A stretch of DNA of 64,000 nt, from the IMG/VR virus record IMGVR_UViG_3300020473_001965, positions 124,001-188,000 of that record, one strand, 5' to 3'. This document shows positions 1-64,000 of the stretch, piece by piece (the first letter of the stretch is position 1; each line of letters starts with the position of its first letter). The notes beneath the pieces were generated by a model, which did no database searches, was not told the DNA's origin, and was given only the letters and a program-made list of their open reading frames with translations. A program made the position numbers and the translations under genes.

Positions 1-746
1 TTTTCTTCTTGGCCTTCAACCTCTTCGAAGAGTAGGTCAGCAAGTGACTCTTCTTTACTCTCCCTATAGTAGTACTGGTCGTTCATCGCAAAGTCTTGGA
101 AGTAAATTACTACCCCTCGAAGAACAGCGATAATGGTGTTGGCCGTTTTTGTATCAAGCTGCTCGGCGTCATGAGCAGAAACTACATCATCATAGATTTT
201 TTGAAACTTAGCTGCTTCAGTCTTGAAACCGGATTTGTTTGCCTTGTTAGGGAATTCTGCTTGAACAAGCTCATCATACAAGTCTGAAAGCGGTTTATAT
301 TCTATTGCTTTTAGCCAAGATTCTGCTTCTCTCTTTGCATTATCTTTAAGTTCTTGTCGCTTCTTGATATCAAACGTCTCATTTCCCCCTAGAAGTGTTC
401 CGGCTTTGTTTCCGAACATTCCAATGTCTTTGATCCCTTTGATTCGATCAACTGTCTTAGCAAAAAAGCCGCGGGTGTCTTCGCCGGCTTCTTCTTGCTT
501 GGCTTTCAGCATTTTCTTCAATGCAGATTTTGACAAAGCTTTAAGTTCGGCCTCGTCTGCTTGTGGATCACGATCCATTATCTTTTTGATCAAAGTTTTC
601 TTTCGAGTGAAACCCAGTAACTCATTCAGCTCATCGTCTGAAAGCCCATTATTTGATGCTAAGATTGCTATGTGCTCTTCTGTCAAGTTGGCAAAATCTT
701 CGTCGTCGAGCTCAAAAAGCAAAGATTCTAAGTCGTGTTGATTCAT
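1..746 (-). CDS. Hypothetical acidic/helical protein, probably virion-associated; 3' end runs off the window
   Basis: Manually translated from the ATG at 746 (MNQHDLESLLFELDDEDFANL...ESLADLLFEEVEGQEE), open to base 1. GGAG RBS and an ATAATTA motif lie upstream. Absent from the ORF track because it has no stop in the window. Confidence 0.75.
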   Translation of the reverse strand, partial: MNQHDLESLLFELDDEDFANLTEEHIAILASNNGLSDDELNELLGFTRKKTLIKKIMDRDPQADEAELKALSKSALKKMLKAKQEEAGEDTRGFFAKTVDRIKGIKDIGMFGNKAGTLLGGNETFDIKKRQELKDNAKREAESWLKAIEYKPLSDLYDELVQAEFPNKANKSGFKTEAAKFQKIYDDVVSAHDAEQLDTKTANTIIAVLRGVVIYFQDFAMNDQYYYRESKEESLADLLFEEVEGQEE

Positions 747-821
747 TATATAACTCCGCGTGCCTGCAGCCTACAATCTAATTATTACGCAAAGAGACAA
801 AATAATGACACACGCAGCTGT

Positions 822-1226
822 TTATTGGTAACTTTTAACAGACACACCTGAAGAGAGAAGCAAATCTATCCCAGACCTATCACGATACTCTTCGTCATAG
901 ATCACTTCATCAATTCCGGCGTTTATCATCGCTTTGGCACACATTCTACAAGGTGAGAGCGTCACATACATTATCTTCTTCTTAGGATTGTTATAATCCA
1001 TTTTTAGAAGTGCGTTAATTTCTGCATGAATCATTCCCGACGCGCCTGGTTCTACTGACTCTACTTCATTAGGCCCGCCTTGATGGTTTCCGTTATACCC
1101 AACGGAAAGAACTTGTGTATTATCGTCAGTGACTACTATAGCTCCCACTTGATATCTTGGATCGTATGACCTTCTAGAAATGTTTCTGGCAAAGCTCATC
1201 CATATTTCATCCCACTCTGGACGCAT
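822..1226 (-). CDS. dCMP deaminase (cytidine/deoxycytidylate deaminase family)
   Basis: HAEINAL and SPCRMC zinc motifs; VGA and GYNG motifs; AGGAGG RBS. Confidence 0.92.
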   Translation of the reverse strand: MRPEWDEIWMSFARNISRRSYDPRYQVGAIVVTDDNTQVLSVGYNGNHQGGPNEVESVEPGASGMIHAEINALLKMDYNNPKKKIMYVTLSPCRMCAKAMINAGIDEVIYDEEYRDRSGIDLLLSSGVSVKSYQ

Positions 1227-1309
1227 CTGATTACCTCCTGTTGCAATTATATTATTGTCTATAGGATTGTATTAAAAAACACATAAGTGACAACCAGGAT
1301 CATTCTAGA

Positions 1310-2248
1310 TTACTTGTCAGTACTTTCTTTTGTTGATTCGCCAGCATTCTTATCAGCGCCAACATTTTTAGCAGCTGTCTTCTTGACAAGCTTCTTTCTT
1401 GTAGATCTAGTTCTTTTGGGCTTATCAAATAAATCTTCCACATGCTTGTTTTTGGGAAGCTGAAAACCTGACGCTTTTTTATGTCCGCCGCCGCCGTATT
1501 TCTTTGCAATCTCTGAAACGTCTACAGTGTCATGAAATGCCCTTAAACTTACTTTTGTTTCTTTAGACTCATGGTCCCAAAACCATATCATCGCAAAATC
1601 ACAGTCAGGAGCTAGACGAGCGCCAATCTCAGACATCCAGTGTGATGCATTAACAACAAGGACATCCATTCCTCCTAGCTTTCTCTTTGATGCTTTCTCG
1701 CAGACTTTTTTCACAACTGTCTTGCTATACGCAAGTATGTAGGATCCTCGCTTGCACGCATCATCGAAAACTGAGTCGTCTTCAAATTTCTCAAATTCCT
1801 CAAATTCAAAGGGCACCATATCGAAAGCCGCACTGAATTCTTTAGAGTATTCAAGCTCCCACTTCCACAAGTCTCTATCCTGGATATATCGTATAAACTT
1901 TGGTGGCTCTTTTCCAGGGTGGAAAAACTCCCATGCAAGCATTGCGCCGGATTTTGTCATGTCAAAATGTGTATGAGACACGTCGTGCAACTCTACCATA
2001 GCTGACTTATGATGATCTATTACCAACAATGAATTAGCTTCTTCGATCATTTGCTTAGTAGTTGCATTATTAAAAGAAAAATCTAGTATTACTACATTCT
2101 TCCCCTTCACATCTGGGGGAGGTGTGCCGTGTTTGCACGCGTGATATTCAGCCCGATTGCCCAACTGCTTCCATGCAGAATACGCAGCACCAAAGCCGTC
2201 TGTGCAATCAGCATGATAAATAACGCAATTAACTGAAGTTGGTTCCAA
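1310..2248 (-). CDS. DHH/DHHA1 family phosphoesterase (NrnB/oligoribonuclease-like)
   Basis: YHADCTDG, ILDF, IDHH, DRDLW, SLR and GGGGHKKASG motifs; Lys-rich C-terminal tail. Confidence 0.88.
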   Translation of the reverse strand: MEPTSVNCVIYHADCTDGFGAAYSAWKQLGNRAEYHACKHGTPPPDVKGKNVVILDFSFNNATTKQMIEEANSLLVIDHHKSAMVELHDVSHTHFDMTKSGAMLAWEFFHPGKEPPKFIRYIQDRDLWKWELEYSKEFSAAFDMVPFEFEEFEKFEDDSVFDDACKRGSYILAYSKTVVKKVCEKASKRKLGGMDVLVVNASHWMSEIGARLAPDCDFAMIWFWDHESKETKVSLRAFHDTVDVSEIAKKYGGGGHKKASGFQLPKNKHVEDLFDKPKRTRSTRKKLVKKTAAKNVGADKNAGESTKESTDK

Positions 2249-2251
2249 TTC

Positions 2252-2851
2252 TTAGTCCTTTCTATTAGCCCTATTGATATATCTATGCATTTCCCAACAT
2301 CTTGGCTCGTAGAGGTCGGAGCCTCCAACAGCAATCTCGTCCAAGTCTTCTTGCTTTCTGTGGGTATAAAATGCATCTCTTCCCGTAATAGGACAGACAG
2401 CAGGACATATCTCAATTTTGGTTGCCCAGGGCATTATATCTCGAACTTCTTCAAAAATATTCCCTGAGGCTGACATCTGCAAGGAGCTTACCACTATTGT
2501 ATAACCTTGTTGAAAAATTTCTATTAAAGCTTTCGCCACACCTGGAATCATAAAGGCTTCATCTACAGCCACTACATCGGGTTTTTCTGATGCATCTTTT
2601 ATATATTTTAACACATCTTCACCCTTGTTTACACAAATCGCGTCCAGCCTTCCGCCTGAGTGAGTTACGATAGCATTGTTGTCATATCTATCGTCGATCA
2701 AGGGCTTGAATGCTACTATCTTCTTATTTTGATACCTGTATCTATCAATTGTAGCAAGCATTCTGGTTGTCTTGGATCCGAACATGGGACCTGCAAAAAT
2801 AATGAACTTTGGATCATTAGTCATTTCTTTCTCGTGCTTATTGTTTCTCAT
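2252..2851 (-). CDS. tdk: Thymidine kinase (type II)
   Basis: GPMFGSKTT P-loop, FKP..D.RY, VAVDEAF, lasso region AVGGSDLYEPRC. Start is probably 2851 or 2824 rather than 2905. Confidence 0.9.
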   Translation of the reverse strand: MRNNKHEKEMTNDPKFIIFAGPMFGSKTTRMLATIDRYRYQNKKIVAFKPLIDDRYDNNAIVTHSGGRLDAICVNKGEDVLKYIKDASEKPDVVAVDEAFMIPGVAKALIEIFQQGYTIVVSSLQMSASGNIFEEVRDIMPWATKIEICPAVCPITGRDAFYTHRKQEDLDEIAVGGSDLYEPRCWEMHRYINRANRKD

Positions 2852-3263
2852 CACAGCGACCGTAGTCGTCTTCGATTCGTACGCAGTTGCTTCTAAGATT
2901 ATCACCTACTTCAATTATTTCACAGTCTTCAAGCGCCTCAATTCGGTATGGGCAACCGCTTTGAACGTGAAGAACGTCTCCTGCACTCATTTCTTGTGTC
3001 TGGATTGGGTTAAGATCCCCCGGCTCTTTCAACGAATATTCATTTCCAAACGTTGCTAAAGCTCTTCCTTTTAACAAAAACAGTGTTTCATTTTTTTGTG
3101 TGTTATATTTGAAGCTAGTTCTAAAACCTGCGTTTATTAATAGCGTCTTTCCGTGTACACCAGTAAACCCTGACCATACTATCTCTTGACCCCAGGGTTT
3201 CTCAACACTTGTACCCTTGGTTACCCATGCGGTTTTCTTGTGTTTTCTAGACATAAACATCAT
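2838..3263 (-). CDS. Cupin, mannose-6-phosphate isomerase type II (ManC C-terminal)-like
   Basis: VEKPWGQE N-terminus and RIEDDYGR C-terminus. The usual metal-binding His positions appear substituted. Confidence 0.7.
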   Translation of the reverse strand: MMFMSRKHKKTAWVTKGTSVEKPWGQEIVWSGFTGVHGKTLLINAGFRTSFKYNTQKNETLFLLKGRALATFGNEYSLKEPGDLNPIQTQEMSAGDVLHVQSGCPYRIEALEDCEIIEVGDNLRSNCVRIEDDYGRCDEKQ

Positions 3264-4300
3264 TCACCTCCGTGCAAAATGTGGGGTGTACCTTCGTATG
3301 ATCCGGCTGCAGTCTGAATGCCCCACTTCGCAACAACGGGTATTTCGCTCAAATTATGTGCATTCATATAAGACATGCTACTTTGGATTCCTGACTTCAA
3401 ATCCTTGATGATCGTCTGAGCGCTGGGCTTTACAGGCACTGAAGTTCTTACGCCCTCACCTACTGGCATATCTGCTCTGTCCCTATTTTTTCTGTCTATC
3501 ATGGCAGATGTAGAAGCCATGCCTCGAAATATCTTTACAGGCCCTGTTGGAGTTTGAACTACCGATCCTGGTGTTTCCGGAGCGCCAGAAAAAACACTCC
3601 CTAGCATGACATAATCTGCGCCGGCGGCTAATGCTTTTGCAATATCGCCTGAAGATCTTAAGCCTCCATCTGCGATGATTTTTACGCCCAATGAGTCAGC
3701 TACATCACAGCATTTAATCAAGCATGAGAACATCGGGACACCGTGTCCTGTGATCACCCTTGTTGAGCAACAAGATCCTCCACCGATACCTACTTTAATG
3801 CAATCGGCGCCCCAGTCTGCTAAATCTTTAACTGCCTCTGGTGTGGCTACGTTTCCTGCTACTATGTAGATGTCACTACCGTATGTGTTTCTCATTACCT
3901 TGAGTGTGTGACGCATCATGGTGCTATGCCCGTGTGCTATGTCGACTATAAAGTTTCTAGCGCCTGACTCATAAAGTGCTCGTGTTCTTTCAAAATCAGA
4001 CTCGCTGGCACCTACAGAAACAAAACAATCTTTTTCAGCAGCTCGGACTTGAAGATAATCGTCTACCGCACCTTGGATTGAATTAAATCGATGAAGGGCA
4101 CCTACTCCACCCGCGCTAGCAATAGCAACAGCCATCTCGGGCCCTGTAACAGTGTCCATATTTGCAGATAGAATAGGAACGCCCAAATCGATTGTTCCAA
4201 TAGTAGATGACGTGTCGAGTGATGATCTTGACGTACAGTCAGTCATTTGTGGTATCAGAAACACATCATTAAAAGTATAATAGGTCTCACCAGTCGGCAT
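3260..4300 (-). CDS. IMP dehydrogenase/GMP reductase family TIM barrel (no CBS domains; GMP-reductase-like)
   Basis: TFNDVFLIP, SANMDTVT, VDIAHGH, GNVAT, KVGIGGGSCCSTR (catalytic Cys), IADGG, FRGMAS, GEG. The ATG at 4300 overlaps the upstream TGA. Confidence 0.9.
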   Translation of the reverse strand: MPTGETYYTFNDVFLIPQMTDCTSRSSLDTSSTIGTIDLGVPILSANMDTVTGPEMAVAIASAGGVGALHRFNSIQGAVDDYLQVRAAEKDCFVSVGASESDFERTRALYESGARNFIVDIAHGHSTMMRHTLKVMRNTYGSDIYIVAGNVATPEAVKDLADWGADCIKVGIGGGSCCSTRVITGHGVPMFSCLIKCCDVADSLGVKIIADGGLRSSGDIAKALAAGADYVMLGSVFSGAPETPGSVVQTPTGPVKIFRGMASTSAMIDRKNRDRADMPVGEGVRTSVPVKPSAQTIIKDLKSGIQSSMSYMNAHNLSEIPVVAKWGIQTAAGSYEGTPHILHGGE

Positions 4301-5307
4301 CAATCTAGCTCCCACCAATCAATAGTCCTCTCAAGACCTTCCCAAAATCTTACAGTGGGCTCGTAACCGAGATCATTTTTAATCTCAGAAATGTCTGCTT
4401 GAGTGTGCATTACGTCCCCTGGCCTCCAGGGAGCATCTTGAACTACTACATGAGAAAATCGATTCTTGAAATACTCTAAGATTTCTTTGTTTGTAGTCCT
4501 GTCTCCGCAAGCAACGTTGTAACACTTACCCATAAACTTCATTGAAGCGTTTGCAGCTAAAACATTTGCATCTACAACGTTGTCAACATAACACATGTCT
4601 CTAGACTGTGTTCCGTCGCCGTCAGACCTCAGGGGTTTCATAAACTTAGTATTGTTACACCAGGCTGATACTGCAGTCGAATACGGCGAGTCTCCATACT
4701 GCCCCGGACCAAACACATTAAAGTATCGTAAACAAACAATATCTAGATTGTAGAGATCTCCAAATAATTTTGCCACATCTTCGATGGCACTCTTTTGCCA
4801 AGCGTAAGGTGATTTTGGATCTTTTGACTCCGCCTCTGTTGTAGGAAGAGTATCAGCGCCTCCGTACACTGAAGACGATGATGCCCAAACAACTCTGTCA
4901 ACAGCATTTCTAGAAGCTTCAAATAGAGCAACTGTCTTTGTTATATTGACGTCAGTAGTTTCAGTCGGATGCTCAACAGAATATGACACTCTAGGAACAG
5001 CGGCTTGATGAAATACTACATCGTACTCTCCTGATGCTACTAGCGATAATACTCTTTGATTAGCAAAATCATCTTGAATGACGAGAACCGTTCTGTCTGT
5101 AAAGGAACTGCTGTCTTTGGCTGCTAGCAAAAAAGAATCATAAAGCCCTGCATCTGGTACAGTTCTAAAGTCTAGGCCATCTAAAAGCTCAAGATGACCG
5201 TTTGACATATCGTCCACTATGGTAACAGACCATCCTTCTTTTACAAGCCTCTTGGCTAAGTTGCTCCCGATGAAACCGCAACCTCCCGTAACTAAAGCTT
5301 TTTTCAT
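4300..5307 (-). CDS. NAD-dependent NDP-sugar epimerase/dehydratase (extended SDR, WbpP/GalE-like)
   Basis: TGGCGFIG, HQAA, ASSSSVYG, SPYAWQK (YxxxK), LRYFNVFGP, RDMCYV, RPGDVMHT. Confidence 0.92.
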   Translation of the reverse strand: MKKALVTGGCGFIGSNLAKRLVKEGWSVTIVDDMSNGHLELLDGLDFRTVPDAGLYDSFLLAAKDSSSFTDRTVLVIQDDFANQRVLSLVASGEYDVVFHQAAVPRVSYSVEHPTETTDVNITKTVALFEASRNAVDRVVWASSSSVYGGADTLPTTEAESKDPKSPYAWQKSAIEDVAKLFGDLYNLDIVCLRYFNVFGPGQYGDSPYSTAVSAWCNNTKFMKPLRSDGDGTQSRDMCYVDNVVDANVLAANASMKFMGKCYNVACGDRTTNKEILEYFKNRFSHVVVQDAPWRPGDVMHTQADISEIKNDLGYEPTVRFWEGLERTIDWWELD

Positions 5308-5326
5308 TGTTATCTCCTCTCCTATT

Positions 5327-6238
5327 CTACACCAAAATATGGGCAGAGTTTAAGTTAAAGCGCATTCTAACATCAACTTCTTTAGGAATTAAATTTAATT
5401 CTTTATAGACAGCATTTGTCAAAAAGTACAAAAAATTTAGATCGTATCTAAAAGTCTTTGCAACCTCAGACGACCTTAATACAAAATGCATGTCAAGCGT
5501 TGAGTCCCTATAAGAGGCATGAATTAGAGAAATACATGTATCATCTGTATATATAAACCGCCTTGATGTTACATGCTCTACTCTATTATACTCATTTTCT
5601 CCGCGTAACTCTCTTCTAATCTTTGTAATCATTGAAGAATAAATTTTCTTATAATAATCTTTTTCGTGCTCATAATCCATGACAGAAGGATCTACATCCT
5701 CAAAGGTCCCATCATCATAAAGTGTCATAGACAAGGGTGTAGCTTCATGACTAGGAGAGTTAGCAGCAAAAGTCTTGACAAAGTCTGCAATTAAATCTAA
5801 GTTGCCGTTTTCGATTGCTTCTATCTCGTTCTTTACGAGGCTTACATTGTAATCTAACTCTGATCCTCTTAAAACAGTGACATTAGGAAAGTGACAAAGC
5901 CTGTTAGCATGATTTTCAAAATCCTTATAGAGACCCTTGATATCTTCAAGAGATTGTATCTCATCTCCACGCATACTGTATCTTAAAATCACATCTTGAA
6001 AGTCTGGAAGCAGAATTACAAATCTATTGTTTAAGTTTAAGATTTCTCGAGACATACCATACTCATGATGTTTTGTGTCTCTCTCATATTGCGCAGCGTG
6101 AACAAGCATGGAAAGATATGACCTGTCTTGTATGTTCCACTTGTAGCTGGAATCCTTATGAAGCGAATTATAGAAAGTTGTTTTTCCTGAAAGGTCTGGG
6201 CCTTCGAGAATTATATAGTTTGTCGGAAATCTTGTCAT
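5327..6238 (-). CDS. Fusion of a dNMP (thymidylate)-kinase-like P-loop domain and a minimal thymidylate-synthase/dCMP-hydroxymethylase-fold domain
   Basis: N-terminus: ILEGPDLSGKTT and QDRSYLS (TMK motifs). C-terminus: SRRF..C..(LDMHFVL)RSSE......YD...SAH, which aligns with TS R126/R127, C146, R166/S167, position 177 and H207. Confidence 0.75.
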   Translation of the reverse strand: MTRFPTNYIILEGPDLSGKTTFYNSLHKDSSYKWNIQDRSYLSMLVHAAQYERDTKHHEYGMSREILNLNNRFVILLPDFQDVILRYSMRGDEIQSLEDIKGLYKDFENHANRLCHFPNVTVLRGSELDYNVSLVKNEIEAIENGNLDLIADFVKTFAANSPSHEATPLSMTLYDDGTFEDVDPSVMDYEHEKDYYKKIYSSMITKIRRELRGENEYNRVEHVTSRRFIYTDDTCISLIHASYRDSTLDMHFVLRSSEVAKTFRYDLNFLYFLTNAVYKELNLIPKEVDVRMRFNLNSAHILV

Positions 6239-9200
6239 GATACCACCGGTTTCATCTTGGCCCCTGATGTCGATGCTCCCCAGTCAGGATCATTGGTTAC
6301 ATCAGCCAGCCATATTGTAAAAGGTTCTGCTTCTTGGGGTAGGAATCCCCAGACTCTTAACCAAGAAAGATTATTTTGATCATCACAAACACGAAGCCTG
6401 AAAAATGTCTTGCCCTTCTTGGTCTTCTTTTTTATTATTTCCTGGATACAAAACCAGACTACAGTTCGCGTGCTCCCCTCAAGAGAGGTCAATCTAGGAA
6501 TGTCTGCTTTTTCGATCTTGTCAAGTATGTTACCCGGATAGAGAAGATCTCTTGGAACTGTTGACGTCAAGTCGTAATGCATTGCGAGTTTTTCTGAACG
6601 TGTCCAATCGTCGACATACTCAGTCTTTGAAATCAGTTCTGGCAATATTGGCGGCGCGCTAGACTTCATTGCTTTTCGAAGCGTCATTCCATACATGCTT
6701 TTCCGTAAAATCTCGTAGTTTTCAATGATTATCTCATAAAGCTGCCTGTGATTATTGATTCTGCCGGTGGCAAAATCTTCCAAAGATGAAAAAGCATTAA
6801 TCTTGCAAAGAGAAGAGAAACACGTCTTGTTCATTTTGGAATGCTTCCATTTACCTTCGTCGTCATACAATAGATTGTGCAAGCTCGTGTACGGTCTTGT
6901 TGCCATTATTTCTTGAACAGCGTTAATACCCACACCCTTGACAGACGTCAAAGGCGGCACGAAAGCATTGCGATCATCAGAGTATGCCCACTCGTCGCCA
7001 GAATAGTTGATATCAGCAGGAGCAAACTTATAACCCATTTGTTTGATCTCTGCAATAGTTTTTTCTAGACCCTTTGGATTGTTATTTTCTGACTGAAGGA
7101 TTGTTGCCAACCAAGACTTTTCATGGTATGTATGCAACCAAGCAGCGTAGTAAGAATCAATAGCATAAGCTACAGCGTGCGACTTATTGAAACCGTAAAC
7201 ACTGAAGAACTCAATCCTATCAAAGAGTTTGTGCATTTTATCTTCGGGCAAACCGTGTAGTTGATTAGCTCCTTCGACAAACTTTTTACGTAGTGCATCT
7301 CGTTCCGCGCCTTTCTTACCAATCGTGTCAAGTGACTTCTTAACAAGAGTCTTGCGCATCTTATCAGATTCACCCGGAGAAAAACCTGCCAACTTTTGTG
7401 CAAGAAGCATAAACTGCTCTTGGAATGTAATGTGGCCGAATGTTGTACCAAGAATCTCTTCAATAATCGGGTGATCATACTCAATCTTGCTAGCATTTTT
7501 CTTGTCCCGAACGTACTTTTTATGAACATTTGCCCGCAGTGGTCCAGGGCGGTAAATCGCTGTCAGAGCAGCCAGCTCTTCAATTGATGTAGGCTTTGCT
7601 GCTTCGCAGAACTTTCTAGCACCCTCAGCAGTAAATTGAAAGACGCCAGTCTTTCTTCGCTGATGATAAACATGCTTCCATACCTTTTCATCGTCCTGTG
7701 TAACAAACCTACAATTTAAGTGCTTGTCAAAATAATCTCTAATATCGATAAAAGTCGGATCTTCATTGCCTTCACTCTTTAGGATCCGTCGAATGCAATT
7801 TTCAACGTCTTTCAAGAGTGTCAACCCCAAGAAGTCAAACTTGATAAAACCATTGTCTTCAAGATTTCGGAAGTTCATCCCTTCAGTCCAGGGTGTTTGC
7901 AACTCACCGCGAACTGAGACTAGAGGCATTGTCTTTTCAAGGTCTTCGGCAGGTGCTATAATCACGCCGCCGGCGTGGCGACCGATTGAACGATTTTGCA
8001 TAAAGAGTGCTTCAATATGATCTTTTACCTTAGGGTAGTTGTTCATGAAATCCCGATAGCGCTTAGAATACTTCATACAATCTTCATGCTGGAGAACAAA
8101 AACAGACTTCTCGGTGTTTTCGTCGCGAGCCTGTGCCATTACCTCATCTTGAAGTGGCCCGGTCATCTTATTGACCTCTCCGAAATCAACACCGTAAAAC
8201 TTTGAAATGTCCTTAACGAGAGATTTAAGCTTCAAAGTATTGAAATTGGAAACAGGGATTACTGCTTCGTCACCGTATAGTTCACGGGCTGCATCAATAA
8301 GGGCATCTCTGTCGCCTGCATCGGAATCAATATCTGGCCAAGATGTTCTATGTCTTCCAAGGAATCGGTCCCAAAGTAGGCCATACGGAATAGGATCAAG
8401 CTGGGTTATCCCTAGCAAGTAATTTACAAGACTGCCGCCGCCAGAGCCACGGGCTGGGCCAAAGAGAGTTCTATCTTCTGCTTTGTGGAAAACCTGATAC
8501 ATCGTCAAGAAATAGTTTTCAAAACCTAGATACTTGATATCTGACATTTCTGTTTTAGTACGCTCGACGTATTCAGGCTTTAAGTGAAGCCCTGTGTCTA
8601 CGAGCCCTTGTTTTACAAGATCTAGTAGCTGATCAAAGGCAGACTTTTCAGGAGTGTTAAAGTTTGGAAGCTTAACTGACTGGTCGATCCAGACGTCTTC
8701 ACACATTTCCCATGCAATATCATGTGTACGTTCGATGGCATCTGAAATTGTTTGGTCGTGCCCTTTATAAAAATCGTACTTGTCGCGGTGCAATGTATAC
8801 TCATCCCACATCTGCTCAGCATTCTTCGGATAAAGCTCACATTTTAGGTTGTCAAACTCGGGCAGCGGTGAGGGGTTATCTCTCATCCACCCTAAACGCT
8901 TATACAACTCTCGTGCCTCCCACTTATTCGGATTATAATAATGAGAATCGGCTGTGGCCACCAGTGGGACACCTGTCGAATCATGCAGGCTTAGAAGGTG
9001 TTTGTTAACTGTGTGTTGCGCGTCCAGTTTATTGAATTGCAGCTCAAGAAAGAAGTTTTCATTACCTACACATTGAGTAAATCTATCCGTCAGGTTTTGA
9101 AGTTCCATCTGGATTTCAGCTTCTGATTTCTTTAGAGCTGTTCCGCGGAGAATGCGATTAGAATAAATCCCGCCTAAACATGCTGTGCTTACAACAAGGC

Positions 9201-9765
9201 CTTCGCCATGCTCTTGAAGCATATTAAAATCGATTCGTGGGAATCGATAGAATCCATGTTTATAAGCCTTCTTGATCAATGTAAAAAGATTACCAAGGCC
9301 CACTTGGTTTTTAGCGATAACAACCAAGTGATATCTACGCTTCCACTCATCTTTGAGGACATCAATTGTCTTTGTTTCGTCCTCGTCTTCAATGGTGTGC
9401 CCGGTAGCTTTGACATCATCATCAGCGTCGATGTCTGTCACCTCTAAAGCCTTTGCCTCAGACTTGGCGTCTCGGACGGCTTGCCGGTGAGCCTCGTAAT
9501 CGTTCCTCCAGTCAGTCAAAGAAGGTACGAAATAAAACTCACAGCCATAAAGCTGTCGATAATTGCGTCCAGCCTTTTGCAATTTTTCTGTATGTTTCCG
9601 AGCGTGCGCCAATCCTGATCCGTTACCGTGATCAGTTAGGGCCCAGGCATCCATGCCGTTCTCCAAAACAAAATCGATATGATCAGCGGGATAACCCAAG
9701 CCGTCAAAGACCGAAAAACCTGTGTGTGCGTGTAATCCTACAAACCGCTTTGGCTTGATTATCAT
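6235..9765 (-). CDS. dnaE: DNA polymerase III alpha subunit (family C) with PHP domain
   Basis: LHAHTGFS..DG, LTDHG, TADSHY (PHP); GPARGSGGGS, PDIDSD, GRHAGG, KFDFLGL, GVFQF, YRPGP, YGFNKSHA. Confidence 0.95.
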   Translation of the reverse strand: MIIKPKRFVGLHAHTGFSVFDGLGYPADHIDFVLENGMDAWALTDHGNGSGLAHARKHTEKLQKAGRNYRQLYGCEFYFVPSLTDWRNDYEAHRQAVRDAKSEAKALEVTDIDADDDVKATGHTIEDEDETKTIDVLKDEWKRRYHLVVIAKNQVGLGNLFTLIKKAYKHGFYRFPRIDFNMLQEHGEGLVVSTACLGGIYSNRILRGTALKKSEAEIQMELQNLTDRFTQCVGNENFFLELQFNKLDAQHTVNKHLLSLHDSTGVPLVATADSHYYNPNKWEARELYKRLGWMRDNPSPLPEFDNLKCELYPKNAEQMWDEYTLHRDKYDFYKGHDQTISDAIERTHDIAWEMCEDVWIDQSVKLPNFNTPEKSAFDQLLDLVKQGLVDTGLHLKPEYVERTKTEMSDIKYLGFENYFLTMYQVFHKAEDRTLFGPARGSGGGSLVNYLLGITQLDPIPYGLLWDRFLGRHRTSWPDIDSDAGDRDALIDAARELYGDEAVIPVSNFNTLKLKSLVKDISKFYGVDFGEVNKMTGPLQDEVMAQARDENTEKSVFVLQHEDCMKYSKRYRDFMNNYPKVKDHIEALFMQNRSIGRHAGGVIIAPAEDLEKTMPLVSVRGELQTPWTEGMNFRNLEDNGFIKFDFLGLTLLKDVENCIRRILKSEGNEDPTFIDIRDYFDKHLNCRFVTQDDEKVWKHVYHQRRKTGVFQFTAEGARKFCEAAKPTSIEELAALTAIYRPGPLRANVHKKYVRDKKNASKIEYDHPIIEEILGTTFGHITFQEQFMLLAQKLAGFSPGESDKMRKTLVKKSLDTIGKKGAERDALRKKFVEGANQLHGLPEDKMHKLFDRIEFFSVYGFNKSHAVAYAIDSYYAAWLHTYHEKSWLATILQSENNNPKGLEKTIAEIKQMGYKFAPADINYSGDEWAYSDDRNAFVPPLTSVKGVGINAVQEIMATRPYTSLHNLLYDDEGKWKHSKMNKTCFSSLCKINAFSSLEDFATGRINNHRQLYEIIIENYEILRKSMYGMTLRKAMKSSAPPILPELISKTEYVDDWTRSEKLAMHYDLTSTVPRDLLYPGNILDKIEKADIPRLTSLEGSTRTVVWFCIQEIIKKKTKKGKTFFRLRVCDDQNNLSWLRVWGFLPQEAEPFTIWLADVTNDPDWGASTSGAKMKPVVS

Positions 9766-9788
9766 TGAAACTCCATGTTAGTGATAAC

Positions 9789-9817
9789 ATTATATACTGC
9801 GGTTTTGGGTTTTACAA
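9789..9817 (-). promoter_or_regulatory. sigma70-like promoter for the dnaE operon
   Basis: Minus strand TTGTAA-N17-TATAAT in the intergenic gap. Confidence 0.75.
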
Positions 9818-9838
9818 CTATCTCAACTGATAATTTTG

Positions 9839-10618
9839 TCAAGGACCAGAGTTATATTTCTTGACTAATGAATCGTAGAACTTTTTTTCAGGCCCTGTTT
9901 TTCCATTCCAAGGTTTCTTACTTCCTACAAAATGAAAAATTGCATTGCCCGATCTATGATAGTTGGCGTTAGAGTTGTAAATGTAAGGTGCATATAAAAC
10001 ATTGATTTTGTTTTCTACGAAAAATTGTCGCAAAAAAGGCTGATCGTCTGGAATACGTGATGCTTCTGAAATCTGTTTGCGAAGTTTTTGAAATTCTTTT
10101 GTCTTGAAAAACTCAGACTTGAACAAAAGAACGCCCGTATTTACGCCTCCAAAACTAGGATCGGTTGTCTCATACCACACTTTACTTTTTGCCTTTTGCT
10201 CAACACCAGAAATCAAGGCTTCAGAAGCTCGAAACTCACTTAGCCATCTATCGACATCTGTGTGGACGATTACGTCTGCATCGATATACATCATGTAGTC
10301 CGCTGAATGAATAGATGACTTTGTAAACGCGTCGAACCACCAGACATATTTGTCTGATTTCGAAGCTTTGGGTTTAAAGAACTTAGCACGAATTCCTAGC
10401 GACCTGATCTTTGCTTTTTGACTTTCCGTTATGTCGGGTGAAAAAACATAAAAATATAGCATTGCTGCTGTGTTTTTTGACAGAGAAAGAATTGTATTGA
10501 CAGCACCTGGATAGTGATTTTGATCAAAAGCTAGGATCGCACTGACCGCCGGCGTGGTTTGAGTGTCAAATACGCTCGTAAATCCATGATCATATCTTAA
10601 TTCTAACCATGTCGACAT
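9839..10618 (-). CDS. Glycosyltransferase family 8-like
   Basis: AFDQNH, YIDADVIV (DxD), NTGVLL, DDQPFL, YN, FHFVGSKKPW. Confidence 0.82.
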   Translation of the reverse strand: MSTWLELRYDHGFTSVFDTQTTPAVSAILAFDQNHYPGAVNTILSLSKNTAAMLYFYVFSPDITESQKAKIRSLGIRAKFFKPKASKSDKYVWWFDAFTKSSIHSADYMMYIDADVIVHTDVDRWLSEFRASEALISGVEQKAKSKVWYETTDPSFGGVNTGVLLFKSEFFKTKEFQKLRKQISEASRIPDDQPFLRQFFVENKINVLYAPYIYNSNANYHRSGNAIFHFVGSKKPWNGKTGPEKKFYDSLVKKYNSGP

Positions 10619-10620
10619 TG

Positions 10621-10929
10621 CTATTGTTCTGAGTTATATCTTGATCTCGCATCCAAAAGAAGTTTTATTGACTCATACAAGCCCTTGTCTGAATTTCGAT
10701 CTGCCGTATACAGTGTATAAATTCTATCAACGAGTGTTACCATCTCTCCAAACGCTTCTGAGTTACTTAAAGACTTAAACTTCTTGTCAAAAGCTTTCTC
10801 TCTTTTTTCTAACTCTTTTGTTCTCTCGTTAAGACTTGCCACGTCTTGATCGTACTGATCGCAGCGCTCCTTCAGGTCACGCTCCATCGCTACAAGTTTT
10901 TCAATTTTCTGTTTTTCGGTTTCTGCCAT
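10621..10929 (-). CDS. Hypothetical coiled-coil protein
   Basis: Heptad-like charged helix; tightly packed with its neighbours. Confidence 0.6.
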   Translation of the reverse strand: MAETEKQKIEKLVAMERDLKERCDQYDQDVASLNERTKELEKREKAFDKKFKSLSNSEAFGEMVTLVDRIYTLYTADRNSDKGLYESIKLLLDARSRYNSEQ

Positions 10930-10932
10930 GTT

Positions 10933-11214
10933 CTAATCCTCCGTATCTCCAAAAAGAACTCTAACTCTATCAAAAAATGTCACTTCAAATCCGGGTGGAA
11001 GAAACATTTCTTGTCCAGACATTGTAATCACAGAAAGAGGTTCTGTTAACACGACCTTCTCTGAATGAGGTTCTGGAAAAATATCGTATATGTGTATCTT
11101 GCCTTCTAAAACATTTTCAATTCTAAGAATGAGCTCCTTAGCATGTACTTCATACGTGAAATAAAAAGTCAGCCTGGTCTTCTCATTTTCTGCAAAGTAC
11201 CTGTAGATGTCCAT
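10933..11214 (-). CDS. Hypothetical protein
   Basis: ORF packed between neighbours on the coding strand. Confidence 0.55.
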   Translation of the reverse strand: MDIYRYFAENEKTRLTFYFTYEVHAKELILRIENVLEGKIHIYDIFPEPHSEKVVLTEPLSVITMSGQEMFLPPGFEVTFFDRVRVLFGDTED

Positions 11215-11218
11215 TCAC

Positions 11219-12601
11219 TCACTTTATTCCTAGTCTAGATGACCACTTAACCCTTATGCGGTCAATCATGGCTTCTATATCCTTTGCAACAAATCCTTTG
11301 GCTGCAGCCCTGTCTCTTATTGTACTCATGTCAACTGATAATAGTTCAGACGGATCCTGGCCGGTTCTTCTAGCTCTTCCTAAAATTCCTGCGCTGTGTC
11401 CGCGGACTTCTGCGTCGCAACCATAGTATTTTTCAATATTTTTTATGCTGTCCCACCGTGTTGTTGGATCTCCACAGTCATCACTTGATAGAGTTTCTGT
11501 ATCGTCGCAACTATGTTGAATTTCATGAGATAACGCATCTGCTAACTCGGCGGACAGCCAGTCTTGAAAACCTTCAATTGTCGGATATGATCTTGGAATA
11601 TCTAGTGTCAACACAAGATTAGACTTTGATCGATCTTCAATCACACAGACGTAAGCAGCCTCTACGTTGGCAGAGCCGTCATCGGTGACTGCTATGCCTA
11701 AGTGTACTTCATTGATGTTTTTAAATTCGTCAAATATGCTTGTGGGTAAAACAAGCGTCGCTTCAACTCCAGCCGATAATTTTTGAAGCTCATCAAACGT
11801 GCTTCTCGTAAAAAGAAAAGAAAATATGGCGTCTTCTAAATCATCAACGTATTGAGTCATATCAGGATCACCTGATGCTGCTTCTATCAAAAGGCCTCTT
11901 ACATACTCTCTTATGATTGATTCGTTCATAGCATCCTTTCCCCATGACGAATGAGAAAGCCATGCACGCTGTGTTTCTTCAGCTTCTTTTCGTGTCATCT
12001 TTCGCGCCTTTACCTGATTATCTAAATATATCGACATCAACTCTTTTACTGGTCGGCCAGTAGCATATGATTCTCCCCGGAAGCCAACGACAAATGCTGG
12101 AACCTCACAAGACGAAGTAAAATAATGAAACGCACTCTTTGAAGATGAGTTCGTCAAAGGGCAAGAAACTCTTTGAAAAGGTTGATCTTTCTGAGTCAGG
12201 TGGTGCATCTCATGTGGCACAACATTGTACAACTCGATTCTTAGTTTTTCAAGTACTTCAGAATCACCTAGTTTTTCTGGTGACAACTGAATGTCTATGT
12301 CGATTCTTGCTTCGGAGCTCTCAGTGAAACCTGCCTCACCATCGATATTCCACCCTGGATGACCTTCATCAAACTGATCAGTTCTTACTTTTACTTCTAT
12401 CTCATACAGGGCATACCCGACATCTTCCCACAAATCAAACCAAACGTCAGGGTCGATTGGGTAGTCCCAGACATATTGAAACGTTTTTTGACCTGGCTTT
12501 TTTAGCTTTGAAATAAAGCTCAGAATGTCTTTGATGACAGGGGCTGCAGCGTCTTGATAAAAGAAATCTTCTTGATCGAGACCTATTACTCGAGATTCCA
12601 T
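11219..12601 (-). CDS. Protein with two tandem HExxH (zincin-like) domains
   Basis: HEMHH..Q...CEVPA in domain 1 and HEIQH...AEVRG in domain 2, joined by MNESIIREYVRGLLIE. Likely start ATG at 12601 (GAGGG RBS). Confidence 0.65.
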   Translation of the reverse strand: MESRVIGLDQEDFFYQDAAAPVIKDILSFISKLKKPGQKTFQYVWDYPIDPDVWFDLWEDVGYALYEIEVKVRTDQFDEGHPGWNIDGEAGFTESSEARIDIDIQLSPEKLGDSEVLEKLRIELYNVVPHEMHHLTQKDQPFQRVSCPLTNSSSKSAFHYFTSSCEVPAFVVGFRGESYATGRPVKELMSIYLDNQVKARKMTRKEAEETQRAWLSHSSWGKDAMNESIIREYVRGLLIEAASGDPDMTQYVDDLEDAIFSFLFTRSTFDELQKLSAGVEATLVLPTSIFDEFKNINEVHLGIAVTDDGSANVEAAYVCVIEDRSKSNLVLTLDIPRSYPTIEGFQDWLSAELADALSHEIQHSCDDTETLSSDDCGDPTTRWDSIKNIEKYYGCDAEVRGHSAGILGRARRTGQDPSELLSVDMSTIRDRAAAKGFVAKDIEAMIDRIRVKWSSRLGIK

Positions 12602-12636
12602 AACTGCACCCTCACATAGCAATAAATATCACGCTA

Positions 12637-13611
12637 CTAGTAATAATCTGTCAGGTCAACACCCTTTTCTTTTGCGTCATTAAGGTGAATCAGGGGGTCA
12701 TAAGTGCCTGAATCGGACGTGATTGTTCGCAAACTTGAAGCGATCCCAGACTCCAAAGTAATGTAAGGTCGCCACCCTGAGGCTTCTCTAAACTTTGCAC
12801 TAGACAGAATATGATTGCCCAGATAATCCGTTTCAGGGTGCCACTTGATTATGCTGGAAACATCTTTCCCCACTATGCTTGAAAGCATCTCAACAATGCC
12901 CCCGGTGTTATAAGGCGTTTCAGCAGCTACATTATAATCAGCTCCAAACATACCCTTGACACAACTCATGAAGACTGCATTACAAAAATCAGAGACATGC
13001 ATGTAGTCCTTAGTCTTGTTAGGATTTAAAAACATGTCAAGCGAATTAACGTCATTAAGAGCTGAGTATATTGTCTTTGCTATCAAAGAGTTCATGTCGC
13101 CGGCGCCGCCGTATGCAAAAAGAGGTCGCATAATCACCCAGTCTCGAGCTGTGCTTCTTACGATCTGTTCTCCGGCTAGCTTCTGAACGCCATAAAAAGT
13201 TCTAGGGTTTAGGTCTGAATCCTCGAAGATTGGTCTGTCTTGATACTTTTCTGTATCATAGATTACTGTGGTACCCATATAACAAACTGGGACGTTTGCT
13301 TTTCTTGCCGCCCTTGCAATATTATGTGTCCCCATCACGTTACTAAGAGAAGAATCCTCAGCATTCAGTGCGACGACATCTGTTCCAACAACAGCGGCGT
13401 TATGAACGATTACATCGATACCTCTATTTGAAAGAACACTCGACCATACATCTTCAGTGTTTCCCCACACACAAGGTTCGTTTGTCTTGTGTCGTCTAAC
13501 AGCCAGATCCTCATCATCCATTAGTGAAACAAATTCATGATCAGTCGTTTGTATCAATCTCCCTAGATTGTCTCCGATGAATCCGCGTTCGCCTGTAATT
13601 GCAATTTTCAT
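12637..13611 (-). CDS. NAD-dependent NDP-sugar epimerase/dehydratase/reductase (second extended SDR)
   Basis: ITGERGFIG, HNAA, NVMGT, YGVQK, KDYMHV.D. The ATG at 13611 overlaps the upstream TGA. Confidence 0.85.
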   Translation of the reverse strand: MKIAITGERGFIGDNLGRLIQTTDHEFVSLMDDEDLAVRRHKTNEPCVWGNTEDVWSSVLSNRGIDVIVHNAAVVGTDVVALNAEDSSLSNVMGTHNIARAARKANVPVCYMGTTVIYDTEKYQDRPIFEDSDLNPRTFYGVQKLAGEQIVRSTARDWVIMRPLFAYGGAGDMNSLIAKTIYSALNDVNSLDMFLNPNKTKDYMHVSDFCNAVFMSCVKGMFGADYNVAAETPYNTGGIVEMLSSIVGKDVSSIIKWHPETDYLGNHILSSAKFREASGWRPYITLESGIASSLRTITSDSGTYDPLIHLNDAKEKGVDLTDYY

Positions 13612-13871
13612 ATACTTGAAATCCTCTCTATGATTGCCAAAGACCACGTATTAGAATTTGGGCTTGGCACATAATCGTATAGCACATGAGGTGCTACTTC
13701 ATCATACGTGTCTAGCTCAAAATTTTCTATTAGATAGACGATTCCTTTTGTGGCCTTGCTGGCTTTTTTGTTTGAGTAATCTTTTTCACATGCCTCTTTG
13801 GCAAGATCTAGATGTGAATACACACCTATTGATTCATTCTTTTCTAAGATAACTCTGCTGACTAAAAACAT
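13608..13871 (-). CDS. Hypothetical protein
   Basis: ORF with AGGG RBS, translationally coupled to the downstream SDR; IGVYS..LA motif common in small phage proteins. Confidence 0.55.
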   Translation of the reverse strand: MFLVSRVILEKNESIGVYSHLDLAKEACEKDYSNKKASKATKGIVYLIENFELDTYDEVAPHVLYDYVPSPNSNTWSLAIIERISSI

Positions 13872-13913
13872 TTGTGTTCCCTTGTTTAAAGATACTCAGC
13901 AATTCTATTTTTT

Positions 13914-14477
13914 TTAAGTTAATCTAAATTCTTTTAAAATATTTTTAATGTACGAAAATAGCAAGCCTTCATTTACAAGATGCGACACAACTTTAACATT
14001 ATCGCTTTTTAGTTGTTCAATCGCAACAATGTTATTTGGACTATCTTCCCAGAGATATACTACGTCGGCATTTAGTTTCTCAACATATTCAAGAGCCTTG
14101 ACATACTTGGCTCGAGGATCGGAACTTCCTACTGCTTCGATTTTTGGCATAGGATTGACGCCATAATCAGAAAGAAACTTTGCAACAGGAGCTGGATTCG
14201 CCCTTGCAGTCAATACTATAACTCTTTCCGACCCATGCTGTTTTAAAGCACTTTCCATTTTTGACCATACAGACTTAATAATAGAAGCGTCAGGTGGATA
14301 GACATCAAACTCAGCAAAGTCAAGAACATCACCTGGCTGACTTAGAGATCGTTCATAATCTCTATACTGTCTAGAGGTTACGTACTCTGTCTCACCTGAC
14401 TTTCTATTAATGATCACTTTAGCGCCTGAGTCTACTAAGGTGTCATCAAAATCAAATATGTAAAATGGGCTTTCCAT
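13914..14477 (-). CDS. HAD-superfamily phosphatase
   Basis: IFDFDDTL (motif I), VLTAR (II), K (III), WEDSPNN (IV). Confidence 0.8.
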   Translation of the reverse strand: MESPFYIFDFDDTLVDSGAKVIINRKSGETEYVTSRQYRDYERSLSQPGDVLDFAEFDVYPPDASIIKSVWSKMESALKQHGSERVIVLTARANPAPVAKFLSDYGVNPMPKIEAVGSSDPRAKYVKALEYVEKLNADVVYLWEDSPNNIVAIEQLKSDNVKVVSHLVNEGLLFSYIKNILKEFRLT

Positions 14478-14522
14478 GAAATAACTACTTACCAAAAGAT
14501 AAGTATGTATTTGATTGATTAT

Positions 14523-14972
14523 TTACTCGATCTCTTGATCATAAGGTTCTTCAATCAAATAACCAGTCGAATGAACTCTGTCCAAATAATCTTCAAGTTG
14601 CTCAAAAGTTGTACATACCTTTATACCGCTTCTTGCTAGCATCAAGTTAAACTTTGCCCCTTCTGGGAGGCCTTGACAAAAGTACACGATCGGAACATTC
14701 TTAGCGTAGGCATAGCCGGCTTCCCATATGGTTCCGATATCCTTGTCTCTAGTATTGACAATCAAGAAATCTGATGTTTCGATATGATACAAGTTCCCTG
14801 CGAAGGTTTCATCCTGGGTCTCTTTTGGTGCATTCGGAGGGCAAACAAAAATCTTTCTTGGGCTTGCAAGGTCGATCCACTTTCGACTCTCACAAATCTC
14901 TTCAAGCCTTGTTAGCTCTTCTGCTTGAGTAGGATTGAACCACCCAGATGCCAAATAAATCTTCTTTTCCAT
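14523..14972 (-). CDS. Nucleoside 2-deoxyribosyltransferase / nucleotide N-hydrolase (NDT, DNPH1/Rcl, MilB family)
   Basis: KIYLASGWF, D.GTIWEAGYAYA (catalytic Glu), FNLML. Confidence 0.85.
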   Translation of the reverse strand: MEKKIYLASGWFNPTQAEELTRLEEICESRKWIDLASPRKIFVCPPNAPKETQDETFAGNLYHIETSDFLIVNTRDKDIGTIWEAGYAYAKNVPIVYFCQGLPEGAKFNLMLARSGIKVCTTFEQLEDYLDRVHSTGYLIEEPYDQEIE

Positions 14973-14974
14973 TT

Positions 14975-15958
14975 TTACTTCTCCATCTTTTTTTGATAAT
15001 CAGACTCAAGATCTGAAATTTGCTCTAGTAAATTGTTCCACTGTTGTCTAAACTTCGTGTTTCCGTCTGCTTCTTCAGTAGGCGGGTTAGTACCATTAAG
15101 ATCATAACGATAAGCTTGGTAAATTGTATCATTCGGATGATATTCAATATGCTGGTCGCTGTCATCATCAGGCCAGTAAAGATTAGTCCCCGTTCCTGCC
15201 CTTACATTTTTAATATAGTGCCATGCCGGACTGGTAAGCGCTTTTGTACCAATGACAGTACTAGCCTCAGGCAAGACCTTGATTATAGCCAGTGCCATCT
15301 TTGCAGCAATAAGATTATCAATTGCAGGTTGAATCTGCTTGTCTGATCTTTGCTTAACAAATCCGATAATATCTTTGAGATTGAACCTGCCATAGTAAAA
15401 TGTGGAGAGGCACTTTGGAAGAATAGTTCTCGCATCCATCATAGAAATTTGACGAGTGTCAACCATATCTGCGTAAAGTTTCTTTGAGTCCTCAACATGT
15501 CGCTTCCATCTGCGATAAAGCTCTGGACTGTTCTCAACAGAGCTTGGTACAAGACAGGGCTCATGGTGAAGAAATCTATCACCTGTACACTGGGCTGCAA
15601 AAGATCCTGCACGATGGCGGATGAGATGCGTTACGGTCTGTAGGTCGATTCCGCTGAACTTGAAGGTGAAGCTAAAAATCTCCATTGGCGTTGGAAGCGC
15701 TCTAAAATTTAGAACGTCCTCGAGATTTTCGCTTAGCTCATAAGTTGATGCAGATGATGGATCAGTGTACTCTGGCGTATCCGCCCAAGTTGCTTTAACA
15801 TAGCGCCAAGCAACTTCTCTCATTTGTTCAGCAGTTGGGTGATCGACAAGTTCAACTTCTAGACCTTCAAGGTCGTTAAGAAAATCAGTCGTTGGCTCTT
15901 CGTCAAATCGAAGAGTCATAGGTAGTTCTACAGGTGTTAGATCGTTATTTTGAGGCAA
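14975..15958 (-). CDS. Divergent ThyX-fold (flavin-dependent thymidylate synthase-like) protein
   Basis: TPME.FSFTF, HLIRHRAGSF, DARTILP, RFNLK...FVKQR. The canonical RHRx7S Ser is Cys here. Confidence 0.8.
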   Translation of the reverse strand: MPQNNDLTPVELPMTLRFDEEPTTDFLNDLEGLEVELVDHPTAEQMREVAWRYVKATWADTPEYTDPSSASTYELSENLEDVLNFRALPTPMEIFSFTFKFSGIDLQTVTHLIRHRAGSFAAQCTGDRFLHHEPCLVPSSVENSPELYRRWKRHVEDSKKLYADMVDTRQISMMDARTILPKCLSTFYYGRFNLKDIIGFVKQRSDKQIQPAIDNLIAAKMALAIIKVLPEASTVIGTKALTSPAWHYIKNVRAGTGTNLYWPDDDSDQHIEYHPNDTIYQAYRYDLNGTNPPTEEADGNTKFRQQWNNLLEQISDLESDYQKKMEK

Positions 15959-15978
15959 TTTTTTTCTCCTTAGATAGT

Positions 15979-16007
15979 ATAATACGGCCTGCTTTGTCTT
16001 TGTACAA
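15979..16007 (-). promoter_or_regulatory. sigma70-like promoter for thyX-like and NDT genes
   Basis: TTGTAC-N17-TATTAT followed by an AAGGAG RBS. Confidence 0.7.
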
Positions 16008-16008
16008 G

Positions 16009-16413
16009 CTAATATCCAGTATTGATTCTGTCATGAATGATCCCATCTTTTTCTTTGTAAGCACTGTAAAGATCATTTGAATCAAACCCTACAAGAATCA
16101 ATAACGAAAAGAAGTAGTTAAAAGCATCTACTACCTCTTCGAGAAAAGCACTTCTATCAAAATCAGTTACTTGAGTTGATCTGTGCGGTTTCCAGTTCTT
16201 TAAATGTTGGAGTGCTTCAAACATCTCTTCGACACCTCTTAGTGCGATATCGCGAACATATTGTTGATCTTCTCTCGTCTTTAGATCAAGAGGCCAAACA
16301 GGAGATATTTCCGGATTTTTTGATTGTAATGCTTTCATAAATGCCTCTCTCATTTGAAACATTTCTAAAAGTTTGTCATCACCACTGGTCGACATCAGCT
16401 TGTTCCTCATCAT
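16009..16413 (-). CDS. All-alpha NTP pyrophosphatase (dimeric dUTPase / T4 gp56 dCTPase / MazG-like)
   Basis: EEMFEA...KNWKPH...EEVVDAFNY...Y..K...I..R..GY. Confidence 0.8.
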   Translation of the reverse strand: MMRNKLMSTSGDDKLLEMFQMREAFMKALQSKNPEISPVWPLDLKTREDQQYVRDIALRGVEEMFEALQHLKNWKPHRSTQVTDFDRSAFLEEVVDAFNYFFSLLILVGFDSNDLYSAYKEKDGIIHDRINTGY

Positions 16414-16765
16414 TAGTCACCTCGGATTCAGAATCTTCTTCTGTGTCGTCTTGAAGAGCACTAATTATTTCATCATTTATATTAGTCATCATTTTTCTAG
16501 CATTTTCAATATCTTTTTCTGTCATTTCTTCGCCATCTGCTAGAGCTTCCTCTTTAGCTCTCTGCAACTGAATCTCTGTCATCATCTCGTTCAAAGACTT
16601 GTCAAAAATCTCTAAGCATACTGGGTGGAGTGTCAAGACTCCATCATCAGACTTCAGTCGCATCATCCTTAAGTTGTCAACTACGTCTGTTCCTGTCAAG
16701 AGTGCTACTTGCAATACCTTTGCAACATGTCCTATTACATCATCTGACATTTTCAATTGTTCCAT
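16379..16765 (-). CDS. Hypothetical protein with acidic C-terminus
   Basis: AGGAG RBS before the ATG at 16765; LQVALLTGTDVVDNLR core. Confidence 0.6.
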   Translation of the reverse strand: MEQLKMSDDVIGHVAKVLQVALLTGTDVVDNLRMMRLKSDDGVLTLHPVCLEIFDKSLNEMMTEIQLQRAKEEALADGEEMTEKDIENARKMMTNINDEIISALQDDTEEDSESEVTNDEEQADVDQW

Positions 16766-16773
16766 TTTTTCTC

Positions 16774-17577
16774 CTATGATTGTCTTTTTGGTGACCAAAA
16801 TGTTGATCTTCCGTCTTTAGTTTTTTCTTTCACAACTTCGTTGCCATCTAGATCAACTTTTCTATTATATACTAAAAACTTTGATCCGTATTCCCCTAAA
16901 TTTCCATCAAATTGCTTATATGATTTAAGCGTCGCACCGCCAGATTGAAAACTTGTGACCATTACTTCTCTAACAGCATCGTTGAGCTTCACCAACTCCC
17001 GGTCTGAGATTTCTTCAACCTTTCTATGAGGTGAAATCTCTGCTAGCCAAAGTGCATCAGACTTTATATAATTTCCAACACCAGCGACAACAGACTGGTC
17101 CATTAAAGCTTGTACGACTAGCTTGGCATCTTGTGTCCTCATCTGTTGAACAAATAAGTGGTCCGGACATTTTTCGCTTAATAGATCTGGCCCTAATGAC
17201 TTTAACTTTTCAATCAATGGCTGGGGACCTTTTACAAACTTCATTGTTCCAAAATTTCTAATATCATTGTAGTATATCATTTCATCATCAACTACAAACT
17301 TAAATCTTGTATGCTTGTTAGGGTGGATTGACCACTCGCCTGTCATTCCTAGTGTTGACCAAATTGACCAGGTCCCTTCTAAGAGCCAGTACATAAACTT
17401 ACCGTGAACTCCTGTCCCAAGAACATGTAGCGGTAATTCTTCTTCAAATATATCAGCACCATCCGGAGATTTCTTTGTGTACCTCCCAGAGACAACTGAT
17501 ACTGAATTCAAAGTTTTTCCCGTCACTGCCCTTGAAAGATCTAATGCATATCTTCTTACTTCTGGTCCTTCTGGCAT
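16774..17577 (-). CDS. Fpg/Nei family DNA glycosylase/AP lyase (Nei-type, zincless finger)
   Basis: N-terminal MPEGPEV, HGK, LGMTG, D.RNFG, LGPD, LMDQ..VAGVGNYI (H2TH), C-terminal GRSTFW without Cys ligands. Confidence 0.92.
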   Translation of the reverse strand: MPEGPEVRRYALDLSRAVTGKTLNSVSVVSGRYTKKSPDGADIFEEELPLHVLGTGVHGKFMYWLLEGTWSIWSTLGMTGEWSIHPNKHTRFKFVVDDEMIYYNDIRNFGTMKFVKGPQPLIEKLKSLGPDLLSEKCPDHLFVQQMRTQDAKLVVQALMDQSVVAGVGNYIKSDALWLAEISPHRKVEEISDRELVKLNDAVREVMVTSFQSGGATLKSYKQFDGNLGEYGSKFLVYNRKVDLDGNEVVKEKTKDGRSTFWSPKRQS

Positions 17578-17603
17578 TTTTGAACTTTATCTCCTACTTG
17601 TGT

Positions 17604-17632
17604 ATTATATAGAATGTAGGGCTTTTGTTCAA
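17604..17632 (-). promoter_or_regulatory. sigma70-like promoter for the nei-like operon
   Basis: TTGAAC-N17-TATAAT followed by an AGGAG RBS. Confidence 0.75.
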
Positions 17633-18304
17633 ATGAATCGAATCATTATATCTGACACACATATCGGTACTAAATTTTATAGATCAAAAGCACTTCTCAA
17701 ATTCTTGCAAGAAAATCTCCATAAGTACGATGAACTAATCTTAGCAGGAGATATTATTGATTTTATTAAAATCCCTGTGTTTACAGAGCGCTGTCTTGAA
17801 ATATTGGAAAAAGCTCAGTCAGCAAAAAGAATTGTTTACGTCGTTGGAAATCATGATGAATCTCTAGTCGGTGTTATCGGAAAAAAAGTAATGGGGGTTG
17901 AGTTTGTCAAGAGATATGAGTTCGAAGAAGATGGTAGAAAGTTTAGAGTAGAGCATGGTGATGCTTATGACAAAGGCGTTCTTCATAACCGAATCTTTGT
18001 CAAGTTTCTTTCCGTCATTCAAAACATGCTTGAGTTTACATTTAACTTTGACTTCACATCTTGGTGGACAGCAATTCAGATTAAAAAGCACAAGCTAAGA
18101 TCGATTATTCATATCCTTAGGCACAATCCGAAAATCGATGTCTTTATTATGGGTCACACACACATACCCGAAGCTTTAATCTGGGTTGATGAAGATCAGA
18201 ATATAAAAACCTACATTAACTCAGGCGACTGGGTCACTCACCAGACCTATGTTACCATTGAAGAGGGGGTTGCGAGACTTAGGAAGTTCGAAGATCAGGA
18301 GTAG
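17633..18304 (+). CDS. Calcineurin-like metallophosphoesterase (LpxH / UDP-2,3-diacylglucosamine hydrolase-like)
   Basis: ISDTHIG, GDIID, GNHD, EHGD, MGHTH, NSGDW. The real start is probably the ATG at 17633. Confidence 0.85.
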   Translation: MNRIIISDTHIGTKFYRSKALLKFLQENLHKYDELILAGDIIDFIKIPVFTERCLEILEKAQSAKRIVYVVGNHDESLVGVIGKKVMGVEFVKRYEFEEDGRKFRVEHGDAYDKGVLHNRIFVKFLSVIQNMLEFTFNFDFTSWWTAIQIKKHKLRSIIHILRHNPKIDVFIMGHTHIPEALIWVDEDQNIKTYINSGDWVTHQTYVTIEEGVARLRKFEDQE

Positions 18305-18720
18305 TTATTCTTCAAAAAGTTGTGGTAATTTACTAGAGCCCCGTCTTTTGGTTCGACTTTTTTCCATTCTCCTAGACAAAAAATACGATATGCATCTGAG
18401 CCGTACTTTCCGATCCCATAGAGTACATCTGGTTGATCTTTCCAGTCTTTTTGCAGGTAATCCTTAGACATATCGACAAGGGCTTTAGAACGTCTCTGAG
18501 ACAACCCTAAGGGTTTTATCAGCGCTTCTATTTCAACTGGATTAGCACTTGCCATGGCTGATGGGTCTGGCCAGCGGCGCAAACACTCCCAAAAATAAGG
18601 TTCAGCTTGGACTCGCTTTGTTAGGTTGCAAAATATACAGACAACAAAGATCTTCCAGGGGTCTTCCCAAAGCTGTTCTTGAATTAGGTTGTAGGGTGAT
18701 TTAGGGGGTTCCCATCGCAT
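18295..18720 (-). CDS. MBD4-like HhH-GPD mismatch DNA glycosylase (catalytic domain only)
   Basis: WEPPKSPYNLIQEQLWEDPWK, LIKPLGL...R, LYGIGKYGSDAYRIFC..EWKKVEPKD..L..Y: a near-colinear match to the vertebrate MBD4 glycosylase domain as I recall it. Confidence 0.88.
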   Translation of the reverse strand: MRWEPPKSPYNLIQEQLWEDPWKIFVVCIFCNLTKRVQAEPYFWECLRRWPDPSAMASANPVEIEALIKPLGLSQRRSKALVDMSKDYLQKDWKDQPDVLYGIGKYGSDAYRIFCLGEWKKVEPKDGALVNYHNFLKNNYS

Positions 18721-18726
18721 GATACT

Positions 18727-18755
18727 ATTCTATCACTTCGCGACGTGCTTTACAT
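18727..18755 (-). promoter_or_regulatory. sigma70-like promoter, probably producing leaderless MBD4-like mRNA
   Basis: ATGTAA-N17-TAGAAT, only 6 nt before the ATG, with no SD. Confidence 0.6.
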
Positions 18756-19492
18756 CATTCTTCTGTTTCAGTATCTAATTTTTTTCTTGCCCAAACGATG
18801 CTTTTTCCCGGATGTTTTTTATTTCTCGATTTTTTCTTCGCTGCGCCCGGGCGAGTCCAGCCTCTAGAATTGACAAACTTGTTTAAGATTTCTTTTTTGA
18901 GTTTATCATCACCGTGATACCACATCCAGTACAGGGAATCTTTTATGTCTGTCAGCTTCTTTTCAAGACCCTTGCACTTGTTATTGAGTATGTCATAAAC
19001 ATCTTTTTCTTCAGGTAGGCTTAGCCCCATATCAAGTGCTTCCATTACAAGAATAGAATAATCTCCAGAAGCGTATGCTTCTGTTACTCTCGTATACACC
19101 TTAGTTTTTTTAATCTTTTCGTCAGGGCTGCAATTTATCAGCCTATCTGGATGTGTTTTTAAAGTTATTTTTCTATAGATTTTTTTCGCCCAATCAGGTA
19201 CGACAATACTGGGTTTTTCACTTTCTTGTTCTTTGTCTATCAAGGCAGGATCGTCGGATGATGCTTTGGCTGAATTCGGGTCTTGATCCAGGGTATTTGT
19301 TGACGATTTTCCCTCATTGGCTCTGCCAAAATCATTATCGAGTACCGGATCATGAACATTTAACTCTGCTTGAATTTTTCTTATCTCACCATCAAGCTCA
19401 AGTTTTGCAATCGAAACTATTTCTTCTGCTTCTTCGACAGATGCCTTAAGATACTTTGCCTTGTAGGCATACTTCTTTGTCTTGTTCACCAC
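18755..19492 (-). CDS. J-domain-containing protein
   Basis: KKIYRKITLKTHPDRL...Y..VTEAY (HPD motif), flanked by coiled coils. Confidence 0.75.
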   Translation of the reverse strand: MVNKTKKYAYKAKYLKASVEEAEEIVSIAKLELDGEIRKIQAELNVHDPVLDNDFGRANEGKSSTNTLDQDPNSAKASSDDPALIDKEQESEKPSIVVPDWAKKIYRKITLKTHPDRLINCSPDEKIKKTKVYTRVTEAYASGDYSILVMEALDMGLSLPEEKDVYDILNNKCKGLEKKLTDIKDSLYWMWYHGDDKLKKEILNKFVNSRGWTRPGAAKKKSRNKKHPGKSIVWARKKLDTETEE

Positions 19493-19502
19493 TTGAGCAC
19501 AT

Positions 19503-19724
19503 CTAATCTTGCTCTTTCAACAGCTTCAACAGCCTCTGTGCAATATCAACAGGCCACCATACGAATTTGATCATGGTTCCCGAATAAAATTCTGCTTCTT
19601 TAGCTGCAGAGGCGGCTGCGGCGCGGTCTCGAGATAACGATTTCCTTCTAACTGCTGCTTCGTATAACATAAAATTCATTACAAAATGAACAGCAGCTCC
19701 TGAGAGGTATAAGTTTAAAAACAT
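19503..19724 (-). CDS. Small hypothetical, possibly membrane, protein
   Basis: Hydrophobic N-terminus and a VWWP motif. Confidence 0.5.
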   Translation of the reverse strand: MFLNLYLSGAAVHFVMNFMLYEAAVRRKSLSRDRAAAASAAKEAEFYSGTMIKFVWWPVDIAQRLLKLLKEQD

Positions 19725-19731
19725 GTTTTAT

Positions 19732-20229
19732 TCACCTAGCTTTTCTTTCTTCTAACATTTCGATCAGCTTTTTCTTCTGAGAATTAGAAAGCTTTGCAAT
19801 ATCAATTGATCGTGCCTTCTTCGTCTTGCTGGATTCTTTCTTTTCTTCAGCAATTACACTTGCTTTCTTTGGGGCACTAACTATTGATGCCGAAGCCTTC
19901 ATTTTTGTCTTCTGTTTTCTAGTTACAGCTTCTGCTGTTACTTTTACAGATTGTTTAAAATTGGCATTAAAAGTTAGAGGTACAAAGATTCTATCATCAA
20001 CTAGCACCTCAAGGTGTGCTTGATAGTTTCCCTCTGTTAGATTACTCTTCATTGTTGGTATAGAAACTGATACCTCACCGTCAGTAGACACATCACCATT
20101 AAACACGTAAGAAAAATCATTTTTCTCTAGCATTAGTCTGCATCTGGCGGTGCCTTGATTGGTTCCTTCTACAACAACCTTGAAAAGTAATTCGTTATCG
20201 TTGTCTAAGTGTAGATCGATTGTATCCAT
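19732..20229 (-). CDS. Hypothetical protein (beta-rich N-terminal domain, Lys-rich tail), possibly virion
   Basis: ORF with AAGGA RBS and an upstream ATATTTA motif. Confidence 0.6.
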   Translation of the reverse strand: MDTIDLHLDNDNELLFKVVVEGTNQGTARCRLMLEKNDFSYVFNGDVSTDGEVSVSIPTMKSNLTEGNYQAHLEVLVDDRIFVPLTFNANFKQSVKVTAEAVTRKQKTKMKASASIVSAPKKASVIAEEKKESSKTKKARSIDIAKLSNSQKKKLIEMLEERKAR

Positions 20230-20232
20230 ATT

Positions 20233-20586
20233 TTAATCCTTGAGAATTTTAATTCTGTCTATAAATATCTTGACAACGGGCTTAGTTACAGTCACTTCAG
20301 CAAAATCAGAAACTTTAACTGCTGTCTCTACACTCTCGTTATAAGCTTTTTTAACTGATGACCACGTGGGGTTGATTATTCGCTCTCCGTTTACTGCTAT
20401 TAGTGCTGCCTTTACAACAAACTCGTCATAGAGTTCTTCGGCTTTTTCTGACGCTCTTGTCCCACCCTTTACTAAAGCAGCTCGAGCTTTGGTGGCTGCT
20501 TCTTTGGCAGCTTCAGTTACCTTTTTTCCGAAGCCTCGCGTGACTATTGTACTGTTCTCTCCGAAGCCTCGCGAAACAATGTTCAC
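20233..20586 (-). CDS. Hypothetical protein with N-terminal IV[ST]RGFG duplication
   Basis: GTG start overlaps the upstream TAG. Confidence 0.55.
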   Translation of the reverse strand: MNIVSRGFGENSTIVTRGFGKKVTEAAKEAATKARAALVKGGTRASEKAEELYDEFVVKAALIAVNGERIINPTWSSVKKAYNESVETAVKVSDFAEVTVTKPVVKIFIDRIKILKD

Positions 20587-21017
20587 TAATCAAGCCTTTG
20601 TCTCTCAAAGACGCTTTCAACAGAAGGCGAGCCATCAGACCCTGACATCCCAAATGTTGCAATCACTGTGGAATTATCATTTTTATAAAACGTCATTGTT
20701 TTATTAGTTGAATCTAATTTCCACCTTCCGCCCTCGATACTATTGATAAAGTCTATTTGTTCTGGTTGCGGATTATACTCTTCTGTCGCATATGCTGGTG
20801 AAGATTCTCCAGTGTCCCACAGTATAGAGCCACTAAAGTTTGCAGAAAAGTAGATACTTGCGCTGTAAATTCCTGTCCCAGCTAAAAGCTCCCCTACGCC
20901 AGATGTTATCCTTGACCCGCTTAACGTTCCTGCTGAGTCGAGAAGGCGATATCCTACAGTTGAGAGACCCGTTTTTCCTGGCCCAAAATTAGCATTTTTG
21001 ACAAGCTTAATTGGCAT
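20586..21017 (-). CDS. Hypothetical, probably virion, protein
   Basis: Gly/Ser-rich beta protein with SGS motifs like the adjacent fibre proteins. Confidence 0.6.
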   Translation of the reverse strand: MPIKLVKNANFGPGKTGLSTVGYRLLDSAGTLSGSRITSGVGELLAGTGIYSASIYFSANFSGSILWDTGESSPAYATEEYNPQPEQIDFINSIEGGRWKLDSTNKTMTFYKNDNSTVIATFGMSGSDGSPSVESVFERQRLD

Positions 21018-21560
21018 TCACTCACCTTCTTCTACTGTTTGCCCAGTTTGTTCTTCTTTATCACTAACTATATCTTCAAACTGGCGTTTTGCCTTGAGAG
21101 TGTGTGGTCGTTCACCTAAAGCCCTCTTATCAAGGTTCACACCTGACTCTGCTTTAGTCAACAGTTCTCTTTGGTTGACGAGCATTGCCTCTTTACTCTT
21201 GACTTTCTCAGCCAGCGTTGATGACATGTCATTTAAAACAACGTACTTACCCTGGGTCATTCCTGCGACTTTCGATACACTAGCTACTTCTCTAGAAATT
21301 GCTTGTCTGACAGTTGTTATCAAGTCAAAAAAATCTGAAATTAAATTTTCACTATTCTTTAAATCTAGATTTATTAAACCTACATCAAGTGTAGACGATA
21401 CTTTGTTTAAAGATTTTATCACTTGAGCCGATGACTTATCGACCTCTACTGCATTTTGATAATTAGCTTCCAAACTTTCTTTGATCATGCTTTCAGCCTC
21501 TACCAGGCCTTTTACTTCACCTTCAGAATTTAAAATAAAATCTAAAACTTTCTCTCTCAT
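21018..21560 (-). CDS. Hypothetical coiled-coil protein
   Basis: Helical composition; likely start ATG at 21560 (GGGGA RBS); TATAAT elements upstream. Confidence 0.6.
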   Translation of the reverse strand: MREKVLDFILNSEGEVKGLVEAESMIKESLEANYQNAVEVDKSSAQVIKSLNKVSSTLDVGLINLDLKNSENLISDFFDLITTVRQAISREVASVSKVAGMTQGKYVVLNDMSSTLAEKVKSKEAMLVNQRELLTKAESGVNLDKRALGERPHTLKAKRQFEDIVSDKEEQTGQTVEEGE

Positions 21561-21622
21561 TGCACGTTCCCCAAACACTAAGTTGTATTATAACATATTA
21601 TACACTAGAATGACATAGTATT

Positions 21623-21655
21623 AAAAAAAAAGGGTGCCCTCTTGCGAGGGCACCC
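21623..21655 (-). terminator. Rho-independent terminator after the 1046-aa virion protein
   Basis: GGGTGCCCTC-GCAA-GAGGGCACCC followed by T9 on the minus strand (perfect 10-bp stem, GNRA loop). Confidence 0.92.
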
Positions 21656-21681
21656 AGGTGTTTTAGGACGAATTCTAAGAA

Positions 21682-24600
21682 TTAGGCCTTAATTACGATT
21701 ACCTGATCTTCGTTCTCAAGAGCGAAGAAGAACGCAACTCTATCAGCACCTACGCCGTGAAGCTTGTAGTCACCATTAGTAGCTGCAGTTCCTGAAAGCA
21801 TCAACTGGCCATTGACGTAAACGTCGGTAGCAGAAGGGTTCTGTCCACCGTCGTGATCAAGACTGTTGTTAACTGTCAGTGGAACACCAGCTGTGTGCGA
21901 TCCAGTGATTGCAACATTAAACTTGCCACGAGTACCACCGCCTGCGAGATCATTGAGAGCTCCGACGATTGACTTGTTGGCGGCAAAGTTTGAGATGTAA
22001 TCAGTGTACTCACCTACTGAAACAGCGAGTGAGAGAGCACCACCAGTAATGTTTGCTGCACCCGAGAATGCATCACCAAACTGAATTTCAGCGTTGGCGA
22101 CGGAGCCCGTAAGAAGCAGGTTACCACCCTTGCTGTCGATTGTCAAAACGCCTGTCTCGTTAGTAATCGATGAAGCTGAGCCGTTGTGTGACAGCTTAAG
22201 GTCTCTTCCTGTACCTGCACCCAAGAGTGTGTTATCAGGTACTCCAACGAAGTTGTTAGCAGAGTTGACAGTGAAGAGCAACGCATCAGAAGCATTCTTG
22301 ATTTCAAGAGCATCAGCATCAGAGTCTGAAACGATTATATCGCGGGATCCTTGCATATCAAGGTTGGCATCCAAGTCAAGAAGTTGACTTACTAGCACCT
22401 TCTCACTACCGTTTGATGTGATAGCAGCGATGTAGTTATTTGCACCCTCTTGGATAGCAAATGCCTGTGCGCTGTTATCAAGAATACCAATACGTGAAGT
22501 ACCTGAGAAGTGAGTATTGAGTCCACCTCCACCGTCCATCAAGAGTTGAGTATCTGCAACGAAGTGAAGAATACCATCAGCAACCTGCTGAATTCTAGTG
22601 TTGGCATCACCGAACTGAAGTTGCTTGTTACCGTTCAACAGAAGACCATTGTCAGGTACGTGAGTCAAACTTACATCTTGATCATCACCGAAGTTAAGAA
22701 CTGCAGAATCTGCAAGGAACAGATCTGACCAGTTGTTGTTAGCGCTACCAAGAGATGCACCATCATCATTCAGCGGGATAAGACCAGCTGTAGCGTTGAT
22801 AGTAACAGCACCGTTAGACTTGACTGCCAAGTTAACACCGGAAGATGCAATTCCCTTGTTGCTGCCATCGAACTGAAGTTCTCTGTTGTTGCCAAGGATT
22901 CGAATGTGAGCCGAACCTGAAAGTAGCGCTGCATCAGAATCTGATTCATCATACTCAATACCGAAGTTTAAGTCATTTCCGAACCAAACAACCTGGTTAT
23001 CAGCGAATCTCCAGTCTGCACCCGTCACGACAACTTTGTCTGCACTTGCTTCATCGTATGAGATAGTTCCGTCATTGTTACTACCAAATACAAGGCTCTT
23101 GTCGTCAGCCATCTGAAGACCGCTTCCGTTCATTGACATTACATCTGCGCCACCTGCTTCGAATGAGATTACGTCATCAGAAGGTGAGCGGATTGAAGTA
23201 TCGCCATCGAGGTCCAAGTCAATACGACCTTGGCCGTTTAGATCGATATCATCAACGAAGAGCTTACGCCAAGCAGTGCCATCAGCACCAAGGTCGTCAG
23301 CAGAGTCCCCACCAGGAAGAACGTTGTTACCAGCTGGATCGAGAACGATATCAGCAGCAGCAACAATTCTAACATTTGAAGAGTCAATGTCGATTTGGTT
23401 AGTTGCACCAGCAATCTGGAATGAGTCAGCGCGGAATGAGATATCAGATGTCATACTTGCAACAGATGTAATTGAGCCACTGTTCGGGTTAGCAATAGAA
23501 CCGATACCGAAAGCATTAGTATCGATACGGCCGAGTGCGACGTCAGGACGAGCAGCAGTAGCAGAGCCTGATGTGAAAAGGATACCGCTGTTAGAGTTAA
23601 GTGCTTGAGCACCTACACCCATAACGATAACTGGATCCTGAACAAGAAGGTTAGCTGTATCAAGCGTGGTTGTTGTTCCGTTAACTGTCAAATCACCTGG
23701 AACGGTGAGCGAACCAGCGATGGTAAACGCACCAGCAATTGTCATATCAGATAGAACGTGAACTGAATCAGCTCCCGATGAGCCACTTAACTCAATCTTT
23801 CCAGCAGAGGCTGAAAGGACGAGGTTTCCTGCATTAGCAACAAACTTTGAAGCAGCACCACCAGTTAGCTCAACAGCACCACCAGCATTGTGAGTAGAAG
23901 CGCCAGTTACATCAATATCAAGAATACCCGCGTCGACATCTACAATAGATCCGGCGTTAGCATCAGCGTCGATGTGAAGAGCAACTCCAGCAGTGTGAGC
24001 TGAGACTAGTGAAATGTGACCATCAGCAGAAGTCGTTGTTAAACTGATTTCGTCAGCGACATCGACGTCCATACCACCAGCTGAGGTTACTTTAAGTGCA
24101 TCTGCATCAGTTCCGTCAGCGTCTAGGATCAGAGAGTCATTACCTGCTTGAACAGTAACACCACCAGCAGTTGCGACAAGGCTGATAGCATCATCAGCTG
24201 TACCTGCTGTGTTTGTAAGTGAGACCTTCTCATTTGCAGGTGTACCGTGAGGGGTGAAGACCATCTCTACAGCACCGTTTTTACCGAGCTTGAGAGTCTG
24301 TCCGTCAGCAAGAATCGCACCCACTGTCATCGAGCCAGCTGAAGAGTCGATTGAAACCGCCCCTGAGCCGTCGATGTCAATAGCAGCAGCGTTAGCAACT
24401 GTTACGTTTCTATTGTCAGCAATGTTGAGGATTGAAACGCCACCTTCCTGAAGATCGACACCGGCTGCACCGTCAATTGTGAGAGCACCAGCAGCTGTAT
24501 CGATTTCCATGGCATCAGTAGCTTTAATATCACCTTCAAGGTGAAGATCTTGCCAAGCAGCAGATGCTGAACCTAAGTCGTAGGTGTCATCTGTTCCTGG

Positions 24601-24822
24601 AAGAAGGTTTTGATGAAATGTGCCTGCAGCTGATTCAGAGAATGACCCGGCGTGACCGTGAATTCTCTTAATAGATGAGGCTAAATGTGAGAGGACTACA
24701 TCAAGTGATCCAGCGCCAATAGATCCTGTTGCAAGTGCAGCTAACTGATCGTTAATCTGACCTGAACCATCACCGATTGATCCGGTTACTTGAGATAATC
24801 TCATTTGTGTTTTTGAAGCCAT
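21682..24822 (-). CDS. Large virion structural protein (tail fibre/whisker-like, 1046 aa)
   Basis: G/A/D/S-rich beta repeats; P..D...DLG....W..L motifs; GDLTVNGTTTT...L.V.DP.I fibre motif; strong terminator; C-terminal GSH..NGQL domain. Confidence 0.75.
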   Translation of the reverse strand: MASKTQMRLSQVTGSIGDGSGQINDQLAALATGSIGAGSLDVVLSHLASSIKRIHGHAGSFSESAAGTFHQNLLPGTDDTYDLGSASAAWQDLHLEGDIKATDAMEIDTAAGALTIDGAAGVDLQEGGVSILNIADNRNVTVANAAAIDIDGSGAVSIDSSAGSMTVGAILADGQTLKLGKNGAVEMVFTPHGTPANEKVSLTNTAGTADDAISLVATAGGVTVQAGNDSLILDADGTDADALKVTSAGGMDVDVADEISLTTTSADGHISLVSAHTAGVALHIDADANAGSIVDVDAGILDIDVTGASTHNAGGAVELTGGAASKFVANAGNLVLSASAGKIELSGSSGADSVHVLSDMTIAGAFTIAGSLTVPGDLTVNGTTTTLDTANLLVQDPVIVMGVGAQALNSNSGILFTSGSATAARPDVALGRIDTNAFGIGSIANPNSGSITSVASMTSDISFRADSFQIAGATNQIDIDSSNVRIVAAADIVLDPAGNNVLPGGDSADDLGADGTAWRKLFVDDIDLNGQGRIDLDLDGDTSIRSPSDDVISFEAGGADVMSMNGSGLQMADDKSLVFGSNNDGTISYDEASADKVVVTGADWRFADNQVVWFGNDLNFGIEYDESDSDAALLSGSAHIRILGNNRELQFDGSNKGIASSGVNLAVKSNGAVTINATAGLIPLNDDGASLGSANNNWSDLFLADSAVLNFGDDQDVSLTHVPDNGLLLNGNKQLQFGDANTRIQQVADGILHFVADTQLLMDGGGGLNTHFSGTSRIGILDNSAQAFAIQEGANNYIAAITSNGSEKVLVSQLLDLDANLDMQGSRDIIVSDSDADALEIKNASDALLFTVNSANNFVGVPDNTLLGAGTGRDLKLSHNGSASSITNETGVLTIDSKGGNLLLTGSVANAEIQFGDAFSGAANITGGALSLAVSVGEYTDYISNFAANKSIVGALNDLAGGGTRGKFNVAITGSHTAGVPLTVNNSLDHDGGQNPSATDVYVNGQLMLSGTAATNGDYKLHGVGADRVAFFFALENEDQVIVIKA

Positions 24823-24964
24823 TTGTTATTTTCCTTTTAGTTTATGTTTGTTTAGAATGATTTCTTACTAAACTACACGCTAACACTAACTGTCTTATTT
24901 AACCTAAACTAATAAACGAAATTAACTTAATTTTTAACTTAACGAAAACAAACGAAGCTGGGCT

Positions 24965-25192
24965 TCATTTCTTATATATCATCTTCTTTAGCAATCTTAT
25001 GTGATTGTCAAATTTTGAACACTCACTGTTAATAAAATCATACGCTAAAGAAATAGCCGATCCGTCTGAATCATCAAATTCAAACATGAATCTTCCATTG
25101 GCCGATGACTCTGCCTTTATTAACTTCAGGCCTTTCATGTGCAAGAAAGCAGCTGTGGCTAAGTCGGATGTTACAAAAGTTTTTTGAGCCAC
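24965..25192 (-). CDS. DUF5659-like small putative DNA-binding protein
   Basis: F.TSDLATAAFL...G.KL......F.FEF pattern; GAGGAG RBS before the GTG at 25192. Confidence 0.55.
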   Translation of the reverse strand: MAQKTFVTSDLATAAFLHMKGLKLIKAESSANGRFMFEFDDSDGSAISLAYDFINSECSKFDNHIRLLKKMIYKK

Positions 25193-25305
25193 TGGACCAG
25201 TCTCCTCGACTACAAAGTCATCAAAAATAAATATCAACTTAGTTCTAAATTTAACTTCTCAATACGACTGTCTTGATATCATATTGTCAATGAAAAGATG
25301 GACAC

Positions 25306-26583
25306 TTAACCAATCATCAAAGCTGTGACTACATCATCTTTTTCTAAATTAAATTTGAAAGTTATTCCTGACGTCGACGACCCTTCTAGTTCATAGTCGT
25401 AAGATGATCCCGAGGTCATTAGCTGGCCGTTTAAAAATATGTGTATTTTTGATGGCTTGTACTCTGCTTTTGAAAAATCTGCACTGCCCATCTTCAAAGC
25501 AATGTTTTGAGCATGAGAACCTGTAACGGCATAGACTACCTTGGATGGTAATCCAGAAGCAAATCCCGTCACAGAAGATGATGTCAGATAGGTTACGGCG
25601 TCTATTAAATCATCTTTCTCAAGCAGCGCATTTAATTTTATCTGGTTGTCTGATAGTATTGTGTAGTCAGCTTCATTGTCGTCTACTTGTGCACTTGTTC
25701 CAGAATGTAGAAGCTGCCCATTAAGGAAAACGTCTATCATGTTAGGTCTATTACCTGATTTTTCAAAACTAGTACTAGCAACCCTAAAGGCAGAACCAGC
25801 CGCATGTGACCCTGTTACAGTGTAGACCTTCTTCTCTCTAGTGTCATCAGATCCACTGCCGCCGCCGGAACCACTACCCCCGCCCCCGTTGCCAGAACCT
25901 GATGATCCTGACGCTACTACTTCGTCGAGCATCTTTCCTACATAAAGAAATGCCCTTGCTGTTGTTGGAATTTTAGCAGCATCATAATCTTGCAAGAACA
26001 CGATACCGTTATAATAATCAATACTCCAGTCTAGCTCGTCAAGAAGAGGAATCTCATTAGCCTCAGAAGGTTCGCCGGCGTAGATCTTCATGATGTAGGG
26101 GTTGGGTGCATCGTTAGAGAAGTTTGGTGGGACAATTTGAAGCCCACCTAGCGTCTCATAAAGCGTTTTACCATTATTAAATGTTCCGTTGCCCTTCTTG
26201 GCATTAGAAGAAACTGTTTGGTATGTTCCTGTCAAAGAAAGCTTATAAGCATGCGGACCGGAGCTTTGAGCTTCGTCTCCGCCACCAAAGCCTGTACTAC
26301 CAAATGAGCCTACGTTGGCGTCGTAAGTTGTTCCAGCTACTGCAGTTAAGTCAAACTGAACAAATTCAACTGTTGCATCTGAACCTGCCGAAGCACTCTG
26401 GAGTAAGTACAGTGTTTTTGCCGGGCTTGTGGGTATTGACTGTCCAAATATTGTCTGTGAAGCTACTTGAATATTTGAGCCGATCGTTTCTTGAGCATCA
26501 GACTTTAATGCAGACGTGTTTGCTTTGCCCAGAAGTTTTTTCTGAGCAAATAAAGTCGCTATCTGATTAGTTTTTCCTGCCAT
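25306..26583 (-). CDS. Virion structural protein (425 aa): shared N-terminal module, Gly/Ser linker and two GSH..NGQL domains
   Basis: The N-terminal ~220 aa are paralogous to the N-terminus of 26587..35313. The two C-terminal domains resemble the C-terminus of 21682..24822. Confidence 0.75.
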   Translation of the reverse strand: MAGKTNQIATLFAQKKLLGKANTSALKSDAQETIGSNIQVASQTIFGQSIPTSPAKTLYLLQSASAGSDATVEFVQFDLTAVAGTTYDANVGSFGSTGFGGGDEAQSSGPHAYKLSLTGTYQTVSSNAKKGNGTFNNGKTLYETLGGLQIVPPNFSNDAPNPYIMKIYAGEPSEANEIPLLDELDWSIDYYNGIVFLQDYDAAKIPTTARAFLYVGKMLDEVVASGSSGSGNGGGGSGSGGGSGSDDTREKKVYTVTGSHAAGSAFRVASTSFEKSGNRPNMIDVFLNGQLLHSGTSAQVDDNEADYTILSDNQIKLNALLEKDDLIDAVTYLTSSSVTGFASGLPSKVVYAVTGSHAQNIALKMGSADFSKAEYKPSKIHIFLNGQLMTSGSSYDYELEGSSTSGITFKFNLEKDDVVTALMIG

Positions 26584-26586
26584 GAT

Positions 26587-29500
26587 CTACTCGTATGCCA
26601 CCGTAATTCTATCTAAATAACCTGTCCAATTCTTGTGAGCCGTAATTCGAATTGCAACATACTCAGCTGAGGAAGCTGTTCCGTTACATGTCTCGCCATT
26701 GAGCGTGCAGATGTTTTCGGCACCGGACTTCACAACTGCGGCTGTCAAGTCACCGCTGAGACCTCCGTCTCCATCTGATGTGTTTCCGGCACCTGACGAA
26801 GCTCTGGCTGTGTCTAACCATCCCGTCTTTCCAGGCACCTTACATTCAACATGAATACTATCATTTGCTCCCAAGCTTCCTGAGTTGGGACCTGCTAGAG
26901 CTTTGATTGTAGCGTTTCCTCTTAATGTTATTGTGACTTGAGCCACATCGTTGGTGGTGTTGTTTTTGAACGCCCTAAAATATTCCCGGCGGCCGACAGA
27001 GGGTGAGCTATAGTTCATATTACCATCAGGTCCTTGCAAACTTCCTCCATCAGCAACGTTTCTATAGTCTCCTGAGTTTCCGCCTGTCAAGGGAGTTACT
27101 AGATGACCATCGTAAATTATTAATCCGCTATAGTAATTTGTATTACCACCGTCATTTACAGACTTTGTCGAATCCCAAGATCCTGTGGGTGCTCCGGCTT
27201 GACCCTGTGTTGTGTATGAACCTGAAATTAGCCTGTATTTTTCACCACTAAAGTATTCTTCAGTGTTTGCATTTGAATTATCGCTGGCACTAAACACCAT
27301 AAAGTTGGATTTAGTCTGGGTTGCAGTAGTTACATTACTCTTTAGCGGATGTTTTACCCTAAGCGCTGCGGCCGCAGAAGTTGCATTTTCTGGTAAAGAA
27401 TCAGCAGAAGCAAAAACCAGTGAAGCTGTCAAATTAAGGTTTGTCAGCTCAGACCCAGCTGTGGTCGATAATGACGGCATCGTTGTACTAGAGGCTGTCA
27501 CCTTTTTGTCTGTCAGCAAGGTTCCTGATGCTACTATATGCTGAACAGTCACATTTGATGTGTTTACGACTGAGATGGCTGAGCTGTCTGAAGAGTACAC
27601 ATCCCTGTACGAATTTACAAACCTTGCAAGAAGACTTGCTGTGCAGTGTGTGTAGTATTTTATTCCGCTCAAGTGGAAGAGGTTGTTTGATCCTGAGAAG
27701 TTTGTCATCGAAACATTGTCTGCAGACATTGTCGATGAATCATTGTCATTCACCCACTCGATATAGTTTGTATTTCTATCAGACCCAGCAACGGTGTGTA
27801 TAACCCTTGCATAATTCCAGCCGTTTCTCTGATCGGCAGTATGAATTTTGTACTTAGCTGTTCTATAGATCTCTGTATAGTCAGGCATACCGTTATTGTA
27901 TTCAGCATGGTCCCAAACACTAATGTTAGTAAAGCCTGAACCGTTACTATTCAAAGAAGATCCGGCACCGTCTCCTGGGTTTCCTGTGCCTATTAAGTTA
28001 TAAGACCCAGTAATCTCTACGGTGTGTATCACAGATCCATTTACTTCTAGTTTTAAAGATCCACTGTTTGCATCGGAGAAGGAATTGGCTACATGATTTT
28101 TGTGCGATCCGTTGTTGTCTCCTGTTACGTCTTCATTAAGATCACCTGTAATGTGTGTATCAAAAGCAAACACTGATCTTCGATGGTTGTTAGAAGACGC
28201 AGCAGTCTGATATGTTCCATTTATATCAACAGCAGAAAATCCGGCTGTTGTGCTTACATTTGTATAACCCGTTATTGACTTCGATGCGCCAAACGAAAGC
28301 TTGCAATCTGTACCATCTTCGTTACAATCGATATCATCCAGATCAGGTATCGCTGTAATTGTTCCAGTGCCTCCTCCAAATGATACTGTAATTTCACTAA
28401 TGTTTCCTGTCCAGGATGCGTCAGCTTCAATTCTTAAACCTATGTACTCATTATTGCCTATTCCTACTGTTCCTAGCGTTACATAGTTTGTGGCGCTTAA
28501 AGTATTGTCAAAGCTTAGTGAGCCATTTGCTGTGTGCGCTCCGTCGTTGTCGTCATATGAATCAAGAACAAACTCGGTCGCTAGATCTAACCAACCAGTA
28601 GATCTAGATCCATCTGACGGGAATTTTACAAAAGCACGGAGTCTGCTTGAATTTAGAGCAGTTGCTGCTGGGACGATTGTCCCGCCAGAGCCGTTAATTA
28701 CTATGGAGAGATCATATTTTGTAGAACCTGTTTCATTCTTGAACCATCTATAGAATGTTCTTTGACCAGACTCTCCTGAATAGTTGGGATTCTCTAGCGG
28801 CGAATTGTTTAAAGTCCCGCCCTCACTATCATCTCTAAAGTCACCTGAATTTAGTGCCTGAGTTGGTGAACAAAGTTTATCATCATAGAACTGAAGGCCG
28901 TTACTGTGCCCTCCATTTGACGATGTCATGTGTTTCTTAGAGTCCCATTTATTTGATGCATCATAGAGAGATGCTTGGGTATCATAAGATCCGCTAACAA
29001 TTCTATAATTTTCTCTTCTAAATGTCTCAGCAAGCGCTGTGGATGAATTAGAGAGGTCATACATCAATATCCCGGTAGTAGAAGATTGACCGCTATTAGA
29101 CAGGTTAGATTTTAGTGGGTGCGTAACTGAGACTCCTGCAGTTAGAGAACCACTGAGGAAATAGTTTGCTGATACAGTTGCTGATCCTGTTAGGTGGAGT
29201 GTTTTAGTGTGGTTTTCTCCTGCGCCCGTATTTATCGTTGGTTTTGCCTGTGCTGATATCGAATAAGTTACTCCAGATTTAGACGATGCTGAATTTGAAG
29301 TTGTAAAAGTTATATTGTTAGTATCGTAAACATTCCTATAGGCATTCTTAACTCTAGCCTTGTATGTTGCTGTTCCACTTCTAAAGTACTCGATACCGGA
29401 CAAGTGAATACTTCCCGAACCAACGAAGGCTAATGAATTACCCTCAGCAACAAGAGTGTTTGGATCATCATCATTCACCCATTCAATGTAATTGGTCGTC

Positions 29501-32500
29501 TGTGTAGATCCGGTTCTAATATGCTGAACTCTAGCATAGTTCCACCCTCTTCTCTGCGTTCCTGATGCGATAAAGAACTTGCCTGTTCGATGTTTGAACG
29601 AAGTAAATGCATTTCCGTTTGATAAGGTTCCAGTAGAGGGAGAAGAAAAGAATTTAAATCCCGAGCCATTCGCGTCTACATGTGACCCGGAACCAAGGCC
29701 TGATGATCCGCTTCCGATTGGGTCTTGCGTCAAGTCCACTGTTTTGATTGTCGTTCCATTGACTGTCAAGCGAACGACACCCGAATCACCCTCTCCAAAA
29801 GAATACTTTGGATAATTCTGTATGCTATTCCCTTGACTATTATACGCCACATCACTGTTTAAGATTCCCGTGATATGAGTGTCACCATCAAATACTCCCA
29901 TGCGAATATTGTTGCTAGCTGTAACAACTGTATACAAAGCATTTACATCTGCTGCAGATCCAACCCCGGCGGATGCTGCTACACTAGTGTATGCTGGGTT
30001 TGATGAAGCCAGATTATTTGAAGATCCGAACGAGAGGTACACACCTGAACCTGAGTGGAGTGCGTTGATATTATCTAAAGCGGGTGCTGGTTCTGGTGCG
30101 AGTGCTTTTAAAACCTCATTAAATCTATCGATTGCAGTCCCGATAGGTGTTGTTGACAAAAAGTCCGTAAATAGCCCGTCTGTGTACGAGCCGTCTTCAG
30201 GTTTACCTATCGAAGATGTAACCGATGCTATCCCACCCTGAGAATCATTTACTACAAACCCGTCTGTAAAGTCGACTCTTGAAATACTTGAGATGGAAGT
30301 TGACCCTGAGCTTACATTGATTGATCCGCCGCTAGCTGAAGCTGATATCGTTACTTGACCATTTGAAGCAGAAGCTATAGTTACATTATTTCCTGCAACT
30401 AGATATGAGACGCCTTCTTTGGTATTATTAATCGACCCAGAAATTACGCCACCAAACGGGCCCTTAGCTGCAAGAACTCCACTAGTAACAAGATCTCCTG
30501 AGAATATCGACTCATTCGATTTCACTCTTAGCGACACACCTCCCGTCAGGTGAAGCTCACCCTTTGTGTGTATGCGAACTTTTCTCTGAGTTCCAGTAGC
30601 AGATCCTGTCAAGTATATGTTACCTGCAGCAGAGCTTCCTAAGTCTATTAATCGTATTGTACCTGCATCTGATCCCAGCTTTACTTCGTCTCGAGCAAAT
30701 AGTTTTATGCTTCCTGACGGGTTCTTTACTGTGGGTGTTGTTCCGTCTGTTGTGTTGAACTCAAAGTCGTTACCCACCTTAAGAGGTGAACCACCGAAAA
30801 GTGTACCACTTAAAACAACATCACCACTAAAGACAGCAACGCCTGAAGTGGCGGGTGTTACACCGCCTCCCTGTGCGCCTGAAACGAAGAACGTTACATT
30901 TGTTCCTGGGAGTGGGGGTAGATGATTTGATGTTGCAACTGATGAACTTCCAAAAATAGTTGTACCAGTTATAGCAAGCGCAACAGACGATCCTCCTGCA
31001 ACCTTTATCTGCACGGGTTGATTATCTACAGTTATTATTGCTCCGGCACCGGTAGCACCTTCATCGTAAGCTTGATCAAGAGTGTTTCCTAAGTCTGAGT
31101 CGAACGGGTTCATCGCAACAGTGACTTGTCCATTCGAAGCAGATGTTATTGCAACGCCTGATCCTGCAATTAGATAAGAAGATCCATCAGAAAGGCGAGT
31201 GAGTGATCCGGATAAAGCTGAGCCCTTGATAGTACCATCGACATCCAGCTCAGTAGAAGGACTTCCCGTTCCAATTCCTACTTTCCCAGCACTATCTATT
31301 GTCATCCTGGTATTCAACCCGTTCGTACCAAACCTCATTTTATTGGTGTTGCCGGAATAATCAATCCAGCCTTCACCATCATTTGCGTTTGTGGTTCGAG
31401 CAAATCTAATAGTACCAATACCGGTGTTTGCGGAAGCAATTGTCATTCCGCGGTTGCCTGTATGGTCACCGATGACAAGATCGTCTTTTTCGTCGGGTTG
31501 AGCACCCGGTGTGGTCGTTCCAATACCGACACTGTCGTTTCCGCCATCTACGAATAGCATGCCGGTTTTGCCACTTGACTCTACACGGAAGTCTTTATCA
31601 GCGCCCGATTCGTTAAATGTTACATTCCCATCTACTTTCAGAGTGCCAGCAATATCGACTGAGCCTGTAAAGTGGTGTGTGTCGTCAGAAGTATCTCCAA
31701 ATTTAGTAGAGCCGGAGCGGTACATTATACTCGATGAAACAACCATTGTGTGAAATTCATTTGCAATGATTGAGCCCGAAACTACTAGGTCGTCATTTAT
31801 TGTGACCTGGCCTCTAAATGTACTTCCAGAGAGTGTCGCCACTAGTGAGTCATCGATTGCCAGCTCAGTCGAATCTATCTTTAATCCACCCCCGGACTTG
31901 AGGTCGAGTGCAAACTCTGTCCCACCAAGATCAAGACCGTTTCCAGCTGTATACGTCGTATTGGTATTGGTAGCTGCAACTGTAACTTGTCCATTCGAAG
32001 CAGATGTTATCGTTACGTTGTTTCCTGCAACGAGGTAGCTCTTTCCATCAATCAGTCTAGTTAGTGACCCGCTTAAGCCGAGTGTTGACCTTAGTGTCCC
32101 TGTCAAGTCAACAGCTATGTTAGGTAGATTGCTTCCGATTCTTACGCGCTCTACCAAAGACGTACCATCGTGTGTAGACAAAACAAGATCGTTTGTCGTA
32201 GCACCTGAAAGCATTAGAGACGCGCCGACAGCTCCTGCAGCCCCTTCAAAGCTTAAGTTGCTGTTTTGAGAATTGTTCGACCTTCGAAGAGTAATCTTTG
32301 GACTAGCTGCGTTCAGCTCAACTTCGGTTCCTGTGAATGTAAAGGCTGAGCTTGCTCCGAAAGATCCGCCATTATTGTATTGGATCTGGGTGTTAGCACC
32401 TGCAGGTGATGATGCAGCAGCAGCTACAGTTACCTGACCGTTAGAAGCTGACGTTATCGTTACGTTGTTTCCTGCGACTAGATATGATTTACCATCGACT

Positions 32501-35313
32501 AATCGTGTTAATGACCCAGAAATCCCACTGGTGAAACTAGCAGAACCTGTAAAGAAGTGAGTGTCGTCTGAAGTGTCTCCAAACTTTGTCGAGCCGCTCC
32601 TATACATTATGCTAGAAGACACCACCATGGTGTGAAACTCATTAGCGACTATTGTACCAGAGACAATCAAGTCATCGTTGACAGTAACTTTGCCTTTAAA
32701 AGTACTCCCTGAGAGGGTTGCTACGAGAGAATCATCTAGTGCCAACTCAGTTGAATCTATCTTTAGACCTCCACCAGATTTAAGATCCAGAGAGAACGTG
32801 GTCGTTGAAAGGTCAAGCCCGTCGCCGGCAGTATACGTCGTGTTGGTATCTGTTGATGTAACTGTAACCTGACCATTAGAGGCTGAGGATATGGTTACGT
32901 TGTTTCCTGCAACTAGATATGATTTGCCATCGGTAAGCTGGGTTAGTGATCCAGAAAGACCTTTCGTTGCCTCTATAGAGCCTGTTGCACCAACATTTCC
33001 TCTAAATTGTGATCCACTGATAGTTGCTACAACTGAATCATTGATCGCGAGCTCTGTTGAATCTATTTTTAATCCGCCCCCAGACTTGAGATCGAGAGAA
33101 AACGTGGTTGTTGAAAGATCTAGTCCATCACCAGCTGTGTATGTTGTGTTGGTATCCGTCGACGTGACCGTAACTTGCCCATTAGACGAGGATGATATCG
33201 TAACATTATTACCGGCAACTAAATAAGATTTTCCATCTGTTAGGCGTGTTAATGAACCTGACATTCCAGTGGTAAAACTAGCTGATCCCGTAAAGAAGTG
33301 GGTGTCGTCTGAAGTGTCACCAAATTTAGTAGATCCAGATCTATACATAATGCTCGATGAGACCACCATGGTATGGAACTCATTGGCAACTATTGTACCA
33401 GAGACGATCAAATCATCGTTTACTGTGACCTTGCCCTTGAATGTACTACCTGAAAGTGTTGCTACAAGACTGTCATCGATTGTCAGTTCTGTTGAATCTA
33501 TCTTTAGACCACCGCCAGACTTAAGATCAAGAGCAAATTCTGTCCCACTAAGATCTAATCCATTACCAGCTGTGTATGTTGTGTTGGTATCAGTTCCGGT
33601 TATTGTAACCTGGCCGTTAGAAGCTGAAGTTATTGTTACATTCGATCCTGCAACTAGGTAGCTCTTTCCATCTGTTAGGCGTGTTAGAGAGCCAGAGAGA
33701 CCTGTTGTAGCGCCCAACGATCCTGTTACCCCGATATTTCCTCTAAACTGTGAACCAGTTAGAGTCGCGACGTATGAATCATCTATAGATAACTCTGTTG
33801 AGTCTATTTTTAATCCACCGGCAGATTTAAGATCTAGTGAAAATGTCGTAGTCGAAAGATCAAGACCATCGCCTGCTGTATAGGTTGTATTAGTATCAGT
33901 AGCAGCTATCGTAACAGATCCGTTAGAGGCTGAGGTAACTGATACGTTGTTTCCTGCAACTAGATATGAACGTCCATTGGTCAGTTTTGTAAGTGATCCT
34001 GAGAGACCGGCTGTGGCCTCTACAGATCCTGTCACTCCAACGTTTCCTCTGAACTGAGAACCGCTCGTAGTTGCAACAATTGAATCATCGATTGCCAGCT
34101 CAGTTGAATCTATCTTTAGGCCCCCAGATGACTTTAGATCAAGTGAGAATGTTGTGGTTGAAAGATCTAGTCCATCGCCGGCCGTGTACGTTGTGTTAGT
34201 ATCAGCTGAAGTTACTGTCACCTGTCCGTTTGATGAGCTAGTTATCGTTACATTACTTCCCGCTACTAAATAGCTCTTTCCATCCGTCAACCTCGTTAAA
34301 GATCCGGACATCCCCTGAGTAAAACTGGCAGATCCTGTAAAGAAGTGTGTGTCGTCTGAAGTGTCTCCAAACTTTGTCGACCCAGAACGATACATTATGC
34401 TGGAAGACACGACCATCGTATGGAATTCATTCGATATAATGGTTCCCGATACCACTAGATCATCTTTGACAGTCACTTGCCCTCGGAATGTACTTCCTGA
34501 CAGTGTTGCTACAAGGCTGTCATCAATTGCCAGCTCAGTTGAGTCTATCTTTAGACCACCACCAGATTTAAGATCAACACTAACTGTCGAGCTTGCTATA
34601 TCAATTCCATCTCCAGCTGTTAGAGAGCTTGAGCCGCTAGAAATGACCTCTTCGGCCATTTTTCCAACATAGACAAACGCTCGAGCATGTGCCGGAACTT
34701 TTGAAGCACTGTAATCTTGTAAAAAGAGTATCCCGTTATAGTAATCAACATTCCAGTCAATGTTGTCAAGCAGCGGGATTTCGTCCCCGACTCCGCCGGA
34801 TCCGTCATCTTTATATATCTTTACAATGTATGGGTTTGGTGCTGTCTGAGAAAAGAAGGGCGGGACGATTTGTATTTTACCCAATGTTTCATGAACGATC
34901 TTTCCGTTCTTGAATACAGTCCCACCTTTTGATGGGTTGCTAGAGCTTGCCTCATAATCAGACGTCAGTACAAACTTGTATGTATGAGGACCAGATGTTT
35001 GACTCGATTCTCCTGAATCAGATCCAGCGCCTCCACCAGTATCATTTGCATCGTATGTTGTACCTGTAAGGACGTTCAGAGAAAACTGAACATACTCTAC
35101 AGTATTAGCTGAGGATCCTGTCGCACTTTGTAGGACATAAAGCGTTCGGGTTGGCGACTCTGGAATTGATTCACCAAATATCAGCTCAGTGGATGTCTGG
35201 ATATTTGAACCAATCAGCTCTTCACCGTCTACTTTTAGATTCGACGTGTGCGCCTTACCTAGAAGCTTCTTCTGGGCAAAATAAGTTGCTGATATGTTAC
35301 TCTTTTTTGCCAT
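26587..35313 (-). CDS. Giant repetitive virion fibre/adhesin-like protein (2908 aa)
   Basis: S/T/G-rich; seven DLKS.GGLKIDSTEL repeat units; GKVGIGT..P...LDV.G fibre motifs; the C-terminal ~1200 aa are paralogous to 35314..39243. Confidence 0.8.
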   Translation of the reverse strand: MAKKSNISATYFAQKKLLGKAHTSNLKVDGEELIGSNIQTSTELIFGESIPESPTRTLYVLQSATGSSANTVEYVQFSLNVLTGTTYDANDTGGGAGSDSGESSQTSGPHTYKFVLTSDYEASSSNPSKGGTVFKNGKIVHETLGKIQIVPPFFSQTAPNPYIVKIYKDDGSGGVGDEIPLLDNIDWNVDYYNGILFLQDYSASKVPAHARAFVYVGKMAEEVISSGSSSLTAGDGIDIASSTVSVDLKSGGGLKIDSTELAIDDSLVATLSGSTFRGQVTVKDDLVVSGTIISNEFHTMVVSSSIMYRSGSTKFGDTSDDTHFFTGSASFTQGMSGSLTRLTDGKSYLVAGSNVTITSSSNGQVTVTSADTNTTYTAGDGLDLSTTTFSLDLKSSGGLKIDSTELAIDDSIVATTSGSQFRGNVGVTGSVEATAGLSGSLTKLTNGRSYLVAGNNVSVTSASNGSVTIAATDTNTTYTAGDGLDLSTTTFSLDLKSAGGLKIDSTELSIDDSYVATLTGSQFRGNIGVTGSLGATTGLSGSLTRLTDGKSYLVAGSNVTITSASNGQVTITGTDTNTTYTAGNGLDLSGTEFALDLKSGGGLKIDSTELTIDDSLVATLSGSTFKGKVTVNDDLIVSGTIVANEFHTMVVSSSIMYRSGSTKFGDTSDDTHFFTGSASFTTGMSGSLTRLTDGKSYLVAGNNVTISSSSNGQVTVTSTDTNTTYTAGDGLDLSTTTFSLDLKSGGGLKIDSTELAINDSVVATISGSQFRGNVGATGSIEATKGLSGSLTQLTDGKSYLVAGNNVTISSASNGQVTVTSTDTNTTYTAGDGLDLSTTTFSLDLKSGGGLKIDSTELALDDSLVATLSGSTFKGKVTVNDDLIVSGTIVANEFHTMVVSSSIMYRSGSTKFGDTSDDTHFFTGSASFTSGISGSLTRLVDGKSYLVAGNNVTITSASNGQVTVAAAASSPAGANTQIQYNNGGSFGASSAFTFTGTEVELNAASPKITLRRSNNSQNSNLSFEGAAGAVGASLMLSGATTNDLVLSTHDGTSLVERVRIGSNLPNIAVDLTGTLRSTLGLSGSLTRLIDGKSYLVAGNNVTITSASNGQVTVAATNTNTTYTAGNGLDLGGTEFALDLKSGGGLKIDSTELAIDDSLVATLSGSTFRGQVTINDDLVVSGSIIANEFHTMVVSSSIMYRSGSTKFGDTSDDTHHFTGSVDIAGTLKVDGNVTFNESGADKDFRVESSGKTGMLFVDGGNDSVGIGTTTPGAQPDEKDDLVIGDHTGNRGMTIASANTGIGTIRFARTTNANDGEGWIDYSGNTNKMRFGTNGLNTRMTIDSAGKVGIGTGSPSTELDVDGTIKGSALSGSLTRLSDGSSYLIAGSGVAITSASNGQVTVAMNPFDSDLGNTLDQAYDEGATGAGAIITVDNQPVQIKVAGGSSVALAITGTTIFGSSSVATSNHLPPLPGTNVTFFVSGAQGGGVTPATSGVAVFSGDVVLSGTLFGGSPLKVGNDFEFNTTDGTTPTVKNPSGSIKLFARDEVKLGSDAGTIRLIDLGSSAAGNIYLTGSATGTQRKVRIHTKGELHLTGGVSLRVKSNESIFSGDLVTSGVLAAKGPFGGVISGSINNTKEGVSYLVAGNNVTIASASNGQVTISASASGGSINVSSGSTSISSISRVDFTDGFVVNDSQGGIASVTSSIGKPEDGSYTDGLFTDFLSTTPIGTAIDRFNEVLKALAPEPAPALDNINALHSGSGVYLSFGSSNNLASSNPAYTSVAASAGVGSAADVNALYTVVTASNNIRMGVFDGDTHITGILNSDVAYNSQGNSIQNYPKYSFGEGDSGVVRLTVNGTTIKTVDLTQDPIGSGSSGLGSGSHVDANGSGFKFFSSPSTGTLSNGNAFTSFKHRTGKFFIASGTQRRGWNYARVQHIRTGSTQTTNYIEWVNDDDPNTLVAEGNSLAFVGSGSIHLSGIEYFRSGTATYKARVKNAYRNVYDTNNITFTTSNSASSKSGVTYSISAQAKPTINTGAGENHTKTLHLTGSATVSANYFLSGSLTAGVSVTHPLKSNLSNSGQSSTTGILMYDLSNSSTALAETFRRENYRIVSGSYDTQASLYDASNKWDSKKHMTSSNGGHSNGLQFYDDKLCSPTQALNSGDFRDDSEGGTLNNSPLENPNYSGESGQRTFYRWFKNETGSTKYDLSIVINGSGGTIVPAATALNSSRLRAFVKFPSDGSRSTGWLDLATEFVLDSYDDNDGAHTANGSLSFDNTLSATNYVTLGTVGIGNNEYIGLRIEADASWTGNISEITVSFGGGTGTITAIPDLDDIDCNEDGTDCKLSFGASKSITGYTNVSTTAGFSAVDINGTYQTAASSNNHRRSVFAFDTHITGDLNEDVTGDNNGSHKNHVANSFSDANSGSLKLEVNGSVIHTVEITGSYNLIGTGNPGDGAGSSLNSNGSGFTNISVWDHAEYNNGMPDYTEIYRTAKYKIHTADQRNGWNYARVIHTVAGSDRNTNYIEWVNDNDSSTMSADNVSMTNFSGSNNLFHLSGIKYYTHCTASLLARFVNSYRDVYSSDSSAISVVNTSNVTVQHIVASGTLLTDKKVTASSTTMPSLSTTAGSELTNLNLTASLVFASADSLPENATSAAAALRVKHPLKSNVTTATQTKSNFMVFSASDNSNANTEEYFSGEKYRLISGSYTTQGQAGAPTGSWDSTKSVNDGGNTNYYSGLIIYDGHLVTPLTGGNSGDYRNVADGGSLQGPDGNMNYSSPSVGRREYFRAFKNNTTNDVAQVTITLRGNATIKALAGPNSGSLGANDSIHVECKVPGKTGWLDTARASSGAGNTSDGDGGLSGDLTAAVVKSGAENICTLNGETCNGTASSAEYVAIRITAHKNWTGYLDRITVAYE
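31680..34630 (-). repeat. Intragenic tandem repeats (long ~148-aa and short ~102-aa units, order L-S-S-L-S-L-[unique]-L)
   Basis: Recurrent TYTAG[DN]GLDL..., KIDSTEL, EFHTMVVSSSIMYRSGSTKFGDTSDDTH (4x), QFRGN (3x), SGSLT.L.DG.SYLVAG.NVTI; copies diverge at synonymous sites. Confidence 0.9.
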
Positions 35314-38300
35314 TTATCCGCTCCAACTCACATCTACCCTGCTTATGTAGCCTGACCAATTTTTATGGGCAGTTATTTTTAAAACAAAATATTCTTGTCC
35401 TGAAACTGTACCGTCTACAGTTAACCCATTAAAGGTGCACGTGTTTACTGCACCTGAACCATCTGCAGTTGCGTCTAGATCTCCGCTCAAACAGCCGTCG
35501 CCATCAGATGTATTGCCCGAACCGGGTGATGGACGACCCAAGTCTAGGAACCCTGACTTCTCTGGTATTTTTGCCTCTACATATATGTTTTTATTTGTTC
35601 CCAGAGATCCTGAATTTGCGCCGGCTTTTCCAACAATTATTGCATCACCGTAGATTGTAATAGAAACACTCGGTCGATCGTTAGCTGTGTTATTTAAAAA
35701 CCCACGATAGTATTCTCTGGCGCCGATAGCTAAACTGCTATAATTAACATTTCCAGCAGGGCCCTCTATTGTTCCGCCCTCTGAATGATTTCTAAAGTCT
35801 CCTGAATTTCCTCCATCGAGTGGGCTAATTAGATAACCGTCATAAAGCATTAAACCATTATAATAAGTTGAAGCGCTTGCGTTATTAATCGAAGATGTAG
35901 AAGACCATTTATTTCCAGACGAGGTCACAGAAGACTGAGTTCCGTAGCTTCCGCTTTGCAGTCTATACTTTTCTCCATCAAAATATTCGTTCGTATTTGC
36001 ATTTGATCCATCACTAGCCGAATACACGTGAAGATTTGTTGTTGTCAAAGTTGACATCGTCAAATTCGTCTTCAACGGATGATCAAAAACCATTGCACCG
36101 GCACAACTATAAGCCGTCGTATAAGTTCCCAATAAAGACTTCGATCGAGAAAATCTAATTGTTCCTGTGGCGTGAAGGCTTTCATTTTGAGAATCAGTTG
36201 CAGAGCTCAAAGTTTGTAATGAATCAGTTGACGAAGATGTCGACTTTGTAGAAGACAATCCCGAACCTGACTGAATAATTTTTATTGCTGAAGCGTTTGA
36301 TAAAGCTGTAAATGATATCGCAGAATTGCTATCTGAATATACGTTCTTATACAGATTTGAGACTCTTGTTTGTATGGTTCCGCTTGGCTGAACAAAATAC
36401 TTCACACCGCTTAAATGGAACGTATTATCATCTTGAAATGCAGCAAGCGAAGAGCCCGCTTCAGCCAAAGCATTAGAGTCGTTATCATTTACCCACTCAA
36501 CGTAGTTGGTAGCTCTATCAGATCCTGCTACAGAGTGAATTACCCTCGCATAGTTCCATCCGTTTCTTTGATCAGCAACTACGACTCTATACTTTCCTGT
36601 CCTAAAAACCTCTGTATAGTCTGGAACGTTATTGGCATACGTTTCTGGCTCCCATGTGCTCAAACTCACAAAGCCTGAGCCATTACTGTTAACTGACGTG
36701 CCTCCCCCAGATCCTGGCGCGCCGGACCCTACTAGATTATAAGACCCGGTCAATTCAACTGTATGGATAACTGAGCCATTCACTTCTAATTTTAATGATC
36801 CGCTATTTGCGTCAGAAAATGAATCAGCGACGTACTTCCCTGAAACAGCTGATACATCGTCGTTTAATTTGCCTTCCACAACCGTATCTAGCGCAAACAC
36901 AGAACGCCTCAGGTTGTTTGAAGATGCAGCAGTCTGATACAGACCATTGATATCGACAGCAGTTCCCAGACCTGCTGAAGCTGCAACGTTTGCATACCCA
37001 GTGACCGACTTTGAAGATCCGAACGATAAATTGCAATCCGTTCCGTCATCGTCACAACCAATATCATCTAGATCTGGAATTGCTGTGATCGTTCCTGAGC
37101 CTGCGCCAAACGATACAGTTACATTATCCAGATATCCTGTCCAAGAAGCATCAGCCTCGATTCTCAAGACAATATATTCATTATTTCCAACGCCTACTGT
37201 GCCTAAAGTCACCTCGTTGGTTGCGTCTACACTTGAATCAAAGGTGTTACCACTTGACCACGATGCATTAGCTCCATCATTATCATCATAAGAATCCAAG
37301 ACAAAATCTGTTGCTATGTCAAGCCAACCAGTCGACCTTGATCCGTCTGATGGGAACTTGACAAACACTCTTATTCTTCCGCTATTTAAAGCGGTGGCAG
37401 CTGAGACTATTGTCGTGCCACTTCCTTCTATCACCAGGGAAAGATCATACTTTGTAGAACCTGTTTCATTCTTGAACCATCTATAAAATGTTCTCTGGCC
37501 AGACTCGGAAGAGTAGTTAGGATTTTTTGAAGGTGCATTATTTAATGTCCCTCCATCAGCGTTATCCCTAAAGTCACCTGAATTGAGAGTTTTTGTGGGA
37601 GAATATAATCTATCTCTATAAAATTGCAGGCCATTTGAATGACCACCATTAGAGGACGTCATATGTTTGTTAGAATTCCACGAATTCGCGCCGGCGACGA
37701 TAGATGCCTGGGTGTCGTATGCGCCGCTTACTATTCGATAATTTTCTCTTCTGAACGTTTCAACAAGCGCTGTAGAAGAGTTCGACAGGTCGTACATCAG
37801 GATGCCTGTTGTTGATGCTTGACCTGAATTTGATAGATTGCTTTTAAACGGATGTGTTACACTGACCCCTGCAGTCAAAGATCCGCTAAGAAAGTAGTTG
37901 GCAGATACAGTTGCAGAACCTGTCAAGTGAAGTGTTTTGGTATTGTCTTCTCCTGCGCCTGTATTTATTGTTGGTTTTGACTGGGCAGAAATTGAATATG
38001 AGGCTCCGCTTGAAGCGGCTGCACTATTGGATGTGGTAAAAGTTATATTATTAGTATCGTATACGTTTTTGTATGCATTTGCAACACGAACAACGTAGCT
38101 AGCTGTTCCGCTTCGGAAATATTCTATACCTGAAAGGTGTATGCTTCCTGATCCTACAAAAGATAGTTCGTTTCCTGCAGCAGTTAAAGCATTTGCATTA
38201 TCATCATTTACCCATTCGATATAATTGGTTGTAGTTGTTGTACCTGTTCTTACGTGTTGGACCCTAGCATAGTTCCAGCCGCGGCGTTGGGTGCCGGATG

Positions 38301-39243
38301 CTATAAAGAACTTGCCTGTCCTGTGTCTGAAAGAATCGAAAGAATTTCCATTGGAAAGCGTTCCTGTAGTAGACACGGAAAAGAATTTAAACCCAGAGCC
38401 ATTTGCATCTACGTGGGATCCCGTTCCCAACCCAGAAGTTCCGCTTCCAATTGGATCTTGAGATAAATCAACTGTCTTAATTGTTGAACCATTAACAGTT
38501 AGTCGAACAACTCCTGAGTTCCCTTCTCCAAAAGAATACTTTGGATAATTCTGAATACTGCTACCCTGACTGTTATAAGCTACATCACTATTTAGAATTC
38601 CCGTAATATGAGTGTCGCCGTCGAAAACGCCTAGACGAAGATTGTTGCTCGATGTGACAACTGTATATAGACCGTTTACATCAACGGCGGACGCAACGCC
38701 TGCTGACGCTGCTACACTTACGTATGCGGGCGTAGCTGATGCTAGATTGTTTGAAGACCCGAATGAAAGATAGACTCCCGAACCAGAGTGAAGAGCATTA
38801 ATATTATCTAAAGCAGGGGCGGGTTCAGGTGCTAAAGCTTTGAGCACTTCGTTAAACCTGTCGATTGCAGTCCCAATTTCTGTGTTGGTTGTGAAATCTG
38901 TAAAAAGACCGTCTGTATATGACCCATCTTCTGCCGAACCTATGGTACTAGACCCAGATGTTGCCGCTGTAATTGTTATTTGACCATCAGATGAACTTGC
39001 CACAGTCACGTTGTTTCCTGCAACAATATATGATCGACCATCTTTTATCTTTGTAATTGATCCAGTTATGGCCCCGCCACTGGGTCCCAGTGAACTAACT
39101 GTCCCACTTAAAAAAGATGACCCTGTCAAAAACAGTTGTTGATCTTTGAAAGTTAGTTTTGCATCCCCGGTAAACTCACTACCGCTGGCGAACTGTATCG
39201 ATCCATCAGAACCAGATGGGCTTACTACACGAATAGCTGTCAT
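35314..39243 (-). CDS. Large virion structural protein (1309 aa), paralogue of the C-terminal part of the 2908-aa protein
   Basis: Shares EDGSYTDGLFTDF..IGTAIDRFNEVLKALAPEPAPALDNI, GWNYARV.H, NY.EWVND and QRTFYRWFKNETGSTKYDL with it. Confidence 0.8.
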   Translation of the reverse strand: MTAIRVVSPSGSDGSIQFASGSEFTGDAKLTFKDQQLFLTGSSFLSGTVSSLGPSGGAITGSITKIKDGRSYIVAGNNVTVASSSDGQITITAATSGSSTIGSAEDGSYTDGLFTDFTTNTEIGTAIDRFNEVLKALAPEPAPALDNINALHSGSGVYLSFGSSNNLASATPAYVSVAASAGVASAVDVNGLYTVVTSSNNLRLGVFDGDTHITGILNSDVAYNSQGSSIQNYPKYSFGEGNSGVVRLTVNGSTIKTVDLSQDPIGSGTSGLGTGSHVDANGSGFKFFSVSTTGTLSNGNSFDSFRHRTGKFFIASGTQRRGWNYARVQHVRTGTTTTTNYIEWVNDDNANALTAAGNELSFVGSGSIHLSGIEYFRSGTASYVVRVANAYKNVYDTNNITFTTSNSAAASSGASYSISAQSKPTINTGAGEDNTKTLHLTGSATVSANYFLSGSLTAGVSVTHPFKSNLSNSGQASTTGILMYDLSNSSTALVETFRRENYRIVSGAYDTQASIVAGANSWNSNKHMTSSNGGHSNGLQFYRDRLYSPTKTLNSGDFRDNADGGTLNNAPSKNPNYSSESGQRTFYRWFKNETGSTKYDLSLVIEGSGTTIVSAATALNSGRIRVFVKFPSDGSRSTGWLDIATDFVLDSYDDNDGANASWSSGNTFDSSVDATNEVTLGTVGVGNNEYIVLRIEADASWTGYLDNVTVSFGAGSGTITAIPDLDDIGCDDDGTDCNLSFGSSKSVTGYANVAASAGLGTAVDINGLYQTAASSNNLRRSVFALDTVVEGKLNDDVSAVSGKYVADSFSDANSGSLKLEVNGSVIHTVELTGSYNLVGSGAPGSGGGTSVNSNGSGFVSLSTWEPETYANNVPDYTEVFRTGKYRVVVADQRNGWNYARVIHSVAGSDRATNYVEWVNDNDSNALAEAGSSLAAFQDDNTFHLSGVKYFVQPSGTIQTRVSNLYKNVYSDSNSAISFTALSNASAIKIIQSGSGLSSTKSTSSSTDSLQTLSSATDSQNESLHATGTIRFSRSKSLLGTYTTAYSCAGAMVFDHPLKTNLTMSTLTTTNLHVYSASDGSNANTNEYFDGEKYRLQSGSYGTQSSVTSSGNKWSSTSSINNASASTYYNGLMLYDGYLISPLDGGNSGDFRNHSEGGTIEGPAGNVNYSSLAIGAREYYRGFLNNTANDRPSVSITIYGDAIIVGKAGANSGSLGTNKNIYVEAKIPEKSGFLDLGRPSPGSGNTSDGDGCLSGDLDATADGSGAVNTCTFNGLTVDGTVSGQEYFVLKITAHKNWSGYISRVDVSWSG

Positions 39244-39334
39244 TTAACCACTTTACCAGAAATACACTTGTCATTCTACACAAATATTGACTAGCAGTAT
39301 ATATGTATTGTCTTCGTGAAGGTTAAAGAATACC

Positions 39335-40273
39335 TCAGTCTATATTATACATCGGTGAACTTTTTACCTCGTCTAAAAGAGTAGGAAGATCAAGACCAGC
39401 ACAATCAATTTTCGTTTTGATAAAGTTGTAGTGGTTGCAGACTCCATGAAACTCTCCTCGCTCACAATCTCTGTGAACACTTGTCTCTATGTAACCCTTG
39501 TCATTTTTAGGATATTCAAGAGGAATCCCTATTCCTATGTGACATGCCTTCCAAAGCGCTTTAAGTGCTTCGAGCTGAACTGGATAAAAATCTGTAAAGG
39601 GCTTCAATGTTTTTCCATGAACATATCCATGCTCTTGAACAGGCCTTTCGCCGAAACCATTCTTGACGTACCAAGACTGATACTTTAGATAATATGCATT
39701 TGCTATTTCTACCCCTATGCCTTTCGTGTTTCCGCCTTCGTACTTTGGTATACCTGCGTGCCACGCCTTATGTTGTGTATCTAGCATTTGATAAATTGTT
39801 CCATTATTATCAATCAGGAAATGAACTGATATCCCACGACGATTTAAGACTTTTGCGCAAGATTCAGAGCTCAAGCATACATCCCAGTGGTTGACGAACA
39901 TGGTTGGCTCTCTATCTGGTTTTCCTGAATAATCTGTATAGCAGCCCTTGTTCGCTTTAAAGCCTTCGTCTTCATCCCATAAAATAACCTTGTCCCACTC
40001 AATTGGAATAAATTTTCCGTTATGAACGATGTGTTTATCACCAGGTGTATACAGATTCTTCTTTGGCTTGTGATCTGAGATGCTTGATTCTCTCTCGGTC
40101 CATATTCTTCTGTAAGTTGTGGGACCTACGAGACCGTCTGCTTTTAATCCATTAGCTCTCTGCCACTTTTGGACTGCTTTGACAAGATTGTGATCAAATT
40201 CGTCGCAACCAAACCATGATGGCTCCCATTCAAGCTTTGAAGCACTTGAACTGTTATAGAAGTCTTTATCCAT
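39335..40273 (-). CDS. Endolysin: peptidoglycan-binding domain plus N-acetylmuramoyl-L-alanine amidase (Amidase_2)
   Basis: AVQKWQRANGLKADGLVGPTT (PG_binding_1); NHWD, SVHFLIDNNGTIYQ, AWHAG, GVEI, NHY...KIDC (Zn amidase). Start ATG at 40273. Confidence 0.88.
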   Translation of the reverse strand: MDKDFYNSSSASKLEWEPSWFGCDEFDHNLVKAVQKWQRANGLKADGLVGPTTYRRIWTERESSISDHKPKKNLYTPGDKHIVHNGKFIPIEWDKVILWDEDEGFKANKGCYTDYSGKPDREPTMFVNHWDVCLSSESCAKVLNRRGISVHFLIDNNGTIYQMLDTQHKAWHAGIPKYEGGNTKGIGVEIANAYYLKYQSWYVKNGFGERPVQEHGYVHGKTLKPFTDFYPVQLEALKALWKACHIGIGIPLEYPKNDKGYIETSVHRDCERGEFHGVCNHYNFIKTKIDCAGLDLPTLLDEVKSSPMYNID

Positions 40274-40520
40274 TTTTCTTCCTCTTTTTCTCTCTTTCGT
40301 ATTCGTCGATATGAAACAAGACAGTTGAGGCCCAGGTCCTGTCACTGTCTTTTTCTCTTTCACTTAAATCTGAGTACTCTGTCTGGAGTTGCTTTCGCCA
40401 CCTCTCAACATTCTCAGGTGTGTAGTTGTCCAACATGTATCTAGTCCAATGGGCCCACTGGCGATGTTCTAGGTCAGCTAATATTTCTAGCAAATCGCGG
40501 CGGGAAGCATTGTCAATCAT
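40266..40520 (-). CDS. Small RyR-domain-like phage protein
   Basis: LADLEH.QW..W...Y.DLSEREKDSDR matches the RyR repeat pattern. Confidence 0.55.
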   Translation of the reverse strand: MIDNASRRDLLEILADLEHRQWAHWTRYMLDNYTPENVERWRKQLQTEYSDLSEREKDSDRTWASTVLFHIDEYEREKKRKKNG

Positions 40521-40521
40521 T

Positions 40522-41124
40522 TCAATCTAGCTCGATATCTACGTTTATCTCAATAGATAGCTTTGGAACCCTAAGCTGATTAGCCATTCCGTGCTTTTTC
40601 GCTTCTTCTGCATCCAAAAACCAGTCAGCATGCTTTTTCTTATCGACGATCTTCATAAAATAGTCGTCTTTCTTACCGCAATTTCGCGCCATCATTGTAT
40701 AAATCTTTTCATTAAGTCTGTCAGCTTCAGCAGCTCCGGCTTTTAATTCTTCAACTTTTCCCATATCCATAGAAGATACATCGTGTATCATAACAGTAGC
40801 GTTAGGATCCATAAATCTCAACCCTTCTTCTCCAAAGGAAAACAAAACAGCTCCACATGACATTGCTTTGCCTTCAACTATTGTAGCTACTGGAAGGTCC
40901 GCATGCTTTATTGCACTAATCATACTCATCAAGCTATACACTTGACCACCGTACGAATCAATAATAATCGGAATTACCTTTTGTCCCGTATTGTGTGCCA
41001 ACCCCATTTGTTCATCAAACTTTTTAGCTGAATCTTCGTTAAATTTGTTTACCCTTATTATTACAGGGCTTTTTCTTAGTTCCACTTCTTTGATTAATGG
41101 TGAAACATTGCTCGTCCAAATCAT
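40522..41124 (-). CDS. clpP: ClpP-like serine protease
   Basis: IDSYGGQV, GKAMSCGA (Ser), MIHD (His), DWFLDAEEAKKHG. Confidence 0.85.
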   Translation of the reverse strand: MIWTSNVSPLIKEVELRKSPVIIRVNKFNEDSAKKFDEQMGLAHNTGQKVIPIIIDSYGGQVYSLMSMISAIKHADLPVATIVEGKAMSCGAVLFSFGEEGLRFMDPNATVMIHDVSSMDMGKVEELKAGAAEADRLNEKIYTMMARNCGKKDDYFMKIVDKKKHADWFLDAEEAKKHGMANQLRVPKLSIEINVDIELD

Positions 41125-41145
41125 TTTGTACCTCTTTGAATTTAT

Positions 41146-43647
41146 TTATCCGCACTTAGCATAACCACAATTCAAGCAAGTGGCGCAGCCTTCTTGGTAA
41201 ACTATATTAGGATTGTCACAACATTGTGTGTCAATGACACCGCTGCCTGGTTTTGTACCGTCTAATATATATTTCTTTAAGCATCTTGCAATTACTTTTG
41301 AGAAGCTAAATAAGTCTGCATCTCTATCTTTTTGTAGTTGTTCACAAATATAATGAACTGGTGCGCCATGGCGTAATGCCAGTGATAGTGTTCTTGTAAA
41401 AGCTGAATGGTTGGGATTGTCAAAGATCTTGACAATGTCTTTCACAATCACTTCATTTCCATCTTCTCCAAATTTTAAATCGTAGATTGAGTTCATTGTC
41501 TTTCTTGGTCGCTTTATAAGATGACCACTTTTGTATTTTCTTGGGATTTCAACATACTCAGATTTACCTCCGAAAATTTCGTAAGGTTTACCTTCAAGAA
41601 GGCCGATCAAAATAGTCCATGGTTCTCCAGCAATCGATGCCTGATGTACATCACACTCAAGCTCTTTTAGCCTCTTTGGCGCTGAATTCTCATTAAAGAC
41701 AAGTTTCTCTTCTGGGTTGGCATCAGAGGAAACTAATACACCGGCGCGACTGCCGTCGCGATAAACAGTCACACCCTTGCACCCAAGTTCCCAGCCGGTC
41801 ATGTATACATCTTTGACGGTTTCGACATCGATGTCAGACGGCAAGTTTGTTGTGTTTGAAATTGCATGACATACCCATTTTTGAGCTGCTGCTTGCATTC
41901 TTACTTTTGCAACCCAATCTATTTCATTTGCAGTCGAACATTTATAGGGGCTTAAATCCACTAACTCATCAGGGTCATCATCGCTCTGAAATACAGATTG
42001 TTCGATCCACTGTTTAAAACCATGGTGATAGACTGTGTACTCTTGCCACTTGTCACCCGAATCATCAACAAAGTCCACACGGGCGTCTGCGTCTTGTCCT
42101 GTCAGCTTCTTCCGTCGTGTATAGTGAAGCATAAATGCTGGCTCGATACCCGAAGTTGTCTGAGTCAATACAGAAACAGATCCTGCTGGCGCTGTTGTAG
42201 TATTTGCGATGTTTCTTCGACCGTATTTCACATAATCTTCTTGGCGATGGGGTAAAAGCTCGCCTATGATTCTTGATATGAAAGGATGATCCTTTTCTTT
42301 GTCATAATCCCAAGCTCCAAATGATCCTCTTTCTTTTGCAAGAATGATCGATGACTCATAAGAATTTAGCGAAAGCCACTTATAAACTTCTTCTGTTATT
42401 TCAACAGACTCGTCTGATCCATACTTTACACCTATCATCGCGAGCATATCACCCAGACCTGTAATCCCTAGACCTGTGCGTCTGCCCAGCACTGCTTGTG
42501 TCTTTATATTTTCCCAAAGATCAAGCTCAATTTGCTTAACTGTGTGGGGTTCGGGATCATTCTTAATTTTTGAGATGATTTTATTGACTTGATCTATTTC
42601 AAGATCGATCATATCGTCCATAAGTCGCTGCGCTTTTTGAACTTTTCTAGCAAACTCGCCATAATCAAATTCAGCAGAATCTGACCACGGGTTCGTTACA
42701 AAAGCAGTCAAATTCATCAACATTAGTCTACAAGAATCATATGGGGAAAGTATGATTTCTCCACATGGGTTTGTAGATGTTGAACCAAAGCCTTCAGCTT
42801 CATAAGCATCAGAAGGAGTCATTGTCTTTGCTGTGTCCCAAAAAAGGACCCCGGGTTCAGCTGAAGAGTGGGCAGACTCAATAAGTGCATGCCAAATTTC
42901 TTGTGCGCTATCTGTGACTGTCACCTCAGGTTTGTCTGAATCGACAGGCCACTTTAAAGTAACATCGTCACATGCCTTCACAGCGTTCATAAACTCATCA
43001 GTTACACGGACAGAAATATTAGCACCTGTCACTCTGGTCAAGTCCCTCTTAATCTTTATAAAGTCACGAATCTGGGGGTGGTGGACTGAAATAGTTAACA
43101 TTAGAGCCCCTCTGCGCCCTCCCTGTGCTACTTCTCGACATGAGTTGCTGAATCTATCCATGAAGACTTCAATGCCATCTGTCGTCCTTGCAGCATTCCC
43201 TGTCGTCATTCCCTTAGGTCGAATGTTTGAAATATCAAATCCCACGCCGCCGCGGCGCTTGGCAATCTGAACAAGTTCTTGATCAGTCTTCAAGATACCG
43301 CCGTAAGAGTCATAGGGAGATTCGATCACAAAGCAGTTTGAAATAGACTGTATTTGATTATCATTACCTATTCCTGCCATGGGTGAACCTTGTGGCACTA
43401 TGTATTTAAAATCTTTTAAGAGGCTGTAGATTTCGTCTTCAGGCATTGGGTTGGGATATTTTGACTCTGCCTTATAATACTCGCGGGCGAGGCGCCTGTG
43501 CATATCATCCGGTGTTGTTTCTTGATAGTCACCTAATCTATTTGTCAAGGCATACTTTGTTACAAAAACATTAGCAGCCAACTCATCTCCCTTAAAATAC
43601 TCAAGAGAGTTTTTAAAAGCGACACTGTATCCTAATTTCTCGTCCAT
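41146..43647 (-). CDS. nrdJ: Class II (adenosylcobalamin-dependent) ribonucleotide reductase
   Basis: SNCFV, RRGGVG, GGRRGALM, NISV, TNPCGEI, C.L, GLGITG, TAPAGSVS, SGIEP, KGVTVYRDGSR, C-terminal Cys cluster; no tyrosine pair and no beta subunit gene nearby. Confidence 0.92.
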   Translation of the reverse strand: MDEKLGYSVAFKNSLEYFKGDELAANVFVTKYALTNRLGDYQETTPDDMHRRLAREYYKAESKYPNPMPEDEIYSLLKDFKYIVPQGSPMAGIGNDNQIQSISNCFVIESPYDSYGGILKTDQELVQIAKRRGGVGFDISNIRPKGMTTGNAARTTDGIEVFMDRFSNSCREVAQGGRRGALMLTISVHHPQIRDFIKIKRDLTRVTGANISVRVTDEFMNAVKACDDVTLKWPVDSDKPEVTVTDSAQEIWHALIESAHSSAEPGVLFWDTAKTMTPSDAYEAEGFGSTSTNPCGEIILSPYDSCRLMLMNLTAFVTNPWSDSAEFDYGEFARKVQKAQRLMDDMIDLEIDQVNKIISKIKNDPEPHTVKQIELDLWENIKTQAVLGRRTGLGITGLGDMLAMIGVKYGSDESVEITEEVYKWLSLNSYESSIILAKERGSFGAWDYDKEKDHPFISRIIGELLPHRQEDYVKYGRRNIANTTTAPAGSVSVLTQTTSGIEPAFMLHYTRRKKLTGQDADARVDFVDDSGDKWQEYTVYHHGFKQWIEQSVFQSDDDPDELVDLSPYKCSTANEIDWVAKVRMQAAAQKWVCHAISNTTNLPSDIDVETVKDVYMTGWELGCKGVTVYRDGSRAGVLVSSDANPEEKLVFNENSAPKRLKELECDVHQASIAGEPWTILIGLLEGKPYEIFGGKSEYVEIPRKYKSGHLIKRPRKTMNSIYDLKFGEDGNEVIVKDIVKIFDNPNHSAFTRTLSLALRHGAPVHYICEQLQKDRDADLFSFSKVIARCLKKYILDGTKPGSGVIDTQCCDNPNIVYQEGCATCLNCGYAKCG

Positions 43648-43655
43648 ATCTACCC

Positions 43656-45059
43656 CTACTGATCTTGCTGTACTTCTTTCCACTTAGTCTTCAACAGTGA
43701 TTTCATTGTTGCAGCATCATTCTTAGCGACTTCTCTTAAGTCTAAATCTTCTTCATCCAGGACCTTTATTTTAGATCTTGCTGTGTCCATTTGAATAGGA
43801 AAGAGAAGACCATCTCTTCCTGCACGATTCTTTGCGACAAAAAGTCGACCTGCACCTGTTGACTTTTCCAGTGGCTTTCGAGAGAGCGATATAACAACAT
43901 CAGCAACCATTGCTTTTCCATATGCCTCTGACATATTTTCAAGTCCGACGATGTCTGATTTTGCTGAGTCTCTGTTAGCTTGTGATGCTGTCCAAATCGG
44001 TATGTTTATTTCCATCGCAAGATTTCTTAGCTCTTCATAAATTAATTTCAACTCATGACGAAGCGAGTCGTAAGACTTGGATGACCGCATGATATCAGCG
44101 TAATCAATAACAATAAGGCTGGGCATGAAAGATTTTAGCTTCAGCTTCTCTATATGGTTCCTGATTGTCTGGACTGTCGCAGCACCTGTTGGATATTCTT
44201 TTATTATCAATCTTCCCAACTCCATTCCCTCGTATTTTGATAGTACTCTGTCTTTGTTGTCTTGTACCTCATTACTAGGAATATCACATAAATTTGAATC
44301 GTACCTCAAACCGACTGCTGTTTCGGTTAGCTCAAATGTATAGTGAACAACGTTCTTACCTCGTCGAAGTGCGTTTGCTCCCATAGCTACCAAAAAGTGA
44401 CTCTTGCCTACACCTGTATTTGCAGTAACAACCCCTATTTCACCCCTGCCCAAGCCACCATTTAGAATATCTTTTCGATCTAATTCAAGTATTCCAGTTG
44501 GGCAGACGCGTCGATTAACTTTTACAAATCTCGCCTCAATGTCTTCAAAGAAATCGTGCCCAGTAGATGATGGCATGCCGACTGAAACTGCTTCTTTCAT
44601 TATTGTCAAGACATTTTCAAATTGACCGTCATGAATAAGATTTACTGAATTTTCCAATGCTTCTTTAAAAGCTTGACGCTTACAAAAATCAAGTGCCTTG
44701 TCTTTAACATATGAAAGGTCACCATTATCAGGGTTAGATTTTACTCTATGAAGATACTCGACAATTTGTTCTCTTAAGACAGCGTCATTACCCTGTGTTA
44801 GATCTTCTCTTATTATGCTTACTAGCAATCCCAGTGTTGGAAAGCACCTATATTTTTTGTGATAGTTAAAATATTTTTCTGTCAAGTAATTTAGATATTT
44901 TATCTCAAAAAAAGACGGGTCCATCACCTCGATCATCTGTGCTGCCCATGTATCATCATGCAAGAGACCTTGAAAGATCTTTTCTTGAAAAGATTTGCCA
45001 TACTGCTTGAAATGGCCTTCGTGCGGTTGTGTAGCTTTCTTGTCACTAGCAAGACTCAT
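43656..45059 (-). CDS. Replicative DNA helicase (DnaB / T4 gp41-like)
   Basis: ANTGVGKS, TFEL, IIKEYPTG, IDYADIM, WTASQANR, KNRAG. Confidence 0.92.
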   Translation of the reverse strand: MSLASDKKATQPHEGHFKQYGKSFQEKIFQGLLHDDTWAAQMIEVMDPSFFEIKYLNYLTEKYFNYHKKYRCFPTLGLLVSIIREDLTQGNDAVLREQIVEYLHRVKSNPDNGDLSYVKDKALDFCKRQAFKEALENSVNLIHDGQFENVLTIMKEAVSVGMPSSTGHDFFEDIEARFVKVNRRVCPTGILELDRKDILNGGLGRGEIGVVTANTGVGKSHFLVAMGANALRRGKNVVHYTFELTETAVGLRYDSNLCDIPSNEVQDNKDRVLSKYEGMELGRLIIKEYPTGAATVQTIRNHIEKLKLKSFMPSLIVIDYADIMRSSKSYDSLRHELKLIYEELRNLAMEINIPIWTASQANRDSAKSDIVGLENMSEAYGKAMVADVVISLSRKPLEKSTGAGRLFVAKNRAGRDGLLFPIQMDTARSKIKVLDEEDLDLREVAKNDAATMKSLLKTKWKEVQQDQ

Positions 45060-45060
45060 C

Positions 45061-46014
45061 TCAACTCCTGATCGAAAAATTTAATGATAAAAAAAGAGCG
45101 TCTACATCAAACGTGTGTAGACCTTCTCTAGATAGCATTCTCATCACAGCTATCTTATTGCGACTGGGTTCAAAAGTATTAATGGCACCCTGTATTTTTT
45201 GAATTTGTGTTGCTGCTAAATTTGCTGTACCTAAATGCATAAGTTTCCAATTTCGCCTTGCAATATCTTCGCCTTCATCAATTCTTTTAAAAATTTTTGC
45301 CTTAGATTTAGCTTGACGAATCTTGCTCGAATTAAGTATGTCTTCAATACTGACAAATTCTGGGTTTGTCAGTTCTGGAAATTGGTTCACTAGTACCTTA
45401 AAACCTACACCTTTTATTCCTGGGACTCCGTCAGAAGTATCTCCACAAAATGATCTTGCTTGACAAAAATTATTTGGATGAATCTTAAATCTTTCCAAGA
45501 CATCATCGACCTTTATGTATTTTTTGCTAGTAGGAGAAAAGACTTCGACTCGATCAGAAATGAGCTGATAGTAGTCCTTGTCAGAAGAGTATATCACACA
45601 CTTCTTGTCTGTGAACATTGTTTTTGACATATACCCGATTGCGTCATCAGCTTCACAGTCGGATACATAAATTTGACATACTGGTGTGTGTTTCAACACA
45701 TTGACAAGAAATGCAACCTGGCCATTCCTATTTGAAACTGTATCGGGTATTTCGGCATAAAAACGATTTAATCGCTGGGGTCTTCTGTTCTTTTTATAGT
45801 CTGGAAATATTTTTCTTCTTCTAGCTGAGCCGCCTCCTTCCCAAATTATATAAACTTGTTCCGGAAATATTTCAGCAACTATGTTCTTGAGCCCATTTAA
45901 AAAGCCTACAACACCACCGATAGGTTCTCCGTGACGATCTAGGGTTGGATTTGCACAAAAATGACGAGTAAAAACATTATAGGCATCTATTAGAAGAACT
46001 GTGTTTGAACTCAT
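45061..46014 (-). CDS. 5'-3' exonuclease / flap endonuclease (T4 RNase H-like)
   Basis: LIDAYN, YKKNR, EADDAI, SSDKDYYQL, GDTSDGVPGIKGVG.K. Confidence 0.92.
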   Translation of the reverse strand: MSSNTVLLIDAYNVFTRHFCANPTLDRHGEPIGGVVGFLNGLKNIVAEIFPEQVYIIWEGGGSARRRKIFPDYKKNRRPQRLNRFYAEIPDTVSNRNGQVAFLVNVLKHTPVCQIYVSDCEADDAIGYMSKTMFTDKKCVIYSSDKDYYQLISDRVEVFSPTSKKYIKVDDVLERFKIHPNNFCQARSFCGDTSDGVPGIKGVGFKVLVNQFPELTNPEFVSIEDILNSSKIRQAKSKAKIFKRIDEGEDIARRNWKLMHLGTANLAATQIQKIQGAINTFEPSRNKIAVMRMLSREGLHTFDVDALFLSLNFSIRS

Positions 46015-46015
46015 T

Positions 46016-47194
46016 CTACATTTCTGCCTCGAGAGCTATAGACCGAATCTCTTCGTAAGATTCAGGATCAATTTCTAACTCATCGTTTTTCATCTTTTTA
46101 ACCATAGCTACTTCGAGCAAATCATCAATATAGTGCGAATAATCTGGGTTTTTCATTATCTCACCAAACTTTGGTTTATGAAATTTCTTTTCCACCAAAA
46201 TCTCACCTGTGACTACATCTGTCACTGTCAAACATTTCCAAGAACCCGTACCAGAAAGACAAACTTCTTTCCCGTTTATTGTTTCGGCGCCGTGTTTTCG
46301 TAACAAATCAAACACTTGCTCATGCTCTTTGATTCCGACGCCAAAATGAATTTCAAAGTCAATCTTTCTGAAAGGGGGAGCGACTTTATTTTTAATAGTC
46401 TTTGCTGAGACGTGAATTCCTACTACATCATCTCCGTCCTTTATTTGTTGACCGGCTCCAAGTTTTATTCTAGTTGAAGAATGAAATGGGATAGCTTTTC
46501 CACCGGGTGTGGTGTCTGGGTCTCCGTACATCACCCCTATTTTTGTACGAATTTGATTAAGAATGACAAACAGGACATTCTGGTTCGCTATGACACCTGT
46601 AATCTTTCTCATACCCTTAGAGATCGCTCGCGCTTGGAGACCTATAGACTCCTTATCATAGTCGCCAAGAAGCTCTGCTTTTGGTGAAGAAGCTGCAACA
46701 GAGTCCCAAACAATGGTTACGGGTATGTCTTTGTCCATTGCTTTTGCCTTCATGATCGTGGCTTCAGCGATTGATAACACCTCTTCAGTACAGTGCGTAT
46801 CAACGTATACGAATCTCTTAGATACATCGACGCCTAGCATACCCAGGTTCTCAACAGAGGTTGCGTTCTCGGTATCAATATAAACTACAATTCCACCCAG
46901 ACGTTGCGTAGTTCTTGCGATCTGGGTGGCTATGTGCGACTTTCCAATTGACGGTGGGCCAAAGATCTCTACGATCCTACCCTCAGGAAGACCCCCATCT
47001 CTTCTGTTAGAACAAATATAATCTAACAATCTAGAGCCGGTAGAAATCCACCTGTTGACATGCGTAGGAGATTCATCATACGCAAGGTTGTAAGCGACTC
47101 TTTCTCCCAACTCTTTGTTGAGCGAGTCAATTAAATCAGCAGTAAAATCTTCTTTATTAGATTGGTTACTAGATATTGTCTTCTTTTTTCCCAT
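46016..47194 (-). CDS. recA: RecA/UvsX recombinase
   Basis: ISTGS..LD, GLPEGRIVEIFGPPSIGKS, YIDTE, WDSVAA, NQIR, TPGGKAIPFHSS.R, KNKVAPPF. Confidence 0.93.
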   Translation of the reverse strand: MGKKKTISSNQSNKEDFTADLIDSLNKELGERVAYNLAYDESPTHVNRWISTGSRLLDYICSNRRDGGLPEGRIVEIFGPPSIGKSHIATQIARTTQRLGGIVVYIDTENATSVENLGMLGVDVSKRFVYVDTHCTEEVLSIAEATIMKAKAMDKDIPVTIVWDSVAASSPKAELLGDYDKESIGLQARAISKGMRKITGVIANQNVLFVILNQIRTKIGVMYGDPDTTPGGKAIPFHSSTRIKLGAGQQIKDGDDVVGIHVSAKTIKNKVAPPFRKIDFEIHFGVGIKEHEQVFDLLRKHGAETINGKEVCLSGTGSWKCLTVTDVVTGEILVEKKFHKPKFGEIMKNPDYSHYIDDLLEVAMVKKMKNDELEIDPESYEEIRSIALEAEM

Positions 47195-47211
47195 TGTTAC
47201 CTCGTATTTAG

Positions 47212-47241
47212 ATAGTAATGCGCTAGATACAAAGTGTTCAT
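47212..47241 (-). promoter_or_regulatory. Possible sigma70-like promoter for the recA-exo-helicase-nrdJ operon
   Basis: ATGAAC-N18-TACTAT immediately after the terminator. Confidence 0.5.
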
Positions 47242-47244
47242 ATT

Positions 47245-47274
47245 AAAAAAGGGCGAAACAAAGTTCGCCCTTTT
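47245..47274 (-). terminator. Rho-independent terminator after the SSB gene
   Basis: AAAA-GGGCGAA-CTTTGT-TTCGCCC-TTTTTT. Confidence 0.88.
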
Positions 47275-47296
47275 AAAACTCAATCTAATTTTCTAT

Positions 47297-48076
47297 CTAC
47301 ATAGACTCAAGATCAGCAAAAGCATCATCAAGAGACTTGTAGCTATCTCCAGACTTTTCAGTTGAACCAGTTGAGGTAGTGGTATTACCTGCGCCTTCGG
47401 TGCCAACATCATCGGCAGAGTCGTCGCCATTCAACCAGTCGTTAACAATCTTTTCTAGTTCATCATACGACTTAAGTGTAAAGAGTTCATCAAGATCTGG
47501 AATGGTCTTTACCCACTCTGCTGCCTGGCTGTCATCAGAAGAAAGTGCTGTACCCTTTCCTCGAGGACGAACTTCAGTCATAGCCCACATCCGACCCGGG
47601 GGCTTGTTGCACACAACCTTTACATCACGGCCGTCATGTGGGTCTGTAATGTCTCCGTAGTCCTCATCAAGCATGATGTTGAGAAGAGACTGATAAACAG
47701 TCTTTCCGAAGGCCCAAAGGCGTACACCCTTATCTTCTTCCCCTCGAACGATGACAGGAGCATAGGTCCTCATCTTAGGGTATAGCTTCTTTGCTAGCTC
47801 ATACGATTCCTTAGAACCGTCGTCACGAAGCTTAGTGATAAGCTCCTGGATGGGGTCAGGCTTTCCAAACTGGTATGGTGCCAAAAGACCCGGGTTATTT
47901 CCAATATTGTAGTAGAAATAACGCTCCTTGAAAGGTTGACCATCATTATCTTGGAAGGATAGCAAGCGAACTGTGTGTTCTTCGCCTTCTTGCGGCCGCC
48001 ACATCGTGTTTCGCTTTGAATTGTTACCAGAAAGCTGTCCCAGCTTCTTTCGAATTGCATCTAAATCAATTGCCAT
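47297..48076 (-). CDS. Single-stranded DNA-binding protein (T4 gp32-like)
   Basis: W.P.EG...VRL, PF.E, G..DPI, GVRLW.FGK, DYGDITD...GRD, acidic tail LDDAFADL; adjacent to recA. Confidence 0.85.
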   Translation of the reverse strand: MAIDLDAIRKKLGQLSGNNSKRNTMWRPQEGEEHTVRLLSFQDNDGQPFKERYFYYNIGNNPGLLAPYQFGKPDPIQELITKLRDDGSKESYELAKKLYPKMRTYAPVIVRGEEDKGVRLWAFGKTVYQSLLNIMLDEDYGDITDPHDGRDVKVVCNKPPGRMWAMTEVRPRGKGTALSSDDSQAAEWVKTIPDLDELFTLKSYDELEKIVNDWLNGDDSADDVGTEGAGNTTTSTGSTEKSGDSYKSLDDAFADLESM

Positions 48077-48128
48077 TTTTTATCTCCTTAATGTTTAATG
48101 TGCAAATGTCCAATTACTTGGCTTGTAT

Positions 48129-48157
48129 AAAGTACTGTGTGTGTATTAGTTGTTCAA
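48129..48157 (-). promoter_or_regulatory. sigma70-like promoter for SSB
   Basis: TTGAAC-N17-TACTTT. Confidence 0.65.
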
Positions 48158-48161
48158 ATAT

Positions 48162-48755
48162 TTATTTGTTTGTCTTGCGACTTTTTTTGCCCTTTTTTCT
48201 CTTACCGGGCATGTAAGGTTTTGCTCCTCCGAAGCCGCTGCCGGCTGCGGCGGCAGGAGTTCTTCTCTTTCTCCCATGGGATGGTGGTGATTGGCCGAGG
48301 GGCAGAGTCACCCCTCTGATTGTTCCTCTAGAAGCGCCGCCTCCTCCACCCATACCAATTGCATTTATTTCTTCTACTTCATCTTCTTCTTCGAGTTCAT
48401 CTTCATCAATAATGTCTTCGCCGTCTTCAGACTCTGCTTTCTTGGTCGGTCCCGGGTATGCGGGAGGTGTATGAGGAGGCTCTAAAGACAGTGTTCCTCC
48501 TTCTAGCAAGATATGCCTAACATATTCTCTAATCAAACCCTCTTCCATTGTTTCCTCCAACTCCTCATCGTAGCATTCAAATGAATCTTCATCGCATTCA
48601 GGATCGTAAAAACCCGCTAAAGGTGTACTGGTTTTTCTTGAGAAATCAGTTGATGCATAAGAAGAAGGATCGCCTACTTGACCTGTCAGGGTTGGTGACT
48701 TAATTCTTCCAGATGCATAACCGGGTGCTATATGAAATTCAGCTGATTTTGGCAT
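48162..48755 (-). CDS. Low-complexity hypothetical protein (acidic centre, basic C-terminus), probably an internal head protein
   Basis: EEGLIREYVRHILLE motif, E/D-rich tract, GVTLPLG, Lys/Arg tail. Confidence 0.6.
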   Translation of the reverse strand: MPKSAEFHIAPGYASGRIKSPTLTGQVGDPSSYASTDFSRKTSTPLAGFYDPECDEDSFECYDEELEETMEEGLIREYVRHILLEGGTLSLEPPHTPPAYPGPTKKAESEDGEDIIDEDELEEEDEVEEINAIGMGGGGGASRGTIRGVTLPLGQSPPSHGRKRRTPAAAAGSGFGGAKPYMPGKRKKGKKSRKTNK

Positions 48756-48775
48756 GTATATACATATTCTCTACA

Positions 48776-49357
48776 TTACCCTTTTAATACAGCAGTCAGC
48801 CTGATAGCGTTATTTAAAGCCACAGACAAAATGGGCTGTCCGTTATGATAGAACTTAGACTCATCTGCCAGAGCACCTGAGCTTAAGAGGACTGCTAGCC
48901 ATTCATTCTTTGAAAGATTTATTCCCAAATGATTTAGCAGCCAGAGCGATCGATGTTCAACTGTCATTTTTTCAAGCTTTTCATTAAACTTAAAATGTTG
49001 ACCTAGTTTTTCCTGGTGCCACTTGGATGTCTCTTTGACAAAAAGGTCATGTTCGGTGTCCCCTACCTTTCCTATTGCATGAAACAACGATACTGTTATC
49101 ATCTCGTCAGACGTCAAGCCCAAATTGTGTGCTTCGTTTTCTCTCCTTAAGTGATTTAAGACACTCAAAGAATACTCTATGAGACCTCCTTGATAGGCCC
49201 AGCCCTGCTCTTCCCTGCAATTAAACGGGCACAAAGCAAGGCGCTCTCCAAGTGCCTCAATAAAAAGCTCATAAGACTCAGACCTCTCTGAAACTTTCTG
49301 ACTTAACTTATAGAATAATTCAAAATTGGACTGAATTTTTTCTGTTGGTAAACTCAT
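48776..49357 (-). CDS. HD-domain-like protein with degenerate metal ligands
   Basis: YQGGLIEYSL.V and LFHAIGKVG (compare Y.GGL.EHSL.V and L.HD.GK), RSL.LL...GI.L...E..A. Confidence 0.65.
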   Translation of the reverse strand: MSLPTEKIQSNFELFYKLSQKVSERSESYELFIEALGERLALCPFNCREEQGWAYQGGLIEYSLSVLNHLRRENEAHNLGLTSDEMITVSLFHAIGKVGDTEHDLFVKETSKWHQEKLGQHFKFNEKLEKMTVEHRSLWLLNHLGINLSKNEWLAVLLSSGALADESKFYHNGQPILSVALNNAIRLTAVLKG

Positions 49358-49374
49358 TCATCATCTCCTGGTAA

Positions 49375-49403
49375 ATCATACACCAAGAGAGTCGATTTTA
49401 CAA
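49375..49403 (-). promoter_or_regulatory. sigma70-like promoter
   Basis: TTGTAA-N17-TATGAT followed by AGGAG. Confidence 0.7.
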
Positions 49404-49404
49404 A

Positions 49405-49635
49405 TTAATCTAAGTTTTTAAGCTCTGATAGAACGAAGTTACGAAGCTTTTCGGCTGTAAAAGTCTCAATGAGGTCTTCTTCGTGATCCTTGTTGTAGTG
49501 TAGATTTTCTCCACCTGACCACGCGTCTTCTTTAGCCTTGACATCTTCTGGTTTGTCTTTGTCGATTGCTAAGCCTGTTGCCTTCTTCATTTCTTCAATT
49601 ATGATTCTTTTAAGATCACTCTTCTTGATTCTCAT
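49405..49635 (-). CDS. Small hypothetical protein, probably head-associated
   Basis: MRIKKSDLKRIIIEE and EKLRNFVLSEL amphipathic motifs; GAGGAG RBS; upstream ATAATTA. Confidence 0.6.
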   Translation of the reverse strand: MRIKKSDLKRIIIEEMKKATGLAIDKDKPEDVKAKEDAWSGGENLHYNKDHEEDLIETFTAEKLRNFVLSELKNLD

Positions 49636-49686
49636 CTTTAACTCCTCAAGACTACAGGATTAATTATTAACGTCAACGCCAAATTA

Positions 49687-50895
49687 TTAAACTTTAGATA
49701 TGGAAAGTGGGAATGATTCTTTAAACCCGGAAATCACAGAGGCTGTTTTGACTAAATTCTTTAAATCGTCGACAGCAAAAGGAGCTACATCCAAAAGCAG
49801 AGCATCGTGAATAATGTAAATGGGCGTTATGCCCAAGTCTTTTGCCCGGATCTCTTCAATAATTTTTCTAAATCCGGACAGACACACGTCTACACCCGTC
49901 GATTGTATATAGTGACTCACAAGTAAATGTGAATCACACTTAGTGAATGTCAACGGGCGACCGTAATAGTTTTGTATTGAGCTTCCGCTTTCATGACACT
50001 CTCTTAACAACCTTCTAGCAAGTACGTCTATCTTAAAAAACGTTCTTATTTTATCCAGGACTATGGAAGCATCGACGTCTCGACCGACAATAAGCTGTAA
50101 CTTAACGGGCGATATACCGTAAAGTGCTCCCATGACTGCAATTTTTAACTTTACTCGATCAAGTTTTAGCCCTGTTTTTAAAGCTAAGCTATCGTAGATA
50201 TCTTTATCAAATTCGACTCCGGCAAGGCACCCAGCTATTCGAGGCTCTAGAGAAGAGTAATCTACTTGTATTATTCTTCCTCCGGGATATCTTGACTTAA
50301 AAATCTTTCTATGCTCTTTCTTAAGTGTAAGAATCTTGGGTCCTCTTTTAACAACTGTCCTTCCAGTCGCACCTTGTTGATAGACAGGAGGTGGCAGCTT
50401 GTCGTCTGGCTTAGGACTAAAAGAATTAAGCGTTGATATCAATGTCGGGTTCGTTTCTTGAGCCTTTAGATCGTTAAGAATTTTTTTATCAATCAAGGCA
50501 GGTTGCAAGCTCGTCAGTGCTTCTCTGTTGACTAGAAAGTTGTCGACGTATGTTGTATCATTTATCTTGTCAAGTGCGCTCCAGAGATCAGCCACAAGGT
50601 TAGAAATATAACTTTGGAACACAGCTCGAGGGAGTGCATGATGCCATGGTATTGAAAGTCCAGCGGGTAGACCACAAGTTGTATACGCAGTCACGTATTT
50701 TTCTGGTGGTCTGTCTCGTGGATCGATATTGAACATCAAGCACAAATCATTTAAAGACCTAACTGCATTGGGAGCATTTCCGTATATCCATGCATCTTCA
50801 GGTGGCGATGATACCCAAGAAAAGAGACCTGTACTCCTTTCACACAAAAGATTCTTATCTGTCCCTAAGAGGTTTTTTGAAATACAAACTTGCAC
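49687..50895 (-). CDS. Family A DNA polymerase, polymerase domain only
   Basis: TGR, motif A VDYSSLEPR, motif B R...K...M...YG, YYGR, IQSTG.D, motif C IIHDAL; no recognisable exonuclease domain. Confidence 0.82.
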   Translation of the reverse strand: MQVCISKNLLGTDKNLLCERSTGLFSWVSSPPEDAWIYGNAPNAVRSLNDLCLMFNIDPRDRPPEKYVTAYTTCGLPAGLSIPWHHALPRAVFQSYISNLVADLWSALDKINDTTYVDNFLVNREALTSLQPALIDKKILNDLKAQETNPTLISTLNSFSPKPDDKLPPPVYQQGATGRTVVKRGPKILTLKKEHRKIFKSRYPGGRIIQVDYSSLEPRIAGCLAGVEFDKDIYDSLALKTGLKLDRVKLKIAVMGALYGISPVKLQLIVGRDVDASIVLDKIRTFFKIDVLARRLLRECHESGSSIQNYYGRPLTFTKCDSHLLVSHYIQSTGVDVCLSGFRKIIEEIRAKDLGITPIYIIHDALLLDVAPFAVDDLKNLVKTASVISGFKESFPLSISKV

Positions 50896-50900
50896 ATGTT

Positions 50901-50929
50901 AAAATAACACGCATAAAGAAAATGTTCAA
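50901..50929 (-). promoter_or_regulatory. sigma70-like promoter, possibly leaderless, for the polA-like gene
   Basis: TTGAAC-N17-TATTTT, 5 nt before the GTG start. Confidence 0.55.
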
Positions 50930-53900
50930 GGAAGACGAGCTTCGGCAGCTTTGACTCTATTTTCCCACACAGTTTTTTGACTAGAATCTTCCTCTGAAGA
51001 AAATGAAGAGCCTAGCCAGGCGTTAAAGAGGCCTATTAGGCGCTTGCATTTTGCTTTATTGTTATCAGACTTTTTCTGCTTTGCGTCTTTGTCTTTGCCT
51101 GTTCTCCTGTCAGCGTCTTCTTTGTACCTAGCAGCCAGGATGGCTGCGCCTTCGATATCATGCAGAAGGTTTCTAGGTTTCACGCTTCTGAGCGTTGCTA
51201 ATCTAGCTGCCTTAGCAGCTGCCTTTTCAGCAGCTTCTTTTGCGATCCCCGCTTCTTCAGCATGTTCGTTAATTAAGTCTGTTTCAACAATTCCACGAAG
51301 AGCTTGCTGGTTAGTAACTCTCACTCTTACTTCATCTTTGTTTGCATCAACTTCATCTATGGCAGCCGCTGTCTGATCATCAACAGTTGTTCCGCTCGAG
51401 CCTACACGTGTTGCGATATCTGACAGGCGTTGAGTCAGATCTTTAAAGACTGCATATCCCCCTGTGTATAAGAGATTTGCAGACGTCGTAAACTTTCCTG
51501 CCGCAACTTCATGAGACACACTCATTACACTGTACAAAGCATCAAGATCTGTGCCTGTTCTGAAGTCTACAAAAACTGTTTGCAAGGGTGCGATAATGGG
51601 ACATCCTGGAAGGGTCAAGTTTAATTGTTGAGGCATCATAGTCATCGGCATTATATCTTCTTCGATACCAGAATCATCGCCTGGATCAGACCCCTTCAAC
51701 ATGTGAACGGTGTTCAAGTCAGAATTTGATGAGTTACTAATACTTGCAGCAAATAGTGCTGAATTACTAGAGCCTATGTCAATAGAAGGTGCAAAAGTTT
51801 TTAATAAGTCTTTGTATGCGTTGCCTCGTTTAAATACTAGATAGTCTCCTTCGTTTGACAATAGACCTAAATCTTCAGCAAAAGTATAAGCTCTATTTCT
51901 ATCAATCGCACGTGAAACAGATGCTGTGTAAGGCTCCTCTTCACCTTCAGATTGATTAACTGCAGACGGGACATAGTCTTCAAAGATTCTATACATTAAA
52001 TCTGTCGCTCCTGAATATGACATCGATTTTTCGTCTTCAATGTATATCCTCAAGATCTTTGACGATTCGCATGTGGCTGCGCCTCCTACTTCTGCTTTTC
52101 CCTCTGGGGTCAAAGGCTGGATTGGAGGTGCTTCAAACTGAACCTTTATCAGTGGGGTTCTGAACTCATAGGGGCCCGTTTCGTAAGCGTGCTTTAATGC
52201 TTCTGACCTTTTGCTGTTAGCAGTTTCGAGAACTCGTTCAGACTCAATTTCTTTATAATCAAAAAACCCTGTGTCCTTGTTTACAGTTCTTGTATAGTCG
52301 CGACCTTTTGATCCGAAGCCGTATTCTGCCCATCCTTGATTATCAAAAAAGACGTTCTGAATCAGTCCTACAAAATCCATTATCCCTATGTTGGGACCTT
52401 GTGCATTGGTAACTCGATCCATTGCAGCTTTAAAGTCTGGCCAGTGGATTGGTATCGCTGCGATTGACATGTTGCTTATATAAGAAGCTCTGTCATTAAT
52501 AACACCCCATATCACTTGAATCTCGTCAAACTCAGGAAAACCTGGGGCGTATGTCAGAGGTGATACGACGTAGAGATTGAAAAGCTTTCCTAGAGAAACA
52601 TAGTCTCGGTTTTGCTTTCCTATCAACATATACTTTTCGACGCGTGCTGAATCTTTTAAGTCAGGCTTGTATTCGTAAAGCCTTGGGTGTGTACTACCTC
52701 CCCAGCATTTATCCCAAACGAGCCAAGGATCAGGCGCGTCCCAAACTCCAGTCAACTTCTTAGACGCAACGCTTTTGATTGTCTCTCTTGCTGAAGTCAA
52801 CGCTGATATGTTTGACCCACCCGACCCTATCAATTCTTCTAGTGCAGCTACTGCATCATCGGGAACAGCATCACCAGCTTTTTTTGCAGTCGCTATTAAG
52901 GCATTGATTGAGTCAAGTGCTATAGGAAATGTAAATTGCTTTCCGGCTTTGCCTGCTGATTCAAAAATCTTTTTAATTCTTGTCGTAGGAAGGCCGGGGG
53001 TTTTTTCAGGCAAATAATCACGTATAGAGACGATGAGATCTTCCAGGTCTTGCAACATCCTCTGTTCAGATTTTGCGACATCATCGAGTATCTTTCCACC
53101 CTCGATAAACTGTTGTGCTCCGCTAGCTGCAATCGTCAACGTTACCTGAACTTCTCCTGTTGGAGTGAAAGAATACGAAGAGTTTGCAATCATGAACGTC
53201 TCAGATCTTCTCATGCTATTGATAAATTGACCAAAAGGTGCGTCGCCTATCGGCAAGTTTGCATCTGGATGGATCCAGCCATATTCTATTTTTAGATATG
53301 TAGTGCCCATATGACGTGGGCTTACGAGAGATGCTATTTCTGCAAGTCGAGATCTGTCATGCAGAGTAAAAGTTAGAGACCCGTCTGTAAAGATAATAGA
53401 GTTTACTTGGGGCGCTACATTTAGCTTTATGCCCATAAGAGACATGAACGGACGGTATGGGTCGATTACGCCAGATGTGGTTCCATTAAACCCACCTATT
53501 CTAGTTACTGTCCCACGGCGCTCGTCGGAATTTACCAGTGTTTGTGGTGATAAGAATACTTCCATGCCGCTTACATTTCTTATTTTCGATTGTTCAGCCT
53601 TCACGGACGTATCGTCTGCGCCGTCGGGCATTTCCAGCCTGTTTGAAGTTTTTGACCATGATGTGGAAGAGAACTCATCCTCGCCTAGTAAAAACCTGTA
53701 TAATGATGGGACACCTTCTGCATCTACATTATCTGTACCACGACCTGGTCCGAAAAATTGAACGTCTAAATACGGCACACACCTGGACAACTCAATTGTT
53801 GGAAGTGCATTAAGAAAGATGTGCAGAGCTTCAGAATTTCCTGTTTCTCTAGAGAATGTTATATCATTGCTGCAAATATTGGTTATTATGGGTTCTTCTA

Positions 53901-54378
53901 TCTCTTCTCTATTTTGGGCCACCACCGCAGCAGGCGATGTCGATTCGAGTACCCTCATCATCATCACCGTCCAAACACCCATCCAGCATGTGGCATTATC
54001 AGGATTTAAGCTAAATCCACCTCCGGCTGCCGGAGAAAGAGTAGGCGGGCCAAATGACTGCACTACAACTTTGCCTGCAAGATCTCCAGTATTGGCTTCT
54101 AGCATCTGGATGATCTCACCTATGGGTGGGTTTCCATTACCGACCCCATACAGAGAATTGCGAAGGAGAGAGATCGCATCGATTTCACTCACTGTCTTAG
54201 GAATTGCTGCGTTCGGCCCTGTATCTGTGTTTCCTTCAATATTATTGACAGGCTCAAACGTTACAGCGTCAGCTATGCCTTCAAGCAATCCTGTATTCCT
54301 ACCCAGATACTTGGACAACTCATTTATTACTTCATAAAGATTTGATGGGTTCCATCTTTTTATTTGATCGCCAGACAT
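50926..54378 (-). CDS. Baseplate hub-like tail protein (1150 aa)
   Basis: Follows the LysM/tail-X gene; LKIEYGW.HP motif; hub-like segment LTLPGCP....Q.VFVDF.TGT.LD.LY.V..VSH....GKF.T; C-terminal helical extension. Confidence 0.65.
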   Translation of the reverse strand: MSGDQIKRWNPSNLYEVINELSKYLGRNTGLLEGIADAVTFEPVNNIEGNTDTGPNAAIPKTVSEIDAISLLRNSLYGVGNGNPPIGEIIQMLEANTGDLAGKVVVQSFGPPTLSPAAGGGFSLNPDNATCWMGVWTVMMMRVLESTSPAAVVAQNREEIEEPIITNICSNDITFSRETGNSEALHIFLNALPTIELSRCVPYLDVQFFGPGRGTDNVDAEGVPSLYRFLLGEDEFSSTSWSKTSNRLEMPDGADDTSVKAEQSKIRNVSGMEVFLSPQTLVNSDERRGTVTRIGGFNGTTSGVIDPYRPFMSLMGIKLNVAPQVNSIIFTDGSLTFTLHDRSRLAEIASLVSPRHMGTTYLKIEYGWIHPDANLPIGDAPFGQFINSMRRSETFMIANSSYSFTPTGEVQVTLTIAASGAQQFIEGGKILDDVAKSEQRMLQDLEDLIVSIRDYLPEKTPGLPTTRIKKIFESAGKAGKQFTFPIALDSINALIATAKKAGDAVPDDAVAALEELIGSGGSNISALTSARETIKSVASKKLTGVWDAPDPWLVWDKCWGGSTHPRLYEYKPDLKDSARVEKYMLIGKQNRDYVSLGKLFNLYVVSPLTYAPGFPEFDEIQVIWGVINDRASYISNMSIAAIPIHWPDFKAAMDRVTNAQGPNIGIMDFVGLIQNVFFDNQGWAEYGFGSKGRDYTRTVNKDTGFFDYKEIESERVLETANSKRSEALKHAYETGPYEFRTPLIKVQFEAPPIQPLTPEGKAEVGGAATCESSKILRIYIEDEKSMSYSGATDLMYRIFEDYVPSAVNQSEGEEEPYTASVSRAIDRNRAYTFAEDLGLLSNEGDYLVFKRGNAYKDLLKTFAPSIDIGSSNSALFAASISNSSNSDLNTVHMLKGSDPGDDSGIEEDIMPMTMMPQQLNLTLPGCPIIAPLQTVFVDFRTGTDLDALYSVMSVSHEVAAGKFTTSANLLYTGGYAVFKDLTQRLSDIATRVGSSGTTVDDQTAAAIDEVDANKDEVRVRVTNQQALRGIVETDLINEHAEEAGIAKEAAEKAAAKAARLATLRSVKPRNLLHDIEGAAILAARYKEDADRRTGKDKDAKQKKSDNNKAKCKRLIGLFNAWLGSSFSSEEDSSQKTVWENRVKAAEARLP

Positions 54379-54385
54379 AAGCCTA

Positions 54386-54670
54386 CTATAATGCGTTTGA
54401 TATAATACCTAAATCTGTAGGTATTCTAAGAAAAGTTCCGGGTGGGCACTGCAGACCCCAACCTATGTCGGAAGCGGCGGCTATTACCCACCAGAGGCGT
54501 GTGTCTCCATAGTATTTGTGTGCAACGTGATCCAACCTCTCAGATTCTCTTAGGGCAAGCTCTTTTACAGGTACTTTTTTCCTCTTGACAAGCCCACGTA
54601 CAACCCTTATAGCGTCAGATGTTCCGTAGTAAAGCCTTTCACGCTGAGAAGTTATCTTATGTCTTTTCAT
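54386..54670 (-). CDS. LysM / tail protein X-like baseplate protein
   Basis: ERLDHVAHKYYGDTRLWWVIAAAS...PGTFLRIP. Confidence 0.82.
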   Translation of the reverse strand: MKRHKITSQRERLYYGTSDAIRVVRGLVKRKKVPVKELALRESERLDHVAHKYYGDTRLWWVIAAASDIGWGLQCPPGTFLRIPTDLGIISNAL

Positions 54671-54673
54671 TCG

Positions 54674-57600
54674 TTAGTCTCCATTCGGCTTACTCTTTTC
54701 ATATGGCCCTCTGGCAAGCTTACCTACAGAGTTTCCAGCATTGTAGATTGGTGCCCTGTTCATTCCGTACTTATCTAATCCAGGCCCAATATCGTGGATT
54801 GGGGAGAATGAGATTGTAATCTGACAAGCTTTTGGCGCTTTTGATCCTTCTGAAGTTTCCCAGGTTATTTGATCAAGCCACTGAAAGTCCATCTGAGTTA
54901 TGAATCCTGCGAGGCCTCGACCCATGGAGGATTCAAATGCCCTGACAACTGGGTTTGTCTCAGAAGACATGAATTCTCCAAAGTCTGGTGGGTCTGCAGC
55001 AGGTGCGTACTCAATTGAATCAGGATCTACTTCAAAGACCCCGGCCTTGGCAAGAATATAATACGGTATTACAACTTTAGAAAGATCGAGATCCCTAACC
55101 TTCATAGCTTGTTGAAATGTCCCATATTTTAAAGCCGCTGCCGCCAGGGCGCCGGCGGCACCTACCACAGTTTTTCGGGCCGGAGGTATGGGCGCAGTGA
55201 CTTTACAATGAGCTATTCCGTATTTTGATATATTGCCAAAATCGCCAGATGTCAATCCCATTTCTAAAGATTCTAGTGTTGGTTCGATTTTTGAAATCTC
55301 AAAGACCATACCAGACGGAACCCAAACTTGACGCATCTTTTCTTTTCCGTCCTTCTGGATCATGACTTTCACTCTTTCTTTACTGGTGAATTTTGCGGAA
55401 ATTGCGCCAAGGAGAGGCGGCTCGGCGTATTCTGGAGTTGCACTTTTATTAATCGCTGAATTTACATCTTCCGTCAGCTCGACTGCAGAGATGATATCAG
55501 ATGCAGCCTCGGCAGCAAAGTCTGGATTTACACCTGGGCCGAAAAGCCTTGCCAGTGCAAATTTAGAATAATTTGATTTTATTAAATCACCTAATCTCAA
55601 TCGAATCATTGGAGATGCTGCTAGTACTTGTGAGAACGGGGCAGTAAAAGGTTTGTCATCATTTACGTCTGGGTTTTGCACCATGGTTCCGCCAGAATAC
55701 TGTGGGTACATCAGTGTCGTCAGCTTGTTAATCTTCCACCACATCTCATCAAAATCCCTCGGATTAGTTGAGACAACCCAGAAGGTCATTCCAATCGCTC
55801 GCTGCGTATTGTTGTAAATCATCACTGGATCTGCACGGCCGTACCCTTGATTTGAGTCATAATTGGCTGTATAGGAATCAGATAGTGACGTCAAAAAAGC
55901 ATTAAATGATACAATTTCGTTTGTTCTAATATCGTGAAAATAAAAAGGCATGTACTCGCCTTCGCAAAGATCTTCTACTTTTTTAACTAACTCGGCTGAA
56001 AGTCTTGTGTCGCCTGAATCGAGAACCTGTTGCTTGTATCTATGGTCATCCCCCAAAGCGTCTTTAAACTCATTTTGATAGTTTGGATCTTCTAGACCGA
56101 ATGATACTATTTCACCGCCGACAGATTTTGCCATTGTCAAGACGTCTGCACTTATCAAGTAAGTACTGGGAGGGGCTCCCTGGCGCCAAACTAGTGTTTG
56201 ATCAGCCCCGTCGATTGTATATCTACTTTTACCTACTCGATATTCTTGAATTCCTGCCTTTAACTCTATTGCATCGATTGATGAGACTTTTGTATCAATA
56301 ACTCCTGAAGCATCGCCAGGTTTAGAAATTATCTTGGATGCATCAGCTTCAATAAGGACGTCTTCGTAGATATCACCCATTGCTGCTAGCATGTTTATGT
56401 AGCCAATTAGTTTCGAGTTCCTAATTGTGGCAAAGAGGTCAGCAATTGCGCCTAAGGCAGCGAACAGACCTCCCTTGAAAATGTCACCAAACGCCAGGCC
56501 GATCTCAATGGTCGATCTAATGACAGCACGGAAAACAATTGAATAATAACCCGGGGAGTCATTAATGTTTCTCCCGCCCGGCAAGAATGAAAATATCCCA
56601 CCTGAGCCTCCTTTGAAGGCATCTACTTCTCCAAAGAAAATTTCTGTCCCTAATGATGTCGCCTCGACAAAATCCATGTTCGTAGGACGTACACCGAAGA
56701 ACGATGGTTTAACAAGCGCCGCTCCGCTGCCTCGGAAAAATTTACCTATTTTTCCTGGGTTTGGGTTGTTATACGATGATACTAGCTTATTACTCGATGG
56801 AAGAGGTAGGATCAGTGCACCAATAATCATCGCCACAAGATCTACTAGTATTCCAATTGCTAGAACAAGCGCAATGACAAGCACAGTCATTCCCATTTTT
56901 GGTGTTGCGCCGAACGGTTCAAGTGGGCTGTTTAAAACACCCCAAGATTTATCACGAAAACCCTTGTAGACTTTTGTAACAGATGCACCTTTAGTCTCTC
57001 GGTTTCCTCCGCCGAAACCGGGTTTCTCGACATTACGAGCAAGAACATCATTGGGGTCAACTTTTGTAGCCCCTAGCTGCTGGAGAGAAGGTAGGATCGC
57101 TGCCAAGTCGCCCGTTGACGGTGAGTGTCCTGTCGCAGCTACGATGAGCTTGTGACCGATATCCTTCATCTCTTTTAGCTTAACACCCCCAGAGTTACTA
57201 TCATACTCACCTAATTTGTCTTGCTTCGAAACAAACTTCAAAGCATCAACATCACCTGATGACATCGGGGATCTGGATGGGTTGTAGGGTGACTTACCAT
57301 CGGGGTGGAATCTATTGAATTGTGTCAAAACTGGGCTTATTAAAGCTTTGTCACGAGCCTGCTTAAGGGCTTCATGACCGGTTTTTGCCTCATCTTTTCC
57401 TGACTTATCAACAACATCAGCTATTTGATTTCCATCAAAGGTTCCGCCGCCCTTAGCATCGGGTGCAGACCCTCCTGAAATGGTATCATAATACGATCTT
57501 AGACCTGCTGCGTCGATGTTTTTATCGTATGAAACAGCAGATCCGCCGGATCCTACTGTGTGGTGGGCGCGGCCGCCGTCGTCAGCTATGATAGAAAAAT

Positions 57601-57823
57601 CTTCAGATCCCGGTTTTAAAAAATACCTGTTCGATTCATTTGTTTCTTTTGCAACATAGTCACCTAACGCATCTCGAATATCTTCTCGAAGATCATCAAC
57701 ACCAGGATCAGCTGTACCGTCTCCCTGCTGATCGATTATATAATCGATCTTGTCAGTACCTTCTTTGGCACCATAGGGGTGTGCCCTTAGAAAATCTTTT
57801 AATGTTGATCTTGACTCTGCCAC
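54674..57823 (-). CDS. Tail tube initiator/baseplate-like protein with a large N-terminal extension (1049 aa)
   Basis: MPFYFHDIR..F.AFL..LSD.Y...Y....GYGR.DPV.IY..T.R.I...F, P.IRLRLGDL, GFITQMDF.W...WE...KAPK...I.ISF.PIHD; lies between the TMP and LysM genes. Confidence 0.65.
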   Translation of the reverse strand: MAESRSTLKDFLRAHPYGAKEGTDKIDYIIDQQGDGTADPGVDDLREDIRDALGDYVAKETNESNRYFLKPGSEDFSIIADDGGRAHHTVGSGGSAVSYDKNIDAAGLRSYYDTISGGSAPDAKGGGTFDGNQIADVVDKSGKDEAKTGHEALKQARDKALISPVLTQFNRFHPDGKSPYNPSRSPMSSGDVDALKFVSKQDKLGEYDSNSGGVKLKEMKDIGHKLIVAATGHSPSTGDLAAILPSLQQLGATKVDPNDVLARNVEKPGFGGGNRETKGASVTKVYKGFRDKSWGVLNSPLEPFGATPKMGMTVLVIALVLAIGILVDLVAMIIGALILPLPSSNKLVSSYNNPNPGKIGKFFRGSGAALVKPSFFGVRPTNMDFVEATSLGTEIFFGEVDAFKGGSGGIFSFLPGGRNINDSPGYYSIVFRAVIRSTIEIGLAFGDIFKGGLFAALGAIADLFATIRNSKLIGYINMLAAMGDIYEDVLIEADASKIISKPGDASGVIDTKVSSIDAIELKAGIQEYRVGKSRYTIDGADQTLVWRQGAPPSTYLISADVLTMAKSVGGEIVSFGLEDPNYQNEFKDALGDDHRYKQQVLDSGDTRLSAELVKKVEDLCEGEYMPFYFHDIRTNEIVSFNAFLTSLSDSYTANYDSNQGYGRADPVMIYNNTQRAIGMTFWVVSTNPRDFDEMWWKINKLTTLMYPQYSGGTMVQNPDVNDDKPFTAPFSQVLAASPMIRLRLGDLIKSNYSKFALARLFGPGVNPDFAAEAASDIISAVELTEDVNSAINKSATPEYAEPPLLGAISAKFTSKERVKVMIQKDGKEKMRQVWVPSGMVFEISKIEPTLESLEMGLTSGDFGNISKYGIAHCKVTAPIPPARKTVVGAAGALAAAALKYGTFQQAMKVRDLDLSKVVIPYYILAKAGVFEVDPDSIEYAPAADPPDFGEFMSSETNPVVRAFESSMGRGLAGFITQMDFQWLDQITWETSEGSKAPKACQITISFSPIHDIGPGLDKYGMNRAPIYNAGNSVGKLARGPYEKSKPNGD

Positions 57824-57839
57824 TTAAGTTCACCTATTA

Positions 57840-58088
57840 CTAAGTATTCATCTTCTGAATATTCTCTTTAAACTCCTGACGCTCTTCGTCAGATAGCTCA
57901 TTTAATCCTTGATAGAATTTTGCGATGTTTGGCATGAATATACTGGTTATCTCTTCAACAAAACCTTCTACGTGTGCCTTCTGTTCTTCATCGAGCTGAT
58001 CGTAGTACTTCTTGAATCGATCGTCTTCTTGAAGCTTCTTTTTAAAGTCTACATCTAAAAGGTCGGATGGGTTTACTCTTGATGACAT
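57840..58088 (-). CDS. Hypothetical helical protein
   Basis: GGAG RBS; packed between the TMP and the baseplate gene. Confidence 0.6.
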   Translation of the reverse strand: MSSRVNPSDLLDVDFKKKLQEDDRFKKYYDQLDEEQKAHVEGFVEEITSIFMPNIAKFYQGLNELSDEERQEFKENIQKMNT

Positions 58089-58098
58089 TTCTTATCTC

Positions 58099-61000
58099 CT
58101 ATTTGGGTGGTGGTGTCTTCTTAAATGGTAAGTGTACTTTGAAGTTTTCTGTTTGTAACATTGCCTTGGCCAGATTCTCTGCGTCAAGATGAATATCAAG
58201 CGCGAAGTTAATCGATATCGGCTTGTCTTTGATCTTAGTAAATTCTTCTACGATTGATAAATGATCTTCAATATCATCGATTGTGGCTTTCAATTCAATG
58301 TTAGGAATGCCTTCAACCAGCGTGTTGATTGTAGCAAGCTCCATTGCCAGTGCTTCGATGTGCCCCTGGAGCGTAACGGCAGCTTCGATTCTCTCATCCC
58401 AGAGTTCTGGAATATAACCATAAAGGAATTCATGCTGGAATAAATCAGCTAGGTCGTTACCATCTGTAATGGCGTCTTGCATGTAACTGTACATCTCAGC
58501 AAAAGTTCCCGCGTATGCACCCATATTGTATCCCGAAGCATTGGCATTATACAACATACTCCCGATAGATTCAAATGCATTGGCCATGACTACACCCGCT
58601 TCATTAAAGTTGTCTGTCATTGATGGACCCAGCTTCATTATCTTCTTTGATGACTCGTTCAAGTTGGACATCGAGTCCAACGTACTGTTAACCAACCCTA
58701 CTTGTTTCTGGATAGCTTCTTGCTGCTCGGCGAAGGCGGACATGCCCCGGCCCATCATTTCGAGCATTGTTCCTCCGGTTGCCCGGTCTAGCGCCGTTTT
58801 GCCGTCTTCGGTTTTGGCGCGGGCTGTGTCTCGAACTCGTTGCTGACCATGCATGCCGGCGAGGTGCTGCAACTTGTTCTCCATCATCTCATCTGCGGAG
58901 ATGTCCAACATCCCCAGGGCAACCAGTTGGTCATTTCCTGCGCCCCCGAAGCCGGCTTCACTCATTTCTCGCTGCATCTTCTTCCCGGCCAAGCCCATTT
59001 CAATCATCTCTACTTGGAACTTGTCATTCATCTTCTTGATGCGTCGAAACATGCCGTCGGGCCCGAGCATAACAGATTCAAAATCAGAGATTGCGTTTTC
59101 CATCGCAGACTGAGCAGCTGCTCGATCGAACTCAATATCTGATGCATCGTGCATTGTCTTGACGATGTCTTGAACACCTCCGACGACTGTCTGGATCATC
59201 TGAAATGCTGTCTGAATGCCTTTACCAGTTGCTGATAATTCTCCAGTATTGGGATCTATTCCGAATTTTCCTGCAATTGCCGGACCTATTGCCTCCATTG
59301 CGTCGAGCGCAGTGTTAATACCTGAGTCTAGGCCTTCAATCAGCCAGCTACCATTCTGCTTCATTACTTTGGATTCAGATCCGAACTTCCAAAATTTCTT
59401 CAGGGAATCGCCCATTCCGGACGAAACCCTGCCCCACCCTTTCTTTAGACTGTTTAGCGCTCGTGACTTCTTGAATGGCGCGCCGAAACCGTCGAGTAGC
59501 CAACTGCCTGCTTTTTTAAGTCCTCCTAGAATCTTCCTTCCTGCGCCTGATTTAGTGAACTTCTTTAAAAAGCCTAGAGACTTTGAGAACATTCCGGTAA
59601 ACTTTTTACTCTTACCTTCTTTTTCAACACCCATGTTGATACCTTGCATCATCGGGCGACCAATCCACTTTGCAAGGTTTTTGGCAGGGGATCCTAACCC
59701 GATCCAGCCTCCTACTTTCTTTAATCCTCTTTTGACACTTTTCTTTGCAGAGCGGCCGATGTCTTTTGCTTTTTTAACTCCAGAATCGATGCCATCCATG
59801 ATGCCCTTTCCTACTTCTTTTGCTTTGGCTTTGGCTTTATCTTTGAGGTCCCCCAAGCCTTTCATGAGATTACTGCCAAGGTTTTTTGCCATGCTCCAAC
59901 CCTTCTTCACCCACTTGGCTGCTTTCTTAAACGGCCAAAGGAGAATGTTGACGATTGCATCTTTAGCCGCTGCAAAACCGTCGATCATCTCTTGCATTAT
60001 TGGTGGGAGCGATCCGGGCAATAGCCAAGACCATACGCTCTTAATTATTTCCCAGGCTTTCTTGAACGGCCAAGTTATGATGTCGACGAAGGCTTGTCCG
60101 ACTGAGGCGAACCATTCAATAGTGCTGTTCCAGGCGTCTCTAATCCAGTTTCCAAGATCTTGGAAGGCGCCCCAGATTACTTCTACAAATAGCCAGTGGA
60201 AGGCGTCTCCGAGACCTGCCCAAGAATCTATGAGCCCTTGTTCAAAATTAAAAAAACCAAATGTTAGGAAGTCACCAAAAGCTGCACCCCACTCTAAGAA
60301 GGCTCGAATACCCGAACCTATAGTGTCAAATACCTTTGATATAACACTGCCCGTACCAGTCCAAATGTCTTTAACCCTCGAGAGGTGCTCACCCATCTTT
60401 TTAAGCCCTTGCCAGAAGAAAACTACGGGTGTTACTAGCTTTCCAAACAACTTGCCGACACCTTTCAGCAGGCCTGCAAACTTTGATGTCTTTGGAAAAA
60501 CATTTCCAAAGAAAGTACTGAATTTACTTCCTACGTCTTTAATCCATTTTCCGGCTGACTGAAACCACTGACCTACTGTATAAAGAGGTTTAAACATCTT
60601 ATCAGCAATCTTTCCAGGGCCGGTCAGCCAACTGAGGAATCCGTTCCACGCTGCTTGAAAAGGTTTGAAAATAAAGCTGGCACCCTTCATTGCGTTCCAG
60701 ATTGTACTGAAGAACCCTCCAATAAACGCTCCCGCACCAATAATACCCAGACCTGCAACTTTAAGAAGAACAGCAGGGCTGAAAAGTGCCATTAAAGCTA
60801 AAACGATATAGGCCGCTTCTTTAGGATTAGATTTTGCCCATTCATAAATTCCCTTGCAGATCTCGGCCAGAATCAGTTCGATGTAGGGCCAGAGAGCTTT
60901 GAAGAATCGACCCCATGCGCTGAAGAGTTTCGCAAAACCCGATTCCATCTGGCCCACGTTTCCTTCCCCGGTTAGGGAGGCTTCGAACATTGGGAAGAAT

Positions 61001-62730
61001 TCCTCTAGAGCCTTTGCAGCAGCAGTTACTAGTTCAGCTGCCATTCCGGCGAGGTAGTCCAGGGCTTTCATAATGGCATCTTTGAATCCCATCCCAAATA
61101 CTGATTGGAATGTCTTGTCAAAGTCTTGAAATGCTTCGGTAAATTTACCCTGCATCAACAAGTCAAAGAATCCGCCGGGTCGTGCAAGCTGGTCCATCAG
61201 TGGAAGTAGCTTGCTGATGTTGTCAATAATCTTGTCGAAAAACCCTATGTCAACGAGGCGTTGGAAAACCTCACCTAGCTTCCAACCGAGTTCGTACATT
61301 TTCTCATTAAGTTCTTGAAACGACTGAAGATCGCCTTTTGACTTCATAAAGTCACTAAAGCCTTTCGTGATGTTCTCAAATATTCCACCTGTAGACAGAA
61401 TTTCAATCATCTTTGAGAATTCATTAGTGAGATTCTTTACTGCGGCTGTCATCTTGTCCGCATCTGACATCTGGTCTTTTGAAGCTTTCTTCAAGTCTTT
61501 GACTGATTTACCCCTGTTCTTTTGTGAGAACATCAGCTGGGCTTCCTGCTCTGATAGGCCTGTCTGAGAAGCGAGGAGTCGTAACTGCGCTGCATTCATC
61601 TTTTCAGATGATTTCCCGGCGGCGAACATTCTCTTTCGCAACATCTCCAGATTCTTAATAGGATCCTTGGCAGCATTTTTCATCATCTTCATTGGATTTA
61701 GAGCCATGCCGAATGCTTGACCTAAAGCAGCTGCTGACTTGGCAGCATTATCGAAGTTCATAAACTTGTTTGTGATTTTAGCCAGGGACTTAAATGAAGT
61801 TCCAAGAGATCTTAAGCGACCTGCAGTTACGGCTGCAGTCTTAATTGTGATGTTACCAAAGTTGGCGACATCAGCCATTATCCCACCGATATCTTTCGAG
61901 ATGACCTTTTGAGCAACCCCTGTTGCTTCCATCATTGCGTAGGATTGTTGAACTAATTCATCAGAGAAAGAATTCAGGTCTCTTCCAGTAGCTAAGGCTC
62001 GTGTTCCCAAAGCTTGCATTTCGGTTGCACCAAGACCCAGCACCTTGCTTAGAATGAGCGTATTTTCAATGTTTGGCATTAGGCCATTGGCATCTAAAGC
62101 GTTAAATGTGTCGCCTAGATCTTCAGCAGCTTTACCCACTGCGGCATATTCCTCGCCTGACATGAACTTGAACATGTTGCCAAACTTTTTCTCAACTGCG
62201 CCGGCGCCCTTGGCCATCTGGCGGAGACCCTTTGCTTGAGAACCGAACTGAGTTGCCAAATCTTGAGACTTTTGGGCAATCTCGGCACGCTTTTGGGCTA
62301 TTTCATTAGCCATCTTCATCAACGCATTGACGACTTTTAGAGGTGCAATTATAAGGTTGAAGTTAAGCTTTAAGAAAGACTTGCCTAAAGATAGGAAGCC
62401 ACCTCGCATCGCGTTGGCTGCTTTTGTCGCAAGCTCAATCGCGCTAGCCATACCCTTTAATGCTGCTGCGGCTACACCGGCTGCTCTACCAAACTTCTTT
62501 GTATCTTTAGCTGCTACACGCAAGGCCTTGCTAAGGGCACCTGTCATAGAGTTTGTTTTAGCAAGCTCTTTACCAAATGTTGATCCAAAATCTCCGCCGG
62601 CGTCGGAAAGCCGGTTAATCTCTTGTGAACCTTTTCTCCATGCAGACGTAAGCTGTTGAGAGAGCTTTATCTGCTCACCCATAGCATCATTTATGTCATT
62701 TAAATCATCAACATTGATATCAGATGCCAT
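58099..62730 (-). CDS. Tail tape measure protein (1543 aa)
   Basis: Long Ala/Gly/Lys-rich helical protein downstream of the tail chaperones; hydrophobic central segment; periodic W/F repeats; GSP-type motifs near the C-terminus. Confidence 0.88.
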   Translation of the reverse strand: MASDINVDDLNDINDAMGEQIKLSQQLTSAWRKGSQEINRLSDAGGDFGSTFGKELAKTNSMTGALSKALRVAAKDTKKFGRAAGVAAAALKGMASAIELATKAANAMRGGFLSLGKSFLKLNFNLIIAPLKVVNALMKMANEIAQKRAEIAQKSQDLATQFGSQAKGLRQMAKGAGAVEKKFGNMFKFMSGEEYAAVGKAAEDLGDTFNALDANGLMPNIENTLILSKVLGLGATEMQALGTRALATGRDLNSFSDELVQQSYAMMEATGVAQKVISKDIGGIMADVANFGNITIKTAAVTAGRLRSLGTSFKSLAKITNKFMNFDNAAKSAAALGQAFGMALNPMKMMKNAAKDPIKNLEMLRKRMFAAGKSSEKMNAAQLRLLASQTGLSEQEAQLMFSQKNRGKSVKDLKKASKDQMSDADKMTAAVKNLTNEFSKMIEILSTGGIFENITKGFSDFMKSKGDLQSFQELNEKMYELGWKLGEVFQRLVDIGFFDKIIDNISKLLPLMDQLARPGGFFDLLMQGKFTEAFQDFDKTFQSVFGMGFKDAIMKALDYLAGMAAELVTAAAKALEEFFPMFEASLTGEGNVGQMESGFAKLFSAWGRFFKALWPYIELILAEICKGIYEWAKSNPKEAAYIVLALMALFSPAVLLKVAGLGIIGAGAFIGGFFSTIWNAMKGASFIFKPFQAAWNGFLSWLTGPGKIADKMFKPLYTVGQWFQSAGKWIKDVGSKFSTFFGNVFPKTSKFAGLLKGVGKLFGKLVTPVVFFWQGLKKMGEHLSRVKDIWTGTGSVISKVFDTIGSGIRAFLEWGAAFGDFLTFGFFNFEQGLIDSWAGLGDAFHWLFVEVIWGAFQDLGNWIRDAWNSTIEWFASVGQAFVDIITWPFKKAWEIIKSVWSWLLPGSLPPIMQEMIDGFAAAKDAIVNILLWPFKKAAKWVKKGWSMAKNLGSNLMKGLGDLKDKAKAKAKEVGKGIMDGIDSGVKKAKDIGRSAKKSVKRGLKKVGGWIGLGSPAKNLAKWIGRPMMQGINMGVEKEGKSKKFTGMFSKSLGFLKKFTKSGAGRKILGGLKKAGSWLLDGFGAPFKKSRALNSLKKGWGRVSSGMGDSLKKFWKFGSESKVMKQNGSWLIEGLDSGINTALDAMEAIGPAIAGKFGIDPNTGELSATGKGIQTAFQMIQTVVGGVQDIVKTMHDASDIEFDRAAAQSAMENAISDFESVMLGPDGMFRRIKKMNDKFQVEMIEMGLAGKKMQREMSEAGFGGAGNDQLVALGMLDISADEMMENKLQHLAGMHGQQRVRDTARAKTEDGKTALDRATGGTMLEMMGRGMSAFAEQQEAIQKQVGLVNSTLDSMSNLNESSKKIMKLGPSMTDNFNEAGVVMANAFESIGSMLYNANASGYNMGAYAGTFAEMYSYMQDAITDGNDLADLFQHEFLYGYIPELWDERIEAAVTLQGHIEALAMELATINTLVEGIPNIELKATIDDIEDHLSIVEEFTKIKDKPISINFALDIHLDAENLAKAMLQTENFKVHLPFKKTPPPK

Positions 62731-62804
62731 TAGACAAACCGCCTTACGCTACAGTACCTGTAAAATAAATATACAGTTCTTAAAAATCTAGGTATATAAG
62801 GCGC

Positions 62805-63050
62805 CTACAAAGGCCAGTCAATGCCTACTTTTTTCAATTCTAAGACAGCTACTTTTTTCTCATTAACAAGGTCTTTTACCTCAGACAATGTTGTCTCTTC
62901 TGAGTCTAATGCTTCTAGAAGAGCAAGTGAAGCATCGTAGGCACGCCCCAATGTCTCTGTCCTTTTACCTTCTCGCTTAAGACCTGCATATTCCTTGCGC
63001 TCAAGAAGAGAAGAAGCAGCCCCTATAATAATTTTATCATGAGTTTTCAT
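62805..63050 (-). CDS. Small hypothetical protein
   Basis: GAGG RBS before the ATG at 63050; upstream ATAATTA; ends GIDWPL. Confidence 0.6.
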   Translation of the reverse strand: MKTHDKIIIGAASSLLERKEYAGLKREGKRTETLGRAYDASLALLEALDSEETTLSEVKDLVNEKKVAVLELKKVGIDWPL

Positions 63051-63078
63051 TTGGTACCTCAAGATTAATTATCTTCTA

Positions 63079-63348
63079 TCACGTGCTTCTTCTTAATCTT
63101 GCGGGAACTTGGGCCCTGTTTTTACCAGAGAGCATCCTTGATTGTGCGTCTTGCTGGTGTGCTGCATGTGGGTTAGGCTGTTGTTTTTCGTTAGCCTTTT
63201 CAATTTCTTTACCTGTTCTTTCTATAAACCAGTGTCGATACTTGACTGGTATGTTATAGGTCTCACTATAAGTGAAACCCATGTAATACATCAATAGAAA
63301 GTGTTGCTCAAGAAGTGCTTCTCTATCATTCGGCGTCAGGCCAAAAAA
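63079..63348 (-). CDS. Tail assembly chaperone C-terminal (gp51/gpT-like) frame, probably reached by frameshift
   Basis: The frame opens at the T7 run and reads FFGLTPNDREALLEQHFLLMYYMGFTYSETYNIPVKYRHWF; no SD before the internal TTG/ATG. Confidence 0.7.
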   Translation of the reverse strand, partial: FFGLTPNDREALLEQHFLLMYYMGFTYSETYNIPVKYRHWFIERTGKEIEKANEKQQPNPHAAHQQDAQSRMLSGKNRAQVPARLRRST

Positions 63349-64000
63349 AGTTTACCCCGAGAGGTACCCCCAGTTCAGACCCCTCTCCACATGCAGGACA
63401 CTCAAACCAGGAGGTCATGTCTATTCCTGGCTCTATATCGTCCATGTACTTTCTAAGTGCACGTGAGTCCCTTGCGGGCATATTTCTAATAAAGTTATTA
63501 ATCTTTGATCGATCAGTAACTCCAGCGACTTCGACAAGAGTATGTTCAAGCCGTTGAGTAATATTGCTCTCTGAGATCTGTCCCATCTTCTTTCTTCTGG
63601 CATCGATCCTTGTAATTTCTTCTTCATCGGCGCCTGTCAAGAATCTGAACTTTACCTTCTTCTTAGTATAAGGTAGTTCGAAAGTAAAGAGGTTTTCACC
63701 TATGTCGTCTGGTGCTGCTCCTAGCCGGTTAATTGGCATTTCGGCTAAGTCAAACTCATATTTAGAGGATGTTCCACATTCAGGGCATGTTACCTCTGTT
63801 TTATACTCAGCACCGTATCCTGTAACTCTTAGAGCTATCATCAAAGCGTTTCGGTCACCAGAGATTAGGTCGGCTGCTCTAATGTTTTTGTCAACTAAGC
63901 AAGACTCAATTAGGTGTGTGATTACTGTCCCCTTTTTAATAAGAGCACGTGATGTCAGAATATCTTCTTCTCGAGCTGTCATAGGACGGATATCTACAGT
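63326..64000 (-). CDS. T4 gp26-like baseplate hub / tail assembly chaperone (5' end outside the window)
   Basis: IRPMTAREEDIL, GDRNALMIALR..GYG, CPECG, LP.....VKFR.L, CPACG, ends FFWPD. The frame is open to the window edge. Confidence 0.85.
   Translation of the reverse strand, partial: TVDIRPMTAREEDILTSRALIKKGTVITHLIESCLVDKNIRAADLISGDRNALMIALRVTGYGAEYKTEVTCPECGTSSKYEFDLAEMPINRLGAAPDDIGENLFTFELPYTKKKVKFRFLTGADEEEITRIDARRKKMGQISESNITQRLEHTLVEVAGVTDRSKINNFIRNMPARDSRALRKYMDDIEPGIDMTSWFECPACGEGSELGVPLGVNFFWPDAE

What the first reader, a model, noticed from the sequence alone, without database searches (positions are those of the whole stretch)
14523..16007. ThyX-fold flavoenzyme with a remodelled active site, co-transcribed with an NDT/DNPH1 hydrolase
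Compared with T. maritima ThyX as I recall it (H53-E-T-P-F-E; RQWFRHRIASYNELS88GR90Y), this protein reads L-P-T-P-M-E and THLIRHRAGSFAAQC-T-G-DR. The folate-stacking His becomes Leu, Gln75 becomes His, Glu86 becomes Ala, Ser88 becomes Cys and Arg90 is displaced. The FAD-binding RHR and the R174 equivalent remain, and there is an extra ~80-aa C-terminal extension. It shares a dedicated promoter with an NDT-family gene, whose relatives DNPH1 and MilB cleave modified pyrimidine nucleotides. Inference: this is not a routine dTMP synthase but a new flavin-dependent pyrimidine-modifying activity.
Basis: partly seen in the sequence, partly recalled or inferred. Interest (0 to 1): 0.78.

Follow-up and report, generated by a model that had tools for sequence, protein, structure and literature searches.

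The report
Remodelled ThyX-fold flavoenzyme in phages
A marine giant phage carries a relative of the flavin-dependent thymidylate synthase ThyX that has lost the residues this enzyme needs for its normal reaction and gained a fixed cysteine and aspartate; it belongs to a large, unstudied viral family and may make an unusual DNA building block, though an odd but ordinary thymidylate synthase is not excluded.

Summary
Window 14975-15958(-) encodes a 327-aa ThyX-fold protein (Pfam Thy1 E 1.6e-17; AF2 pLDDT 96.7; Z 16.8 to M. tuberculosis ThyX). Window 14523-14972(-), 2 nt downstream, encodes an NDT-family protein.

The flavin- and nucleotide-binding arginines are kept. The catalytic loop Ser88-Gly-Arg90-Tyr91 reads Cys-Thr-Gly-Asp, and the folate-stacking His53 is Leu. 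There is also a conserved N-terminal Met-Pro segment and about 80 extra C-terminal residues.

These changes are fixed in more than 1,100 homologues, nearly all viral, including Geobacillus phage GR1. They mark one well-supported clade, separate from canonical ThyX.

The gene travels with NDT (80 of 85 loci), a MazG-like pyrophosphatase, a dNMP phosphatase, kinases and glycosyltransferases. In eight related loci a canonical ThyX lies within 10 kb. One syntenic relative has canonical ThyX, this variant and a kinase::ThyA-like fusion together.

- Thr-His for Arg74-Gln75 also occurs in bona fide M. tuberculosis ThyX.
- The NDT resembles true deoxyribosyltransferases, not DNPH1/MilB.
- The "dedicated promoter" is not supported.

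Best reading (about 0.5): a neofunctionalised pyrimidine-C5 flavoenzyme. Main rival (about 0.3): a divergent thymidylate synthase. No paper on this variant turned up in the searched library.

The parts
14975..15958 (-). ThyX-fold flavoenzyme of the 'C-type' clade, 327 aa. N-terminal Met-Pro extension (1-~25), ThyX core (~26-244), conserved loop region and terminal helix (245-327). Key residues: L88, E93, R114-H115-R116, C124-T125-G126-D127-R128, R177, R204.
   Evidence: ORF; Pfam Thy1 E 1.6e-17; AF2 pLDDT 96.7, pTM 0.93; Foldseek PolB/ThyX E 2.5e-11; VIA Z 16.8 to 3gwc; residue map; conservation; clade.
14523..14972 (-). Nucleoside 2-deoxyribosyltransferase-family protein, 149 aa, start 2 nt after the ThyX-like stop. 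Invariant Y6, D78, E84 (predicted nucleophile), N109, M111, Y144.
   Evidence: Pfam PF05014 E 1.3e-14; phrog_7995 1.2e-26; PDB best hit N-deoxyribosyltransferase 6evs 4.8e-7, only NDT/PDT among enzyme hits; 62 orthologues aligned.
15959..16008 (-). 50-nt spacer upstream of the ThyX-like gene, with AAGGAG ribosome-binding site and a weak sigma-70-like match (TGTACA-16-TATTAT).
   Evidence: Promoter-like matches are at chance level; function not shown.
16009..16413 (-). MazG-like / dimeric-dUTPase-like nucleoside triphosphate pyrophosphohydrolase, 134 aa, immediately upstream.
   Evidence: PF08761 E 8.4e-5, phrog_12184 7e-16, phrog_173 1.6e-12; within 10 kb of the ThyX-like gene in 80 of 85 related loci, in 31 of 50 loci fetched with more distant family members and in L222/L223.
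13914..14495 (-). HAD-superfamily phosphatase-like protein, 193 aa, directly downstream of NDT. Candidate dNMP phosphatase.
   Evidence: phrog_415 1.6e-11, weak PF00702. Other lineages have YfbR-like HD or NT5C 5'-deoxynucleotidases at the equivalent place. In L004 a MazG::HAD fusion lies just upstream of the ThyX-like gene.
5327..6238 (-). P-loop dNMP-kinase-like domain fused to a ThyA/dCMP-hydroxymethylase-fold domain, 303 aa. Invariant C235, R255, S256, D266, H300.
   Evidence: phrog_761/phrog_160; profile vs PDB: YorR 1e-6, T4 dCMP hydroxymethylase 0.016; AF2 pLDDT 94.2; Foldseek best: phage HY126 dCMP hydroxylase AfhB 9iqu 3e-7, then T4 dCH; within 10 kb in 32 of 85 loci.
9839..10618 (-). 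GT8-family glycosyltransferase (context: possible sugar branch of a DNA modification pathway).
   Evidence: PF01501 E 1.4e-14. Linked to the ThyX-like gene in only 2 of 85 loci, so weakly tied to it.
12637..13647 (-). NAD-dependent epimerase/dehydratase (SDR), 336 aa (context: nucleotide-sugar metabolism).
   Evidence: PF01370 E 1.4e-27, phrog_540 4.7e-47; within 10 kb in 47 of 85 loci.
822..1226 (-). dCMP deaminase (context: supplier of dUMP).
   Evidence: PF00383 E 6.6e-23.
2252..2905 (-). Thymidine kinase (context: re-entry of deoxynucleosides into the nucleotide pool).
   Evidence: PF00265 E 7e-34.

Best explanation
The gene encodes a neofunctionalised member of the ThyX fold.

Shown: it still has the residues that in ThyX hold FAD (RHR, E93, N193) and those that hold the phosphate and the O4 side of a uracil nucleotide (R177, R204).

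Shown: the active-site loop that in ThyX carries Ser88, Arg90 and Tyr91 has become Cys-Thr-Gly-Asp, and the folate-gating His53 has become Leu. With N85->Ala, the whole His53-Tyr91-Asn85 network is absent.

Inferred: the enzyme performs flavin-dependent chemistry at C5 of a uracil-type (deoxy)nucleotide by a changed mechanism. Cys124 lies where Ser88 sits next to the flavin-carbinolamine and the substrate, so it could act as a ThyA-like nucleophile or acid, and Asp127 could act as general acid/base. The product would be something other than dTMP, most plausibly a C5-oxygenated dUMP such as 5-hydroxymethyl- or 5-hydroxy-dUMP.

Inferred: it works inside a nucleotide-pool remodelling module. A MazG-like pyrophosphatase (dNTP to dNMP), a dNMP phosphatase (dNMP to deoxynucleoside) and the NDT enzyme (moving the deoxyribose to another base) recycle unwanted deoxynucleotides. 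Thymidine kinase then returns the new nucleoside to the pool as substrate.

The exact substrate and product are not known.
For: - Fold and cofactor/nucleotide-binding residues kept.
- Loss of S88, R90, Y91, H53 and N85, which PMC11940539 describes as conserved (Ser88 and Tyr91 as strictly conserved and critical); Y91 mutation slows the methylation step about 1000-fold, and H53 stacks on folate.
- The replacements are fixed: 120 of 120 close homologues have RHRx7C; the motif is invariant to 46% identity; Cys and Asp are kept across most of a much wider set.
- One clade: all 72 C-type rows lie in a 104-row group (SH-aLRT 99). Canonical ThyX, including the copies resident on relatives' contigs, lies apart.
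- Paralogy: a canonical 238-aa ThyX (RHRx7SxRY, E 8e-37 to T. maritima ThyX) lies within 10 kb in 8 of 85 loci. L070, syntenic with the window, has canonical ThyX, the C-type gene and the kinase::ThyA-like fusion within 14 kb.
- Conserved neighbours in lineages 24-46% identical: NDT, MazG-like, and HD/NT5C/HAD nucleotidase. A MazG::HAD fusion lies next to the gene in L004.
- Links to glycosylation: a GT-A-like domain is fused to a C-type ThyX-like protein (P0130). GR1 has a glycosyltransferase whose homologues in Bacillus phage G are annotated alpha-glucosyltransferase and which matches a T4-like alpha-glucosyltransferase weakly. In phage G that glycosyltransferase sits beside a full-length ThyA-like gene. 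In GR1 the only full-size TS-type gene is the ThyX-like one; GR1 also has a 151-aa ThyA-like ORF right after it.
- The family is essentially viral: 2 hits in 185,579 species genomes, both MAG contigs with phage-like context.
Against: - No enzymology exists, and no product can be read from sequence.
- In GR1's complete genome the variant is the only annotated TS-type gene. In the 84 kb of this phage that I could read (window plus 20 kb) there is a dCMP deaminase but no other full thymidylate synthase. Both facts fit an ordinary dTMP-supply role.
- A dUTPase-like gene next to a thymidylate synthase is also what ordinary metabolism predicts.
- S88C and S88A mutants of T. maritima ThyX were made and crystallised (PDB 3g4c, 3g4a). 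From memory, not checked here, they retain some activity, so Cys alone proves nothing.
- Canonical ThyX was seen near only 8 of 85 loci.
- The glycosyltransferase links rest on one fusion protein and on weak annotation-level homology.
- In this phage the glycosyltransferase and SDR genes could serve the kinase::ThyA-like enzyme instead.
Confidence: 0.5

Rival explanations
1. It is a genuine but highly divergent flavin-dependent thymidylate synthase. It makes dTMP from dUMP, with Cys124 and Asp127 taking over the acid/hydrogen-bond roles of Ser88 and Tyr91, and Leu88 stacking on folate in place of His53. The neighbouring dUTPase-like, phosphatase, NDT and TK genes are an ordinary salvage-and-supply set that channels host deoxynucleotides into dTTP.
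For: - Thy1 fold with RHR, R147 and R174 equivalents kept.
- Only annotated TS-type gene in the complete GR1 genome, which also has RNR, TK and a dUTPase.
- This phage has a dCMP deaminase and no other full thymidylate synthase in the 84 kb read.
- Jumbo phages usually carry either ThyA or ThyX (PMC7824862).
- By T4 logic, the kinase::ThyA-like fusion would be the cytosine-modifying enzyme and this gene the 'td' equivalent.
Against: - Four residues described as conserved in ThyX (S88 and Y91 as strictly conserved and critical) are all replaced, and the replacements are themselves fixed.
- A canonical ThyX coexists with it in eight related loci, including one syntenic with the window. That would be redundant.
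- The C-type proteins form their own clade with added N- and C-terminal segments.
- hhalign between this family and marine canonical ThyX aligns only the C-terminal half.
Confidence: 0.3
2. It is a partner of the ThyA-fold enzyme rather than a stand-alone C5 enzyme. It supplies reduced flavin (ThyX enzymes oxidise NADPH) or a flavin-bound one-carbon or oxygen species to the ThyA-like domain, or it acts on a cytosine nucleotide. Together they would make a modified dCMP such as 5-hydroxy- or 5-hydroxymethyl-dCMP, which is then glycosylated.
For: - Small ThyA-like ORFs lie directly downstream of the ThyX-like gene in GR1 and in two Clostridia MAG contigs. In the marine phages the ThyA-like domain is fused to a kinase in the same gene array.
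- The ThyA-like domain keeps the catalytic Cys and has Asp at the position that specifies cytosine in T4 dCMP hydroxymethylase (rule as stated in PMC13326640).
- Its best structural matches are the flavin-dependent dCMP hydroxylase AfhB and T4 dCH.
- GR1 has a nitroreductase-family flavin reductase just upstream of the ThyX-like gene.
- SDR and GT8 genes are nearby.
Against: - A mere flavin reductase would not need to keep the nucleotide-phosphate and uracil-O4 arginines (R177, R204), which are nearly invariant across the family.
- Retention of the R174 equivalent argues for a uracil-type rather than a cytosine substrate.
- The ThyA-like partner was found within 10 kb in only 32 of 85 loci and not in several distant lineages.
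- No physical interaction was tested.
Confidence: 0.12
3. It is a catalytically dead ThyX relic kept for a structural or regulatory role, for example nucleotide binding in a replication complex.
For: Loss of four catalytic residues.
Against: - The replacement residues, and the added N- and C-terminal segments, are conserved across hundreds of sequences and deep divergence. That is the pattern of a working active site.
- FAD- and substrate-binding residues are kept.
Confidence: 0.03

Closest known systems
Flavin-dependent thymidylate synthase ThyX (Thy1, PF02511; T. maritima TM0449, M. tuberculosis Rv2754c)
   Same: Same fold (Z 15-17, about 200-215 residues aligned). RHR motif, E58, N163, R147 and R174 equivalents kept. 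'TH-x-hydrophobic-x-RHR' as in the mycobacterial type, which is also the best profile match (7e-21).
   Different: Ser88-Gly-Arg90-Tyr91 replaced by Cys-Thr-Gly-Asp. His53 replaced by Leu, Asn85 by Ala, Glu86 by Ala. A 24-28-residue N-terminal extension beginning Met-Pro and about 80 extra C-terminal residues. Only 16-21% identity. Forms a separate clade and coexists with canonical ThyX in some genomes.
PolB, the UMP/dUMP C5-methylase of polyoxin biosynthesis (Streptomyces cacaoi; PDB 4p5a/4p5b)
   Same: The only described neofunctionalised ThyX paralogue (PMC5954106), and the top Foldseek match of the model (E 2.5e-11, TM 0.76 by target). Like the present case, it is a second ThyX-type gene beside a housekeeping one.
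   Different: PolB still methylates and is about 235 aa without the extensions. It belongs to an antibiotic gene cluster of a bacterium, not to phages. Whether it keeps Ser/Tyr/His was not examined here.
ThyA-fold pyrimidine hydroxymethylases and hydroxylases of phages (T4 gp42 dCMP hydroxymethylase; RB69 gp48, DLP3 gp80 and HY126 AfhB 5-hydroxy-dCMP synthases)
   Same: The functional analogy proposed: a thymidylate-synthase homologue diverted to make a C5-oxygenated pyrimidine nucleotide. A dedicated dNMP kinase then phosphorylates it, and glycosyltransferases fed by phage-made NDP-sugars decorate it in DNA. The hydroxylases even use a flavin (PMC13326640). The window has the matching accessories: MazG-like pyrophosphatase, kinase, two SDRs and a glycosyltransferase.
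   Different: Those enzymes have the unrelated ThyA fold. In this window the ThyA-fold counterpart is a separate gene (5327-6238). No ThyX-fold enzyme of this kind has been described in the literature searched.
Nucleoside 2-deoxyribosyltransferases (Lactobacillus NDT/PDT, Bacillus psychrosaccharolyticus NDT 6evs), versus DNPH1/Rcl, MilB and BlsM
   Same: The NDT-like partner matches NDT/PDT structures by sequence (6evs 4.8e-7). It keeps the Tyr, Asp(-6), Glu nucleophile, Asn-x-Met and C-terminal Tyr positions in all 62 orthologues.
   Different: No hit to DNPH1, MilB or BlsM at E up to 1. The Asp six residues before the Glu is, from memory of the Rcl literature, a Ser in the nucleotide-hydrolysing DNPH1 branch. 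A role next to a ThyX-type gene in phages is not described.

Membership tests
ThyX, flavin-dependent thymidylate synthase (EC 2.1.1.148) | Thy1/ThyX fold | tested here: met
   Pfam PF02511 64.4 bits, cut-off 24.8; AF2 model pLDDT 96.7; Foldseek E 1e-10 to 1e-11 and VIA Z 15-17 to many ThyX structures.
ThyX, flavin-dependent thymidylate synthase (EC 2.1.1.148) | ThyX signature motif RHRx7S (Ser88 in T. maritima) | tested here: not met
   RHRAGSFAAQC: Cys124 in place of Ser. Cys in 120 of 120 close homologues.
ThyX, flavin-dependent thymidylate synthase (EC 2.1.1.148) | Arg90 and Tyr91 in the active-site loop (S-x-R-Y) | tested here: not met
   Aligned residues are Gly126 and Asp127. Arg128 follows two positions later, but position 129 is F/W/D, so no conserved Tyr exists in any register. 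Importance of Tyr91 and Arg90: PMC11940539.
ThyX, flavin-dependent thymidylate synthase (EC 2.1.1.148) | Folate/flavin-stacking His53 (H-x-[ST]-x-x-E-H) | tested here: not met
   Leu88, five residues before the conserved Glu93, the same spacing as H53-E58. Leu in nearly all family members.
ThyX, flavin-dependent thymidylate synthase (EC 2.1.1.148) | FAD- and dUMP-binding arginines (R78, R80, R147, R174) and E58 | tested here: met
   R114, R116, R177, R204 and E93 are invariant or nearly so, even across 96 sequences at 21% mean column identity.
ThyX, flavin-dependent thymidylate synthase (EC 2.1.1.148) | Catalyses dUMP + CH2-THF + NADPH to dTMP; complements thyA | not testable with these tools
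   Needs enzymology or genetics.
Nucleoside 2-deoxyribosyltransferase (PF05014, NDT/PDT type) | Catalytic Glu nucleophile in D-x-G-[ST]-x-x-E, with the Asp six residues upstream | tested here: met
   D78-I-G-T-I-W-E84 aligns with DDGSAFE of PDT 1s2d and DTGTAWE of 6evs. D78, G80 and E84 are invariant in 62 orthologues.
Nucleoside 2-deoxyribosyltransferase (PF05014, NDT/PDT type) | N-terminal Tyr, Asn-x-Met motif, C-terminal Tyr | tested here: met
   Y6, N109-L-M111 and Y144 are invariant. Their roles are recalled from the L. leichmannii NDT literature, not tested.
DNPH1/Rcl, MilB, BlsM (nucleotide N-glycosidases of the NDT superfamily) | Sequence relationship to solved DNPH1/MilB/BlsM; phosphate-binding Ser in place of the Asp upstream of the Glu | tested here: not met
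   No such chain among PDB hits at E up to 1. Asp78 is kept. The Ser rule is from memory.
ThyA-fold dCMP hydroxymethylase / 5-hydroxy-dCMP synthase (for the neighbour gene 5327-6238) | ThyA fold with catalytic Cys and Asp at the N177 position (cytosine specificity) | tested here: met
   Foldseek 9iqu 3e-7, 1b5d 3e-5. The profile alignment to T4 dCH pairs C235 with Cys148 and D266 with Asp179. Both are invariant in 23 orthologues.
ThyA-fold dCMP hydroxymethylase / 5-hydroxy-dCMP synthase (for the neighbour gene 5327-6238) | Asn at the D169 position, proposed as diagnostic of 5-hydroxy-dCMP synthases (PMC13326640) | tested here: inconclusive
The window protein has Glu ('RSSE'). Orthologues have Asn, Asp or Glu.

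The most novel reading that the evidence does not exclude
The C-type clade is a new class of ThyX-fold enzyme that combines a flavin with covalent, ThyA-style catalysis. Cys124 would attack C6 of the pyrimidine, with Asp127 and perhaps the conserved N-terminal proline acting as acid/base. This would install a hydroxymethyl or hydroxyl group, not a methyl, on dUMP. That would be a second, flavin-based entry to hypermodified thymidine, used by a widespread group of marine jumbo phages and by phages of Firmicutes. The linked MazG-like enzyme, nucleotidase and NDT would strip host thymidine nucleotides down to deoxyribose and rebuild them as substrate.
Probability: 0.3. Interest if true: 0.85.

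Novelty: new variant of a known kind. Interest (0 to 1): 0.68.

Why it matters
All known routes to hypermodified pyrimidines in phage DNA start from ThyA-fold enzymes. ThyX has one known diverted paralogue, PolB, and that one still methylates.

A large viral clade of ThyX-fold proteins with a rebuilt catalytic loop would be a new starting point for phage DNA modification chemistry, and hence for phage resistance to restriction and other nucleases. It would also be a natural experiment on how the nucleophile-free ThyX mechanism can be rewired.

The family is abundant in ocean metagenomes: more than 1,100 proteins and 222 IMG/VR matches. It therefore also bears on how marine phages reshape host nucleotide pools.

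A cultured member, Geobacillus phage GR1, makes the question directly testable.

If the enzyme turns out to be an ordinary thymidylate synthase, it would still show that Ser88, Tyr91, Arg90 and His53 are dispensable for ThyX catalysis. That matters for ThyX inhibitor design.

Tried and rejected
- DNA search of the 5-kb region against 50,697 phage records found nothing.
- Single-sequence PDB search was marginal (E 0.08); a family profile was needed.
- hhalign of the close family against marine canonical ThyX aligned only residues 150-232, so the N-terminal residue map rests on HMMER alignments to T. maritima and M. tuberculosis ThyX.
- I tried to learn whether this phage's own genome has a canonical ThyX or ThyA:
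  - The 64-kb window has none.
  - Two walks of 10 kb to the left found none.
  - Two IMG/VR scans with canonical ThyX queries were swamped by hundreds of equally similar marine phage ThyX genes and gave no overlap beyond three contigs already known.
  - About 150 kb of the roughly 236-kb genome remains unread.
- The broad alignment A3 was too divergent for a genome-collection scan. The close alignment found only two MAG contigs.
- One translation attempt failed on an internal stop.
I could not measure whether Cys124, Asp127, the N-terminal Pro or the C-terminal loop line the active site.
- GR1 glycosyltransferase: no Pfam and no PDB sequence hit. Its link to T4 alpha-glucosyltransferase rests on a PHROG name, phage G annotation and one weak tblastn match.
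- Rejected: the DNPH1/MilB-type reading of the NDT gene.
- Rejected: a dedicated promoter as a conserved feature.
- Rejected: a pseudoenzyme (conservation pattern).
- Literature searches for this variant, for GR1, and for ThyX together with NDT or with hypermodification found no description.


Full report
**What is there.** The window is part of a marine jumbo phage genome (ENA ERZ842402 contig of 296,665 bp; also IMG/VR UViG_3300020473_001965 of 235,672 bp). Nearly all genes run on the minus strand.

At 14975-15958(-) lies a 327-codon ORF with a TTG start. An AAGGAG site precedes it, and the N-terminus (MPQN...) is conserved in relatives, so the start is real. Two bases after its stop, at 14523-14972(-), starts a 149-codon ORF.

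Pfam assigns the first to Thy1/ThyX (E 1.6e-17, 64 bits) and the second to Nuc_deoxyrib_tr (E 1.3e-14). PHROGs agree.

**Fold.** An AlphaFold2 model built on 96 family sequences is very confident (pLDDT 96.7, pTM 0.93).
- Foldseek ranks PolB, the UMP/dUMP methylase of polyoxin synthesis, first. ThyX of M. tuberculosis, C. glutamicum and T. maritima follow (E about 1e-10).
- VIA-align gives Z 16.8 to M. tuberculosis ThyX over about 213 residues.
- The ThyX core is roughly residues 26-244. Residues 1-25 and 245-327 are extra. The last helix superposes on the terminal helix of canonical ThyX in some alignments, so much of the 'extension' is a conserved, non-helical insertion at about 245-300.

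**Active site.** The HMMER alignment to T. maritima ThyX and the family-profile alignment to M. tuberculosis ThyX (7e-21) agree.
- Kept: R78/H79/R80 (R114/H115/R116), E58 (E93), R147 (R177), R174 (R204) and N163 (N193).
- Changed: H53->L88, N85->A121, E86->A122, S88->C124, G89->T125, R90->G126, Y91->D127.

A 2025 structural paper on T. maritima ThyX (PMC11940539) says the following:
- Ser88 and Tyr91 are strictly conserved and critical. They sit within hydrogen-bond distance of the flavin-carbinolamine hydroxyl.
- Arg90 is conserved and hydrogen-bonds to Tyr91.
- His53 stacks on folate or on reduced flavin and is held by Tyr91 and Asn85.

That whole network is therefore gone here.

Thr-His in place of Arg74-Gln75 is also what genuine M. 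tuberculosis ThyX has ('THELIRHR').

**Not a one-off.**
- A search of 5.8 billion proteins found 1,158 homologues. The 120 listed are 56-100% identical, mostly from marine metagenomes, and all 120 have RHRx7C.
- A search of 1.84 billion cluster representatives found only 399 clusters at E<=0.001. The query therefore sees its own family rather than the much larger mass of canonical ThyX (inference).
- VTHxIRHR...AQCTGDR is invariant down to the 46%-identical protein of Geobacillus phage GR1, the only cultured phage with a close homologue.
- In more distant, roughly 300-aa relatives the His of RHR is often lost, but Q-C-[ST]-G-[DE] persists.
- In a 163-sequence tree, all 72 sequences with this motif fall in one 104-member group (SH-aLRT 99). 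A canonical S-x-R group and a third 'GGRD' group are separate.
- 36 of 61 C-type proteins begin Met-Pro.
- Among 185,579 species genomes only two MAG contigs carry a close relative, both with phage-like neighbours.

**Gene neighbourhood.** I fetched 80 IMG/VR loci plus 5 others (GR1 and four metagenome loci) and scored the neighbours within 10 kb:

| Neighbour | Loci (of 85) |
|---|---|
| NDT | 80 (the five misses include at least four loci that end within 2.5 kb downstream of the gene) |
| MazG-like pyrophosphatase and its small upstream ORF | 80 |
| DnaE-type polymerase | 62 |
| SDR (336-aa type) | 47 |
| SDR (335-aa type) | 41 |
| Nei/Fpg glycosylase | 48 |
| HhH-GPD glycosylase | 40 |
| Kinase::ThyA-like fusion | 32 |
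| GT8 glycosyltransferase | 2 |

The same logic recurs in lineages only 24-46% identical:
- GR1: NDT, thioredoxin, YfbR-like 5'-deoxynucleotidase, glycosyltransferase, thymidylate-kinase-like protein, RNase H, nitroreductase-family protein, ThyX-like, a 151-aa ORF, DnaE, dUTPase_2.
- L168: NDT, YfbR-like, ThyX-like, kinase-like, methyltransferase, DnaE.
- L167: NDT, kinase-like, then a glycosyltransferase-like domain fused to the ThyX-like domain.
- L169: NDT (faint), dNMP phosphatase, MazG-like, ThyX-like, PolA, glycosyltransferase fragment.
- L222/L223: MazG-like, NDT, HD, ThyX-like, a small ThyA-like ORF, DnaE.
- L004: a MazG::HAD fusion sits immediately upstream.
- Of 50 loci fetched with more distant family members (C-type, GGRD and some canonical-type rows), 31 have a MazG-like gene and 31 an NT5C-type nucleotidase.

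**Paralogy.** Eight of the 85 loci also carry a 227-238-aa canonical ThyX within 10 kb. It has H-x-S-x-x-E-H and RHRx7SRRY, and scores E 8e-37 against T. maritima ThyX.

L070 is syntenic with the window: HhH-GPD, Nei, MazG, ThyX-like, NDT, SDR, DnaE, kinase::ThyA-like, TK, DHH, dCMP deaminase. It has the canonical ThyX about 6 kb upstream. Three thymidylate-synthase-type genes thus coexist within 14 kb. This is the strongest argument that the C-type gene is not simply the phage's thymidylate synthase.

Against it:
- GR1's complete genome annotates no other TS.
- In the window plus 20 kb to its left I found a dCMP deaminase and TK but no other full TS.
- About 150 kb of this genome could not be read.

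**The NDT partner.** Its PDB sequence hits among enzymes are nucleoside deoxyribosyltransferases only (6evs 4.8e-7, then 1s2d, 7m5h, 9gn4, 1f8x). There are none to DNPH1, MilB or BlsM.

Y6, D78, G80, E84, N109, M111 and Y144 are invariant in 62 orthologues. From memory of the Lactobacillus enzyme, these match the NDT catalytic set, including the Asp that DNPH1 replaces by Ser to admit a phosphate.

It therefore most likely handles deoxynucleosides, not nucleotides. Its closest isolate homologue is again in GR1 (40.6% identity), so the pair is inherited together.

**The kinase-TS fusion.** Window 5327-6238(-) encodes a P-loop kinase-like half (profile hit to SPBc2 YorR, 1e-6) joined to a ThyA-fold half.
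- Its best sequence match is T4 dCMP hydroxymethylase (E 0.016, pairing the catalytic Cys and Asp179).
- Its best structural matches are the flavin-dependent dCMP hydroxylase AfhB of phage HY126 and T4 dCH.
- C235, R255, S256, D266 and H300 are invariant.

The Asp at the ThyA-N177 position is the known cytosine-specificity switch (PMC13326640).

Together with the two SDRs and GT8, this suggests a glycosylated 5-hydroxy- or 5-hydroxymethyl-cytosine pathway, like those of RB69 and DLP3. It would run in parallel with, or in cooperation with, the ThyX-like module.

**Promoter.** The sigma-70-like match in the 50-nt spacer is one of 14 in a region where shuffles give 11.8 +/- 3.6. A TGTACAAAGA-like motif recurs upstream in relatives. 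In several of them it reads, by my inspection of the alignment, as the 3' end of the preceding ORF (not checked by ORF calling). Many relatives have about 1 kb, room for another gene, between MazG and the ThyX-like gene, or small ORFs between it and NDT. Co-transcription of the two genes here is likely (2-nt spacing). A dedicated promoter is not shown.

**Interpretation.** What is shown: a ThyX-fold protein that keeps the flavin- and nucleotide-binding residues, has a rebuilt and fixed catalytic loop, forms its own viral clade, is linked to NDT, pyrophosphatase and nucleotidase genes, and is sometimes a paralogue of a canonical ThyX.

What is inferred: it performs non-thymidylate C5 chemistry on a uracil-type nucleotide. 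The retained R174 equivalent argues for uracil rather than cytosine. A hydroxymethyl or hydroxyl product is possible, given three points:
- the glycosyltransferase links;
- my recollection, not checked here, that canonical ThyX intermediates can be trapped as 5-hydroxymethyl-dUMP;
- the recent finding that ThyA-fold relatives became flavin-dependent hydroxylases.

I put this at about 0.5, a divergent genuine thymidylate synthase at about 0.3, a partner or cytosine-directed role at about 0.12, and a dead enzyme at about 0.03.

No paper in the searchable library describes this variant.

Noticed in passing
window 5327-6238 (-): A 303-aa fusion of a P-loop dNMP-kinase-like domain with a shortened ThyA/dCMP-hydroxymethylase-fold domain. 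The catalytic Cys (C235) and an Asp (D266) at the cytosine-specifying position are invariant. Best structural matches are the flavin-dependent dCMP hydroxylase AfhB (9iqu) and T4 dCH. This may be a one-polypeptide 'modify then phosphorylate' enzyme for a C5-oxygenated dCMP.
   Followed up: partly
L001 8969-9424 (Geobacillus phage GR1); L222 8992-9585; L223 8981-9562: Small (151-197 aa) ORFs with ThyA-like core motifs (Cys, R-S-x-D/N, Asp at the N177 position) sit immediately downstream of the ThyX-like gene in three Firmicute-associated phage contigs. The GR1 copy reads QRSSN, i.e. Asn at the D169 position proposed as diagnostic of 5-hydroxy-dCMP synthases.
   Followed up: partly
window 15950-15958 (-), codons 1-3 of the ThyX-like gene; family-wide: C-type ThyX-like proteins begin Met-Pro-[Gln/Lys/Arg]-Asn (36 of 61 predicted proteins). 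A conserved N-terminal proline recalls enzymes that use Pro-1 catalytically (Fpg/Nei, tautomerases). Whether it reaches the active site could not be measured.
   Followed up: partly
L004 8989-9942: In a 58%-identical relative, a MazG-like pyrophosphatase domain is fused to a HAD phosphatase domain directly upstream of the ThyX-like gene. That gives a one-protein route from dNTP to deoxynucleoside.
   Followed up: partly
L167 7726-9381 (protein P0130): A 551-aa protein joins a GT-A-type glycosyltransferase-like domain (weak Pfam GT2; atlas neighbours are viral GT2/GT7C families) to a C-type ThyX-like domain. NDT and a kinase-like gene lie just upstream.
   Followed up: partly
window 16774-17577 (-) and 18295-18720 (-): A Nei/Fpg-type and an HhH-GPD-type DNA glycosylase flank the module and recur near it in 48 and 40 of 85 related loci. 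A metallophosphoesterase lies between them on the opposite strand (17477-18304 +). Their role in a phage (repair, host DNA attack, or handling of modified bases) is unexplained.
   Followed up: no
window 11219-12622 (-): A 467-aa protein with two HExxH motifs (HEMHH, HEIQH) and no Pfam or PHROG match. Found near the ThyX-like gene in only 3 of 85 loci.
   Followed up: no
L166 and L224 (20 kb left of the window); window 2838-3263 (-): The phage encodes an Fe-superoxide-dismutase C-domain protein, a pterin-4a-carbinolamine dehydratase and a cupin annotated as cysteine-dioxygenase-like (phrog_7851). This hints at pterin- or oxygen-dependent chemistry. A GMP reductase (3260-4318) is also present.
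   Followed up: no
L194-L215 (IMG/VR loci): A third group of ThyX-like proteins has Gly-Gly-Arg-Asp ('MQHGGRDNDWR') where canonical ThyX has S-x-R-Y. It is also accompanied by MazG-like and NT5C-type nucleotidase genes.
   Followed up: partly
L172 4968-5885 (Pseudomonas phage LS1, Pbunavirus); L171 5968-6726 (Xanthomonas phage XcP1): The 'thymidylate synthase' of PB1-like and Carpasina-like phages has R-T-R instead of RHR and T-S-R instead of S-x-R. It falls in the canonical group of the tree but is itself atypical.
   Followed up: no
window 26587-35313, 35314-39243, 50926-54378, 54674-57823, 58099-62730 (all -): Very large ORFs (2908, 1309, 1150, 1049 and 1543 aa). The three at 50926-62730 gave no Pfam match; the 2908- and 1309-aa ORFs were not scanned. 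Presumably structural or injected proteins of the jumbo phage.
   Followed up: no
whole contig: The ENA contig (296,665 bp) is about 61 kb longer than the IMG/VR contig with the identical gene (235,672 bp). A relative's contig is 235,681 bp. The longer assembly may therefore contain a repeated genome segment.
   Followed up: no

What the first reader, a model, noticed from the sequence alone, without database searches (positions are those of the whole stretch)
21682..39243. Four giant virion proteins assembled combinatorially from shared modules
Module A (FAQKKLLGKA.TS...DYYNGI.FLQDY, ~220 aa) starts both the 425-aa and 2908-aa proteins. Module C (TGSH..G...[DH][VI][FY][LV]NGQL..SG...DY, ~85 aa) occurs twice in the 425-aa protein and once at the end of the 1046-aa protein. 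Module D (~1200 aa) ends the 2908-aa protein (26587-30215) and forms nearly all of the 1309-aa protein (35314-38950). D is itself a tandem of two ~600-aa units (P.LD.I...GWNYARV.H...NY.EWVND), giving four copies. The SYLVAG.NVT linker is shared as well. Inference: a branched or hetero-oligomeric appendage system with common anchor, shaft and tip parts, unlike standard T4 fibres.
Basis: seen in the sequence. Interest (0 to 1): 0.62.

Follow-up and report, generated by a model that had tools for sequence, protein, structure and literature searches.

The report
Modular tail-fibre gene array, jumbo phage
Four large neighbouring genes of an uncultured marine jumbo phage really are built from shared modules, because a two-gene fibre cassette was doubled and two of its genes fused at a repeated shaft element; the parts look like a multi-part host-recognition fibre related in principle to known branched phage tailspike systems.

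Summary
Four minus-strand ORFs (1309, 2908, 425 and 1046 aa) share modules:
- A: 60% identity.
- D: 66% over about 1,330 aa. D is an internal duplication, 37% identity, E 3e-83.
- C: three copies.
- The SYLVAG shaft element: ten copies.

The window lies in a 235.7-kb IMG/VR marine jumbo-phage contig. In 89 related loci the usual arrangement is [N-(S)n-D1-D2] → [A-(S)n-C] → DUF5659 → [E-C].

Trees of D and A, and the mapped junction, show two diverged cassettes in tandem here. The A-shaft gene of cassette 1 is fused in frame to the D gene of cassette 2, exactly at an S element.

AlphaFold models give:
- D unit: helix, two Ig-like sandwiches, and a CBM-like jelly-roll.
- C: a gp10-like XD2/XD3 (DUF4183-type) docking module, as in CBA120 TSP4, K1E adaptors and T7 gp17 N-termini.

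P0002 therefore looks like an adaptor: anchor, Gly/Ser linker, two sockets. The fusion deleted exactly the two parts expected to touch, which is a Rosetta-stone hint.

The branched-fibre reading is partly supported. No proteomic or binding evidence exists. I rate it a new variant of a known kind, of moderate interest.

The parts
39112..39243 (-). P0004 N-peptide (aa 1-44, MTAIRVV...), the conserved N-terminus of stand-alone D proteins; candidate docking peptide
   Evidence: Conserved across most short D genes of related loci. Near-identical in L080/L081. Absent from the fusion protein P0003.
38965..39069 (-). P0004 S element (aa about 59-93, SYIVAG motif)
   Evidence: Motif at residue 71. Member of DNA repeat family D4, 67% identical to the reference copy.
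37099..38958 (-). P0004 D1 unit (aa 96-715): helix, two Ig-like sandwiches, CBM-like jelly-roll
35317..37098 (-). P0004 D2 unit (aa 716-1309)
   Evidence: 37% identical to D1, E 3e-83.
34630..35313 (-). P0003 module A (aa 1-228), cassette-1 type anchor domain
   Evidence: 59-60% identical to P0002 1-228. Groups with the A of the L079 fusion gene (99*), apart from the clade holding P0002's A.
31243..34629 (-). P0003 shaft (aa 229-1357): short and long S units plus unique inserts U1 (IQYNNGG motif) and U2 (GIGT motifs)
   Evidence: Motif map. Unit alignment A3. DNA repeats 62-79% identical. Marginal PDB profile hits to the Afp13 tailocin fibre and an adenovirus-type fibre, E 0.02-0.03.
31144..31242 (-). 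Fusion junction: the S element (aa about 1358-1390) where cassette-1 A-shaft joins cassette-2 D gene
   Evidence: L080 D protein aa 45-420 aligns to P0003 1358-1728 at 86%; its first 44 aa have no counterpart. An X1 contig spans 30855-32590 with 0 differences; variant contigs in X1 and X4 diverge at 31159.
30334..31143 (-). P0003 U3 segment plus last S element (aa 1391-1660), the N-terminal part of the cassette-2 D gene
   Evidence: Same U3-S-D1-D2 order in the stand-alone 1600-aa D genes of L008/L009 = L080/L081.
26590..30333 (-). P0003 D1+D2 units (aa 1661-2908), cassette-2 type
   Evidence: 66% identical to P0004 D. 84% identical to the D of L080/L081. Placed in a 100*-supported clade.
25900..26583 (-). 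P0002 module A (aa 1-228), cassette-2 type anchor domain
25846..25899 (-). P0002 Gly/Ser-rich flexible linker (aa 229-246)
   Evidence: Seen in the sequence. pLDDT below 50 for residues 225-247. Comparable to the Gly-rich inter-domain linkers of CBA120 TSP4 (PMC8825819).
25309..25845 (-). P0002 modules C1 (aa 247-335) and C2 (aa 341-425): gp10-like XD2/XD3 / DUF4183-type beta-jellyrolls
24965..25237 (-). Small conserved ORF (90 aa, DUF5659) between the A gene and the E gene
   Evidence: Pfam DUF5659, E 9.5e-8, above the cut-off. tblastn hits in 59 related loci at the same position.
21943..24822 (-). P0001 E body (aa 1-960), with conserved N-peptide (MA.KTQ.RL.Q.TGS ... IKRIHG) and a repetitive Ala/Gly/Asp-rich fibre-like body
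   Evidence: N-terminal conservation over more than 40 loci. No Pfam or PDB match.
21685..21942 (-). P0001 module C3 (aa 961-1046)
   Evidence: 33-43% identical to the C modules of P0002. Aligned in A6.
21632..21655 (-). Strong intrinsic-terminator-like hairpin closing the array
   Evidence: 10-bp stem with 8 G-C pairs, followed by a run of nine T, 27 nt after the P0001 stop codon. No comparable site lies between P0004, P0003 and P0002.

Best explanation
The region is the late-operon fibre (host-adhesion) gene array of an uncultured marine jumbo phage, probably contractile-tailed.

The lineage's basic cassette encodes three large proteins:
1. A distal D protein: a short conserved N-peptide, an optional shaft, and two D units. 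Each D unit is a helix, two Ig-like domains and a CBM-like jelly-roll.
2. An adaptor-type A protein: an N-terminal anchor A, an optional shaft of S units, and C-terminal gp10-like C modules.
3. An E fibre that also ends in a C module.

In this phage two diverged copies of the D+A gene pair lie in tandem. The A-shaft gene of the first pair has been fused in frame to the D gene of the second pair, by recombination within the shared S (SYLVAG) element. This created the 2908-aa protein.

Proposed mechanism (inferred):
- A anchors trimers to the virion.
- S units form an extensible shaft whose unit number changes by recombination.
- C modules act as sockets or joints between trimeric components, as XD2/XD3 do in T4 gp10 and CBA120 TSP4.
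- D units bind host surface glycans.
- The fusion turns a non-covalent A-to-D joint into a covalent one, so the particle would display two D specificities (66% identical).

Shown: the modules, the cassette history, the junction, the folds.
Inferred: virion location, trimer state, who docks on whom, glycan binding.
For: - Phage context and late-operon setting: prohead protease and an Amidase_2 endolysin lie directly upstream, genes are tightly packed, and a strong terminator follows P0001.
- A tape-measure-like gene lies in the window and a sheath-like hit lies 5 kb beyond it.
- Cassette order is conserved in about 50-80 loci.
- D tree: P0004 pairs with L001's D (100*). P0003's D sits with L079's fusion gene and the stand-alone D genes of L080/L081 (84% identity).
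- A tree: P0002's A groups with L079/L080/L081, while P0003's A groups elsewhere.
- Junction: L080 aa 45-420 equals P0003 1358-1728 at 86%, and the N-peptide is lost.
- Analogous fusion genes, in the same gene position, occur in L052 and L061 in another clade.
- The fusion is not an artefact. The same architecture is present in an independent sample (L001/L079). The longest exact repeat is 35 nt. An X1 contig spans the junction with no differences.
- Folds: D1 pLDDT 91.7 with a CBM-like C-terminal jelly-roll. C matches TSP4 XD2/XD3, podophage fibre anchors, the K1E adaptor and gp10.
- The function of XD2/XD3 as trimer docking sites is experimentally established in CBA120 and T4 (PMC8825819).
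Against: - There is no direct evidence that any of the four proteins is in the virion. All relatives are unnamed metagenomic proteins.
- Here the C modules are C-terminal, whereas in known adaptors and tailspikes XD modules follow the N-terminal anchor and precede a body. The socket role is therefore an analogy.
- Pfam DUF4183 hits are below the cut-off.
- The array is separated from the tail-gene cluster by replication genes.
- Module A has no recognised fold match, so 'anchor' rests only on its invariant N-terminal position.
Confidence: 0.6

Rival explanations
1. The proteins are four independent fibres. Each attaches to the virion on its own: A-type proteins through A, and D and E through their own N-peptides. 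The C modules are distal tip or knob domains, or inter-fibre contacts, rather than sockets. There is no branched complex.
For: - The C modules are at the extreme C-terminus of P0002 and P0001, the usual place of receptor-binding tips.
- The fold is a generic small beta-jellyroll that also forms spore appendages such as F-ENA.
- The complex prediction gave no support, though this is not evidence against binding.
Against: - The best structural and profile matches of C are specifically docking or anchor modules: TSP4 XD2/XD3, K64-1 N-terminal tandem domains, gp10, the K1E adaptor.
- P0002 would then be a 425-aa fibre with no shaft.
- The recurrent A-shaft~D fusions suggest that A and D proteins are neighbours in one structure.
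Confidence: 0.22
2. The proteins are capsid, neck or whisker fibres (head decoration with Ig-like and lectin-like domains) rather than tail receptor-binding proteins.
For: - The array lies next to the prohead protease, not in the tape-measure and sheath cluster.
- Ig-like domains are common in capsid decoration proteins (general knowledge).
Against: - The top matches are tail-fibre anchors and tailspike or baseplate modules.
- Sizes of 1,000-2,900 aa with long repetitive shafts are more typical of tail fibres.
Confidence: 0.1
3. The 2908-aa gene is a metagenome misassembly that joins two co-occurring strains at a shared shaft repeat.
For: - The junction lies in a repeated element.
- Variant contigs in X1 and X4 diverge at 31159, and odd joints occur in the shaft region.
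Against: - No exact repeat is longer than 35 nt, and only 26 nt is shared at the junction element.
- A Logan contig of 1,736 nt spans the junction with 0 differences.
- A contig from another sample (L001/L079) has the same A-shaft-U2-S-D fusion at 74-93% protein identity.
- Analogous fusions occur in L052 and L061.
Confidence: 0.03
4. The proteins are non-virion proteins, for example secreted or host-surface adhesins made during infection.
For: There is no proteomic evidence of virion incorporation, and Ig-like and CBM-like domains occur in many secreted bacterial proteins.
Against: - No signal-peptide-like N-termini are evident in the sequences.
- N-termini are conserved in the way fibre attachment peptides are.
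- The fold matches are dominated by phage tail components.
- The genes sit in a late operon with an endolysin and a prohead protease.
Confidence: 0.05

Closest known systems
Branched receptor-binding complex of Ackermannviridae (CBA120 TSP1-4) and the T4 gp10 XD2/XD3 docking modules
   Same: - Several large adhesin genes lie side by side.
- In CBA120 and T4 these modules bind other trimers (PMC8825819).
   Different: - Here the C modules are C-terminal, and in P0002 no enzymatic or binding body follows them.
- There is no sequence-level family membership: Pfam is silent or sub-threshold.
- The distal parts are Ig plus CBM-like D units, not beta-helix depolymerases.
- The anchor A is unrelated to the TSP4 AD domain.
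Adaptor proteins of SP6/K1-5/K1E-like and G7C-like podophages (T7 gp17 N-terminal anchor plus gp10-like/DUF4183 domains)
   Same: - P0002 has adaptor size (425 aa) and logic: an anchor plus two docking-type modules.
- BFVD hit to a 'K1E endosialidase adaptor protein'.
- Atlas hit to clusters with Phage_T7_tail + DUF4183.
   Different: - The phage is a jumbo phage with a sheath-like gene, not a podophage.
Alcyoneusvirus (RaK2 / K64-1) multi-branched adsorption complex
   Same: - A jumbo phage with many fibre or spike genes whose N-terminal tandem gp10-like domains build a branched structure.
- The K64-1 depolymerase N-terminal tandem domains are the best PDB profile hit of module C.
- RaK2 and K64-1 proteins appear among the BFVD hits. 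PMC10253068 describes that complex (seen by abstract only).
   Different: - The hits are sub-threshold at sequence level (E 0.14).
- There are no depolymerase domains here, and the module order differs.
T4 long tail fibre (gp34-gp37), a serially joined multi-protein fibre
   Same: The concept is the same: a long fibre built of several different trimeric proteins encoded by adjacent genes. The proposed A-protein to D-protein joint would be analogous.
   Different: There is no sequence or profile similarity to T4 fibre families, and the modules A, S, D and E are different.
Adenovirus / Afp13 (tailocin) type fibre shaft repeats
   Same: The S unit motif (GDGL...GGGLxIDS...) aligns to the Afp13 fibre and to an adenovirus-type fibre shaft.
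   Different: The E-values are only marginal (0.02-0.03), and the unit length (102 or 145 aa) is far longer than the 15-aa triple beta-spiral repeat.

Membership tests
gp10-like XD2/XD3 (DUF4183-type) docking module | Small (about 60-85 aa) beta-jellyroll fold superposable on TSP4 or gp10 XD2/XD3 | tested here: met
   [not shown]
gp10-like XD2/XD3 (DUF4183-type) docking module | Sequence-profile membership (Pfam DUF4183 PF13799 or related) above the curated cut-off | tested here: not met
   P0002 and P0001 have no Pfam hit. None of the 37 C modules hits DUF4183. The C' variants of relatives reach 13-16 bits against a cut-off of 25.1. The PDB profile finds K64-1 and gp10 only at E 0.14 and 0.4.
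gp10-like XD2/XD3 (DUF4183-type) docking module | Tandem modules joined by flexible Gly-rich linkers after an N-terminal anchor | tested here: met
   P0002 is A (1-228), a Gly/Ser linker (229-246, pLDDT below 50), C1, a short linker (336-343, pLDDT below 50), then C2.
gp10-like XD2/XD3 (DUF4183-type) docking module | Trimeric module that binds another trimeric fibre or spike | tested here: inconclusive
   Complex prediction of the C-C trimer with the D N-peptide trimer gave 'no answer', score 0.01. This is not evidence either way.
Branched multi-RBP complex (Ackermannviridae / Alcyoneusvirus type) | Several adjacent RBP genes, one carrying anchor plus docking modules, the others carrying conserved N-terminal attachment parts | tested here: met
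   Gene order and N-peptide conservation.
Branched multi-RBP complex (Ackermannviridae / Alcyoneusvirus type) | Physical hetero-oligomeric complex on the baseplate | not testable with these tools
   Needs proteomics, cryo-EM or biochemistry. No cultured relative was found.
T4-type long or short tail fibres (gp34-37, gp12) | Profile similarity to T4 fibre families | tested here: not met
   No Pfam, PHROG or PDB sequence hits to T4 fibre proteins.
Carbohydrate-binding module / galactose-binding-like jelly-roll (C-terminal domain of each D unit) | Beta-jelly-roll fold like CBM4/16/22/29/35/61 | tested here: inconclusive
   [not shown]
Carbohydrate-binding module / galactose-binding-like jelly-roll (C-terminal domain of each D unit) | Binds a glycan ligand | not testable with these tools
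   Needs glycan arrays or host binding assays.
Triple beta-spiral fibre shaft (adenovirus / Afp13 type) | Profile similarity of the shaft repeat | tested here: inconclusive
   A3 profile: 8uus_A E 0.023, 8qjx_C E 0.026.

The most novel reading that the evidence does not exclude
This marine jumbo-phage lineage uses a previously undescribed plug-and-socket fibre system.
- C-terminal gp10-like modules on an adaptor (A-C-C) and on a second fibre (E-C) serve as sockets for the conserved N-peptides of other fibres.
- The conserved S shaft element doubles as a recombination joint. It lets whole cassettes be duplicated, deleted, lengthened, or converted from non-covalent joints into single giant covalent fibres, with fusions recurring in separate clades.

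If true, the array would be a natural Rosetta-stone map of fibre assembly order in phages that cannot yet be cultured.
Probability: 0.3. Interest if true: 0.7.

Novelty: new variant of a known kind. Interest (0 to 1): 0.55.

Why it matters
Host recognition is the least understood part of uncultured marine jumbo phages.

- **Scale.** This array defines a widespread fibre cassette with no Pfam or PHROG family for modules A, S, D and E: more than 130 IMG/VR hits, 314 protein relatives, and marine metagenomes from at least 7 studies.
- **Link to known mechanism.** Its C module ties the cassette to the well-studied gp10-like docking principle.
- **Evolutionary record.** The array shows how giant fibre genes arise. 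A cassette was duplicated in tandem and two genes fused at a conserved shaft element.
- **Testable consequence.** The fusions give hypotheses about which proteins contact each other, without needing a cultured host. The D units (two Ig-like domains plus a CBM-like jelly-roll) are candidates for glycan-binding host-range determinants.

Tried and rejected
- Pfam and PHROG scans of the four proteins gave only spurious low-complexity-type hits (AsqO_C, CBM_X2, DCX, with 0 passing stretches) and unknown-function PHROGs.
- phmmer of all four proteins against the PDB gave nothing meaningful. The P0002 hits are Gly/Ser-linker matches to scFv linkers.
- Megablast of the region against the phage collection found no match. 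tblastn of P0004 found only three unannotated huge-phage metagenome records at 27-32% identity.
- Foldseek of the D1 model against the PDB gave only global multi-domain beta-sandwich matches with TM 0.1-0.17, which is uninformative.
- The E-family profile against the PDB gave nothing.
- ESM Atlas feature searches gave no usable hit for D1. Module A gave a score of 0.88 to an unnamed viral cluster and 0.83 to YomF_N, both below the level the tool treats as more than a lead.
- Complex prediction (P0002 244-425 x3 with P0004 1-100 x3) returned 'no answer', score 0.01. It is not evidence for or against docking.
- I looked for co-variation between the N-peptide type of the D gene and the C versus C' type of the A protein across loci. 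There was no clean pattern.
- PF26696, listed for some relatives, was not reproduced by my Pfam scan of P0091.
- I did not use the large representative-protein search, because no claim here rests on the absence of relatives.
- No other genetic code was needed.


Full report
**1. Observation**

The window (G000:C1:124001-188000) lies in a single 235,672-bp IMG/VR virus record. It is classed as linear, CheckV completeness 87%, GC 42.6%.

Four minus-strand ORFs occupy 21682-39243 (translations):
- P0004: 1309 aa, 35314-39243.
- P0003: 2908 aa, 26587-35313.
- P0002: 425 aa, 25306-26583.
- P0001: 1046 aa, 21682-24822.

- Module A: P0002 1-228 vs P0003 1-225, 59-60% identity.
- Module D: P0003 1588-2907 vs P0004 23-1307, 66% identity.
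- D is an internal duplication: the two halves of P0004 are 37% identical, E 3e-83.
- Module C occurs at P0002 247-335 and 341-425 and at P0001 961-1046, 33-43% identity.
- The SYLVAG element occurs nine times in P0003 and once in P0004.

The shaft of P0003 consists of short 102-aa units and long 145-aa units. A long unit is a short unit plus a 43-aa insert. Mean column identity is 74%. Unique inserts that I call U1, U2 and U3 lie between them.

At DNA level the repeats are only 62-79% identical, and the longest exact repeat in the whole array is 35 nt. The repeats are therefore old and are conserved at protein level. They are not recent copies.

**2. Context**

The window is clearly phage. 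It encodes a DnaE-type polymerase, RNR, DnaB, an exonuclease, UvsX, SSB, a prohead protease, an Amidase_2 + PG_binding_1 endolysin and a tape-measure-like protein. A sheath-like hit, below the Pfam cut-off, lies 5 kb beyond the window.

The four genes are tightly packed. P0004 and P0003 abut, and 3 nt separate P0003 from P0002. No terminator-like site lies between them. A strong hairpin with a run of T at 21632-21655 follows P0001.

A conserved 90-aa DUF5659 ORF (24965-25237) sits between P0002 and P0001.

**3. Relatives and the origin of the architecture**

No cultured or annotated relative exists.
- Megablast against phage genomes is empty.
- P0004 hits only three unannotated huge-phage metagenome records.
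- 314 protein relatives of P0002 are all unnamed metagenomic proteins.

IMG/VR, however, holds more than 130 loci with a D homologue, on contigs of up to 293 kb. The flanking order is conserved in about 50 of them: SSB, UvsX, exonuclease, DnaB, RNR, protease, amidase, D, A, DUF5659, E.

Mapping modules onto ORFs of 89 loci shows the normal state is three large genes:
- [N-peptide-(S)n-D1-D2]
- [A-(S)n-C or C']
- [E-C]

S-unit numbers range from 0 to 9.

An extra A-S...-D1-D2 gene occurs only in the window phage, in its 83%-identical relative L001/L079, and in L052 and L061 of another clade. It always lies between the D gene and the A-C gene.

The trees explain this.
- D tree: P0004 pairs with L001's D (100*). 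The D part of P0003 groups with the L079 fusion and with the stand-alone 1,600-aa D genes of L080/L081, at 84% identity.
- A tree: P0002's A groups with L079/L080/L081 (98*). P0003's A groups with the L079 fusion (99*), among A proteins of a different cassette type.

So the array is two diverged D+A cassettes in tandem: [D1st][A1st-shaft ~ U3-S-D2nd][A2nd-C-C].

The junction can be located. L080's D protein aa 45-420 aligns to P0003 1358-1728 at 86%. Its first 44 aa, the conserved MTAIRVV... N-peptide that P0004 also has, have no counterpart. The break falls in an S element, window about 31144-31242.

Unequal recombination between S elements gives exactly this gene order. The reverse event would regenerate the single-cassette state of L080/L081. 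The direction of the event cannot be settled, because the relevant fork has only 93% support.

Shaft length also differs between P0003 (2908 aa) and the L079 fusion (2490 aa). P0003 715-1071 has no counterpart.

**4. Is the fusion real?**

- The same architecture is present in a contig from another sample (L001/L079).
- Analogous fusions exist in L052 and L061.
- Only 26 nt of exact identity links the junction element to another S element.
- The stretch is held by marine metagenome runs from seven studies.
- In run X1, which may be the source sample but was assembled by a different assembler, a 1,736-nt contig spans 30855-32590 with no differences.
- Lower-depth variant contigs in X1 and X4 follow the window from about 31429 or 31279 down to 31159 and then diverge. 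That position is the edge of the junction S element. This would fit strain-level recombination at the same joint, but it is thin evidence.

**5. Folds**

*D1 unit* (P0004 96-715, with a 48-sequence alignment). The model has pLDDT 91.7. It shows a helix at residues 28-42, two Ig-like sandwiches at about 45-385, and a jelly-roll at 396-620.

*P0002.* The model has pLDDT 74.7, with A (45-225) and both C modules well modelled and the linkers disordered.

Module C matches:

Other lines agree.
- BFVD hits are a K1E endosialidase adaptor protein, RaK2 and K64-1 proteins, ViI and Det7 tailspikes, and T4-type gp10.
- The ESM Atlas search finds clusters with DUF4183 and Phage_T7_tail.
- A profile of 37 C modules finds, in the entire PDB, only the tandem N-terminal domains of the K64-1 depolymerase (E 0.14) and a gp10 chain (E 0.4).
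- The C' variant that ends many A proteins in relatives touches Pfam DUF4183 in 6 of 10 sequences, at 13-16 bits against a cut-off of 25.1.

**6. Mechanism proposed**

P0002 has the logic of an adaptor: anchor A, a flexible Gly/Ser linker, and two docking-type modules. Its most conserved feature is an N-terminal ..KKLLGKA.TS.. motif.

The D and E proteins carry strongly conserved N-peptides, as client fibres do.

The fusion removed the 44-aa N-peptide of the second D gene. By comparison with the nearest A proteins, which end in C or C', it also removed the C-terminal module of the first A gene. These are exactly the two elements that would meet if D docks on the A protein. Recurrent fusion in the order A-shaft-D, in separate clades, is a Rosetta-stone type indication that A is proximal and D distal in one structure.

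The particle would then display two D paralogues that are 66% identical. One is joined covalently to its own anchor (P0003). The other (P0004) is joined non-covalently. There is also the E fibre.

All of this section is inference. The only direct test available, complex prediction, returned no answer.

**7. Comparison and novelty**

The principle of branched or serial multi-protein receptor-binding assemblies built with gp10-like modules is known from Ackermannviridae, from G7C and from SP6/K1-5-like phages (PMC8825819). PMC11414711 and, for Alcyoneusvirus, PMC10253068 were seen only as abstracts in the listing.

What is new here:
- The lineage: uncultured marine jumbo phages.
- Modules A, S, D and E, which have no family.
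- The C-terminal position of the docking-type modules.
- The double [two Ig-like + CBM-like] D units.
- The documented route by which a 2908-aa fibre gene arose.

I rate it a new variant of a known kind, interest about 0.55.

**8. Limits**

- There is no evidence of virion incorporation or of oligomeric state.
- The tree forks that would decide the direction and number of fusion events were not tested with AU tests.

Noticed in passing
window 24965-25237 (-): A 90-aa ORF with a Pfam DUF5659 hit (E 9.5e-8, above the cut-off) lies between the A-C-C gene and the E gene. tblastn finds it at the same position in 59 related loci. It could be a fibre assembly factor or a small structural joint, but its function is unknown.
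   Followed up: partly
window 32534-34000 (shaft region of P0003): Contigs of about 1.8 kb in runs X1 and X4 lay on the shaft with joints: one skips 756 nt between 32871 and 33628, and others go back 1139 and 1272 nt. This suggests either a population variant with a different number or order of shaft units, or assembler confusion in the repeats.
   Followed up: no
window 31159: Lower-depth variant contigs in X1 (196 nt) and X4 (501 nt) match the window on the high-coordinate side and diverge exactly at 31159, the edge of the S element that forms the fusion junction. They may be co-occurring strains with a different module after this joint.
   Followed up: partly
G000:C1:15844-17511 (+), outside the window: A 556-aa open frame elsewhere in the genome holds a stretch similar to the long-unit insert of the shaft (P0003 1187-1269, 37% identity, E 8e-7). 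It is possibly another fibre-like protein sharing this element.
   Followed up: no
G000:C1:193151-193486 (-), locus L090: A sub-threshold Phage_sheath_1 hit (27 bits, cut-off 31.4) in a roughly 700-aa ORF lies 5 kb beyond the window. This suggests a contractile tail. Tail genes (tape-measure-like 58099-62730, unknown 1049-aa and 1150-aa ORFs) are separated from the fibre array by replication genes.
   Followed up: partly
L036, L044, L045, L062, L077 (D genes of 1,900-2,480 aa): In one clade the D gene carries a long, different N-terminal extension starting MSDNDNVW..P.APPPPLFTG.KEKDL, instead of the MTAIRV-type peptide. Other long D genes start with a third type, M..K..L.K.D.LV.... So there are several alternative attachment ends for the same D body.
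   Followed up: no
L052 4774-8922 and L061 1-3861: In the two other genomes with a fusion gene, the upstream stand-alone D gene has only one D unit (S...-D1) instead of two. So the D-unit number itself varies.
   Followed up: partly
window 49687-50895 (-) and 6235-9765 (-): Besides the full DnaE-type polymerase (1176 aa), a 402-aa ORF hits a DNA-polymerase PHROG over only part of the profile (phrog_17, positions 944-1198 of 1445). It may be a polymerase fragment or an accessory domain.
   Followed up: no
window 41146-43683 / 43656-45059 (-): As called from the first start codon, the ribonucleotide reductase ORF overlaps the end of the DnaB-like helicase ORF by 28 nt. The true RNR start is probably further downstream.
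   Followed up: no
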